From Cyanophora paradoxa CCMP329 (taxonomy: Eukaryota; Plantae; Glaucophyta), in NCBI GenBank assembly GCA_004431415.1, contig QPMI01000122.1:1-64000 (forward strand): 64,000 bases of DNA, written 5' to 3'. The notes beneath the pieces are model-generated. The model saw nothing but the letters and a program-made list of their open reading frames with translations, was not told the DNA's origin and made no database searches. This document shows, one piece after another, positions 1 to 64,000 of the stretch; position 1 is the stretch's first letter; every line of letters begins with the position of its first letter. The position numbers and the translations under genes are program-made.

Positions 1-569
1 AGGCCTCCCTGCTGCGGATCGCCCGGTGCGCAGAGGCGATATGCGAGCCGGGCGCCGGCCGCGCTCACCTGGCGCCGCAGGCACCTCGGCATCGTGTTCA
101 ACGAGCCCGAGCAGAAGCGCAGCCGCTCGCAGTGGTTCAGCAGCAGTGCGCCGCCCCCTCCCAGCGGCGCCGCCGCTGCGGGCTTCGCTGACGGCTGGGA
201 GCAGCGAGCCCCGGGGAGTCGGTGGCGCAGGGCCCGGCGGGGAGCGCGCAGCCGGCGCACGTGCACGTGGCGGACGAGGACGAGCTCTCGTGCAAGTCGG
301 ACGGCTGGGGCCCCGCCTCGACGGGCAGCGACAGCCCGGCGGCGCTCGAGGAGGCGGCGACGCCCGGCTGCGCCTCGCTGCAGCTCGAGCGGCGGCTCGC
401 GGCCATGCACAAGGTCGCCGCCGCCTGGGACGCCCGCTCCGAGGGCGACGAGGAGCCGTGCTGCGCCGGCAAGTGCCGCAAGCAGCTCGCGGAGATCGCC
501 CAGCTGCTCGCCCTCGTCGTCAAGAAGATGGACAGCTTCGAGAAGGCCCACAGCAAGGACTTCCGGTGA
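1..569 (+). CDS. 3' end of a hypothetical protein gene (partial, runs in from the left edge)
   Basis: Intron CG|GTGCG...CTCAC...CGCAG (26-80) joins ...LLRIAR|HLGIVFNEPEQKRSRSQWF. An apparent 1-bp deletion in the G-run near 213-217 shifts into ...LALVVKKMDSFEKAHSKDFR* (TGA 567-569). No family recognised. Confidence 0.55.
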
Positions 570-1742
570 CTTGTCGGGGCCCCGCCGGCCGCCCCGCCCT
601 GGTCCCCCTTCGAAGCTTCGCTCCAGCCCTTTCAGTTTCCTTTCCCTATCGTCCCTTTCGGATTCGCTCACGTCAGCAAGCTTTCAACTAGGTAGTTGTG
701 TTAGCCAGCCCCCGCCTCGTTTTTGAATCGCCCAGAGTCTGGTAGCTCTCGTATACGTAGGTCCAGCGCCTTTCAAGTCCGTCCGGTTTTGTTATTCGAT
801 CTTCGAACCCTGCCTTCTGGTGTCAGAATGTAAATAGTGCTGATCATAATGATGTCTACGACAATGCATATATCCCGTTATTTCTCGCGCCATGGTCAGC
901 GCGAACGTGCCACGCGTACGGTGCGCATGCGCGTGGTCATGATCATGAGCAGGAGGCGCGACTTGGAAATCGCGGGCCCGGGGCGAGCCGAAGTCAGAGC
1001 GCTAGACGAGTAATATTATAATATTGCGACCGTCGGACTTGCACCTCGAACCTTCGAATTCCACGGCGTTCCTGCAGCGCCCGACCTCGAACCCCGCCGC
1101 GTCCCGCAGCCCGCCGAGATGGCGCTCGAAGTTCTGGCCACAGCAGCGATCGCAACCGCGCCGGAGCGTCCGATCCTGGGTCTATGCCGGTGCGCCCGCG
1201 GCCGTCGACGTCCCCCGCGCCTCGGCCGGCGCCAGATCGCCTAGGAGAGACGTTTGGCCGGCTATGATCCCCCGGCGCTGCCCGGTCGAGGAGAGGGACG
1301 CGTGAATTCCGAGGGCCCTTCTAGAAGGCGTGCCGAACGTCGGGGAATCTGGCAGTGGGCCGGGGACTGCCGGACGGGCGCGGCGGGATCGTGGCTCAGA
1401 ATGGTTTCCGGCTCTAAATTAAATTGCAGGCGAGGCTGCCGCCGGCGCGGAACGCTGATCGCGAGCTGCAGATCCGTAGGGAGCGCCGGCCAGCGCGCGC
1501 CCGGCGCCCGAGGCATACCCGAGGGGTTCGGCGGGAGCGGCGCGCTCTTGGGCTCAGTCTCTTTTACTCGAAGTCGAAGCGATGTGCGCGCGAGGGAGAG
1601 ACGTCGAGATCGCGGCTTTAGGGGCGGTGGAGGGGGCGGGGGCCCGGGAGGGCCCCCCAAGGCGACGCAGAGGGACGGAGCGGGGAGGGGCGGGGCGGGG
1701 AGGGGTGGGGCGCGGGTGCGGGGAGGGGAGAGGGTAGGGAGG

Positions 1743-2776
1743 TCACAGGGCGGCGGAGAAGACCTGTCCGAGGGTGGCGCTCAGGCGGGGCGCCGGGCCG
1801 GGCCGGGGCGGGGGGGCGGGGGGGCGGGGGGAGGGCGCGCCTGTACGTGCCAGATCGTTGGGACGGTCTTCTTCGCGGGCGGGTTCTCGTAGAAGACCCA
1901 CCGCCGGCCCCGCAGCTCCCCCTCCAGCAACGCCCGCACCTGCCCCGCCCCCGCCTCACCCCCCGGCCCCGCGGCGCGGCGGGGCGGGCGGGGCGGGCCT
2001 GGGCGGGGCTCATGGGGTCGAGGGACCAGAGGACGTGGTGCGTGACCTCCTCGGCGAGCTCGTAGGGGAAGTTGTTGTTCCGCAGCAGCGCCCGCGCCCC
2101 CGGCGGCACCTCCTTCCCGCCCCGGTCCGCCCGCACCGTCCCCGGGCGCGCCGCGGACGGGACGAGGGGGAAGCCCCAGAGGCGCTCCAGCAGCTCGTCC
2201 CCCACCGTCTCGTACCCCTCCAGAATCCGCGCCGCGAACGCGTAGTAGCTGCCGCGCGCCCCGCCCGCTCGCCCCGCGCCCCGCGCCAGGGCGGGCCCGC
2301 GCGGCGGGCGCACATCTTGTTCTGGTCGGCGTTGCGCTTGAGCAGCTCCCACTGCTGCGTTTGTATGCAGTACTCCACGTCCTCGTAGCAGGGCGGCCGG
2401 CTCAGGATCCGAGGCTTCGAGCTCGCCGCCGCCGCCGCGCTCTCGGCCGCCGGCTTCGAGGCGCTGCAGCTCGCGTTCGCGCGAGCCGGAGAAGGGGGGG
2501 CCGACCAGCTGCACACGCGAGTCAGCGCCGCCGCGCCGCAATCTGGTCCCGCATTCCAAGCGCGCACGAGACTGAGCGGCGAGCAGCGGTCCACAACCAG
2601 CCTACTCGAGCGCTGTACTGCCTCCTCGACGAGCTGGGGCTCCTGGGGCTTGCTGGGCACCTCATAGCACTCGGCGAGAGCGGCTCAGTTGCGACTGTCA
2701 GAGCCCGCGCTGCAGCTGCGACCCCCACGCTTCGCGACTTTGCCAGCGGGGCAACGCTGCTGAAGGCGACCGACAT
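1743..2776 (-). CDS. DUF3605 / GlcNAc-induced Gig1-like protein with a predicted plastid transit peptide
   Basis: Spliced product contains WELLKR...YY, NNFPYELAEEVTHHVLWS and WVFYENPPAKKTVPTIWHVQVF, resembling DUF3605 motifs (N.WPY....I.H.VVWS; WF.NP...SVP...H.HV). ATG 2776 starts MSVAFSSVAPLAKSRS (Ser/Ala/Arg-rich). Four introns, two with GC donors. Confidence 0.75.
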
Positions 2777-2930
2777 ATTGCAACGTTAACAGCTCGAATC
2801 GAAAACTGGAGGGGCGCACGGCGCATTCGCCGCAGCGGTTTCCGTTGAGAACGAAGTGTTGGTCGCTTGCCCCCCACGCGGTCTTGGCGTCGAGCACTTC
2901 GATCGGGGGCGCTGCGAAGCGATTCAAAAG

Positions 2931-5387
2931 ATGGAGGCTCGTCGAGGCGTGGAGGACCTGGCGTCGCAGTGCGCCAACCTGACCGCCAAGCTTGCTGCGG
3001 CCGTGGAAGAGCGGGCAGAGCTGCGCAACGAGATAAAGAGGCTGAAAGAGCAGCTCGAAGCGCGCGGGGCGGCGGCGGCTCCCCCCGCGCCGGTTGCCGC
3101 GCCGAAGGCCCCAGACGCGTCGGCGTGGGAGGCTGGCGCCCCGAGGCGGGAGGAGACGATGGAGGACCTGCGGGACTCGATCGGTGCGTCGTGCAGCGTG
3201 CGTACGCGGCGCGGGCGGCCGACGCGGCGGCAGAGCTGCTGAGGGCGGAGAACGCGCGGCTGCTAGCGCGGGAGAAGCGGAGCGTGGAGGAGGCGGAGCG
3301 GCACGCGTCGGAGGCCCGCGCGGAGGCCGCCGCCGCCGCGACGAAGCTGCGCGACGCGCGCGAGCGGATGCTGGTCCGCGCGGCGCGCGGCGAGGGCGGC
3401 GGGGGCGCCTGACGGGGCCGGGGGGGCAGGTGCTGGAGGAGGAGCGGAACGGGGCGCGGGAGGAGGCGCGGCTGACGCGGGACGAGGCGGCGCGGCTGCT
3501 GAAGGAGGCCAAGGCCCTCCGCGAGGAGAACCGCGCCCTCGCCGCCGCCGCCGCCGCCGCCGCAGCAGCAACAACAGCCGCCAAGGACCGCGCCGAGGAG
3601 CCCCGCGCACCGCGCGCAGCCCGGGCGGGAGCGCGACGGCGGCCAAGGGCAAGGCGGCCGCCGGGGAGGGCGGGCGGTCCGGCCGGCCCGAGCCGCCCGT
3701 GCGCCCGGCGCCGGCTGCTCCCGCGCGCCGCGGCGCCGCCTGAAGAGCCGCCGCGCAGGAAGCCGAGCGCAGGGAGGAGAAGAGGGAGCCCCGGAGGGAG
3801 GCCCGCAAGGAGGAGAGAAAGGAGGAGCGAGGGGAGCGGAGGGAGGAGCGGGCAGATCGGAAGGAGGAGCGGAGGGGCAGCGGCGGTGCGCGCCGGCGCT
3901 GCGGTGGCGCGTGCGGGGGCCGACGGGGGCGGGGGCAGGGCGCGGGGAGGAGGCGGGGCCGGCGGGGGCGCCGGACGGGGCGAGGCGGGAGGAGGCGCTG
4001 GCGGCGGAGGTGGCCGGCCTGCGGGCGCGCGTGCAGGGTGCGCCGGCGTCGGCCGCGGCCCAGTGGCGGCGGGCGTGACGGGGAGGGGCAGAGCTGGAGG
4101 GCGGGGAGGCGGCGGGGCGGGCGGCGGTGGCGGAGGCGCGGCGGGCGCGGGAGGCGCTGGCGGCGCTGGGGGAGCTGGCGGAGGGCTACAAGGAGCGGCT
4201 CGTGCAGGCGCAGGGCGCGCAGTGGAGCAAGGGCGAGCTCGGCAAGAAGCTCGAGGTGCGGGGCGCGCCCGCCGGCCTGCGCGGGCGGTGGGGACCGAGG
4301 CGGGGCGGGGCGGGGGCAGCGGCTGGAGCGGGCGACGGGGCGGGCGCGGCGGCTGGAGGGGGAGCTGGCGGAGCTGCGGGCGGAGCGGCTGCGGCCGCTG
4401 ACGGAGGCGCGCGACGAGGCGGAGCGGCTGCGCGCGCGCCTCCGCGACGCCGACCGCGACAAGGCCGCACCCTCCGGCCCCGCCAGCCCCGCCCCGCGCC
4501 AGACGCCGACGCCGGCGGGGGCGCAGGAGCGGGCGGTGGCGGAGGCGCGGGAGGAGGGGCGGCGGGAGCGGGAGCGGGCGGCGGCGGAGGGGCGGCGGGA
4601 GGCGGCGGCGCTGGCGGCGGAGGGGGACTCGCTGCGGGCGCAGCTGGCGACGGCGCGCGCCGAGGCCGACGCCGAGCGCGCCCGCGCCCGCGACGCCGAC
4701 GCCCGCGCCGAGCGCTGCGAGCGCGAGGCGGGCGGCCTGCGCGAGCGGACGGAGGGGGCGGAGGGGCGGGCGGCGGAGGCGGAGGAGCGGGCGCGTGTGC
4801 TGGAGGCGGGGCGGGGGGCGCTGGAGGAGGCGGCGCGGAACGCGGTGGCGGAGGCGGAGGAGCTGCGCGCCGAGGCGCTGGAGCTGCGGCAGAGGGCGGA
4901 GGACGCCGCCGCCGAGGCCGCCGACGTCGAGGCCAAGGCCCGCCCCGCCCCGCCGCCCCCAGCCCGCAGCCCCGAGCCCGCGACCCCGGCTGACGGGGCC
5001 CGCCGCCGGGGGCAGTTCTACGAGGGGCAGCGGGCGCTGCTCGCCGCGCAGGAGCTCGCCCGCTCCCGCGAGGCCGAGGCCCGCCCCGCCCCGCGCCCCG
5101 CCCCGCGCCCCGCCCGCCCCGGGCCGGGGGCTGAGGCGGGGCGGGGGCGGGGCGCAGGCGCGGGAGGCGGCGACGCGGTGCCGCGCCCTCGAGGCCCTCG
5201 CCCAGGCCCGCCTCCCCCGCCCCGCCCCGGCCCCGGCCCCGGCCCCGGGCCCCCCGCCGAGGCCCAGCGCCTTGTCGCCGCCGCCGTCGCCGCCGCCGAG
5301 GCGGCCGCCCCGCGCCGCCGCTCGCGCTCCCCGAGCCCAGCCCGCCGCTTCACCGAGCGCCCGCCCGACAAGCGCGGCCGGCGGTAG
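2931..5387 (+). CDS. Long coiled-coil protein (multi-exon, function unknown)
   Basis: ATG 2931 starts MEARRGVEDLASQCANLTAKLAAAVEERAELRNEIKRLKEQLE. Exons are E/A/R-rich heptads separated by short GT/GC-AG introns. Stop TAG at 5385-5387. Confidence 0.65.
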
Positions 5388-5765
5388 CCGCGCCGCGCGA
5401 GCAAGGGCGCGTGCGCATGCAGGCAGGCAGTTCAAACACCACAGTGTGAATTTGATCCGCTTTGGCCAGTACTAGTGAGCGGCAATGGGGCCTGCGGGGG
5501 GTAGAGGGGCGATCAGTTGTGATCGAGGGCGGGCCGGCCAGACGCAGCGGTAACCGACCGGCGTCGTGGCGCGTTGCAGCTTTTTAGTGCCAAGGGGCTC
5601 GTAAGCGAAGCGCATGGCCCCGTGGCGACGTTAGCCGATCTCTACACGTCAGTTTTCCGACGTCGGCGCACTGTGCTGGGCCCTGGGCGGGCGCATTCGA
5701 CCTGCTCGGTTGAGCGCGTGTGATTGCCTACAGGGCGGCCGGCCGGCTTGCAGGTCGCCGCCTCG

Positions 5766-8444
5766 ATGGGGCCTCCGACCCGCCGCCAGCGATCCGCATC
5801 TGTGCCCAACCTGGGCATCACGCTTCCGGCGAACCAGACGACGATTGAAGTCGAGCGGGATGCCGTGCTCTTCCCCCTGGGCGAGGAAGTCGTCGACCGC
5901 AGGCGTTCGGCGCTGCAGCAGAGCTCGAGGCCGGACAACGAGCGCGCGCAGCTGAACCTGCTCAAGCGGGAGTCGATCAAGAACGATGCGACGGTGCTCA
6001 AGCTCATCAGCCAGGTCCGCCCGACCACTTTCCGGTTGTGCGGCCCCTGAAGTCCCGGCAGCTCTTTGCCGCTGCCGACGCGGACCGGGACGGGTGCGCG
6101 GGGGCGGGCGGGGCGGCGAGCTGCGTGCCACGGCGCGTGACGGGCGGGGCCGGGGCAGGCGGCTGCGGAAGGAGGAGTACAAGGAGGCGCACCTGGCGAT
6201 CTACCGCGCCCTGCACGTCGACTGGGACCGCGAGGCCGCCGAGGTGCCCCCGCCCCGCCCCCGGAAGCGAACCGAGAGCGCGGGCGCCGGGCTGACGGGC
6301 GGCGGGGCAGCGGTGCGCGGAGAGCGACTGGCTGGTGGACCGGCGCGGCCTCGCCTTCGTCGACAAGCTCCGCTGGCGCGTCATGATGTGCGCCCGCCCC
6401 GTCCCTGCCTCCCGCCGGGCTCCTGTGCGGGCCTCACGGGGGCGGGGGCGGGGCAGGTTCAACCTGTGCGACGAGTGGACGGAGACGATCACGGCGGAGG
6501 AATACCGCGCCTTCCTCGCCGCGCTGCTCTCCACCGTCGCCGGGCCTGCCCACGCCGCCCGCCGCCCCGCCCTCCGCAAGCTCGACGGTGCCTTCCGGCC
6601 CCGCACCCCGCCCCCGCTGCCGGCGCCGCGCTCACCGGCCCCGGCAGCGATCCCGCCGGGGGTGTGCCTGCGGCCCGGCGTGCGGGACCGCCGCTCGAGC
6701 CGCGATGGGGACGAGGCCGCCGCCGCCGCCGCCTCAGGGCCGGCGGGGGGACGGGGGCCGGCTGTGGAAGAAGTACGGGGGCGCGGGGCCGGGGGCGCGG
6801 CGGCCCCCGCGCGCGGCATCTCCGAGGCCGCCTACCGCCGCCTCCTCGGCTCCTGGGACTGGCCCGCCCCGCTCCCGCCCCCCGCCCCGCCCCGCGCCCC
6901 GCTGACGGACGGCGGCCGGCAGGGACAACCTCCAGAAGATGGTCGCCGCTGACGGCGGCGCGGGGCCCCCGCGCCGCCGCCCACCACCGCCCGCGGCGCC
7001 CCGGGGAGGGCGGCACGTCGCTGGCGCCTCCGGCGGCGTCGGGCCGGCGCTTCAGCATGTCGCGCGTGCCGGTCGGCCCCGGCCCGCCCTCGCCCCTCTC
7101 CCCGGCCCTCGCCAGCCCGAGAAGCCCGCCCGCCCCCCCGCCGCCCGGCTCCGCCGCCTCCGACCGCCCCGCCGCCGCCGCCGCTGCCGTGGGCGCGGGG
7201 GCGCCGCCCCCGCCGCCGGGGCCGCGGCCGCCGTCGGCGCGGGGCCGCCCGCAGGTGTGACGCTGACCGTCTCGGGCCCGGCGCCGCAGCGGCGGCCGTC
7301 GCGCTCCGGCCGTCGGGCCCCGCCGCCTCCCCGCCGGCCGGGCGCCGCCCCTCCTCCTCCCACGCCCGGCCCCGCCCGAGAGCGCCGCCCTGCGCGCCGG
7401 CCCCGCCCCGCCCCAGGCCGCCCCGCCGGCCCCCGCCCCGAGCCCGAGGGCTCGTCGGGCCGCCCCCGCTCGGCGCGGGGCGGCGCGGCGGGCTCGGGGC
7501 GGGGGCCGGGGAGGGGAGGGGCGGCGGGACATCCGGGGCTCGCTGGCGCTGGTGGCGGCGGCGGCGCTCTCGTCGGGCCTCGCCGCCGCCGGGGTCGAGG
7601 TCGCCCCGCGGGGCCGCCAGAGCGGGGCCTGCTCCCCGCAGGGCAGCCCGCCCCGCTCCGACCCCCGCCCCGCCTCCCGCCCCGCCTCTCGCCCCGCCTC
7701 CGCCTCCCTTCGCCGCCCCGCCTCCGCCTCCCGCCCTCCTCCGCCGCCCTCCGCGCCGCCGCCGCCGGCCCCCCCAAGAGTCCGTCCCCGCCCGCCCCGC
7801 CCCGCCACGCCCCGCCCGTGCTGACGCGCCGCGCGCACGGCAGTCGCGACGGGGACGCCGAACACGTCGCCGACGCGCGTGCGCTCCTTCCCGGGGCGGC
7901 CGGACGCCCCCGCCGGCTCCCTCGCGCCCCCCGCGCCGGCGCCGCCGGTGTCGCCGGGGAGCGGGGGCTCCTCGCCGGCGGCGGGGGCCTCGGGGTGCCC
8001 ATCCCCGCGGGCCTCGCCGGCCTCTTCGTGGCGCAGCTGAGCCCCTCGGCCACCTCCTCCTCCACCCCGGCCTCCTCCACCCGCTTCCCCTCCCCCCTCG
8101 CCGCCCCCCTGCCCCCGGGGCCCGCCCCGCCCCCGCTCCGCTCCCCGCCCACCGCCGCCGACTCCCCCGGCTTGAGCTCCCCGCTGGCGACGCGGCGGCA
8201 GATCGGGCCGCTGGCGCCGCTGGCGGGGGGGGAGGCGGCGGCGGTGCGGAGCTCGCTGCCGTCGAAGGCGCTGATCAGCCCGACGGTGCTGGCGAGCAAG
8301 CTGGCGTCGCTGGCGCAGGAGCAGCTCGCCGACGACGAGGCGGAGGCGGCGTGGGAGGAGGAGTTCGGCGGGGGCGAGGGCGGGGGCGAGGAGGGCCTCG
8401 AGGGGATCCCACGCGGCACCCTCGACACCAGCGCCCTCCGCTGA
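5766..8444 (+). CDS. EF-hand-like protein with a long Pro/Ser/Ala-rich C-terminal region
   Basis: Spliced LFAAADADRDG|RLRKEEYKEAH forms an EF-hand-type loop, followed by FNLCDEWTETITAEEYRAFL. The 3' half is low-complexity and its exon structure is uncertain. TGA at 8442-8444. Confidence 0.55.
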
Positions 8445-9724
8445 GCCGCCGCGGGGCCCGCCCCCGCGCCCCCCGGCCCCCCAGGCCCCGCCCTCCCCGC
8501 CCCGGCTTTTTCTTTTGTATACCGTTTTTCACGAATCGAGCTTTTTTTTTCTCTGCTGGAGGGAGGAGTGCGAAGCAGGGGCGAGGGCGCGCCCTCCCCC
8601 GCCCCTGCATCCCATGCCACCTGCAGACCGCGCGACTTCCTGCCGCGCAGTGCGCGCAGGCCCAGGGCTCGTTCACCTTCAGCCGCTGAGCTTGGAACTT
8701 GGAATGCATGCATTGGAAGCCCCAAAAGCCTTTTGACGAGTTCAAAAGCCTTCGAAAGCCCCAAAAGCGACTCACGATCGGCGACGATCATGAGACTTTA
8801 AATTTGGAAGGCTTCAACTTGCAAGGCTAGTTGGAATTGCGACTAACGGTTTAACTTAGTAAATTCGACAAAACAAGAATTGAATGCCAAGGCTAAGAAC
8901 TTGGAAGCTACTAGGCTAGACTCTGAGAGCCTCGATCATTAAGCATTGGCCGTCGGCCGCGGACCGTCCGACGGTCGACGCATACGTCCGACTGTACCAA
9001 AGAGACTCTGAGATCGATTTCATGATCATGCCATGATGATCATGCCATGATGAACTTCAAGGCTTCGGAAGCCTTGCCAAGTTGAAGCCTTGCCAAGCCG
9101 CCGCGGCCGGGCCCCGGGGCCGGCGCCGGCGCCTTGCAAATTGACTCAGCGAAGCTCCGAGGCTCAGCCTGGCAGCGGCTGATCCGATGATGATGATCAT
9201 GCCATGATGATCATGAAGCCTTTCAGGCTCTCAAAGATTCGAAAGGTTTGCAGCTAAAGGTCTTTTGAATTGCTTCGATTCGGCGATTGCCGCGCCGCCG
9301 CAGGGATCTAGAATCCGACATGTACAGTCAGTCCCGAAGACGAGTCCACTGCACTGCGGCAGGCCCCCGGCCGCGGGGCCCCTTCAGCTCGGGCGGCTTG
9401 CAATTGCAATTGCTTGCCGCTGCCATTGTTTGCCGAGTTGCAGAGCGGGAGAGCCCGGTGCACGTAACTTGTAAGAATACTTGAATACGCAAGAGCAGCA
9501 ATAACAATACCACTATGGCTCTCTACGATATCTCTTTAAACGACTGAAGCGAATTTCGAAGCTACGGACGAACTACACCTGCTATAGTACAGCGTCGGGG
9601 CCGGGCCCACGCGGGGAGTCTGGAGGAGAAGCTCGAGCAGCCCCGAGAAGAGAAGGGAAGAGAAGAGAGGGATCCGGAAGGGTGAAGAGGAGGGGGAAAG
9701 GGGGTGTGTGTGTCCTGCGCCCCC

Positions 9725-10072
9725 TCAGAAGGAGGCGAAGGCGACGGCGACGAAGCGGAGGCCGGCGGCGGCGTCGTCGGCGAGGGCCTCGGGGCGCGCG
9801 AGCACCGCCCCGGGCTCCCCCACCACCGTCACCCGCTTCCCCAGCGACCGCACCCCGCTGTTCCCCTCCCCCGCGTGCCTGCCCCGCCCCGCCTCAGCCG
9901 GGGCGCGCGGGGCCGGATGGCGGGTGGGGCGGGGGTCGGGGGGCACCGGCCGGGCCCGAAGCGGACGGTGTCGACGGGGAGGGCGGCGTCGATGGCGCGC
10001 GCGAGGGTCCGGAAGGGCGCCCCCGCGCTCCCGTCCCGGCCCCGTCCGACCCCGCCACCGACACGTGCAGGT
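9725..10072 (-). other. DUF1565 / beta-helix-cap-like C-terminal module of the giant protein
   Basis: DLHVSVAGSDGAGDGSAGAPFRTLARAIDAALPVDTVRFGPGR (after restoring one G in a G-run near 10035) matches the 'YVS..G.D...G....PF.TI..A......DT....PG' motif. Confidence 0.55.
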
Positions 10073-13000
10073 CTGCCCGCGCCCCCGCCCCCGTCACGCG
10101 CGGCGCGGGGCGGGGCGGGGCGGGGCGGGGGCGGGGACCGGAGAAGAGGACGCGGAGGTCGTCGGGGGAGTAGAGCTCGCCGTCGAGGGTCACCGAGAGC
10201 CGCGCCGCCCCGCCGCCCCCGCCGGGGGGGCGGGGCAGAGCACGCGCGTGGGCCCCGCGTACGTCGCGGCGACGGAGGGCGAGTCGGGGCGGTCGCCGAA
10301 GCGGCAGCGCAGCGCCGCCGTGTTCGCGAAGTTCGCCCCCGTGACCGTCAGCGTCGCGCCCCCGGCGAGCGGCACCCGCGCGGCGACGGGTGGGGCGAGG
10401 CGGGGCGGCTCGCCGGCCTCCCCCGCCGAGACCCCGCTCACGCTCGGCACGAGCCCTGCGCGCCGCGTCGGGTCTAGGCCGGGGCGGGGGCGGGGCGGGG
10501 GGGCGGGGCGGGCGGACGGCGGAAGGCGAAGGGGAGGGCGGCGGGGGAGTCGAAGGCGGGGTCGAGGGGCCCCTGGTTCACCCGCACCGCCGCGAGGGCC
10601 TCGTGCGCCACCGCCGGCGCCGCGCACGCCACCGCCCGCGCCGAGAGCCACGTCGCGTTGACGTACTCGGAGCCGAGGAGGCCGCCCAGCACGGGGGCCC
10701 CCTCGAAGCGGCACTTCAGGTGCGGCGAGGGCCGGAAGCCCGCCCCGTACACCGTCACCAGCGCCCCGCCGCTGAGCGGCGCGGCGGCCGGCTCGAGGGC
10801 GGCGAGGGCGGGTGGGGCGCGCTCGTAGCGGAAGGCGAGGGGCGCGCTCCACGCCGCCCCGTCGTTGGAGACGAGCAGCTCGACGGCGCCCTCGCGCCGG
10901 CACGCGTTGCGCCGCGGCGGGGCCACGCAGGCGACGCGGGCGGCGGAGAGGAAGGCGGCGGGGACGGAGACGGCCTCGTGGTCGTCGCGGAAGGCGCAGC
11001 GGAGGCGCGGGCCCGCCACGAAGCCCGCGCCCCTCACCGTCACCGCCGTGCCCCCCTCCGGCGGGCCCGCCCCCGCCCCCTCCGGCTCCACCCCGAAGAG
11101 CACCGGCGCCCCCGCTGCCCGCGCGTCAGCAAGTGGGGCGGGGCGGGGGCGGGGCGGGGCGGGGCGGACGGGGCTCGGGGGCGTCCTGGGGCGGGGCGGG
11201 CCCCGGGGTGGCCGGGGCCGGAGGGCCTCGTCGCGCGCCCCCGCGAAGTAGCGGAAGAGCAGCGGCGTCGCCGCCTCCTCGCCCCGGCGGCGTGCGCCGA
11301 GACGGGCCCCGCCGCCGCCCCGGGGCCGACCCGGGGCCACCAGCAGCGCCGTGTCGTTGGCGGCGAGGAGCGCCGCGGCGGGGACGCCGGCGAGGGTGAC
11401 CCCCGCCGCCCCGCCCAGCCCGAACCCCGCCACCGTCACGTTCACCCCCGCCCCGGCCCCGGCCCCGCCGCCGCCGCCGACGCCGGGCACACCGACACGA
11501 TGCCCCGCGCTGCGGGGCGTCAGGCGGCGCGCGGCCTGCGCGGGGGAGCGGGGCGGGGACCGTAGGTGTAGGCGGCGGGGAGGGCGGCGGAGCCGTAGAG
11601 GGCGGAGCGGACGGCGACGGCGAGGGGCGCCGGGGCGGTCGCGAGGTCGGCCTCCGAGGCCGGCGGAACCGCGACGAGGAGGGCGGAGGCGGGGCCGGCG
11701 GCGAGGCAGGTGGCCGGGGCGGGGAGGCCCGCCCCGAAGGCGACCCGCGCGTCCGCCTCGGACCCCGCGGGGCCGCACAGGTGCTCACCGCTCACCGTCA
11801 CCGCGTTCCCGCCGGCAGCGGGGCCCGACGCCGGCGACACCCCCGTCACACGCGACGCTGCGCAGGCGCCGTCGCCCCCGGCGTCGGCCCCGGCGAGTGC
11901 GGGGGGAAAACGGGGCGGGGGCGCGCGCGCACTGCCGGTGGGGTTGAAGCGGAAGGCGCCGTGGGCGGTGGTGCGCCCGAGGAGCGCGTCGGTGACGGCG
12001 ACGTCGAGGGGCGGGCCCGCCGCGAGCCCCGCCGCCGGCAGCGCCGCCACGACGCGCGTCGCGTTCGCGGAGAGGACGGTCGCCGCGAGGCCGCCGACGG
12101 CGACGGTCACGTTGGCCGCCGTCGAGTCGGGGGCGGCGAGGCGGGCCCCCGTGACGGTGATCGTCGCCCCCGCGGGGCCGTTGTTCGGCTCCACCGCGAA
12201 GACCTCCCCCGCTGCCGCCCCCCCGGCGTCAGCGGCGGTGCGGGGCGGGGCGGGGCGGGCGGGGCGGGGCGGGCGGGCGGGGCGGGGCACGTGTGAGGCG
12301 GTAGCGGAAGGCGGCGGGGCGGGCGGCGGAGCCGTGGGAGCGGGAGCGGACGGCGACGTCGACGAGCTCGCCGTCGGCCCCGCCCTCCGGCACCACCACC
12401 ACCAGCGACGAGGCCGTCGCCCCCCCGGCGATCGGGCCCGCCACCCGCGTCTCCCGGCCCCCGAAGAGCACCCGCGTGTTCTCCCACCGCCCCTCCGTCA
12501 TGTCCGTCAGGTCTGACCCCGCCCCGCCCCCGTCGGCGAGGCCGGCGGCGCGGGCGGGCGGGCGGGGGGGCACCGGTGCCGATGATCGTGACAACGCTGC
12601 CGGGGGGCCCGCTGCTCGGCTCGACGGCCGTAATCGCCGACGCTGCGCCCGAGGCGCGTGAGGCGGGGCACCGGCGGCGACGTGGGGCGGCGGCGGGGCG
12701 CGCACGGGCGGTGCCGGGGTGGAAGAAGTAGGCGGCGGGGCGGGCGGCGGCGCCGAAGCGGGCGGAGAGGACGACGGCCTCGCGCCCGTCGAGGGCGGCC
12801 GCCCCCGCGCAGGCGACGAAGACGACGGCCGTCCGCGAGGCCGCGAGGGGCGCCACGGGGCCGCACCCGCCCACCGACACCGTCACGTTGTCCGGCGAGC
12901 CGGCCAGGTTCGTCCCCTCCACCGTCACCACGTTCCCTGCCCCGCCCCGCCCCGTGAGCGCCCGCCGGGGCCCCGGGCAAGCGGCGCACCGCCGGCGAGG

Positions 13001-16000
13001 GGCCCGTTGTCGGGCACGAGGCGCGTGATGGTGCCGGCTGCGCGGCGTCAGGCGCGGGGCCGGCGGACCGGCGCGGGGCGGGGCGCGGCGAGGGCGCACG
13101 GGAGTTCCAGGTGTAGGGGGGCACGTGAGGGCCCGAGGAGGGTGGAGCGGAGCTCGAAGGGGTGCGGGGCGTCGGGGGCGAGGGGCCCCGCGGCGGGGGC
13201 GAGGAGCTCGGCGTGGCCGGCGGCGGTGACGTTGACGGGGCCGGCGTCGCGGCCCCCGACGAAGGCCCGCACCACGTCCCCCGCCTCCAGGTCCCCCACC
13301 ACCGCCCGCACCGCCCCGCCCCCCGCCGCCGGCCCGTCCGCATACGGCTCCAGCCCCTTGCAGCTCGTCGCTGCGGCGGCTCAGCGGCGCGCGGCGGGGA
13401 GGGGAGGGGCGGGGCGGACGGGGGTTCCAGCGGAAGGCGGCGGGGGCGCGGAGGGCGAAGCAGGGGGAGGCGACGGTGAGCTCAACGGGGACGCCGGCCG
13501 CGTTGCCCCCCGCCGCCGGCGCCACGAACGAGAGCTCCGCCCCGCTCCGGTGCTGCACGCTCGCTGCCGCCCCCGCCCCCGTCGGCGAGGGCCGGCGCGG
13601 GGCGGGGTGGGGCGGTCGGGCGCACTGGCGGAGGCGTTGCCGAGGGTGACGACGGGGGCGACGCCGGCGACGTAGGAGACGAGCAGGTTCGCCCCCAGCA
13701 GCGTCACCCGCTGCCCCGCCACCGAGCCCCCTGCCCCCGAGGCCCAGCTCGAGCTCGGCGGGGCGGGACGGGGCGGGGCGGGGCGGGGCGGGGCGGACCG
13801 AAGGGGGCGGAGGGGAAGGGGGCGAGGGCGGCGAAGGCGGCGGGGAGGACGGTGACGAGGGCGGGGGACTCCTGCACGTGCACCTCGCCCCGCGCGTAGC
13901 GCACGCTGAGCTCGACGGGCCCCGCGGAGGCGTCCGCCGCCACGTGCCAGCGCAGGCGGAAGGGCCCCGCGCCCGAGGCCTGGGCGAGGGGCGTGGAGGC
14001 GTTGAGGGTACCGGCGGCGGGGGGCGAGAGGGTCGCCTCCTGCAGGTCCCCCGCCTGGATGCTGTCCAGCTCCACGCTCACCGCGCAGTCGACGTAGCCC
14101 CCCGTCCCCACCGCCCCGCCGGCGCAGCTGCGCTCGCACGCGAGGCGCACGCCGAAGACCTCGTGCTGCACCGCGTCCGTCACGTCGCCCCCGCCGACGC
14201 CGGGGGCCCACGCGACGGCCGTCGTGACGTAGCGCTGCCGCCGGTTCTCCGCCTCCGTCGTCAGGTTGTACGCGAAGGCGGGGCCCCCGCCCCCGAGCGC
14301 CGTGACGAGCCCGCCGGCCGTCACGCGCGGCGCCAGGTAGTCGGCGTACACGGGCGCGCCGCACGTCGGGCTCAGCGTGCAGACGGAGATCGAGCCGCGC
14401 CCCACGCGCGGCGCCGAGCAGTTCAGCGTCGCGTCTGCGGCGTCGGGCGGCGTCGGGCGGGCGGTGCGGGGCGGGGCGGGGCGGGGCGGGGCGGGCGGCG
14501 CACCGACGATGGCGATGCTCTGGGTGACGTTGACGGCGCCGCCGCCGACGGCGGCCACGAAGGAGAGCGTCAGGTCGGCCGCCTGCAGCGCGCACTGCCA
14601 CCGCGCCGCCGTGAGCGCCAGCACGAACGGCCCGTTGGCCGGCCCCGCGAGGGCGCTGGTGATGGCGGCCGGGACGGGGCTCGCGAGCGCGCCCCCGTCG
14701 AAGTCGGAGAGGAAGGCGTCCCCGAAGGTGAGCACCGCGCGGCAGACCTTCGCCCCGCCCCGCCGCAGCCGCAGCGGCCCCTCGCACGCGAACCCCGCGT
14801 CTGCGCCGCGTCGCCCTCAGCGCCCCGGCGGCCGGCGACGGGCCCGCGCCGCGCGCACCGAAGAGGCTGATGTTGTAGGGCGAGGCGAGGGGCCCGGCGG
14901 TGACGCCGGCGTCCCAGCTCATGGAGACGGTGACGGCGGGGACGCTGCTCTGCGCGGCGTCCGCGAGGAGGACGAGGGCGAGGGGCCCCCCGACGGGCCC
15001 GTGCAGCGCCGTCGCAATCGTCACGGCCGACGTCGCGTTCCCCTCCGCGTCGGTGATGGCGCCCCCGTCGAAGTCGGAGGCGACCGGCCGCCCGTGCGTC
15101 GCCGTCACCGTGCACGTCTTCACGCCGCCCCTCCGCAGCCGCGGGAAGTCGCACGTGAAGTTCGCGTCTGCCGCCCCCCGGTGAGAAGGGCGGGCAGGAA
15201 ACCGATGCGCCCGCAAAGGCACCGAAAACTTGAATGTCCTGCGCGTCGAACGGCGCCTTGGTCCCGACGTCGTCCGCCCAGTACATCGTGACCGTGACGT
15301 TTTCGTGCGCTGTTTGCGCGGCGTCCGCTGAGATCGTGAGGGCGAAAGAACCGCCGTCTCCCCCGCCCAGCGGCGTGCTGATCGTGACGGCCGCGTTGCT
15401 CAGCGACGTCGTTGTGTCGAAGTCGGCTGGAATCGGCAGCCCGTGCGTCGGAGTCACAGTGCAAACTTTCGAGCCGCCGCGCCGCAGCCGCAGCGGCGAC
15501 GCGCACGCAAAGCTCGCGTCTGCCGCACGCGTCAGCGAGCGACAACGCGCCATCTCCGACGACGGGGCGCGCACCGAAGATCGCGAGGGTGCGCGGGGAG
15601 GGCGCCGGGTCCTCAAAGTCGTACACGTCCGTCGTGAAGCTGACGGTGACGGTCGCGTCGTTGGACGTCGTCTGCGTATGATCCGCGAGCAGGGTGAGGT
15701 ACAGGGAGGTCGACCCCGGCAGCCGCGTCAGGCTCGTCGCCACGTTCAGGCCGGCCGTCGTGACCGTCGAGAAATCCTGCGGCAGCGGCTGCCCCACGAG
15801 CGCCGTCACGGTGCAGTTCTTCGTCCCGCCGTGCCGCAGCCGCAGCGGCGTGTCGCACGCGAAGGTCGCGTCTGCGAGCGCGAGCGCGAGCAGTGAGAAG
15901 CGCATCAGCCGAATGAACCTTTGCGCCACGGCTATCGCTGCAGCCGCACCGAACATGCTTATGTTGTACGGCGACTGCACCGTCCCCGCCGTCACGCCGG

Positions 16001-19000
16001 CCACCCACGACATCGTCACCGTCACGTCCGACACCGTCACTTGCGACGCGTCCGCCGTCAGCACAAGCGTGTGAGGCCCGCCGACGCTCCCATCCAAGGC
16101 CGTCGTGATCGCTGCCGCCGTTGTCACCGCCCCCGCCGCGTCGGTAATCACGCCACCATCGAAGTCCTCCTTGATGGGCCGCCCGTGCGTTGCGGTGACT
16201 GTGCACGTCCTGTTGCCGCCTCTCCGCAGGCGAGGCCCCGCACACGAGAAGGTCGCGTCTGCGAGCGGGATCGAAAACGCGTTGACAAGCGCGACGGATT
16301 GCCTATCGTACCGAAGACTTCGATGTTCTGCGGGTCAATTGCTGCAGTTGTCCCGACGTCGTCCGCCCAGTACATCGTGACCGTGACGTTCTCGTGCGCT
16401 GTTTGCGCGGCGTCCGCTGAGATCGTGAGGGCGAAAGGCCCGCCGTCCGAGCCCGTGAGGTTGCTGCTGATGCTGACGGCCGCGTTGCTCAGCGACGTCG
16501 TCGTGTCGAAGTCGGCCCGGACCGGCGTGCCGTGCGTCGCCGTCACCGTACAGACCTTTGAGCCGCCGCGCCGCAGCCGTAGTGGTGACGCGCACGCGAA
16601 GCTCGCATCTTCACAGCCAAGGATATCTCAGCAGAAGGACCACGAGGCGATCGGCAGGGACGCACCGAACAGCTGCAAAGTGGATGGGAAAGGAACAGTC
16701 GTTGCGACCCCGTGGACATATGCAGCGAACGTGATCGTGACAGTCGTCGACGTGTAGGTGGTTTGCGAGGCGTCAGCAGTGACGACAAGCGTGATGGCGC
16801 CCGTGCTCGCGTCGGGAAGAGACAGCGGCGAGAGGGAGACGCCTCCGGTCGCGGCAGTTACGAAGTCCGCGGGGATGGGATGGCCGAACACAGGCGAGAT
16901 CGTACAGGACTTGGTCCCGCTCCGCCGCAAACGCAGCGGCGCGTCGCACGCAAAACTGGCGTCTGGGGAGCGAGTCAGCCGAGCGGAGCTCGCATGGATC
17001 GGCAAGCGCACCGAAGAGTGTGATGGTCTGTGAAGATGCCAACACTTCCTCGGTGTCGAACACAGCAGTCGTGAAGCGGACCTCGACGATTGACGTTTCC
17101 GTCTCGTTCTGCGTTGCATTGGCCGTCATCGTGAGGTACAGCGACCCGTCGGACAGCGAAGACAACGAGGACAGTGTCACTCCAGCGGTAGCGCTCGTGA
17201 TGAAATCGCCAGGGATGGGGTATCCCACAACCGGCGTGACAGTGCAGTTCTTCGATCCACTCCGACGAAGCCGCAGCGGCGTGTCGCACGCAAAGGTCGC
17301 GTCTGCAGGGGCGAGCAGTGGGAAGCGCATCAGCCGAATAAACCTTTGCGCCACGGCTATCGCTGCAGCCGCACCGAACATGCTTATGTTGTACGGCGAC
17401 TGCACCGTCCCCGCCGTCACGCCGGCCACCCACGACATCGTCACCGTCACGTCCGACACCGTCACTTGCGACGCGTCCGCCGTCAGCACAAGCGTGTGAG
17501 GCCCGCCGACGCTCCCATCCAAGGCCGTCGTGATCGCTGCCGCCGTTGTCACCGCCCCCGCCGCGTCGGTGATCACGCCACCATCGAAGTCCTCCTTGAT
17601 GGGCCGCCCGTGCGTTGCGGTGACTGTGCACGTCCTGTTGCCGCCTCTCCGCAGGCGAGGCCCCGCACACGAGAAGGTCGCGTCTGCGCACGGGACAGTC
17701 GGCTGAGAGCACGGGACGGGCGACTTTGAAATCTCAATCGCAAGGCGAACCGAACACTTCTATGTCCTGCGCGTCGAACGGCGCCTTGGTCCCGACGTCG
17801 TCCGCCCAGTACATCGTGACCGTGACGTTTTCGTGCGCTGTTTGCGCGGCGTCCGCTGAGATCGTGAGGGCGAAAGAACCGCCGTCTCCCCCGCCCAGCG
17901 GCGTGCTGATCGTGACGGCCGCGTTGCTCAGCGACGTCGTTGTGTCGAAGTCGGCTGGAATCGGCAGCCCGTGCGTCGGAGTCACAGTGCAAACTTTCGA
18001 GCCGCCGCGCCGCAGCCGCAGCGGCGACGCGCACGCAAAGCTCGCGTCTGCCGCACGCGTCAGCGAGCGAAAAATCCATCTCCGACGACGGGGCGCGCAC
18101 CGAAGATCGCGAGGGTGCGCGGGGAGGGCGCCGGGTCCTCAAAGTCGTACACGTCCGTCGTGAAGCTGACGGTGACGGTCGCGTCGTTGGACGTCGTCTG
18201 CGTGTGATCCGCGAGCAGGGTTAGGTACAGGGAGGTCGACCCCGGCAGCCGCGTCAGGCTCGTCGCCACGTTCAGGCCGGCCGTCGTGACCGTCGAGAAA
18301 TCCTGCGGCAGCGGCTGCCCCACGAGCGCCGTCACGGTGCAGTTCTTCGTCCCGCCGTGCCGCAGCCGCAGCGGCGTGTCGCACGCGAAGGTCGCGTCTG
18401 CGAGCGCGAGCAGTGAGTGCGTACGCAAAGATCCAAGAGAACACTAGCAGCCCGAAAGGGATGAAGAGAAGAGAACGGAGCAGAAGAGAACGGCGGACCG
18501 AAGATCTCGAACGAGAATGTGGAGCTGCCGCCGCCGACGCCGGGGACCCAGAGGACGGCGACGGTGACGTTGGGGAAGCTCGTCTGCGCGCTCTCCGCCG
18601 TGTAGGCGAAGAAGAAGGTGCCGTCCGCGAGGTCCGTCACGTTCACGGTGAGGTCCCCCGAGCCGGCGCCCGTCCACGTGCTCGCGCCACCCCGCCCGCT
18701 CGGGTTGCTCACCTCCACGTCGAAGAACTCGTCGCGGGTGAAGCTCCCGAAGAGGGGCGCGATGGTGCAGTTCTTCGAGCCGCCCCGCCGCAGCCGCAGC
18801 GTCCCCGTGCAGTTCAGCCCCGCGTCGAAGATCGCCACCGTCTGCGTGGCCGGCAGCGGCGCCCGCCCGCCGACCTCCTCCGCCCAGTAGAGCGTCACCT
18901 CCACCGAGTCGTGGCTCGTCTGCGCCGCGTCCGCGAGCAGCTCGACGGCGAGGGAGGAGCCGAGCGGGCCCGTCGGCCCGACGAGCAAGACGGCGGCGTT

Positions 19001-22000
19001 CGAGACGGAGCCGGCAACGCTGAAGTCGGAGGCGTTGATGCTCCCGAAGGTCGCCGCAACGGTGCACGCCTTCCGCTTCGCCCGCGCCAGCCGCAGCGGC
19101 GTCGCGCACGAGAAGTTTGCGTCTGCCGCACCCGGTGAGACAGCGGAGGCGGCGGGGCGGGGCACGGGGCACCGAAGATCTGGTAGCTGTAGGCGAGGAG
19201 CTGCGCGGAGTTGCCGACGGTCTGGGCCCAGTACACGTCGACGGCGGCCGCGGTGTGGGCCTCCTGGAGCGCGTCGGCGGTGACGTTGAGCGTGAGCGCG
19301 CCGCTGCCGTCCCCCGCCGGCACGAGCGAGACTTGGAGCGCGCTGCTCGAGACGACGACGACGAAGTCCTCGGGGAGGAGCGCCGCCAGCGGGGCGCGCG
19401 CCCCGCAGGTCGTCACGCCCCCGCGCCGGATGCGCGAGGCCTGTGCCGACGTGCAGTTGACGCTCGTGGCTGCAGCGCGGCGAGGCGTGAGTACCGACGC
19501 GGCGTGAGTGCCGACGCGGGGGCTGGCGGGCGGGGCGGGCGGGGCGCACCGACGAGGGCGATCTGCTGCACGCCCGAGACGACCGCCGCGTCGCCGACGG
19601 AGGCGTCGAACTCGAGCGTCACGTTGGCCCCCGTGGGGCCGACCTCCGTCCCGTTCGCGACCATCTCGACGACGAGGTCGGGGCCGAGGGAGTAGACCGC
19701 CCGCGACACGGCGAGGCCGTCGGTGTACGAGAAGACGAAGTCGGTCGTCGCGAGGGTCCCCAGCGTCGCCGTCGCCGTGCAGTTCTTCGTGCTGTTGAGG
19801 CGCAGCCGCAGCGGCCCGTCGCACGCAAAGGTCGCGTCTGTGCGCGCGCGGGTGAGCGCCCCTCGCCGCGGGGGCGGCGCGGCGCGCGGGCACCGAAGAG
19901 GGTGAAGGGCTGGAAGGCGATGAGGGCCCCGCCGACGCCGGGGACGTAGGAGAGGGTGAGGTTCACGTCGGTGGCCAGCGTCTGGCCCGGCTCCGCCGTG
20001 AAGACGAGGGTGAAGGGCCCGCCCGAGGGGCCCGTCACGTTCTGCGTCACGTCGCCCGTCCCGAGCCCCGCCCAGAGCGCCCGGTCGTGGCCGCTCGGGC
20101 GAGTGACGGCGACCTCGAAGTCGGAGGCGTTCGGGTGGCCGAGCGTGGCCTCGATCGTGCACGTCTTCGACTGGCCCCGCCGCAGGCGCGCCTGGCCGGC
20201 GCACGTGAAGTTCGTCTCTGCACCGCCCGCGCCGTCAGCGAGGCGGCGGCGCGGGGGGCAAGGGCGAGCGGCGGCGCGCACCGAATATCTGGAAGGAGAC
20301 CTGCGAGATGCGGTCCGCGACGGTCGGGACGGAGGAGGGCGAGCTGAGGTTCACGCTGCCGACTTGCAGCGGGTTCCACGAGAGGGTGACCGTCGTCGAG
20401 GAGAAGGTGCTCCCGAGATACGCCACGACGGCGAAGCTGATCTCGGTCGAGTTTTCCGTCGACGTCACCGTCGGGACCGCCGCCACAAGCGAGGAGCCGG
20501 CCGGCGAGGACCCGAGCACGAAGTCTCCTCCCGCAATCGACCCGATCACGCTGCCCGGCGCGAGCGACAGGCGGCAGGCGCCGGTGCCGCCGCCGTGGAG
20601 ACGCGCAAGGCCGCAATCCAGCTCGCGGACACCCGGCAGAATATCTGAAGGGGCGAGTCGGGACGGACCGGCGCGAGGCAACGATTCGGGAGGGCGCACC
20701 GACGATCTGGACGGTGGTGGGGTCGTCGACGGGGTCGAAGGTGCCGCCGACGCGCGTGCCGTTCCACTTGATGGCGATGGAGGAGGAGCTGACGTTGGCG
20801 GCCATGGAGGCCTCGAGGAGGATGGCGAGCGCGCCGCGCTTGTAGTGCTCGTTGACCTCCACCAGCCGCGTCGGCGACCACCCGATGGAGACGATGGAGA
20901 AGCCGCCCCCGTCCGAGTCGATGACGAGGTCCTCGAGCTCGACGCCCCCCACGATCTTGTACGCGAAGTTCGGGTCCGTGATCGACGACTCGAAGACGCA
21001 CGTGATCTGCGCCCCGCGCCTCACCCGCAGCGGCGAGCACCGCGAGCGCCACTCGCCCTCGAAGCCTGGCCCGAGCCCACCGCGTCAGCGGTGCGGGGGA
21101 TGCACGCGTGAATCGACGTCCCCGCACCGATGATGGCGAACGTCTGCGAGGCGAGAAGGGGCGCCGTTGCAGTCTTGACAGTCGTCGTGTTCCAAGAAAT
21201 CGATATGGTACCCGAGGGGTCGTCGAAGATCTGTAGAAACAGAGGGGACGGGCCCGTGACCGAGAACGAGAGACTGCCGCCGTCCGCGGCGAAGGCGGGG
21301 GACCCGCCCGCCGTGAACGCGATGGTGCTCGCGGGTGCGGCGATGACCAAATCGTCGAAGGTGACGGCCCCCACGAGCGACGCGAAGGCGAGGGTGCAGT
21401 TGGCCGGCACGGTGCTCGGGTACCGCAGGCGGCTCGAGGTGCACGAGAACACCGGCGTGAACCCTTCGCGCGGGAGTGAGCGGGGACGAAGCACAGGGCC
21501 ACCCAGGCAGGTGTTCTCACCAACGATCGACAGGTTGAACGCGCCGCTGTTTCCGAAGACCTCGCTCGCCGAGCCCACGCCCTGGGCGGCGGTCGCGACA
21601 CGGCCGGGGCGGGAGGGGAGGCGGCGCGGCGCACGGCGTTGTTCCAGAAGACTTGCACGGAGGCCGACGCGCTCGTCGCCGAGGCGGCGGCGGTGACGTC
21701 GAAGGCGAGGTGGACGAAGCCCGTCGTGGCGTTCCACCCGGCGCCGGAGACGACGAGCGACGCGTCGGACGTCGCGACGAGGACGTCGGCAAGGCCGATC
21801 GTGCCGTACACCCGCCCCGTCGGCGAGCTCAGCCGGCAGCTCGTCGTCGCCCCCACCTGCAGCCGGCCGGCCGCGCAGCTCAGCGTCCAGTCCCCGTCCA
21901 CGTCTGCCGCGAGTGAGCCCCGCATGCGCGCTGCTCGAGAGCGCCGGGGGCCTCACCGAGCGTCGTGAAGGGCTGCGAGGCAACGACCTCCGCGCCGGGG

Positions 22001-25000
22001 GAGACGGAGGAGTTCCAGGCGACGGAGACGGGCGACGAGCCGGCGAAGGAGGAGGCCGTCGTGAGCCCGAAGAAGAGCGTCGCCGAGGCGTTGGCGGCGT
22101 CGAGGAAGAGCTGCGGGCTGCTCGAGTAGGAGAAGGCGCCCGGGATGGTCACGGTCAGGTCGTCGAGGCGGAGCGTCCCGTTGATCCCGCCGGCCGTCGT
22201 CGAGCAGTTCGAGAAGTCGCCCGGCCGCAGGCGGCGCGCCGTGCAGTCGAGGGGCGACCAGGAGGCCACATCTGCCGCGGAGAGAGCGCGAGCGGGACGG
22301 CTTCAACCGAAAGAGAGCGAATAAGTCCAACGTAAAGCGGGCGCACCGACGGCGGAGAAGCCCAATGCGGATGCGAGCGGAAAGGACGGGTAGGCGGGCG
22401 GGAGGGCGATGACGCTCGGGTTCAGGCTGAGGGAGATGCTCGCCGAGTCCGTCCCCGCCGACGCTGTCGCCGCGAACGTGAGCGTGGCCGACGACCAGGC
22501 CAGGGACGACGCCGAGAAGGCGGGGGAGGCGAATGAGACGTCGGAGGCGAGCGCCGTCCCGTTCACGAAGCCGCCGGCCAGGGTGCAGTTGACGGAGGTG
22601 GCGAGCCGGACGCGGAGCCGCGTGCAGGCCAGCGACCAGCCCGTCGAGGCGTACCCTGCGGCGCGGCCGTGAGTGCGAGGCCGCGAGCGCTCTGTGCGGG
22701 GGGCGGAGGGCACCGACGAGGGCGATGGCGACCTGGCCGGCCTCGGTCGGGTCGGACGTGCTGTTGTCCTGGATGAGCTTCGCGTAGACGACCGAGTCCG
22801 ACGTCGGGGCGGCGGTGAGGTTGAAGCGGACGGCGGCGTCGCTGATGGCCGGCCCCGAGAGGGCGACCGCCGCGCCGCGCGCCTCGTGTCCACTCGTGGC
22901 GTTCGAGCGGAGGTCGACGACGAAGTCCGAGTCCTGGATGGTCGGGTCCACGAAGCCGGCCGTCCCCATCGAGCAGAGCACGAGCCCGCCGGGGACGAAC
23001 AGGCGGTAGGCCGAACACCCGAGGAACGCCTTGCCAGTCAGGCCTGGCGCGGACGCTTTGGATGCGACGAAAGATGAATACAAGGGGCTCTACGTACCGC
23101 CGGAGAGGATGTCGATGCTGCGCGAATCCCCGCCGGATCCGATGGGGAGGCGGATGGTGATCTTTTTGAACTTGATCGGGTTAATCCAGAACGTGAAGGA
23201 AGAGGGGGTCGTGGATGTGTAGAGGAAAGCGGTGCTCAGGAGACCGCTGCCGATGCCGCCAGAGTACGAAACAATGGACTGGTTGTAGCTCTGCGTGTAG
23301 TTGTGCGTGTCGATTCGGCTGGAGTTGTAGTCGCAGCCGTACGTCTCGTTCTGGTACACGAGGTTCCAGGACTGAGTCCTTATCACGAGGGCGCTCGAGT
23401 AGTCGGACGCCACAGAGCCTATAGACTGGTTCGCATAGCACTTGTAATGCGTGTCGAATTGAAGCGGAATCTGAGAAAGAATGATAAGTGGCACGCAGGC
23501 AACGTGTGCGGTGGCCCGAAGGGGCGCACTTGGAGCGAGACGTTCGAGCGCCCGGAATCGACGACGACAGAGGACGAGACCGATGCACCGCGAAGGGCGG
23601 CACAGAGCACAGCTGCTCTGGTGGAGGCGCCATGGACGAAAACCGTGACGTTCGCAACGCCAGACATGTCCAGAGCTACCGCATCTCCGCTCATTGAGAA
23701 ACGCAGGGTGGGGGATGGCACGGATACAGTGAATGTGCGGGGCGCCGAGTCGCCCGATGTCACGCTCCCCACGGTCTGATTCGCAGCGCACGAGTACATC
23801 TGCCCTGCCTCCAGTGCAATCTGCAGCGTTCCGCAACCATTCAGTCTGTGCCATCGCCGTCAAACCGAAATCATCCAGCTCACCGAAAATGTCGCAAGCC
23901 CGCCGCTTGGAGCAATCGACGCACTTGCTGAGACCACAACCCCTGTATCTGATGGCATACACCGCACAGATGCAGTGCTCGCTGCAGCGTCCACTGCCAG
24001 CGTCAGCGTTACGTTGCCGTCTACTCGCTCCACGCCCGTCGCCCCCGCCAGGGGATGCACGATGACTGGAGCTGCAACTTCCGTCGTGAACGCCACCGCC
24101 GCCGAGTCCCTCGACGTCACGCTCCCCACAGTCTGGTTCGCCACGCACGAGTACGCGCGCCCCGCCTCCAGCGCGATCTGCGCGCAGGCCGTCGATGCAT
24201 CGTTCAGCAACCGAACCAGGAGATCATAGAAAACGACACGCACCAATACATTCGCCTGGCCGCCGCTCGAGACAGTCGAGCCGCTCGTCTCCACCGCCGA
24301 CAATGTGTCCGTTCTCGTGCAGCGCACCGAGGCCACGCTCGCCCCGTCGTCCACCGCTAGCGTCAGCGTCACCTTGCCGTCCGCTCGCTTCACGCCCGTC
24401 GCCCCCGCCAGCGGCGACGTGATGTTCGGCGCTGAGAGCGCCGTCGTGAACGTGACCGACCCCGAGTCGATCGAGGTCACGCCCCCAACCGTCTGGTTGG
24501 CCACGCACGAGTAAGTTCTGCCTGCCTCCAGAGCGATCTGCGCCCCGCCGCCCGTTTCCCGCTCAGCAACGTGCAGCCCGACTCACCCCAGGCCGGGCGC
24601 CTGCGCACCGATACTGTCGCCCGATTGTTGGTTGGAGCGATCGCTGCGCTGGTCGTCACCGACAAGAGCGTGTCGGACCGAGTGCACCGCACGGAAGCCT
24701 CCGTCGCTCCGTTCTCTACCTCCAGCGTCAGCGTCACGTTGCCGCCCACCCGCTCCACACCCGTCGCCCCCGCCAGGGGATCCACGATGGCCGGAGCTCC
24801 GACTTCCGTCGTGAAGGCAACCAGCTCCGAGTCGCTCGACGTCACAGTCCCCACGCTCTGATTCGCAACGCACGAGTACGCCCGCCCAGCTTCCAGCGCG
24901 ATCTGCACACCGAGAGAACCCGACCCGCTAAGCCTTCCTCTCGGCAGCCCCCGCATTCCGATACAACCCACGCACCGACACGTTCGCCAAGCCGCCGCTA

Positions 25001-28000
25001 GGGGCGATTGCCGCAGTCGTCGTAGCCGATTCCAGCGTGTCCGTTCTTGTGCAGAGGACGGACGCAGCACTCGCTTCAGCATCCACCGCCAGCGTCAGCG
25101 TCACGTTCCCGCCAGCCCGCGGCACTCCCGTCGCTCCCGCCAGCGGCGACGTGATGTTCGGCGCAAGCAGCTCCGTCGTGAACGCCACCGCCGCCGAATC
25201 GCTCGAGGTCACGCTGCCCACCGTCTGGTTCGCCACGCACGAGTACGTCCTGCCTGCCTCCAGCGCGATCTGCAGCATTTGGCCAGCATTTCAGTCGTTC
25301 GCCGCAAACGACCCAAAAACACATCACGCACGGAGACCGTTGCATGATTGCTGTTTCCCGCGATCGCCACGCTCGTCGCTGTCGCAGAGAGCGTGTCCGA
25401 ACGAGTGCACATCAATGACACTGCGCTTGCAGCAGCGTCCACCGCCAGCGTCAGCGTCACGTTTCCGCCCTCCCGCCCCACGCCCATCGCCCCCGCCAGC
25501 GGCGACGTGATGTTCGGCGGCAGCAGCTCCGTCGTGAACTCTACCTCCGCCGAGTCGCTCGACGTCACACTACCCGCTGTCTGGTTCGCCACGCACGAGT
25601 AGGTCCGTCCCGCCTCGACAGCAATCTGCGCACCAGTACCGATGCCCAGTCAGCAAGTGCCGCCTTTGCCTGCATCGAAAGGAGCCCTCCATGACATACC
25701 GAGACCATCGTCGAACCAGTGCCAAGAGCGATTGGCGCGCCTCCCGACACTGAGGTCAGCGTATCCAGCCGAGTGCACCTCGCAGACACCACGCTCGACC
25801 CTGCATCGACCGCAACAAATAACGTCACGTTGCCATCGACCCGCGGCACACCCGTCGCCCCCGCCAACGGCGACGTGATGTTCGGCGGCAGCAGCTCCGT
25901 CGTGAACGCCACCGCCGCCGAATCGCTCGACGTCACGCTCCCGACCGTCTGGTTTGCCACGCACGAGTACGTGCTCCCCGCGTCAAGCGCAATCTGTGAC
26001 ACGCCCACCCCCCCCTCAGCCATCACCGGCACGGGCCGCCTCTGGAATTTGGAGTCGACGCGCACCGATACAGCCGCCAGGCCGTCGTTCGGGACAATTG
26101 CCGAACTCGTCTCCACCGTTGACAGCGAGTCCGTTCTTGTACAGTGGATGGACGCAGCGCTCGCTGCAGCGTCCACCGCCAGCGTAAGCGTCACGTTGCC
26201 ACCTTCGCGCGCCACGCCCGTCGCCCCCGCCAGCGGCGACGTGATGTTCGGCGCAAGCAGCTCCGTCGTGAACGCCACCGCCGCCGAATCGCTCGAGGTC
26301 ACGCTGCCCACCGTCTGGTTCGCCACGCACGAGTACGTCCTGCCTGCCTCCAGCGCGATCTGCAGCATTTGGCCAGCATTTCAGTCGGACCCTTCGCCGC
26401 AAACGACCCAAAAACACATCACGCACGGAGACCGTTGCATGATTGCTGTTTCCCGCGATCGCCACGCTCGTCGCTGTCGCAGAGAGCGTGTCCGAACGAG
26501 TGCACATCAATGACACTGAGCTTGCAGCAGCGTCCACCGCCAGCGTCAGCGTCACGTTTCCGCCCTCCCGCCCCACGCCCGTCGCCCCCGCCAGCGGCGA
26601 CGTGATGTTCGGCGGCAGCAGCTCTGTCGTGAACTCTACCTCCGCCGAGTCGCTCGACGTCACACTACCCGCTGTCTGGTTCGCCACGCACGAGTATGCC
26701 CATCCCGCCTCGACAGCAATCTGCGCAGTACCGATGCCCAGTCAGCAAGTGCCGCCTTTGCCTGCATCGAAAGGAGCCCTCCATGACATACCGAGACCAT
26801 CGTCGAACCAGTGCCAAGAGCGATTGGCGCGCTTCCCGACACTGAGGTCAGCGTATCCAGACGAGTGCACCTTGCAGACACCACGCTCGACCCTGCATCG
26901 ACCGCCACAAATAACGTCACGTTGCCATCGACCCGCGGCACACCCGTCGCCCCCGCCAACGGCGACGTGATGTTCGGCGGCAGCAGCTCCGTCGTGAACG
27001 CCACCACCGCCGAATCGCTCGACGTCACGCTCCCGACCGTCTGGTTCGCCACGCACGAGTACGTGCTCCCCGCGTCAAGCGCAATCTGTGACACGCCACC
27101 CCCCTCAGCCATCACCGGCACGGGCCGCCTCTGGAATTTGGAGTCGACGCGCACCGATACAGCCGCCAGGCCGTCGTTCGGGACGATTGCCGAACTCGTC
27201 TCCACCGTTGACAGCGAGTCCGTTCTTGTACAGTGGATGGACGCAGCGCTCGCTGCAGCGTCCACCGCCAGCGTAAGCGTCACGTTGCCACCTTCGCGCG
27301 CCACGCCCGTCGCCCCGCCAGCGGCGACGTGATGTTCGGCGCAAGCAGCTCCGTCGTGAACGCCACCGCCGCCGAATCGCTCGAGGTCACGCTGCCCACC
27401 GTCTGGTTCGCCACGCACGAGTACGTCCTGCCTGCCTCCAGCGCGATCTGCAGCATTTGGCCAGCATTTCAGTCGGACCCTTCGCCGCAAACGACCCAAA
27501 AACACATCACGCACGGAGACCGTTGCATGATTGCTGTTTCCCGCGATCGCCACGCTCGTCGCTGTCGCAGAGAGCGTGTCCGAACGAGTGCACATCAATG
27601 ACACTGAGCTTGCAGCAGCGTCCACCGCCAGCGTCAGCGTCACGTTTCCGCCCTCCCGCCCCACGCCCGTCGCCCCCGCCAGCGGCGACGTGATGTTCGG
27701 CGGCAGCAGCTCTGTCGTGAACTCTACCTCCGCCGAGTCGCTCGACGTCACACTACCCGCTGTCTGGTTCGCCACGCACGAGTAGGTCCGTCCCGCCTCG
27801 ACAGCAATCTGCGCACCAGTACCGATGCCCAGTCAGCAAGTGCCGCCTTTGCCTGCATCGAAAGGAGCCCTCCATGACATACCGAGACCATCGTCGAACC
27901 AGTGCCAAGAGCGATTGGCGCGCCTCCCGACACTGAGGTCAGCGTATCCAGCCGAGTGCACCTCGCAGACACCACGCTCGACCCTGCATCGACCGCCACA

Positions 28001-31000
28001 AATAACGTCACGTTGCCATCGACCCGCGGCACACCCGTCGCCCCCGCCAACGGCGACGTGATGTTCGGCGGCAGCAGCTCCGTCGTGAACGCCACCGCCG
28101 CCGAATCGCTCGACGTCACGCTCCCGACCGTCTGGTTTGCCACGCACGAGTACGTGCTCCCCGCGTCAAGCGCAATCTGTGACACGCCCACCCCCCGCTC
28201 AGCCATCACCGGCACGGGCCGCCTCTGGAATTCGAAGTCGACGCGCACCGATACAGCCGCCAGGCCGTCGTTCGGGACAATTGCCGAACTCGTCTCCACC
28301 GTTGACAGCGAGTCCGTTCTTGTACAGTGGATGGACGCGGCGCTCGCTGCAGCGTCCACCGCCAGCGTAAGCGTCACGTTGCCACCTTCGCGCGCCACGC
28401 CCGTCGCCCCCGCCAGCGGCGACGTGATGTTTGGCGCAAGCAGCTCCGTCGTGAACGCCACCGCCGCCGAATCGCTCGAGGTCACGCTGCCCACCGTCTG
28501 GTTCGCCACGCACGAGTACGTCCTGCCTGCCTCCAGCGCGATCTGCAGCATTTGGCCAGCATTTCAGTCGGACCCTTCGCCGCAAACGACCCAAAAACAC
28601 ATCACGCACGGAGACCGTTGCATGATTGCTGTTTCCCGTGATCGCCACGCTCGTCTCTGTCGCAGAGAGCGTGTCCGAACGAGTGCACATCAATGACACT
28701 GCGCTTGCAGCAGCGTCCACCGCCAGCGTCAGCGTCACGTTTCCGCCCTCCCGCCCCACGCCCATCGCCCCCGCCAGCGGCGACGTGATGTTCGGCGGCA
28801 GCAGCTCCGTCGTGAACTCTACCTCCGCCGAGTCGCTCGACGTCACACTACCCGCTGTCTGGTTCGCCACGCACGAGTATGCCCATCCCGCCTCGACAGC
28901 AATCTGCGCAGTACCGATGCCCAGTCAGCAAGTACCGCCTTTGCCTGCATCGAAAGGAGCCCTCCATGACATACCGAGACCATCGTCGAACCAGTGCCAA
29001 GAGCGATTGGCGCGCTTCCCGCCACTGAGGTCAGCGTATCCAGACGAGTGCACCTTGCAGACACCACGCTCGACCCTGCATCGACCGCCACAAATAACGT
29101 CACGTTGCCATCGACCCGCGGCACACCCGTCGCCCCCGCCAACGGCGACGTGATGTTCGGCGGCAGCAGCTCCGTCGTGAACGCCACCACCGCCGAATCG
29201 CTCGACGTCACGCTCCCGACCGTCTGGTTTGCCACGCACGAGTACGTGCTCCCCGCGTCAAGCGCAATCTGTGACACGCCCACCCCCCCCTCAGCCATCA
29301 CCGGCACGGGCCGCCTCTGGAATTTGGAGTCGACGCGCACCGATACAGCCGCCAGGCCGTCGTTCGGGACGATTGCCGAACTCGTCTCCACCGTTGACAG
29401 CGAGTCCGTTCTTGTACAGTGGATGGACGCAGCGCTCGCTGCAGCGTCCACCGCCAGCGTAAGCGTCACGTTGCCACCTTCGCGCGCCACGCCCGTCGCC
29501 CCCGCCAGCGGCGACGTGATGTTTGGCGCAAGCAGCTCCGTCGTGAACGCCACCGCCGCCGAATCGCTCGAGGTCACGCTGCCCACCGTCTGGTTCGCCA
29601 CGCACGAGTACGTCCTGCCTGCCTCCAGCGCGATCTGCAGCATTTGGCCAGCATTTCAGTCGGACCCTTCGCCGCAAACGACCCAAAAACACATCACGCA
29701 CGGAGACCGTTGCATGATTGCTGTTTCCCGTGATCGCCACGCTCGTCTCTGTCGCAGAGAGCGTGTCCGAACGAGTGCACATCAATGACACTGCGCTTGC
29801 AGCAGCGTCCACCGCCAGCGTCAGCGTCACGTTTCCGCCCTCCCGCCCCACGCCCATCGCCCCCGCCAGCGGCGACGTGATGTTCGGCGGCAGCAGCTCC
29901 GTCGTGAACTCTACCTCCGCCGAGTCGCTCGACGTCACACTACCCGCTGTCTGGTTCGCCACGCACGAGTATGCCCATCCCGCCTCGACAGCAATCTGCG
30001 CAGTACCGATGCCCAGTCAGCAAGTGCCGCCTTTGCCTGCATCGAAAGGAGCCCTCCATGACATACCGAGACCATCGTCGAACCAGTGCCAAGAGCGATT
30101 GGCGCGCTTCCCGCCACTGAGGTCAGCGTATCCAGACGAGTGCACCTTGCAGACACCACGCTCGACCCTGCATCGACCGCCACAAATAACGTCACGTTGC
30201 CATCGACCCGCGGCACACCCGTCGCCCCCGCCAACGGCGACGTGATGTTCGGCGGCAGCAGCTCCGTCGTGAACGCCACCACCGCCGAATCGCTCGACGT
30301 CACGCTCCCGACCGTCTGGTTTGCCACGCACGAGTACGTGCTCCCCGCGTCAAGCGCAATCTGTGACACGCCCACCCCCCCCTCAGCCATCACCGGCACG
30401 GGCCGCCTCTGGAATTTGGAGTCGACGCGCACCGATACAGCCGCCAGGCCGTCGTTCGGGACGATTGCCGAACTCGTCTCCACCGTTGACAGCGAGTCCG
30501 TTCTTGTACAGTGGATGGACGCAGCGCTCGCTGCAGCGTCCACCGCCAGCGTAAGCGTCACGTTGCCACCTTCGCGCGCCACGCCCGTCGCCCCCGCCAG
30601 TGGCGACGTGATGTTCGGCGCAAGCAGCTCCGTCGTGAACGCCACCGCCGCCGAATCGCTCGAGGTCACGCTGCCCACCGTCTGGTTCGCCACGCACGAG
30701 TACGTCCTGCCTGCCTCCAGCGCGATCTGCAGCATTTGGCCAGCATTTCAGTCGGACCCTTCGCCGCAAACGACCCAAAAACACATCACGCACGGAGACC
30801 GTTGCATGATTGCTGTTTCCCGCGATCGCCACGCTCGTCTCTGTCGCAGAGAGCGTGTCCGAACGAGTGCACATCAATGACACTGAGCTTGCAGCAGCGT
30901 CCACCGCCAGCGTCAGCGTCACGTTCCCGCCAGCCCGCGGCACTCCCGTCGCCCCCGCCAGCGGCGAGGTAATGTTCGGCGGCAGCAGCTCCGTCGTGAA

Positions 31001-34000
31001 CTCTACCTCCGCCGAGTCGCTCGACGTCACACTACCCGCTGTCTGGTTCGCCACGCACGAGTATGCCCGCCCTGCCTCCAGCGCAATCTGCGCGCCGCCG
31101 TCGATACATCGTTCAGCAACCGAACCAGGACAAGATGGAAAACGACACGCACCGACACATCCGCCTGGCCGCCGCTCGGTGCGATGGCCGCGCTCGTCTC
31201 CTCCGCCGACAATGTGTCCGTTCTCGTGCAGCGCACCGAGGTCGCGCTCGCCGCCTGATCCACTGCCAGCGTCAGCGTCACATTGCCGTCCACTCGCGGC
31301 ACGCCCGTCGCCCCCGCCAGCGGCGACGTGATGTTCGGCGCTGAGAGCGCCGTCGTGAACGTGACCGACCCCGAGTCGATCGAGGTCACGCCCCCGACCG
31401 TCTGGTTCGCCACGCAGGAGTACGTCCTGCCTGCATCCAATGCGATCTGCGCCCCGCCGCCCGTTTCCCGCTCAGTCACGTGCAGCCGTCCGCACGCCAG
31501 GGCGGGCGCCTGCGCACCGATACCGTGGCCCGATTGCTGGCTGGAGTGATCGCTGCGCTGGTCGTCACCGGCAAGAGCGTGTCGGACCGAGTGCACCGCA
31601 CGGAAGCCTCTGTCGCTGCGTTCTCCACCTCCAGCGTCAGCGTCACGTTGCCGTCCACCCGCTCCACATCCGTCCCTCCAGTCAGAGGTGATATGATGCT
31701 GGGAGGTTCGAGGGCGGTTGTGAACGTGATCGAGACCGAGTTTGGTGAGGATTCAAAGAAAATATTTGTTTGATTTGCTTCACAGATGTATTTGCGACCA
31801 GCATCGAGGGGGACCTGCAAATGGAGACGGCGGTGTTCAGGAAAAAAGTATTCCGCAACTCCGTGAAATTTGAAAATTGCAAGGGCGGACCTCAACTGAC
31901 GTCTCGGTGGAGCCATCTGCAAAGGTGGACGTGATCGTGACTTGGATTGAGCTGTCGTCTTGGCGGGTGCAAAGTATTGCAACTTCATTTGCCGTGCTGC
32001 TGACGCTGACAGTGAACGTGACGTTTCCAGCATCGCGTGGAATGTCAGTGGCGTCGTTTGCCGGTGAGAGAATACTTGGAGCCTCGATGCTCGATTGCAA
32101 CAATCTGCGACGCACTCCCGGCAGGCGAACTACCACAGGGAGAGATTCCTGCGACCGCCTGTTTTCACTTGTCTGGAACACCACGCAAGTATACTCGTCT
32201 GGAGCCGGAAGAGTAACCTGCAAGCGAATATCAGATTCAACACGGGCCCAGAAACGACGCCCGAACCCTGATTCGGTTGAAGAACGAAGTCCGTTCGCGA
32301 TGCGAGCTTGCGACAGGTTGGACCGATGCGTGGCGAGGTGTGCAGGTGACAGTGGCCGAGTCGGCAGAGAGGCTGAGAGAAACTGAAAACTCGATGGTCG
32401 GATGCTTTGTGACTAACAGTCCTCCCACCCTGGGAAGGACACGATCTCGACCATGCAAATGCAATGCTGATAGCAATGTGATTCGTGGCCGAGCAAGGGG
32501 CGTGTCAACGGATAACAGTGCTCGACGCGGCGGCGTTGGAGGATTGTCCACAGCCGAATCAGGGGAGGTAACGCTTCCGACGGTTTGATTTGCACGGCAA
32601 TCGTAGGTAACCGCGGTCACAAGAATAATCTGGGTTGATGCCAGTATATGTGGGCCTAACGCAACACAAAAAAGGAAGGGCAAGCACCTCGACCGAGGCA
32701 TTCGTCTCTCCTGGGTTGTGGAGAAACGTGGTGTGATCGGATGTGGCGGAAGAACCGGACCCGTCTGTAGCCATACAGATGACAGAGACGTTCTCCACAA
32801 AAAGGTCGACTTCGAGATCGACGATGGCAACACCATTCCCAAAATCAGAAAAACTGATTAACGTGATGACCGGCGGCAGCAGCTCCGTCGTGAACTCCAA
32901 CGCCGACGAGTCCCTCGACGTCACGCTCCCCACCGTCTGGTTCGCCACGCAAGAGTACACCCGCCCCGCCTCCAGCGCAATCTGTGCCACGCCCACCCCC
33001 CGCTCAGCCATCAGAGGCACGGGCCGCCTCTGGAATTCGTAGCCGACGCGCACCGACACGTTCGCCTGGCCGTCGCTAGGGATGATCGCCGAACTCGTCT
33101 CCACCGTTGCCAGCGTGTCTGTTCTCGTGCAGCGCACCGAGGCCGCGCCCGCCCCGTCGTCCACCGCCAGCGTCAGCGTCACGTTGCCGTCCGCTCGCTT
33201 CACGCCCGTCGCCCCCGCCAGCGGCGACGTGATGTTCGGCGCTGAGAGCGCCGTCGTGAACGTGACCGCCCCCGAGTCGATCGAGGTCACGCCCCCGACC
33301 GTCTGGTTCGCCACGCAGGAGTACGTCCTGCCTGCCTCCAGCGCGATCTGCGCCCCGCCGCCCGTTTCCCGCTCAGTAACGTGCAGCCCTCTTCACCCCA
33401 GGGCGGGCGCCTGCGCACCGATACCATGGCCCGATTGCTGGCTGGAGTGATTGCTGCGCTGGTCGTCTCCGGCAAGAGCGTGTCGGACCGAGTGCACCGC
33501 ACGGAAGCCTCCGTCGCTCCGTTCTCCACCTCCAGCGTCAGCGTCACGTTGCCGTCCACCCGCTCCACACCCGTCGCCCCCGCCAGGGGATCCACGATGG
33601 CCGGAGCTCCGACTTCCGTCGTGAAGGCAACCAGCTCCGAGTCGCTCGACGTCACAGTCCCACGCTCTGATTCGCAACGCACGAGTACGCCCGCCCAGCT
33701 TCCAGCGCGATCTGCACACCGAGAGAACCCGACCCGCTAAGCCTTCCTCTCGGCAGCCCCCGCATTCCGATACAACCCACGCACCGACACGTTCGCCAAG
33801 CCGCCGCTAGGGCGATTGCCGCAGCCGTCGTAGCCGATTCCAGCGTGTCCGTTCTTGTGCAGAGGACGGACGCAGCACTCGCTTCAGCATCCACCGCCAG
33901 CGTCAGCGTCACGTTCCCGCCAGCCGCGGCACTCCCGTCGCCCCCGCCAGCGGCGAGGTAATGTTCGGCGGCAGCAGCTCCGTTGCGAACTCCACCGCCG

Positions 34001-37000
34001 CCGAGTCCCTCGACGTCGCGCTCCCACCGTCTGGTTCGCCACGCACGAGTACACCCGCCCCGCCTCCAGCGCGATCTGCGCGCAGGCCGTCGATGCATCG
34101 TTCAGCAACCGAACCAGGAGATCATGGAAAACGACACGCACCGACACATCCGCCTGTCCGCCGCTCGGTGCGATGGCCGCGCTCGTCTCCACCGCCGACA
34201 ATGTGTCCGTTCTCGTGCAGCGCACCGAGGCCGCGCCCGCCCCGTCGTCCACCGCCAGCGTCAGCGTCACGTTGCCGTCCGCTCGCTTCACGCCCGTCGC
34301 CCCCGCCAGCGGCGACGTGATGTTCGGCGCTGAGAGCGCCGTCGTGAACGTGACCGACCCCGAGTCGATCGAGGTCACGCCCCCGACCGTCTGGTTCGCC
34401 ACGCAGGAGTACGTCCTGCCTGCCTCCAGCGCGATCTGCGCCCCGCCGCCCGTTTCCCGCTCAGTAACGTGCAGCCCTCTTCACCCCAGGGCGGGCGCCT
34501 GCGCACCGATACCATGGCCCGATTGCTGGCTGGAGTGATTGCTGCGCTGGTCGTCTCCGGCAAGAGCGTGTCGGACCGAGTGCACCGCACGGAAGCCTCC
34601 GTCGCTCCGTTCTCCACCTCCAGCGTCAGCGTCACGTTGCCGTCCACCCGCTCCACACCCGTCGCCCCCGCCAGGGGATCCACGATGGCCGGAGCTCCGA
34701 CTTCTGTCGTGAAGGCAACCAGCTCCGAGTCGCTCGACGTCACAGTCCCACGCTCTGATTCGCAACGCACGAGTACGCCCGCCCAGCTTCCAGCGCGATC
34801 TGCACACCGAGAGAACCCGACCCGCTAAGCCTTCCTCTCGGCAGCCCCGCATTCCGATACAACCCACGCACCGACACGTTCGCCAAGCCGCCGCTAGGGG
34901 CGATTGCCGCAGCCGTCGTAGCCGATTCCAGCGTGTCCGTTCTTGTGCAGAGGACGGACGCAGCACTCGCTTCAGCATCCACCGCCAGCGTCAGCGTCAC
35001 GTTCCCGCCAGCCCGCGGCACTCCCGTCGCCCCCGCCAGCGGCGAGGTAATGTTCGGCGGCAGCAGCTCCGTTGCGAACTCCACCGCCGCCGAGTCCCTC
35101 GACGTCACGCTCCCCACCGTCTGGTTCGCCACGCACGAGTACACCCGCCCCGCCTCCAGCGCGATCTGCGCGCAGGCCGTCGATGCATCGTTCAGCAACC
35201 GAACCAGGAGATCATGGAAAACGCCACGCACCGACACATCCGCCTGGTCGCCGCTCGGTGCGATGGCCACGCTGCTCGTCTCCACCGCCGACAATGTGTC
35301 CGTTCTCGTGCAGCGCACCGAGGCCGCGCCCGCCCCGTCGTCCACCGCCAGCGTCAGCGTCACGTTGCCGTCCGCTCGCTTCACGCCCGTCGCCCCCGCC
35401 AGCGGTGACGTGATGTTCGGCGCTGAGAGCGCCGTCGTGAACGTGACCGACCCCGAGTCGATCGAGGTCACGCCCCCGACCGTCTGGTTCGCCACGCACG
35501 AGTACGTTCTGCCTGCCTCCAGCGCGATCTGCGCCCCGCCGCCCGTTTCCCGCTCAGTAATGTGCAGCCCTCTTCACCCCAGGGCGGGCGCCTGCGCACC
35601 GATACCATGGCCCGATTGCTGGCTGGAGTGATTGCTGCGCTAGTCGTCACCGGCAAGAGCGTGTCGGACCGAGTGCACCGCACGGAAGCCTCCGTCGCTC
35701 CGTTCTCCACCTCCAGCGTCAGCGTCACGTTGCCGCCCACCCGCTCCACACCCGTCGCCCCCGCCAGGGGATCCACGATGGCCGGAGCTCCGACTTCCGT
35801 CGTGAAGGCAACCAGCTCCGAGTCGCTCGACGTCACAGTCCCCACGCTCTGATTCGCAACGCACGAGTACGCCCGCCCAGCTTCCAGCGCGATCTGCACA
35901 CCGAGAGAACCCGACCCGCTAAGCCTTCCTCTCGGCAGCCCCCGCATTCCGATACAACCCACGCACCGACACGTTCGCCAAGCCGCCGCTAGGGGCGATT
36001 GCCGCAGCCGTCGTAGCCGATTCCAGCGTGTCCGTTCTTGTGCAGAGGACGGACGCAGCACTCGCTTCAGCATCCACCGCCAGCGTCAGCGTCACGTTCC
36101 CGCCAGCCCGCGGCACTCCCGTCGCCCCCGCCAGCGGCGAGGTAATGTTCGGCGGCAGCAGCTCCGTTGCGAACTCCACCGCCGCCGAGTCCCTCGACGT
36201 CACGCTCCCCACCGTCTGGTTCGCCACGCACGAGTACACCCGCCCCGCCTCTAGCGCGATCTGCGCGCAGGCCGTCGATGCATCGTTCAGCAACCGAACC
36301 AGGAGATCATGGAAAACGACACGCACCGACACATCCGCCTGGTCGCCGCTCGGTGCGATGGCCGCGCTCGTCTCCACCGCCGACAATGTGTCCGTTCTCG
36401 TGCAGCGCACCGAGGCCGCGCCCGCCCCGTCGTCCACCGCCAGCGTCAGCGTCACGTTGCCGTCCGCTCGCTTCACGCCCGTCGCCCCCGCCAGCGGCGA
36501 CGTGATGTTCGGCGCTGAGAGCGCCGTCGTGAACGTGACCGACCCCGAGTCGATCGAGGTCACGCCCCCGACCGTCTGGTTCGCCACGCACGAGTACGTT
36601 CTGCCTGCCTCCAGCGCGATCTGCGCCCCGCCACCCGTTTCCCGCTCAGTAACGTGCAGCCCTCTTCACCCCAGGGCGGGCGCCTGCGCACCGATACCAT
36701 GGCCCGATTGCTGGCTGGAGTGATTGCTGCGCTAGTCGTCTCCGGCAAGAGCGTGTCGGACCGAGTGCACCGCACGGAAGCCTCCGTCGCTCCGTTCTCC
36801 ACCTCCAGCGTCAGCGTCACGTTGCCGTCCACCCGCTCCACACCCGTCGCCCCCGCCAGGGGATCCACGATGGCCGGAGCTCCGACTTCCGTCGTGAAGG
36901 CAACCAGCTCCGAGTCGCTCGACGTCACAGTCCCCACGCTCTGATTCGCAACGCACGAGTACGCCCGCCCAGCTTCCAGCGCGATCTGCACACCGAGAGA

Positions 37001-40000
37001 ACCCGACCCGCTAAGCCTTCCTCTCGGCAGCCCCGCATTCCGATACAACCCACGCACCGACACGTTCGCCAAGCCGCCGCTAGGGGCGATTGCCGCAGCC
37101 GTCGTAGCCGATTCCAGCGTGTCCGTTCTTGTGCAGAGGACGGACGCAGCACTCGCTTCAGCATCCACCGCCAGCGTCAGCGTCACGTTCCCGCCAGCCC
37201 GCGGCACTCCCGTCGCCCCCGCCAGCGGCGAGGTAATGTTCGGCGGCAGCAGCTCCGTTGCGAACTCCACCGCCGCCGAGTCCCTCGACGTCGCGCTCCC
37301 CACCGTCTGGTTCGCCACGCACGAGTACACCCGCCCCGCCTCCAGCGCGATCTGCGCGCAGGCCGTCGATGCATCGTTCAGCAACCGAACCAGGAGATCA
37401 TGGAAAACGACACGCACCGACACATCCGCCTGTCCGCTGCTCGGTGCGATGGCCGCGCTCGTCTCCACCGCCGACAATGTGTCCGTTCTCGTGCAGCGCA
37501 CCGAGGCCGCGCCCGCCCCGTCGTCCACCGCCAGCGTCAGCGTCACGTTGCCGTCCGCTCGCTTCACGCCCGTCGCCCCCGCCAGCGGCGACGTGATGTT
37601 CGGCGCTGAGAGCGCCGTCGTGAACGTGACCGACCCCGAGTCGATCGAGGTCACGCCCCCGACCGTCTGGTTCGCCACGCACGAGTACGTTCTGCCTGCC
37701 TCCAGCGCGATCTGCGCCCCGCCGCCCGTTTCCCGCTCAGTAACGTGCAGCCCTCTTCACCCAGGGCGGGCGCCTGCGCACCGATACCATGGCCCGATTG
37801 CTGGCTGGAGTGATTGCTGCGCTGGTCGTCTCCGGCAAGAGCGTGTCGGACCGAGTGCACCGCACGGAAGCCTCCGTCGCTCCGTTCTCCACCTCCAGCG
37901 TCAGCGTCACGTTGCCGTCCACCCGCTCCACACCCGTCGCCCCCGCCAGGGGATCCACGATGGCCGGAGCTCCGACTTCTGTCGTGAAGGCAACCAGCTC
38001 CGAGTCGCTCGACGTCACAGTCCCCACGCTCTGATTCGCAACGCACGAGTACGCCCGCCCAGCTTCCAGCGCGATCTGCACACCGAGAGAACCCGACCCG
38101 CTAAGCCTTCCTCTCGGCAGCCCCCGCATTCCGATGCAACCCACGCACCGACACGTTCGCCAAGCCGCCGCTAGGGGCGATTGCCGCAGCCGTCGTATCC
38201 GATTCCAGCGTGTCCGTTCTTGTGCAGAGGACGGACGCAGCACTCGCTTCAGCATCCACCGCCAGCGTCAGCGTCACGTTCCCGCCAGCCCGCGGCACTC
38301 CCGTCGCCCCCGCCAGCGGCGAGGTAATGTTCGGCGGCAGCAGCTCCGTTGCGAACTCCACCGCTGCCGAGTCCCTCGACGTCACGCTCCCCACCGTCTG
38401 GTTCGCCACGCACGAGTACACCCGCCCCGCCTCTAGCGCGATCTGCGCGCAGGCCGTCGATGCATCGTTCAGCAACCGAACCAGGAGATCATGGAAAACG
38501 ACACGCACCGACACATCCGCCTGTCCGCCGCTCGGTGCGATGGCCGCGCTCGTCTCCACCGCCGACAATGTGTCCGTTCTCGTGCAGCGCACCGAGGCCG
38601 CGCCCGCCCCGTCGTCCACCGCCAGCGTCAGCGTCACGTTGCCGTCCGCTCGCTTCACGCCCGTCGCCCCGCCAGCGGCGACGTGATGTTCGGCGCTGAG
38701 AGCGCCGTCGTGAACGTGACCGACCCCGAGTCGATCGAGGTCACGCCCCCGACCGTCTGGTTCGCCACGCAGGAGTACGTCCTGCCTGCCTCCAGCGCGA
38801 TCTGCGCCCCGCCGCCCGTTTCCCGCTCAGTAACGTGCAGCCCTCTTCACCCCAGGGCGGGCGCCTGCGCACCGATACCATGGCCCGATTGCTGGCTGGA
38901 GTGATCGCTGCGCTAGTCGTCACCGGCAAGAGCGTGTCGGACCGAGTGCACCGCACGGAAGCCTCCGTCGCTCCGTTCTCCACCTCCAGCGTCAGCGTCA
39001 CGTTGCCGCCCACCCGCTCCACACCCGTCGCCCCCGCCAGGGGATCCACGATGGCCGGAGCTCCAACTTCCGTCGTGAAGGCAACCAGCTCCGAGTCGCT
39101 CGACGTCACAGTCCCCACGCTCTGATTCGCAACGCACGAGTACGCCCGCCCAGCTTCCAGCGCGATCTGCACACCGAGAGAACCCGACCCGCTAAGCCTT
39201 CCTCTCGGCAGCCCCCGCATTCCGATACAACCCACGCACCGACACGTTCGCCAAGCCGCCGCTAGGGGCGATTGCCGCAGCCGTCGTAGCCGATTCCAGC
39301 GTGTCCGTTCTTGTGCAGAGGACGGACGCAGCACTCGCTTCAGCGTCCACCGCCAGTGTCAGCGTCACGTTCCCGCCAGCCCGCGGCACTCCCGTCGCCC
39401 CCGCCAGCGGCGAGGTAATGTTCGGCGGCAGCAGCTCCGTTGCGAACTCCACCGCCGCCGAGTCCCTCGACGTCACGCTCCCCACCGTCTGGTTCGCCAC
39501 GCACGAGTACACCCGCCCCGCCTCCAGCGCGATCTGCGCGCAGGCCGTCGATGCATCGTTCAGCAACCGAACCAGGAGATCATGGAAAACGACACGCACC
39601 GACACATCCGCCTGTCCGCCGCTCGGTGCGATGGCCGCGCTCGTCTCCACCGCCGACAATGTGTCCGTTCTCGTGCAGCGCACCGAGGCCGCGCCCGCCC
39701 CGTCGTCCACCGCCAGCGTCAGCGTCACGTTGCCGTCCGCTCGCTTCACGCCCGTCGCCCCCGCCAGCGGCGACGTGATGTTCGGCGCTGAGAGCGCCGT
39801 CGTGAACGTGACCGACCCCGAGTCGATCGAGGTCACGCCCCCGACCGTCTGGTTCGCCACGCAGGAGTACGTCCTGCCTGCCTCCAGCGCGATCTGCGCC
39901 CCGCCGCCCGTTTCCCGCTCAGTAACGTGCAGCCCTCTTCACCCCAGGGCGGGCGCCTGCGCACCGATACCATGGCCCGATTGCTGGCTGGAGTGATCGC

Positions 40001-43000
40001 TGCGCTAGTCGTCACCGGCAAGAGCGTGTCGGACCGAGTGCACCGCACGGAAGCCTCCGTCGCTCCGTTCTCCACCTCCAGCGTCAGCGTCACGTTGCCG
40101 TCCACCCGCTCCACACCCGTCGCCCCCGCCAGGGGATCCACGATGGCCGGAGCTCCGACTTCCGTCGTGAAGGCAACCAGCTCCGAGTCGCTCGACGTCA
40201 CAGTCCCCACGCTCTGATTCGCAACGCACGAGTACGCCCGCCCAGCTTCCAGCGCGATCTGCACACCGAGAGAACCCGACCCGCTAAGCCTTCCTCTCGG
40301 CAGCCCCCGCATTCCGATACAACCCACGCACCGACACGTTCGCCAAGCCGCCGCTAGGGGCGATTGCCGCAGCCGTCGTAGCCGATTCCAGCGTGTCCGT
40401 TCTTGTGCAGAGGACGGACGCAGCACTCGCTTCAGCATCCACCGCCAGCGTCAGCGTCACGTTCCCGCCAGCCCGCGGCACTCCCGTCGCCCCGCCAGCG
40501 GCGAGGTAATGTTCGGCGGCAGCAGCTCCGTTGCGAACTCCACCGCCGCCGAGTCCCTCGACGTCACGCTCCCCACCGTCTGGTTCGCCACGCACGAGTA
40601 CACCCGCCCCGCCTCCAGCGCGATCTGCGCGCAGGCCGTCGATGCATCGTTCAGCAACCGAACCAGGAGATCATGGAAAACGACACGCACCGACACATCC
40701 GCCTGTCCGCCGCTCGGTGCGATGGCCGCGCTCGTCTCCACCGCCGACAATGTGTCCGTTCTCGTGCAGCGCACCGAGGCCGCGCCCGCCCCGTCGTCCA
40801 CCGCCAGCGTCAGCGTCACGTTGCCGTCCGCTCGCTTCACGCCCGTCGCCCCGCCAGCGGCGACGTGATGTTCGGCGCTGAGAGCGCCGTCGTGAACGTG
40901 ACCGACCCCGAGTCGATCGAGGTCACGCCCCCGACCGTCTGGTTCGCCACGCAGGAGTACGTCCTGCCTGCCTCCAGCGCGATCTGCGCCCCGCCGCCCG
41001 TTTCCCGCTCAGTAACGTGCAGCCCTCTTCACCCCAGGGCGGGCGCCTGCGCACCGATACCATGGCCCGATTGCTGGCTGGAGTGATCGCTGCGCTAGTC
41101 GTCACCGGCAAGAGCGTGTCGGACCGAGTGCACCGCACGGAAGCCTCCGTCGCTCCGTTCTCCACCTCCAGCGTCAGCGTCACGTTGCCGCCCACCCGCT
41201 CCACACCCGTCGCCCCCGCCAGGGGATCCACGATGGCCGGAGCTCCAACTTCCGTCGTGAAGGCAACCAGCTCCGAGTCGCTCGACGTCACAGTCCCCAC
41301 GCTCTGATTCGCAACGCACGAGTACGCCCGCCCAGCTTCCAGCGCGATCTGCACACCGAGAGAACCCGACCCGCTAAGCCTTCCTCTCGGCAGCCCCCCC
41401 ATTCCGATACAACCCACGCACCGACACGTTCGCCAAGCCGCCGCTAGGGGCGATTGCCGCAGCCGTCGTAGCCGATTCCAGCGTGTCCGTTCTTGTGCAG
41501 AGGACGGACGCAGCACTCGCTTCAGCGTCCACCGCCAGCGTCAGCGTCACGTTCCCGCCAGCCCGCGGCACTCCCGTCGCCCCCGCCAGCGGCGAGGTAA
41601 TGTTCGGCGGCAGCAGCTCCGTTGCGAACTCCACCGCCGCCGAGTCCCTCGACGTCACGCTCCCCACCGTCTGGTTCGCCACGCACGAGTACACCCGCCC
41701 CGCCTCCAGCGCGATCTGCGCGCAGGCCGTCGATGCATCGTTCAGCAACCGAACCAGGAGATCATGGAAAACGACACGCACCGACACATCCGCCTGGCCG
41801 CCGCTCGGTGCGATGGCCGCGCTCGTCTCCACCGCCGACAATGTGTCCGTTCTCGTGCAGCGCACCGAGGCCGCGCCCGCCCCGTCGTCCACCGCCAGCG
41901 TCAGCGTCACGTTGCCGTCCGCTCGCTTCACGCCCGTCGCCCCCGCCAGCGGCGACGTGATGTTCGGCGCTGAGAGCGCCGTCGTGAACGTGACCGACCC
42001 CGAGTCGATCGAGGTAACGCCCCCGACCGTCTGGTTCGCCACGCACGAGTACGTTCTGCCTGCCTCCAGCGCGATCTTGGCGAGGATTAGCTAGAGTTTG
42101 CACCAAAAAAGTTACACGTACAGATATAGATGCTGTGTCGAATACTGGGAAAATTGAAGAGCTTGCGGTGAATGTCGATCCAGAGTCTGATCGAAGACAT
42201 CTTACCGCGATCCAAGTTGCCCAGAAGTCTACAGACACCTTAATTGTGACGTGTCCGTTCATATTTCGAGAAACAGAAGTGGAGCTTTGAACTGGTGACG
42301 AAATAGATGGCGGAGACACCGAGAGGGGATCTAATGCCGAAATGGACACGTTGTTGAGCACGGTCATGGAGCAGTTCTGCGGCACAGTGAAGTTGACAGT
42401 CACGTTGTAGAAGACGATGCGGGTCGCGGGGGTTGTAGGCCAGGTCGTGCTGTTCTCCAGGGAGGCGACGAGGGAGGTCAGGTCCGACGCCGTGCTGGGC
42501 GTGAACGTGGTGTTGCCCAGGTCTCCAGCAAGGAGGCCCCCAGCGTCCGATGTTATCGTGCAGTTGATTGGGCTCTCTCCAAACACGACGAAAGAAGACG
42601 AGCAGCCGAAGGTAGCACCTGGACCAGAGTTGGAAAGGCTCTAACGAACAAGTAGAGAATACTTACCGTACAAGGCGATTGACCCTGAGCCCACTGCATC
42701 CGAGCTTCCCACTGCAGGGTTCCATGCCACCGCGACTGACGCGCTCGTCGAGGTGGAAGTCAACGATGCAAAAGCTGTGAGTTGCAGCACGGAATTGCTC
42801 AAAGTAGTGGGGTTGACTGTCAAGTCCGAAGATGACGTGACCACGAAATCATCCAGGAGCAGAGGGGCCGCTACGGCTGTCCCACCACTGAAAGAACAAG
42901 ACGACTGAGAGCCACGTGATAGCCTGGAGGGGTTGCAGCTGAGCGTCCAGTTCGCAGAGAGGTCGACGAGAGTGACCGTGAAAGATGCAATGCTGGTGGA

Positions 43001-44956
43001 GCCCCAGGTCGAGCTGAAGGCTATTGAGATCGTTGCAGTTGTTGCCGCTGAGCTGGAGTTTCCAGTGGCGGTCAATGAGAATGAGCTGGTCGCCTGGTCC
43101 CAGAATGTGTTCGACAACGTGAGCCCTGTCGAACTCACTGCTATGGTAAAGTCGCTAAGGAAAAGAGTACCGATTGACCCCCCTCCAGTTGCAGAGCAAG
43201 ACATGCTCGTGGTGCGTCTCATTCTAGATCGATCGCAGGACAAGCTGTACGGCGATGTGCTAGTGTCCAGGTCTGCAGGCAGGTCAGAGACAAAATGACG
43301 AGGGCGTACAGAAAGGAGCACCAAATATGTCGACAAAGTAGGCACTTGAGCTGATATTCGGGAATGAGCTTGTTGAGCATACAATACTTGTGTCCAACTG
43401 GACATAAACCGAGCCAGAGTTCTGTAGCATTGCGCTGTCCGCTGTGAGTGTGAAGGTCAAGTTCGATGTTGTTATCCAACTTGGGTTGGTGACTGTTAAG
43501 CCAGAGCTGGCTTTAAACAGAAGATCAGATGTCAGGAAGTTGGATGAGACGATCCCGCCGGTCAGTGTGCAAATGGTAGAGAAACCCCTTCTTAAACGAC
43601 TTGCCAAGCAAGACAGGCTCCAGGTCCCAACGCTTGTTATGCCTGTGAAACGATTTAGAAAGACATGACGAAGCCAGCACACTAGTTGAATTGCTGCTCA
43701 CTGATGGCTGTCAAGCTCGAAGATGATGCGAGAGTGCGTGATGCTCCTGCCCTCAATGTAAGAGAAGCTGTGTTCCACACTGCAGTCACAGTTGCACTCC
43801 CAGTGCTGGAGCTTGATGTCGTCAGCGTCCACGTCCAGTCAGAGGAAACTCTGCGTGGTTTTGGCAGGTTCTGTCAGGTTCAACGATAACTGTTTTTTTT
43901 AAAAAAGAGCCATAGCCATACCGTGATGCCGCACCAACTGCGAAGACCGGTGTGCTGCTCGAGTTCGATAGGACCTCAGATCCATCGAAGTAGGCACTCC
44001 CCGAAATAACTGCTCCAGAGAAGGTGCAGGTGGCAGTTGACCCCAGCAAGAACCTTGTGTACCCACAGGACACACTGCCTCCACTAATATCTGTGGAGGA
44101 GATTCAAGAATCGCAAAGGCGCGCGGGAGACGAAAAGCACCAATAGAGGACACAGTTGTTTTGTTGCCAAGAAAGGTCAACTGCCAAGGTGAATTACAAT
44201 CTGAAGCGGTATTCGGGTATGTGCAGGATTGAGTAAAGTGCCGCAGGTACGACATAAACGTCAGTTTCCGTGCTTGGGTGCTTGTATAGGTAAAGGTCTT
44301 GCCAGCACAAGGGGCAGCACTGGTTCCACAAGCTGTGCCAGTCAGGATGACTTGGTCGCATGAGCAGGTTCCTGTTGTAGGCGCCGTGAAGCCCGTGGTG
44401 GCATCACAGGCAGAAGGCGCGATGCAGTCTTGGTAGTACTGGCCACTGCAAGTGGTTGCTGCCCCACTGATCGTGTAGCCTGTACAGGTCGTTCCAAACG
44501 TAAAGCCCGGAACTGTTGCACTGGATGAACCAAGCGAAAGCTCCGTAGATGTTACAGGTGGATCTGAGGTGGGACGGACTTGTGCGCCTGCCAATGGGAT
44601 GTCAAGAAGGTATGACTTGTATAGCGTCCTTGAGCCCGAGCCCGTGGCTTCTGTTCCCAGAAAACAAGTGGAGGCAGAATATGAGCATGTGACCACGGTC
44701 CCGACTTGAACTTTGGTGGGCGAACAGCTCAGGAATGCGGGAAGAGTGTGCGCGGCTGCACCAGGTTTGCCACAGACCGGATAAGTCACTGCGCCACCTG
44801 ATGCCTGCTGCCACATCGTGCACATGATGATGCATGCAAGGTTGAGAACCCAGGGCGGAATCAGAATCTGCTGCAGAAGGATTACTGACATCAGCCAGCG
44901 TCAATCTTCCAGCTAACCTTTGCAAGTCTTTTCCTCGTTCTCCACCTGGTCTCCAT
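9725..44956 (-). CDS. Giant (~9,500-10,000 aa, estimated) secreted multi-module repeat glycoprotein, ~100 exons
   Basis: ATG 44956 METRWRTRKRLAK|QILIPPWVLNLACIIMCTMWQQASG gives a signal-peptide pattern (intron 44917-44871). A chain of frame-compatible exons continues through the RLRRG modules, FN3/Ig-like arrays and IPT/TIG domains to ...FVAVAFASF* (TGA 9727-9725). I saw no intergenic-type break. Thr/Ser/Ala/Val-rich with abundant N-x-S/T sequons. Confidence 0.75.
10190..13760 (-). repeat. About 9 tandem IPT/TIG domains of the giant protein
   Basis: Repeated 'V..P..GP..GG..VTV.G.NF/GF' starts, e.g. AITAVEPSSGPPGSVVTIIG, VFAVEPNNGPAGATITVTG, VTGVSPASGPAAGGNAVTVSG, LEPAAAPLSGGALVTVYGAGF. Units end in F.Y/F.F. 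Confidence 0.8.
13799..23035 (-). repeat. About 25 ~100-aa 'C..RLRRGG.K.C' modules, mostly one per phase-1 exon
   Basis: Recurrent DA(T/S)F.C..PLRLRRGG.K.CTV...G.P...DF...AD..QT...IF. Most units are bounded by ...TTC G|GTGCG and CAG|AC. Confidence 0.8.
15223..15875 (-). repeat. Two-exon block duplicated at 17751-18400; adjacent exon 15895-16262 duplicated at 17320-17687
   Basis: Near-identical nucleotide sequence, including parts of the introns (e.g. DATFACDTPLRLRHGGTKNC and TPTHGLPIPADFDTTTS exons occur twice). Confidence 0.85.
25330..31087 (-). repeat. Higher-order tandem array A: ~1,092-bp trimer (3 exons + 3 introns), ~5.3 copies
   Basis: Exon types ending ...SNHATVS, ...GLAAVS and ...GSTMVS recur with ~1,092-bp period (matching ORF starts 26368, 28551, 29643, 30735). 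Copies are near-identical, introns included. Confidence 0.92.
33050..42075 (-). repeat. Higher-order tandem array B: a different ~1,092-bp trimer, ~8.3 copies
   Basis: Exon types ending ...GQADVS, ...GLANVS and ...NRAMVS. Same-type exon starts near 42075, 40985, 39894, 38802, 37711, 36620, 35528, 34435 and 33347. Confidence 0.92.
42450..44740 (-). repeat. About 6 divergent N-terminal 'C..RL.RG..C' modules plus a Cys-rich segment
   Basis: WSLSCLASRLRRGFSTIC, YSLSCDRSRMRRTTSMSC, WTLSCNPSRLSRGSQSSC, VSCGYTRFLLGSTATC, FLSCSPTKVQVGTVVTC. Confidence 0.65.
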
Positions 44957-45600
44957 ACTATGCTGAAGCATGCGCCTGGCGATATGCATGCTGCGTTCAC
45001 AGCGGACAGACGCGTGCGCTTGCCTGGGCTGCAACATGGCTGGACTCTGCTGGCGATGCCTCTGTCGCCAGAGAGCGCGAAGCAGTTCGATTAAAGCGGC
45101 TCCAGCGCTCACACGGGACCTCGGCAAGAATGCCCAGGGTCGAGCGCTTCTGAACGCAAGCTGCAGATGTGCTTGCTGCAACGCTCGATGTGCTGCTTTG
45201 CTTAGCTATCCTTAGCTAAGAGTGGCTGTCCCGCCAATTGCATCCGCATCAGGCCTCGTCCGCGCTGCGCGTCGATGGGCTTGACAGCTGGCCGCGTGCA
45301 TCGCCCGTGATCAAACGATGGTAGAAGAGCGACTGATGCCTCGATAGCGCCGGCGATGGGGAGCTGAGCTGGCTTAGTTCGTGGCCAGCACCGATCTGGG
45401 CGCAGCAGGACGGAAGCCTGCTGGAGTTCGACGCGCTCCTGGACGCACGGGCGGCGAGCTGGGCCCTGCTAGGCCCGGTTCAAGGCTGACAAGGCTGCCA
45501 AGGCAGCGATTGGGGGTACACGGGTCAGGGGGACTGGTGCAAGTCGTCTTTGCAGCGGTCGTCTTTGCTCGCGCGAGTCTAGAATCGGAGGCCTCGCGCA
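44957..45600. promoter_or_regulatory. Putative bidirectional promoter / 5' UTR region between the giant gene and PMT
   Basis: ~645 bp between divergent inferred start codons. No specific motif identified. Confidence 0.45.
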
Positions 45601-47945
45601 ATGGCTTCCGAGGTTCGCCGGCGGAAGCAGGAACCGGTGGCTTCGAGGCCGTCGGACGCGGCTTCCCGCGATGCGGAGGACACGAAGAAAGAGGCGGGGC
45701 CGAAGCTGCTCGTCGCCACCTGGGACCAGACGTGGGCGAGTTCGAAGGATAACTCACTCGGACTCGTCCTCATCATCTGCATTCTTGCGTTCGCGACCCG
45801 CTTCTGGATGCTCTGGAATCCGCCTGAAGTCGTCTTCGACGAGGCCCGTCACGCCGCCGCTTCCCGCCATGTCCGCCGTCTGATGCTGCGGGCCTGCAGG
45901 TTCACTTCGGCAAGTTCGCGAATGGCTACCTCACCGGCAAGTTCTTCTTCGATATCCATCCGGTGCGCGATTGGGTTCGAGCCAAGCAAACGTGTGCCCT
46001 CGAACACGCGCCCCTGCAGCCGCTGGGCAAGATGCTTCTGGCGTGGGCCGCGGGCTTCAACAAGGAGTACCACGCGGACTTCGAGTTCAAGAACATCGGG
46101 GACAAGTACGAGGACGGGCACCACGTACCGTACCTGCTCCTTCGCGGGGCGCCCGCGTTGTATGGCACTCCCTCCCTCGAATTCTGCTCAGCTTCCTGAC
46201 CCGCTTCCCGCCCGACAGCGCGAGCGCGCTGACGTGCCCGCTGGTGTTCTTCACGGCGCGGCAGCTGGGCGCGTCCCTGACGGCGTCGTTCCTGGCGGCG
46301 TGCATGATCGTGTTCGACACGGCGCTGCTCGTCCAGTCCCGCCTCATCCTCATCGACAGCTTCCTGTTCTTCTTCATCACCCTTGCCATGCTCTGCTCGT
46401 TCTGGTGCGTCCTGCGCGCCGCCCCGCTCGCGCCGGCCGCCGAGGCACCCGCCGGCGCAGCCTGCACAGCTACACGCAGGACGACAGGCGCCTCTTCTCG
46501 CGGGGCTACTACTTCTGGCTGGTCGCAACGGGCGTCTCGGCGGGCCTCGCCGCGAGCGTCAAGTGGACCGCCCTCGCCGCCGTGGGCGCCATCGGGCTCC
46601 ACCACGTGATCATGGTGAGCCCGCGCGCGCCGGGCCAGCCGGGCGGCCCGCGCGCTCGGTGCCGGCGGTGACTGGCCCCGGCGCGGGCGCAGCCGTTCGC
46701 GCCCATGCGGCTGCCGCGGCTCGCCTTCCGTCTCGTGCGGGCGCTCGGCGGGCTGCTCCGCCAGCTCGCCGGCCGCCCGCCCCTAGAGGAAGAGGCAGCT
46801 AGCGCCCCGCCGCCGCCGCGCGCCGCGTCCGAGCCGCGGCCGCGCAGACGCTGTACAACCTGCGGGCGAAGGGCGCGACTGGCTCGCTCCCGCGCCTCTT
46901 CGGGGACCTCCTCACGCGCGCCCTCTTCCTCGCCGCCCTCCCCGTCGTCGTCTACGTCTTCTTCCAGGCGCGCCCCGCCCGGCTCCCCCGCCGCCCGCCC
47001 CGCGCCGCCGCCGCCTGAGGCCGGCGCAGTGGCTCCACTTCCGCATGCTGCCGCTCTCAGGCCCCGGGGACCCCTTCATGACCCCCGCCTTCCGCGCCAC
47101 CCTCGAGGCCCGCCCCGCCCCGCCCCGTCCCGCCCGCCCCGCGGCGCTCGCGGCGCGACGCGGGGCGCAGGGGAGCCTGAGCGCGGGGGAGCGGGCGGCG
47201 GCGGGCCCGATCAGCTTCTTCGAGAAGACGTGGGAGATGATGCGGACGATGTACGCGACGAACGCGGCGATCAAGGAGCCGCACTCGTGGCAGTCCGAGT
47301 GGTGGACGTGGCCGCTGAACAAGCGCGGCATCCACTACTGGCAGGGGCGCTCCCCCGGCAACCACCCGGAGACCGGCGAGGCCCTCGCCGTCCGCATCTA
47401 CCTCCTCGGCAACCCCGCCGTCTGGTGGGGCTCCTCCGTCCTCGTCGGTGCCCCCGCCCCGACCCGTCCCGCCCCCCCACCGCGGGGCCCGGCGCTGAGG
47501 CCGAAAGCCAGCGATCTCGCTGGTGGTGGGCGGGGCGATGCTGCTCTTCGAGATCCCCTTCTCGGCGGCCTCGCAGCGCTACCTCTCCCTCACCGCCTTC
47601 CTCTTCATGGAGTGGCTCCTCAACCTTCTCCCGTCCGCCCACCCCGCCCTGCTCACCCCCGCACGCGCGCCCGCCCTGACGCCAGCTGCCCCGCGCAGCT
47701 ACGTGCCGATCAAGCGGTGCACGTTCCTCTACCACTACTTCCCGGCGCTCCTCTGCGCGATCTACATGAGCGCGGTGCTGCTCGAGCGCGTCTTCGGGGG
47801 CCGCCCCCGCCTCCTCAAGGCCGTCGCCGCCGCCCTCCTCGCCGTGATCGTCGCCGCCTACTGGTACTGGTCGCCCTTCGTCTACGCCCTGCCCCTCACC
47901 AACTCCCAATTCGAGGCCCGCGTCTGGCTCAACGGCTGGCGCTAG
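45601..47945 (+). CDS. PMT: Dolichyl-phosphate-mannose:protein O-mannosyltransferase (GT39), lacking MIR domains
   Basis: Spliced VVFDE|[21 protein letters not shown]|PLGKML (catalytic DE motif), [36 protein letters not shown] and FLYHYFPAL. Ten introns, four with GC donors. Confidence 0.93.
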
Positions 47946-48109
47946 GCCTCCCTGCCCCCGCTTGCTCCCACCAATTTTGCAGTTTGCAGTTTTTATCAAC
48001 GTGGTCTTATCGACCTCTCTCTCGTAATTTTGAGGCCCGCGTGTCGCTCGAAACCGAGGGCTGCATTGAAAGAGGGAAGGGAAAGGCGAGGGCGGGGCGG
48101 GCGGGGCTG

Positions 48110-51015
48110 TCACTCCTTGACGGTGACGGAGGGGAGGCGCTCGCAGACGCTCTCCCAGGTGACGGAGCCCTCGCAGAGGCCCCGGATGAGCGCCGGCATC
48201 TCCGCCATCTTCCCCCGCACCTGCGCCCCGGGGCGGTTCGCGGGCGGGGAGGGCAGGGCGGGGACCGCGGGGCGGGGCGGGGCGGGCCTGCTTGCAGGAG
48301 TCGCGCTCGCGGAGGGTGCAGGACTCGTCGGCGAGCGAGTCGAAGTCGATGGTGCACGCGAACGGTGTCCCCAGCTCGTCGAACCGCGCGTACCTGCCCC
48401 CCCCCCGGCTCGCCGCCGCCCCGCGCGGGGCCCGGCGGGGCGCGGCGGAGCGGACCGCTTGCCGATGGAGGTGGAGGAGTCGTCCATGCGGGTGGCGAGG
48501 CCGGCGGCGATGAGGCTGTTGTAGAGCTTCTGCACCAGCGGCGCGAACTTGTCGTTGCCCTGTCCCGGCGTCGGCCTCGCGGGGCGGGGCGGGGGCGGGG
48601 GCGGGGCGGGGGCGGCACCTGGAGGGGGAAGACGGCGCACTTGACGGGGGCGACGAGGGCGGGGAGGCGGAGGACGGCGCGCTGCTCGTCCCCCTCCCGC
48701 ACGTAGTACGCGTGCTCCAGGATCCCTGCCGCCCCCTCGCGTCACGCCTCGTCCCCCCCGCCGGCGCGCGGCGGGGCCGGCACCGGTCATGATGCGCCCG
48801 ATGCCGAACGAGGGCTCGATGACCGACGGGTAGTAGTTCCGCCCGTTCACTTTCTTCGTTGTCTGCGCGGCGCCTCGGCCCGGGCCGCCCCCGGCGCGCG
48901 GGGACGAGGCAGGGGACGGGGCGGGGCGGGCCTTCTTGAAGGCGACCATCTCCTTGGTGATGGTGGCGGCCTGGCCGGTGGCGAGGGTGACCGACGCCGA
49001 GCCGGCGGCGTCGAGCTGCACCTGCAGCTGCAGCGCCGCGTGCTCCTCCAGCGTCGTCAGGTGCTCCAGCACCTGCCCCGCCCTCAGCGGGGGCGCGGCC
49101 CGGCGCGGCCCGGCGCGGGCGGGGCGGGGGTGCCTTCTTGGAGTCGGTGCGGAAGGTGGTGCCGAGGAGGCCCTTGTTGGGCAGCGTCTCGAGCACCTCC
49201 ACCATCTGCCCCCCGCCCCGCCCCGCCCGTCACGCCACCGGCCCGCCCCGCCCGGCCCGCCGCGCCGCGCCCCCGGGCCGGGCGGGCGCGCCTGGGGCTC
49301 CTTGAAGTCCTCCCACGCCACCAGCTCCGTCTTCGACTTGTCCGAGTGCGCCTGCAGTGCCCTCAGCGCCGGGGCCGGGGCGGGGCGGGGCGGGGCGGGG
49401 CGGGGGGGGGCGGGCCTTGAGGTCGAAGCAGGCGCGGTCGGCGTGGCCGACGCACTCGACCCAGCCGATGGACATGCGGATCTCGGCGTCCCAGCAGTCG
49501 CACGCGTAGTGCGCCATCTCCGTGCTCAGGTGCTGCCGGAAGCGCAGGAACTCGGGCCGCACGCCGGCCCGCGTCATGAAGAGGTGCGTCCGCGCCATGA
49601 AGTACCCCAGCGTCTCGTTGTTGATCATCCCCGACTTCACCGCCTCCCCCACCTGGCCCGCCCCGCCCCGCTCAGCCCCCGCGCCGTGCCCGGGGATGCC
49701 GCCCCGCGCACCTTCATCTTGATGGTCTTGCCGGTGGTGAGCTGCGCGTCGCGCGGGAAGAGCTGCATCTCGATGTCCGCGATGCTGCTGAACTTCGCGT
49801 GCGCCTGCGCCCCGGGCGTCGGCGCCGCGGCGGCGGCGGGGCGGGCCGGGGCGGGCCGGGCAGACCTTGTCGTTCGGGTTCACGAAGTGCTCGATCTCGG
49901 CGAGCGTGAACTCGCGCACGCGGATGAGGCCCGAGCGCGGCGCGATCTCATTGCGGAACGCTAGGCCGATCTGCGCGCCGGCGAACGGCATGCGGCCGCC
50001 GTTGTGCTCCAGCAGCCGCTTGAAGTTGACGAAGATGCCCTGCGCCGTCTCCGGGCGCATGTAGCCGGTGAGGTTGCCGGACGGGCCGATCTGTCCGCCG
50101 GGCCCTCAGCGGCGGCGCGCGCGGCGGCCGGCGGCCGGGTGCCGGCGGACCTGGGTCTGGAACATCAGGTTGAACGGCTTGGGCTCGCTAAGGTCGTTGC
50201 CGGTGTCCGGAGCCTTCACGTTGTACTCCTTAAGCGCCTTGGAGAGCTGCTCCTGGCCCATGGCGCCGGCCTGGGCGCGGACGCGGTCCAGCTCCGCCCG
50301 GCGGGCCTCGGTCACGGTCGGCTCCGCCATCATCTTGTCAAGAACCTGCGCGGGCACGAGATAGAGAGTCGGACCGGCCCCGCCGCCGCGCGCGAAAAAG
50401 GAATGTGGCGCGGCGAGCCGCCTTAGCTATGCGGCTGGCGTTGGCTGATCGCGAGAGGCGCGCACGTCCTCGAGGATCTTGTCGGCGCGGTAGCAGTCAC
50501 CCGTCTTCTCGTCCTTGACGAGGAAGTCGTTGAACTTGTCGACGTGCCCGGAGGTCTTCAGAACCACCTCTGGCGTCACGGTCGTCGTGTCGACCTCGAG
50601 CATGTTCTCCTCCAGGACGAAGTGCTGGCGCCAGAGCTGCAGCATGTTCGCTTTGAACGCGCATCCCGGCGGGCCGAAGTCGTACAGGCCGCCCACGCCG
50701 CCGTAAATCTCGAACGCGGGCGCGATGAAGAATCGCCGCTTAAGGACGCCCTCGAGGCCGGCGCGGTCGAACGACACGGAGTCGCCGGCAGTGGACTTGT
50801 GATACAGCTTGACCTTCTGCTCGAAGTCCGCGCGCAGCCGCTTCAGCTCCTCGACGGCGGATTCGATCTTGGCCTTGTCGGCGCCGGCCTGCTTGAGCTC
50901 GCGCACTTGCGACGCCTGGGACGTGATCTTCGCGTTCAGCGCATCGAGCTCCGGGTTGCCTGCGGCGGCGTCAGCGGGAGGGCCTCGGATGAAGCGGGGA
51001 CGCACCCTCCGCCAT
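48110..51015 (-). CDS. GARS1: Glycyl-tRNA synthetase (eukaryotic alpha2 type) with an N-terminal WHEP domain
   Basis: WHEP-like [29 protein letters not shown]; [15 protein letters not shown]; RPETAQGIF; [23 protein letters not shown]; [13 protein letters not shown]; [11 protein letters not shown]; [13 protein letters not shown]. Thirteen introns. ATG 51015 MAEG|NPE. Confidence 0.97.
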
Positions 51016-51276
51016 GGTGAACGGCGCGCCCTTTCTAAACGGTTTGCTACTGAGCTGCCTGACTGCCGCGCTCGCTCCCGAACGAACAAGCCGGGCCGCG
51101 CGAACAAGCGGGAGCGCCGTGGCGTCAAATCGAGTGCCCCCCCTTCCGAGGGTTTCGGGGGTTTCAGCCGGAGCTCCGCGCACATTCTAGAGCTGCAGTT
51201 CCTCAATCAGGGCCCAGCCGGCAGCCTTCGGCCCGACCCCCTCGGTGCACGCCGCACGCGCGCCGTCGTGTGAGAG

Positions 51277-51988
51277 ATGCCCAGCAGCACAGCGTTCGCC
51301 TGCGCGCCGTTGGCGTCGATGCCGTCGACGTCTTTCGCCGCCGCGCCGTGCCCCAACCCGCTGCTCCGGCCTCTTGCGGTCCCCTCCGCTAGCTTCGTCC
51401 GGCGGCAGGCCACTCCCTCCGCCCCCGCGCTCGGCCGCCGGCCTGCTACTGCCGCGCCACAGCGCCACGCTTTCTACTGCGCGGCGGGTCCGGGTCCCGC
51501 CGGGGATGGAGCGGGGCCGGCCAGGATCCGCGTGGAGCGCCTGACACTCAACACCGTGAACCCTGAGCTCGAATCGCTCTCCAACAAGCTGCTGCAAAAT
51601 ATGGTTGAAGCTCAAATCTCCTTCCCCACGGAAATCTACCTGGTTGGCCGCGCCCCGCGTGCGCGGTTGGCAGCGCGGCCCGGTCCCTGAGCCCGCCGCG
51701 GCGCACGTGCGCAGAAGAGGCCCCGCAAGATGATCGGCATCTTCAAGATGCAGCCCTGGAACGGCCGGCACCTGGAGAGTGCGTGGGCTCCCCGTCAAGC
51801 CGGCGCGCATCCGCCCGGCAGCCGCCCTCCCCTGACGCGTGGGCGGGGGCGCAGTCGACGGGAAGACGTACAAGATCCTTGAATACACAAAAAGGTACAA
51901 GTTCTCGATCCGGGGCTACGAGCTCGCCGCCCAGCACGTCGTCGTCAAGAGCTTCGAGCCGGAGACGGACGACCCGCCCGTCGAGTAG
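51277..51988 (+). CDS. Predicted plastid-targeted protein resembling the N-terminal half of cyanobacterial DUF6464-family proteins
   Basis: Transit-like N-terminus MPSSTAFACAPLASMPSTSF.... Spliced C-terminal part FPTEIYL|KRPRKMIGIFKMQPWNGRHLE|IDGKTYKILEYTKRYKFSIRGYELAAQHVVVK. Two GT-AG introns; TAG 51986-51988. Confidence 0.65.
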
Positions 51989-52249
51989 CCCGCCGGCGGC
52001 CGCCCCGTTGCCTTCAGCCTGTACCATAGCCCGCGATGTAGAGCCCCCCCGGGCGGCGCTGTACAGCCCCCGCGCCGCCCCTTCTCGACCGCCGCCCCTC
52101 CGGGCCTGGCGCCGGCCAGTACGGACAATGTCCCCCAATCGCTCCCGGAGTCCATCAATGCGGCAGCTCCCTCCAGGCGACATCGTCGTTGGGGATGTAT
52201 GCGAGGAGCAGCAAAGCATCGAAGGGCCGCGGGGGCCAGGCGGGCGGCG

Positions 52250-54383
52250 TCACAGGGGCTCTTCCGGGGGCCGGCGGAGGGCCGGGGGCAGCTGCGGGGG
52301 GTCCCACTCGAAGGCGAAGGAGCGCTGCGCGTGGCGGAGGGCGTGGTACACGAAGAGCAGCAGCCTGCGGCCCCGGCCCGCGCGCATAAGGTTAGAGGCG
52401 GTGAGCGCTGCGGCGGGGCGGCGGGGCGGGGCGGGGCGGGCCGGTCGAGGTTGAGGCGGACGTCGGCGAAGTTGCGGACGATCTGCTGCTCGTTCTCCCG
52501 GTCCAGCCGCGTCTCCATCATCTGCACCGCGCCCGCTCGAGGCCGGAGGAGGCGGTGCCACGGTGTGTGGCGGGCCGGACCCTCGCGTGGTTGATGCGCA
52601 GCTCCTCCCGCAGCACCGGGTAGTAGTAGGACTTGATCCGGTGCTCCCTGCGCCCCGTCGGCGGGCCGCGGGGCAGCGGGGCGGGGCGCGGGGCAGCGGG
52701 GCGGGGGCGGCGCGGGGCGGACCAGGTCCAGACGTAGGCCTCCATGCGCTCGGAGCGGTGGGAGGAGACGTTGAACCAGTCGACGAAGACGGCGGCGGCG
52801 CCGGGGGCGAGGAAGGAGCCGAGGAAGGAGATGCCCCCGCACGGGCTCACCAGCACCGCGTAGCCCCGCATCAGCCGCGCCTGCTCGAGCACCGAAAGGC
52901 CCCGCGGGTCCACCATGTCGACCGCCACGCCGAGCTGCGCCGCCAGCGCCGCCGCCACCGCCTCGTCATCGAGGAGCTCCCGGCGGCCCCGCTTGCGCGC
53001 GAAGGCGACGCGCGGGGGGCCGGGCCCGGGGCCGGCGGCGGGGTCGACGCCGATGGCGGCGGAGAAGTGGTCGATGAAGGCGGGCCAGCGGCGGCCCTCG
53101 AAGACGAAGCCGCGGCGCGCCGTCCCCGCCACCAGGCGCCGGAAGCAGAGCAGGCCCTCCTCGGGGGCGTACAGGTGGAAGAGCGCCGGGCGCCGGTCCG
53201 TCACGCCCGGCCACATCTCCTGCACCGTCCGGCACGTCGTGTCGTTGAAGCTCTCGTACAGGCTGCGCCCCGTCAGGGCCGGCCGGCCGGGCGGGCGGGG
53301 CGGGGGCGGCGGGGCGAGGCGGGGGCGGCGGGCGCCTGCAGTTGTTCTCGAGGAGGACCTGGATGTCCCGCGTCTCGATGCCGAAGTCCCGCGTGACGAC
53401 CCACACCGGGAAGACAAAGTCCCCCAGCGCTGCCCCCGCCCCGCGCCCCGCCCCCTCAGCGCGGCGCCGCGGCCGGCGGGGCGGGGCCGTGCCGTGGCCG
53501 AAGTTGCCCGGCATGTCTGCGGGGCGGGCGAGCGGGCGGGCCGGGCGGTCAGTGCGGCTCCGGGGCGCGGGGCGGGCGGGGCGGGCGTGGCGGGCACAGA
53601 GGTCGAGGCCGTGGTAGACGTGGACGGCGGCCTCGTCGTAGATCGCCTCCGCCGGCACCGGCCCGTCCACGTGCACCGGCGCCCACGGGTACTGCCCGGC
53701 GCCCCGTCAAATTCATCGCAGGCAGAAGGTCGATGCCGTGCCCCGGACCCGGCGGCCGCACCGGCTCGCGCAGCTTCAGGCTCAGCAGCTCCCACGGGAA
53801 CTCGTCGATCACGTCCCCGTCGCTCAGCACCGGCTCCGGCCGCACCCCGGGCTCTTGGTAGTAGAGCACGAAGCTGGCGAACGCACGGAGCGGTCAGCGG
53901 CGCGTCGCCGAGTCGGGGGGCCGGCGAGGCGGGGGCACCTGTCGTTCCTCCGCATGCACACGTCCCGGAACAAGCACGTGCGGTCCCACCAGGTCTCCGT
54001 GTAGCCGCCGCCGCCCAGGCAGTGGTGCGACGAGTACCGCGGCCGCGCTCCGGCTCCATCGCACAGCTGCAGCGCTAGAAGCGCTAGGGAAACGATGGAA
54101 GCGGAGAGCGCCGCTGCTAGGGGCAACCTGCGAGGGCTTGTACGCGCGCTGGCCGCCGCCGCCGCGAACGGCAAGCGGGGCCGCGCGCGGGCCGCGCCCG
54201 CCGCCACGTTGCGCACGTTGCGGAGGTTCTACAGCGCTCGGCGCTCTCGCTCCGCTGCTGGGCACTCTGCCCGCTGTGCCCTAAGCGCGCGCGAGCTGGC
54301 GCTCGGCTCGCTGGGTCCGGTCAAGCGCTGTGCCTCGTCGCTTCGCTGCGAGCCTTTGGAGAGTATTCGTTGATGTTTTGCAT
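52250..54383 (-). CDS. Glycosyltransferase family 61 (DUF563), probable type II membrane protein; start codon uncertain
   Basis: Hydrophobic anchor LPLAAALSASIVSLALLALQL; CLFRDVC; NFGHALGD; RKRGRRELLDDEAV...LSVLEQARLMRGYAVLVSPCGGISFLGSFLAPGAAAV (GT61 core). First exon inferred through a TAG acceptor near 54230. Confidence 0.78.
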
Positions 54384-54625
54384 GCGAACGAGGCCCGTGC
54401 GCGCCGCGGCTTTGACTTGTCGCTTGGGGTACAACTTCAGCCTTCCAGAAAAAAGGCCGAGCCAACTCAGCGGTTAGTCCATCCGACCCCAGCAAGCACC
54501 TCTGGAGCATTTCCCCGGCCATTCTGCCCCGTTTCAAGCGCCGCCGCGCGTCGACAATTCAAATTCACCTGATCGCACTGAGGCCCTAGCGCCGCCCGGG
54601 CGCCAGCAGCACATTCGCAGAACAG

Positions 54626-55731
54626 ATGGCACGAGGCCGTGCCAAAAGCAAGCGCGCTGAACCGGCGGAGGAGCCACAGGACGAGAACCGGCCGCCGGAG
54701 TCCGAGGTTGCGGCACCCGACGACGAGGAGCTGCCGCAGCCGCTGGTGAAGGAGGCGCGGATCACGGAGTTCCTGGAGCCTAAGCCCGTCCACGTCACGT
54801 ACAGCAGGCGCGCCCGCGCGCCGGAGCGGCGAGCGCCGCGCCCGGCGGGCCGATGAACAGGGCGCGGGCGCTCGCGCAGGTATCGGACGAGGAAAGGGGA
54901 CGGGTTCACGTTCCTGGACCGGGAATCGGACCGGGAGAGGTGCGGGCCGCCGGGCGGGCGCCGCGGGGCCGGGGCGCGCAGCTGAGGCGGCGGCCGGCAG
55001 CGTGGTCTCGGGGGTCTCGAGGGCGAGCGGGAACTCCTCGCGGGCCAGCGAGAGCGCCCCGCGGGAGCCCAGGGCGCAAGGCGCCAAGCCCAAGCGCGCC
55101 AAGCGGCCGAAGAAGGTGCCCGGCGCCCCGGCGAAACAGTGGGCGTGGCGCGAGGGGCGGGGCCGGGGGCAGGCGGCGGTGCCGCGGGAGCTGGAGCGGC
55201 AGAGGGCGTACTTCGAGGGCGTCGACAAGCTCGAGCTCGCCTTCGTCGACGAGGACGAGCCCCCGCCCGCCCTGCCCCGTCCGCCCCGCCCCGCCCCGCC
55301 CCGGCCCACTCCGACGCGGCGCGGCGCAGCGCCGCGGGAGGTGGCGGAGCAGGCGCAGAGCCTGCTGCGGGAGGCGCGGGAGGAGCTGGCGGAGGGGCGG
55401 GGGCGCGGGGCGGGGCGGGCGTCGCCGGCGGGGGCCGGGGCGGGAGGAGGAGCGGGAGCGGGCGAGCATGGAGGCGCTGCGGGAGATCGAGGTCGACTTC
55501 GAGGCACTCCACCCGGCATCGGCGAGCAGTACCGCGCCTACCAGTCCGTCCGCCCCGCCCCGCCCCGCCCCGCCCCGCCCCGCCCCGCCCCGCCCCGCCC
55601 CGCCCCGCCCCGCCCCTGGGGCTGAGGGCGGGGGCGGGGCAGTGGTGCCGGAGGGGGCGCGCATGTCGCTGGAGGAGTACGCGGCGGCGGCCCGCGCCCC
55701 CCTCCAGATCCCCGACTCCCTCTTCGACTAG
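54626..55731 (+). CDS. Sororin-like cohesin regulator candidate
   Basis: DENRPP (KEN-box-like), TYSR spanning a GC-AG intron, and VPRELERQRAYFEGVDKLEL, which resembles the Sororin C-terminal motif (Q.AYF.E.D.FEL). One apparent 1-bp deletion near 55513. Confidence 0.55.
55551..55616. repeat. (CCCCG)n microsatellite, ~13 units, inside an intron
   Basis: Perfect pentamer run visible directly. The opposite strand (GGGGC)n fits the G-quadruplex pattern. Confidence 0.9.
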
Positions 55732-55880
55732 GCCCCGGGCCCCGCCCCGCCCCCTCCACCCCCCCTTCCCCGCTCCCCGCCCCCACTCTCCTCTCCTCTG
55801 CGTAAGTAAGTAACACGGTTTGCCTTGAGAGAGGAGGGAGGGGACCGAGGGGCGGGGCGGGGCGGGGGTGGGCCCCCCGG

Positions 55881-57688
55881 CTAGAGGGTGAAGAGGACGA
55901 GGGAGAGGGACATGACGGCGAAGCCGAGGATGACGAACGAGCAGACCAGCGTCTGGTTCCGCTCGCACCGCAGCGCCTGCGCCCCGACCGCAACTCATGA
56001 TCAGCGCCGGCGCCCGGCGAGGGCGGGGCGGGGCGCGGCGCGGCGGGGCCGGGGGCGGACGGTGGGGAAGAGCTCGAAGACGCAGATGAAGACCATCATG
56101 CCGCCGACCATCGCGAAGACGAAGCCGACCGCCAGCGGGTTCAGCTTCACGTTCGCGAAGATCGCCCACCCTGCCCCGTGCACGCCCCCGCGCTCGGCCC
56201 GGCCCGGGGCGGGGCGCGGGGCGGGGGCGGGCGGACCGATGCCGGCGCCGAGGGGCTCGGAGAGGCCGAGGACGAGGCCCCAGGCGAGGGCGCGCCACTT
56301 GCTCCCCGTCGCGTGCACCATCGGCACCGCCACGCACAGGCCCTCCGGGCTGCCGGGCTCCCCGCGTCAGCCGCCGCCGGGGTTCCGGGCCCCGGCCGGG
56401 CCCGGGGACGGGCATGAGCGGGGCCGCTCACATGTTGTGCATCGCTGGCGGCCGGCGCAGGGCGGGGCGGGGGGTGCGGTGAGGGGACGCGGGCGAGCGC
56501 GGGGCGGAGAAACGCGGGGGAGGGCGGGCACCGACGGCGAGCCCTATGGAGAAGCCGACCTGCGCGCAGGAAGCACGTCGCTTCGGGCGGAGAGGGCGGC
56601 GGGGCGGGCGGGGCGGGCCTTGGCGTCTGCGACGGTGGCGACGAAGGAGACGAAGCCCTCCGGGATGTTGTGCAGCACGATCGCGATCCCTGCGCCCCGC
56701 CCCGCCGCGGCCGTCGGCACGCGCCGCGCCAGCGGCGGGCCGGCGGGCGGGCGGCGGCGGGCACCGGCGATGATGGCGGTCCGGTTGAGGGCCCTGGGAG
56801 CTCCTGCGGGCCCGCCCGTGAGGCGCGCGGCGGAGGGGCGCGGGGCCGGCCGCGCCTTGTTGACGTCAATGACGACGAGGTCGTTGGCGCTCGGGGCCGG
56901 CGAGCCGCCGTCGGCGCCGGCGCGGGAGGCGGCGCGGCGCTCGAGAGGGGCCTCCCCGTCCCCGCCCCCGAGTCGCGCCGCGTCGCCCCGATGACCGAGG
57001 CCGCGAGCCGCTCGTCGCCCGGCCCCCGCCCCGTAGAAGCGGAAGCCGGCCCGCCCCGCCGCCCCGCCTCGGGGTCCGGCAGCACCTGCCCCGGCCCGCC
57101 CCGGCGTCGGCCCCCGCGGCGCGCGCCTCCCCGCGGCCGGCGGGAGCGCGCACCTCCTCCAGGCTAGGCTCGTGGTAGATCCTGTGCACCGCCGCGCCGA
57201 GCGCAGCAATCACTGCGGCCGATCGCGACGCCGAGTGAGCGCGGGCGGTTGGCGGGCGGCGCCGGCGAGATGGGAGGCGCTGGGCGGCGCGGACCGAGCA
57301 TGCCGAGGAAGAACGCGCCGGTGGCCGCTCCGAAAGCGAGCGTTTCGCTCTGCATGCCGAGCTTGAACTCATCGACCGCGTGGCCCCAGAGCTCGACGTA
57401 TGTGACCTGGATCATGACACCTGCGCGCGCGGGGTGTCTGGCGTGAGATTCTCGCTTCCGCGAGCAGGCGGGCTCCAGCTCGCTCGCCGCCCGCACCGGT
57501 GCTGAAGGCGAGGCCGCACGCCAGGAACCGTCTCGACACGGCAGCTATCGGGACCAGGACGAGGAGGGAGCCCAGGACCGTCGCAAGCCCTGCACGCAAC
57601 CGTCAAGCGCCTTCGTAACGCGGCGAGCGCCTCCGGTCCGCGAACCGGCCCCGACGGCGATGCCGAACGCGACAGCCTCGTTCGACAT
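55881..57688 (-). CDS. ZIP-family metal (zinc) transporter, ZupT/GufA-like
   Basis: MSNEAVAFGIAVGA|GLATVLGS; GVMIQVTYVEL; GIAIVLHNIPEG; HN.PEGLCVAVP; LGLSEPLGA; VGGMMVFICVFELFP; GFAVMSLSLVLFTL*. Confidence 0.9.
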
Positions 57689-58037
57689 CGCTGACCGGGG
57701 GTGAGCGCCTGTGAGCTGTGGCTCTCCTGGCCTTCCGAGCGAGTGGGCGACGATTCGAGAGCTCTAGGTCTGAGATTCCTTCCACGGCGAGCGGATCAAA
57801 TCACTCAAAGTACCCGTCGTCGAGGATAAGTCTGACACGGTACCGGTCTATGCGAACAGTATACGGCCTAGTTTGAAGCTTCCAAAGGTCAACAGCTCTC
57901 AGGAGAACGCAGCATCAGCGCTGGTGCAGGCCCCCTGGAAGAGCGCGCCGCGCATCACGCCGCCACTTTCGCCCGACGTCCCATCGAAATCAGCCCGGCG
58001 CAAGTCGCCTCGATCCGGTCTACCCGCGACGCCGCGC

Positions 58038-61000
58038 ATGAGACTGGGCTCGGATCCCGGCTCGGATGGCGAGGAGAGGCCAAAGGTGTGGCTCGGAGCG
58101 AGCGATCTGCCCGAGAGGGTGTGAGCGCTTGCGTTCATGCTTATGACGTCGCTACTTCCACGCAGAACGGCCGCGGGAGCACAGCGAAGGGAGCTGACAA
58201 GCGCGGGTCGAAGGCGGGCGGGTCCGAAGATGAGCCAATCTATGAGATCGAGCGCATTGTGGACGTGAAAAAAGTCAAGGTTTGCATCCGAGTAGCCTGC
58301 CGCCCCGGCGTCGTTTGCGCCGCTACTTTTGATCCCGTCATCGCTGATGCCGAGCACAGGGCCGAAAGAAGTATCTCGTGAAGTGGGAGGGCTACCCCGA
58401 AGAGGAGAACACGTGGGAGCCCGAGTCGAACCTGAAGAGCTGCCAATTCTGGATCGATCAGTTCGAGCGGGAACGCAAGGAGGAGAAGGCGGCCGAGAAG
58501 GCCGAGAAGACGGCAGGGAAGGGCGCGAAGGCCAAGCCGGGGAAGGGAGGCAGCAAGCGCGCGCTCAGAAGCGCGGAGGAAAGCTCCTCAAGCAGCGAGG
58601 ACGAATCGAAGGCGACCGCTCGCAAGGAAGGCGCCTCCGCTGTTGCGCGGGCCGCTTCCCGGGCGGCCCCCGCGGCTCCCCCCATGGCCTCCCTCGGAAA
58701 GGCAAGAGGGACGAAGCCAGGGCCGCTGCCGGACCAGCGCGGCGGCAAGCGGCGGAAGACGGGGGAGCGCGGGGCGGAGGCGCGGCCGGGGGCGATGGCG
58801 GACGCGGAGATGCGCGACGCGGCGGCCCCCGAGGAGGAATTCACGCCCGCCCCGCCGGCCCACGCCCCCGCCGCCCCCGAGCCCGCCCTGGCCCCGGCGC
58901 CCGCTCAGGCCCCCGCCTCCTCGGCCCCCGCCGCCCCCTCCACACCCGCGATTCCCGCCCCTGCAGCCCCCGTCACTTCCTCCGCCTCAAGGAGGGCTCG
59001 AGCCCGAAAGTCGGCTGGTCTCGCCCCTCAATCCGATCCCGGCCCCTCCGCCCCGGCCCCGGCCGCCCTCGGCGAGGGCGCCTCCGACGCCCTGAGGACG
59101 GCGAGCGGCTCGCGGGTGCGCGCCGGCGCCGCGGGGCGGGGCCCGGGGCGCCCCGAGACTGACCGCCTCGCCGGCGCGCAGGTGAGCTTCGGGGAGCAGA
59201 CGCGCGTGCGGGAGGTGGACGAGAGCGGCAAGGTCGTGGGCGAGTCGAACATGCCCCTCGAGCGCAACAGCTCCATGCCTCAGCCGCAGGCGCAGCCGCA
59301 GCAGCAGCGGGCGGCGGCGGAGCCGCCCCCCGCGCCGTTGGTTGACATGGAAAAGATCATGGCAGGCGCATCGGCCATTCTGGACGGCGTCTTCCCGGGG
59401 GCGCGCGCGGAGGAGGAGGGCAGCCTGGAGCCTGCGGGGAGCGTGGGCGTGATGATCGACAAGGGCAAGTCCCCACGGCCGGCGGGGGACAAACCCGCCC
59501 GCGGAGGGGACGTCGTCTTCGACGCGACTGCGGCCGACGGCGCCCCGGAGCCGCACTCGGTCAGCAGCGCCAGCCTCGAGAAGTCGAACAACACGCGCTC
59601 GACCTCCGTCCAGGCGGCACCCACCTTCGAACACCCCGTGCGCGCCGCGCTGCGCCAAGCCGCTCGCCAACTGGGCGGCGTGCCGAGGGGGGCTGGGCCG
59701 TGCGCAGGAGCTGGGGAAGGACGCGAGGATCACGGAGATCGTGACGGCGCGCAAGGGGCCCGACGGCACCATCAACCTCGTCGTCAAGCTCGCGGGGGCC
59801 GACGGCAACGTCCGCCAGGAGACCATCCCTTCCTCCAGCGTCGCCCAGGCTCGTCCGCAGCGCCCGCCGCCCCGCCCCCGCCCTGACGCCCCCGTGCAGA
59901 AGGACCCGTTGAAGGTGATCGCGTACTACGAGTCCAAGCTGCACCTCCGCCCCCATGCGGGCGCCCCCGCCCCCGCCGCGGCTCCCCGCGCCCCCGCACC
60001 GCCCGCCCCGCCGGCGACTGGCGCGAAGGAAGACAAGGAGATACAGACGGCTGCGGGGGCGGAGAAGAGGGCCGGCGAGGCTCTGGCGAGCGCTTGGCGG
60101 TTCGCCGGCCCCGCACCGCCCTCCGGGTCGCCATCCGTTCCGGCGGACGAGACGTCCCAGCAGCCGGCGACCGCGGCCCCGTCGCCGCTCCCGGCGCCCG
60201 CGCTGTCTCCCGGCGGCTCCGCTGCCGAGGACTCCGTGGCGACCGCGGGGCGGCTGCAGGACGGCACGCGGGTCACGTACGCCACCGCAGCGCAAATCAT
60301 TTTGCGGGAGCAGCGGCAGCCGCTGCACTACAAGGAGATTGCCAAGGTGACTGGCGCTTGCGTCTGACCTTCTTCTTGGAAGGGCGCTCACGGTCCTACC
60401 AGCTCGCGGCGAAGCAGGGTCTGCTGCCCGACAAGGCCTCCCTCGAGACGTCCATGTTCGGTGCGCGGCGCCGGGCCCCGCCGCCTCGCTGCAGCGACCG
60501 ACGCGCTTCTAGCTTCCATCAATGGCGACATCGGCAAACAACAGGATAGGAGTGTGTACGTCCGGGTACGTGGCTCGGGAACAGGGCGTTGGGGCCCGCC
60601 CGACGCGCCGGCGCAGTATGGGCCCGGGACGTTTGCGCTGAAGGAGTGGAATCTTCCTGCACTGGACCCGTCAGCAGCTGGGTCTTCGAGCGTGGGGTCG
60701 TCGCCGGGGGGCGGCGGGGGCCGTCCGGCGGACAGGGAGGAGGAGGAGCTCCGGCGCAGGCTGGAGGCGGCGGAGGGCCGCGCCGCGCGCCTCGCCCGCG
60801 AGCTGGAGGCGGAGCGGGGCAAGACGTGCACCCCGCCCGCCATCGCCCGGCCGCCGCGGGGCGCGCGGCCTGATCCCCGCAGGACGGACCAGGGGGAGAA
60901 GATCCGGGCGACAAAGCTCGCCATCAGCAGAGCGACGTGCGCCCGCCGCGCGGCGCCCCCGCCGATAGCCCGCCGGCGACCGACGCCGGGGGCAGGGGCG

Positions 61001-61369
61001 AGAGCGACGAGCTCAGGCTCCAGCTCGAGGAGGCGAGGGACGAGGCCCGGAGGGCGAGGCAGGAGGCGGCGGCTCTCGGCCAGCAGCTCGAGGAGGAGAG
61101 GAAGAAGTCGTGCGCCCCTGGCGCCCGCCTGCTGCCGGGCGAGGGCCGCCTGACCCCTCTCCAGATCGGAGCTCGAGACGCGCGTCGTCGAGCTTACTGC
61201 GAGGTGCGCTGGCCACGCGCCGCTCCTGGAAACGGAGCTCGTCGAGCTCCCAGCCAATTGGCAACGCAGGGATGTGAACGAGGATTTGAAGCGCCGATTC
61301 GAAGAGCTGGCGAGGGACTTCGCACATTACCGCCACCGCTACGAAGGGGCCCCTGACCTCCCTGGCTGA
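58038..61369 (+). CDS. HP1-like protein: chromodomain + chromoshadow-like domain + HARE-HTH + coiled coil
   Basis: IYEIERIVDVKKVK|GRKKYLVKWEGYPEEENTWEPESNL (chromo); ITEIVTARKGPDGTINLVVK...SVAQ|KDPLKVIAYYESKL (chromoshadow); TYATAAQIILREQRQPLHYKEIAK|LAAKQGLL...ASINGDI...|YGPGTFALKEW (HARE-HTH). TGA 61367-61369. Confidence 0.85.
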
Positions 61370-62706
61370 TCCGTGCCCCTTGGCCTCATGCCTGGCGCCT
61401 TCTGCGCATCCACTCATCAGACGGCGAGCTCCAGTGCTGGAAATCTTGAAGGCCACGGCTTTCCAGCTATATTTGAAGTCATGGGCGTACTAGGGTACTC
61501 TGAGAATAACTTGCAATTGAGCATGCTGCATGTTCTTGGACTCTAGATCTGGGACTCTAGCGTGACAGTCCGACGGTCTAGCGGCTAGCCATATCATAGT
61601 ATTATCTACGTATACAGCCAGCGCTATTGAATCGTGTAAGTCTCGAGCTCGCGTGTAACTTAGTAACTCAACTTGCAACTTTTTTTTGTTTTGATGCGCA
61701 TGCCGCAGTGCATATGCATGCATGTGCACGTACAGTGATCGTTAACTTTTAATTTATTTTGTGATCGCCGAGTCGGGCGGCGCCATGCGTGCTACGTTGC
61801 AAGTACTAGTTGTGGCCCGGCCGCGGCCCCCGGCCCAGTGGTACCCAAGACACTGACACGCGCCATTCCCCCCTGCTCCGATAATCGAGTCTCGATGCGA
61901 CGCCGTGACGCAAACTCTCAGGAGCGCCTTTTTAATTTTCCGGCGCCCGGTACAACATCATGGCATGTACGTATCAGTGTTTGTGAAAGTTTACTCCCCG
62001 CCGGCACCCTGAAAGCTTTCATGAAAGCTTTCTGAATTCGAAAGCTTTCTGAAAGGATTGCTCCCATCATGGCATACAAGGAAACCTTGCCCAGCGAAAC
62101 CGGAAATATTCTGTTTCAAGCAAGCGTCCAGACACAAGTCTATGCTTTCCAATGTCATCTCCAACTGCAATCTGAAAGCCCGCATGGCCCTGTTGCGCCA
62201 AGTTTCAGTGGAAGAGGGGGTACAGCTCCGGAGGCGGCCAGGCGCCACCTTCGAATTCCCCAGCGGCCCCCGCCCTTCCACAATGTCATGCAACCGTTTT
62301 CCCCGTATGGCATTATGCTTTGTTGCACTCTCAGAGTCTAGCTTGCTCAAATCCGTCGTTTTCCGCATGAAACTCCGTCGGAAGCCTTGAAGGCCTGCTG
62401 TAGGGGGCCCCTGCATTTTTTTCCGCCGCTCGCAGCGGCTACGATGCGATATCGATCACACCTATACGAGGGCGCATGCAAAGAATCGCATCTTACAAAA
62501 ATTGCTAACACAGAAAGTACGCTGCACCAATTCACCAGGGCAGCAACTTGGCAAAAGAGGGGGTACCCCCCTTGCAATCAATATCTACATTTGATTTCAT
62601 GTTCAAAATCTATATCGATATCGACTATATAGCTATGCGCCAGGTTATAATAAGACGATTTTACACGTTGCAGAACGATGAATGCACCATTGCAACTAAT
62701 TCAGAT

Positions 62707-64000
62707 CTAGAGCTTCACTTGCAAGATCTGACCAAGACTTGAAATTTGGAATGCCCGTCCTGTTTTATCGCTATTCGTGGACTGAATGCGCACGAAGAAT
62801 TTTTCACTGTCGGAAATGCCGAATGTAAGGTCGTAGCTGAGCTCGCTCAACGTCTTGTCAACCAGAGCTCCGAGAAGCTGGTTGCTGATGAAGTTCAGAA
62901 CCGGTCCATCAGTAATCTGCAGCCCGCCCCATCAATCAGCAGCGGCCAGGCTGCATGCATGTTTAAGGAGTGCACCTCATCCATTGGGGCGATAGTGTTG
63001 ATGGTTTCGAGAGTGTTGGCTATGGTTCCAGCCATCTGCTGGGCCGTGCTGAGATCTGCATAATGCAAAAGCATAAGCACCTGCACATTGACCTTTGTCC
63101 ATGCAGGCACGTACTTGAGCCGAGGCCAACCAGCCCCTCGAGGCGTTGCTGGCGCATCCCCAGACGCCACCAGTCGCCAATGCCGAATACGGCGTACCGC
63201 TCAGTGTGCGGCTGAATCGTCCCGTACTGCCTCTCAATCTCGACAATCTGCGCAATGCCGTTCAGGCCCCCAAATCCACCAATTGCGATCGCGCTAGCTC
63301 GAGAACAAACCTTTCCCACATCGACGAAACTCAGGACGGAAGCGAGAGGCTTCAGGATCTTGACATTGCCGATCGCTTCGAATTCCCGGACAGATCCCTC
63401 TGCCTTCAGCACGCGGTGCGTGGAGAGCCCGTTTTCCCCGCTGTAGTTCTCTTTGAACTTGAGGTGATTGACGATCCCGTTCAGCGTGAATGCGGCCTGC
63501 GATCGTGAGGATCTCAGCGTGATCCGACGTCGACGAGCCACGGTTCAAATTGCGCGGTGGCTCACCATGGCCAACTGAATGGCCTGAGCTGAGCTGAGCG
63601 GCGCTGAGCCGAATGGCCAACGAATTGCGGCTTAGCTGAAAGAGTCCAACAGCGTTGTCTTGTGCTTCTGGAGTGCACTGAGGGCTGCATAGTTGGACCT
63701 CCCACCGGACCTCAGCCAACTCAGTTGAACTCACCTGAGCTGGGGGTACTTGACCAGGTCAATCGACCCAGTGGGGGAACGTGAAGCTGAGGCGATGGAG
63801 AGTCTAAAGTGCGGCCAGGTGACAGTCAGCTCGAGTGGGAGCTTAAGGCCTCGGCCGCCCTGCCCGGCTACTGCGGCGTCAGCTTTCGAGGCCACCGGCG
63901 TCAGCTGAGAGTCAGCCTGAAGCCGGAAATCGGAGTACAAAGAGCACAGAGACTCGTCAGACTCTCATTTGCAAATAGTGCACGTTGAGCCATCCGCAGG
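62707..64000 (-). CDS. 3' end of a multi-exon gene (partial), weakly reminiscent of the BLTP1/KIAA1109/Csf1 C-terminus
   Basis: Exons with GT-AG introns encode ...REFEAIGNVKILKPLASVLSF..., RLKYVPAWTKVNVQ|ADL and ITDGPVLNFISNQLLG. The last exon end is uncertain. Confidence 0.45.

Follow-up and report, generated by a model that had tools for sequence, protein, structure and literature searches.

A 35-kb gene of Cyanophora paradoxa encoding a predicted giant, apparently anchorless chain of Ig-type beta-sandwich domains

Glycosylated filaments made of tandem Ig-fold domains are already known in kind from protists. In the TLP-IPT glycofibril obtained from pond water (CryoSeek), which is suspected to come from a freshwater protist, more than 200 consecutive IPT domains with O-glycans form Ser/Thr-rich beads on one chain, with a rise of 3.27 nm per domain (bioRxiv 10.1101/2025.09.30.679562). 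In Chlamydomonas, the anchorless, Ig-rich MST1 polymerises on MST3, a polycystin-like ruler of 8,572 residues (PMC11015965). In animals, fibronectin and tenascin are secreted matrix rods of tandem FN3 domains; fibrocystin carries a run of IPT domains followed by a beta-helix. Cryo-EM of pond water now reveals glycosylated Ig-chain fibrils for which no gene is known, and the locus described here is a concrete candidate. It belongs to the glaucophyte C. paradoxa, an alga with no cell wall but with mucocysts (PMC6212826, PMC6704402) and with two types of flagellar hair, one of them long and narrow (PMC6704402); none of the papers that we found identifies a protein of glaucophyte mucocysts, surface coat or flagellar hairs.

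The gene occupies positions 9725..44956 (minus strand) of the window, that is, the whole stretch of 64,000 nucleotides analysed here (contig QPMI01000122.1 of strain CCMP329). Splice-aware searching and manual curation gave 97 exons between a start ATG at 44956 and a stop codon at 9727-9725, which bears out the coordinates and strand of a preliminary description made from the sequence, and the ~29 kb of coding sequence within the 35-kb gene corresponds to ~9,668 amino acids and 964 kDa, in keeping with the product of ~1 MDa proposed there (now ~0.96 MDa). The choice of start codon is uncertain (the frame also contains ATGs at 45037 and 44891). The 96 introns, without exception GT-AG, measure 46-101 nt (mean 65), with ~60 opening with GTGCG and ~75 closing with GCAG; the window is GC-rich and its short introns are numerous, and the published, PacBio-based C. 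paradoxa assembly (~100 Mb) has 67.6% GC and introns that average 86 bp (PMC6704402). Because every gap between exons is at most 101 nt and one splice consensus serves all 96 introns, there is no room for an internal promoter. Database searches and structure predictions were run exon by exon, and the joined protein was assembled for counting alone.

The proposal of a single frame-compatible exon chain needed amendment: as assembled, the chain hits a stop at residue 1,180, and reading on requires the correction of single bases in G/C runs (frameshift errors that had escaped the preliminary description). This DNA is present in public sequencing runs dated 2012, 2019 and 2024. Four public runs (two DNA runs, which may share their strain with the assembly, and two RNA-like runs) were aligned over positions 9350-15300. 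In this region, eight exonic bases missing from the assembly (10034, 10207, 11213, 11281, 11317, 11332, 13115 and 13131) were all restored in contigs of both DNA runs and of one or both RNA-like runs; present as they are in independent DNA and RNA contigs, these losses are assembly errors, and once they are corrected the 3' frames give regular IPT and DUF1565-like sequence. A GC-AG intron of our first model (11238-11186) was dropped, given that RNA-like contigs retain the stretch, plus one base. Nine further one-base losses fall in G/C runs of the FN3 array (40852, 40493, 38670, 34749, 34025, 33925, 33812, 33661 and 27316), four of them at one recurrent five-G site, and a break of the same kind lies at ~11458; all ten positions were entered as X in the protein model. 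From their sequence, these too are probably assembly errors, since the array breaks are of the same class as the proven 3' errors and fewer per kilobase (9 single-base events in 18.6 kb of array, compared to 9 in 6 kb of the 3' end). Long-read homopolymer errors can thus hide giant genes of this kind.

Expression is apparent at both ends of the gene. At the 3' end, RNA-like contigs skip six modelled introns exactly (14858-14801, 14503-14435, 11932-11858, 10517-10456, 10138-10073 and 9946-9879) and continue unspliced past the stop to 9510 and 9459, defining a 3' untranslated region of at least 266 nt (9459..9724, minus strand). At the 5' end (42122-44956), 0.75 and 0.66 of sequence words were present in the same two runs (X15 and X16, respectively), relative to a ceiling of 0.82 for spliced RNA; the RNA nature of these runs is a guessed label backed by splicing, and both samples come from one study. 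The largest contig covers at most 1.7 kb of the gene, so one full-length mRNA of ~29 kb is what we infer from these pieces. Alternatively, some of the array frameshifts could be real or the locus could give several transcripts, so that, instead of a full-length product, the cell would make a shorter N-terminal protein (its first stop at residue 1,180) and perhaps a second product from the 3' part. Consistent with such a break or split, the nine array indels lie outside the region compared with reads, no read spans the gene and exon GC differs strongly along it (54% in the 5' exons and 80% in the 3' exons); however, each of the nine is the loss of one base from a G/C run, the kind of break proven to be assembly error at the 3' end, the chain contains neither an internal signal peptide nor a gap of intergenic size, both gene ends occur in the same RNA samples and selection acts on modules either side of the array. 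We regard a broken or split locus as decidedly unlikely and treat the exons below as one chain.

That chain, all parts of which lie on the minus strand, begins with a signal-peptide-like N-terminus (44798..44956; a basic stretch and a hydrophobic core, likely cut near residue 37-39), followed by a Cys-rich head of ~220 amino acids and 16 Cys (44141..44797), five modules that we call 'RLRRG' (42332..44090), 52 FN3-fold domains (23372..42316), a unique aromatic- and Asn-rich segment of ~92 amino acids (23098..23371; no match in an Atlas search), a second run of 25 'RLRRG' modules (13851..23043), ~10 IPT/TIG domains (10139..13850) and a DUF1565-like stub (9725..10072). The head may begin with one interrupted 'RLRRG'-type module; it had no match in Pfam, the Atlas or a homologue search limited to proteins of similar length. 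This layout upholds most of the preliminary description, including the hydrophobic N-terminal stretch, a secreted-type chain of ~90 beta-sandwich domains (we count ~92, with both unnamed module types predicted to fold as Ig-type sandwiches) and the lack of a transmembrane helix: the best 19-residue hydropathy (1.84) falls inside the signal peptide, and no such window downstream of it exceeds 1.8. The counts of 52 FN3 domains and 25 second-run modules stood, as did the DUF1565-like end, whereas the first 'RLRRG' run, put at about six, comprises five clear modules and one doubtful one, and the IPT domains number ~10 rather than about nine. Also as described there, the array carries about three N-glycosylation sequons per module (148 in the 52 FN3 domains, 2.8 each); the whole product has 226, with a pI of 4.6, 23.5% Ser+Thr and 5% Pro. 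Taking 3.3-4 nm per domain (the TLP-IPT rise is 3.27 nm), 92 domains would give an uncut length of ~0.30-0.37 micrometre.

Set beside the described systems, the protein resembles the TLP-IPT fibril as a single chain of Ser/Thr-rich Ig-fold beads, but it has ~10 IPT domains where that fibril has more than 200 consecutive ones, is mostly made of FN3 modules and modules of invasin type, and has many N-sequons where the fibril bears O-glycans; this gene was accordingly rejected as the source of that fibril. With the algal extracellular filament proteins MST1 and MST3, it shares the tandem Ig-like domains and missing anchor of the former (at ten times the number of Ig domains) and the approximate size of the latter, but it lacks their poly-hydroxyproline helix, PKD channel domain and large Cys-rich C-terminal region; neither a poly-proline II helix nor a PKD-like membrane domain was found, and at 5% Pro the product has no poly-proline tract. 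A secreted tandem FN3 rod is likewise the form of fibronectin and tenascin, although the module here differs from theirs in having two conserved Cys and in going unrecognized by the Pfam fn3 profile. No paper that we searched describes an anchorless layout of three module families, the two module families defined here that Pfam lacks, or the paired linker motifs discussed below, and we found no literature on such an architecture in Cyanophora or on REJ proteins in algae.

Every FN3 domain is split by a phase-0 intron, and the FN3 exons lie between phase-0 introns. For this reason, structure prediction used a read-through of the genomic sequence, in which the in-frame intron is translated as 22 extra residues; in the AlphaFold2 model this insert is disordered, and pLDDT is 77-93 outside the insert and its flanks. 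The best structural match is the FN1 domain of NCAM (Z 10.7, rmsd 2.4 Å, 91 residues aligned) and nearly all of the top 50 matches are FN3, indicating by prediction an FN3 fold with two Cys and ~3 N-sequons per domain. By sequence, the Pfam fn3 profile did not match at E values up to 10, and searches with the read-through piece, the alignment and scans of metagenomes and prokaryote genomes returned no homologue (the protein search being limited to proteins of similar length). The copy number is as assembled, and most of the array is organized at a higher order, as (ABC)x8+A (33054..42075, minus strand; 99% identity three copies apart, in exons and introns) and (HIJ)x5+H (25332..31087, minus strand; 98% identity at lag 3), with adjacent copies 75% and ~60% identical, respectively. 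With identities of 98-99% at lag 3 in exons and introns alike, the FN3 array seems to have been reshaped recently, three exons at a time, by unequal crossing-over or conversion; on sequence evidence, it has undergone recent tandem amplification, and dN/dS values of 0.23-0.42 between the repeated types reveal purifying selection on the modules. In a module tree, N-terminal 'RLRRG' modules 2-4 cluster with post-array modules 2-7 (support 92/91, from few columns); the FN3 block thus probably inserted into, or expanded within, a single older 'RLRRG' run.

Across the 30 'RLRRG' modules, two Cys are invariant and one Arg and one distant Asp nearly so, and the latter two may form a structural pair. 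In the second run there is mostly one module per exon, and 'RLRRG' and IPT exons are flanked by phase-1 introns almost throughout. AlphaFold2 gave a confident, all-beta model (pLDDT 93) whose closest structural matches were FdeC (Z 10.2, rmsd 2.3 Å over 86 residues), InvD (9.5), invasin (9.3) and filamin A (9.2), the two groups lying within ~1 Z of each other; the model thus suggests an Ig fold of invasin/intimin or filamin type. Foldseek on the same model returned weak Ig matches only, no PDB sequence matched, and in Pfam the Filamin profile scored 18.1 bits (E 0.005), below its 26.9 cut-off, with no match to Big_1. The predicted fold is therefore common to the stalks of invasin, intimin and FdeC (Big_1) and to filamin repeats (Z 10.2-8.9, rmsd 2.1-2.4 Å, 81-88 residues), from all of which the module differs in its low identity (8-16%), its extra Cys pair, its Arg-rich strand and the absence of a beta-barrel or lectin tip. 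The 'RLRR' motif was dismissed as a furin site, as R-x-R/K-R fits only 16 modules, the motif sits between the two invariant Cys and the conserved Arg and Asp look structural.

A profile of this module matched 31 of 1.84 billion proteins, and all of the 10 looked up among the best 11 were from C. paradoxa (EukProt), with four more C. paradoxa proteins among the weaker matches; the product of the studied gene was itself absent from the proteins returned. Matches outside Cyanophora were weak (Ancoracysta, E 1e-8, and bacterial DUF7507 proteins), and membership of DUF7507/DUF11 was discarded, hhalign aligning 25 columns at a probability of 7.6%. Annotated C. paradoxa proteins with the module thus number at least 14 besides the studied one; these paralogues are 1,000-7,700 residues long and have up to 34 copies, none carrying the FN3 module. 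This spread, together with the giant Ig-chain glycofibrils known in kind (TLP-IPT), makes the 'undescribed system' of the preliminary description an overstatement. Five of these paralogues contain a REJ domain (EukProt tig00020553_g10756, tig00021489_g21700, tig00020603_g11772, tig00020824_g14231 and tig00000405_g442). In these giants, the same Arg-rich module with two Cys is repeated 10-34 times, and the chain ends in the REJ domain, mostly plus one C-terminal hydrophobic helix, without the FN3 module; the studied protein, by contrast, has no helix, has IPT domains near its end and has no REJ domain, every exon being assigned elsewhere and no stretch of 400 residues left free. Through the 'RLRRG' family, a proposed filament protein with no anchor is connected with polycystin-like REJ proteins, in an alga that is an early-branching relative of plants.

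The protein could be a structural subunit or length ruler of one C. paradoxa flagellar hair type, tethered through a membrane partner such as a single-pass REJ-domain 'RLRRG' paralogue. Two hair types, one long and narrow, have been described (PMC6704402), the polymerization of MST1 on MST3 offers a precedent in Chlamydomonas (PMC11015965), and the REJ paralogues mostly have a C-terminal hydrophobic helix; yet sharing a module does not show binding, and the protein has neither a poly-proline tract (Pro 5%) nor a C-terminal region with 26 disulfides like that of MST1, and we give this role a minor chance.

At the C-terminal end, three exon pieces and one two-domain exon exceeded the IPT/TIG cut-off of 20.9 bits (PF01833; 54.7 for the two domains, then 31.9, 27.1 and 25.4), with two split exons scoring weakly. 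The DUF1565 match that follows is also weak (a 28-amino-acid piece against positions 9-36 of 257, E 0.0097, below cut-off), and the region appears to be a cap plus the first turn of a beta-helix, the splicing and stop of which are seen in RNA-like contigs. With the stop falling ~50 residues after the DUF1565-like piece, there is no full beta-helix, so that, compared to fibrocystin, the helix is cut off after about one turn and no membrane helix follows. The unspliced read-through of the stop in RNA indicates that this C-terminus is real and that no anchor exon lies downstream; the idea that more of the beta-helix, or an anchor in the membrane, lies past the stop was rejected, as the RNA runs on as 3' untranslated region and the neighbouring gene beyond the stop sits on the opposite strand. 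The last 11-15 residues average a hydropathy of 1.9-1.7, which could make them a GPI signal and the protein a surface-tethered adhesin, with the Cys-rich head as a ligand-binding tip and cuts at RRLL shedding the outer third. A head at the tip is the layout typical of adhesins, and the fold predicted for the stalk matches the stalks of invasin, intimin and FdeC; the hydrophobic tail, however, is short, includes one Arg and looks like the initial turn of the beta-helix that breaks off after the DUF1565-like cap, and a GPI-anchored adhesin seems to us unlikely.

Two further motifs, missed by the preliminary description, lie within the FN3 block: RRALL (residues 3421-3425; 32513..32527, minus strand) in the linker of FN3 domains 27 and 28, and RRRLL (residues 3543-3547; 32098..32112, minus strand) in that of domains 28 and 29. 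They are the only two RR(x)LL motifs in the protein and occupy its only two linker insertions, 10-11 residues long and placed exactly at the domain linker in two successive, divergent FN3 exons (32629-32267 and 32217-31891); the chance expectation of such a motif in 25 residues is ~0.0005. The cleavage consensus of site-1 protease is R-X-aliphatic-Z, and RRLL is its best sequence (PMC8310232); plant pro-PMEs are processed at RRLL or RKLL (bioRxiv 10.1101/2022.07.28.501549). Both RALL and RRLL agree with this pattern and are candidate site-1-protease sites; a look-up for the gene of this protease in the alga returned nothing. Cuts there would create new N-termini at residues 3426 and 3548 and yield two rods with 27 and 24 FN3 domains, predicted at ~340 and 610 kDa before glycans and at ~0.12 and 0.21 micrometre in length. 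In a protein that is otherwise acidic, only the FN3 domain between the motifs is clearly basic (17 K+R and 9 D+E). Several paralogues carry RRxL-like motifs once or twice, and we found no literature on RRLL in algae.

The reading that we favour, as somewhat better than an even bet, is that one gene and one secreted precursor give rise to a released, glycosylated extracellular structural filament; no binding or polymerization domain was identified in the product, so this role rests on architecture. The precursor of ~9,670 residues would enter the ER via its signal peptide, and each domain would fold there as a disulfide-pinned beta-sandwich and acquire many glycans. A site-1-type protease would then probably cut, in the early Golgi, after both R-R-(x)-L-L linker motifs, releasing the one divergent basic FN3 domain and leaving rods of ~3,400 and 6,100 residues. 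Lacking an anchor, these rods might be stored and then released, or be kept on the surface by partners, as mucocyst content, slime or a surface coat of this wall-less alga, with the FN3 block acting as a length spacer that grows or shrinks by unequal crossing-over in three-domain steps. A bolder and unlikely version would have a private glaucophyte kit of Ig modules build a mucocyst fibre or the long flagellar hair: site-1 protease would cut the anchorless precursor twice and remove the basic one-domain 'pro-spacer', and the two near-equal FN3 rods (27 and 24 domains) would pair side by side and dock on the REJ-domain membrane paralogues via the shared Arg-rich module. For any filament of this composition, peptides that recur identically, up to dozens of times, would be easy targets for mass spectrometry.

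Beyond the sequenced strain, scanning metagenomes for one 'RLRRG' module gave no match, and a 590-nt ENA metagenome contig (L001) contains three consecutive modules in the same order as in the studied gene, with introns at the same places. Its middle exon is 77% identical to that of the studied gene (dN/dS ~0.5), and with the module order and intron positions shared as well, we conclude that an orthologue exists in a wild relative.

Within the giant gene (9725-44956, minus strand), recent internal duplications have affected some of the late modules of the two-cysteine, arginine-rich Ig-fold type ('RLRRG') (15223-18397): the segment 18397-17751 is near-identical to 15871-15223, and 17683-17375 is near-identical to 16258-15950. 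The proteins matched by the 'RLRRG' profile at other C. paradoxa loci (P0001-P0011) are giants that carry 'RLRRG' modules and form one family; several of its members are annotated as neighbouring fragments (g10755/g10756, g16806/g16807 and g14228/g14230/g14231), each set probably being a single gene split by annotation.

Across the FN3 array (23530-42075), skipping of any exon preserves the reading frame and yields a hybrid domain. For approximately one-third of the introns in this array, the length is divisible by three and no stop codon occurs, so retaining them would insert 22-24 residues within an FN3 domain. In L001, an orthologue fragment from a wild relative recovered as a metagenome contig, the orthologous intron (positions 450-505) has a GC donor, as opposed to GT in the window.

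Base composition also varied along the giant gene, with low exon GC (54-59%) in its non-repeated parts (42122-44956, 31518-32981 and 23098-23820; GC3 of 58-61% in the first two), compared with GC of 66-80% and GC3 of up to 99% in the rest of the gene. The linkers carrying the candidate site-1-protease sites RRALL (32513-32527) and RRRLL (32098-32112) fall inside one of these low-GC patches.

Head to head with the giant gene lies a protein O-mannosyltransferase (PMT) gene (45602-47946, plus strand; PF02366 and PF16192), the start of which is 645 bp from the giant-gene ATG. The two could share a promoter, with the PMT O-mannosylating the Ser/Thr-rich modules, or the placement could be due to chance. 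The donor of PMT intron 1, at about 45844, appears to be GC. A glycyl-tRNA synthetase-like gene (about 48100-51017, minus strand), whose product carries a WHEP-TRS domain at the N-terminus, is convergent with the PMT gene, and a chromodomain-containing gene (PF00385, E = 1e-14) occupies about 58100-58700 on the plus strand. From 62000 to the window end at 64000, GC falls to 54% and long open frames are present, possibly marking a mobile or foreign element. At its 3' end, the giant gene converges with a plus-strand gene (about 5700-8445); the intervening 8500-9460 is AT-richer and contains short repeats (for example, a 14-nt unit at 9022-9053).
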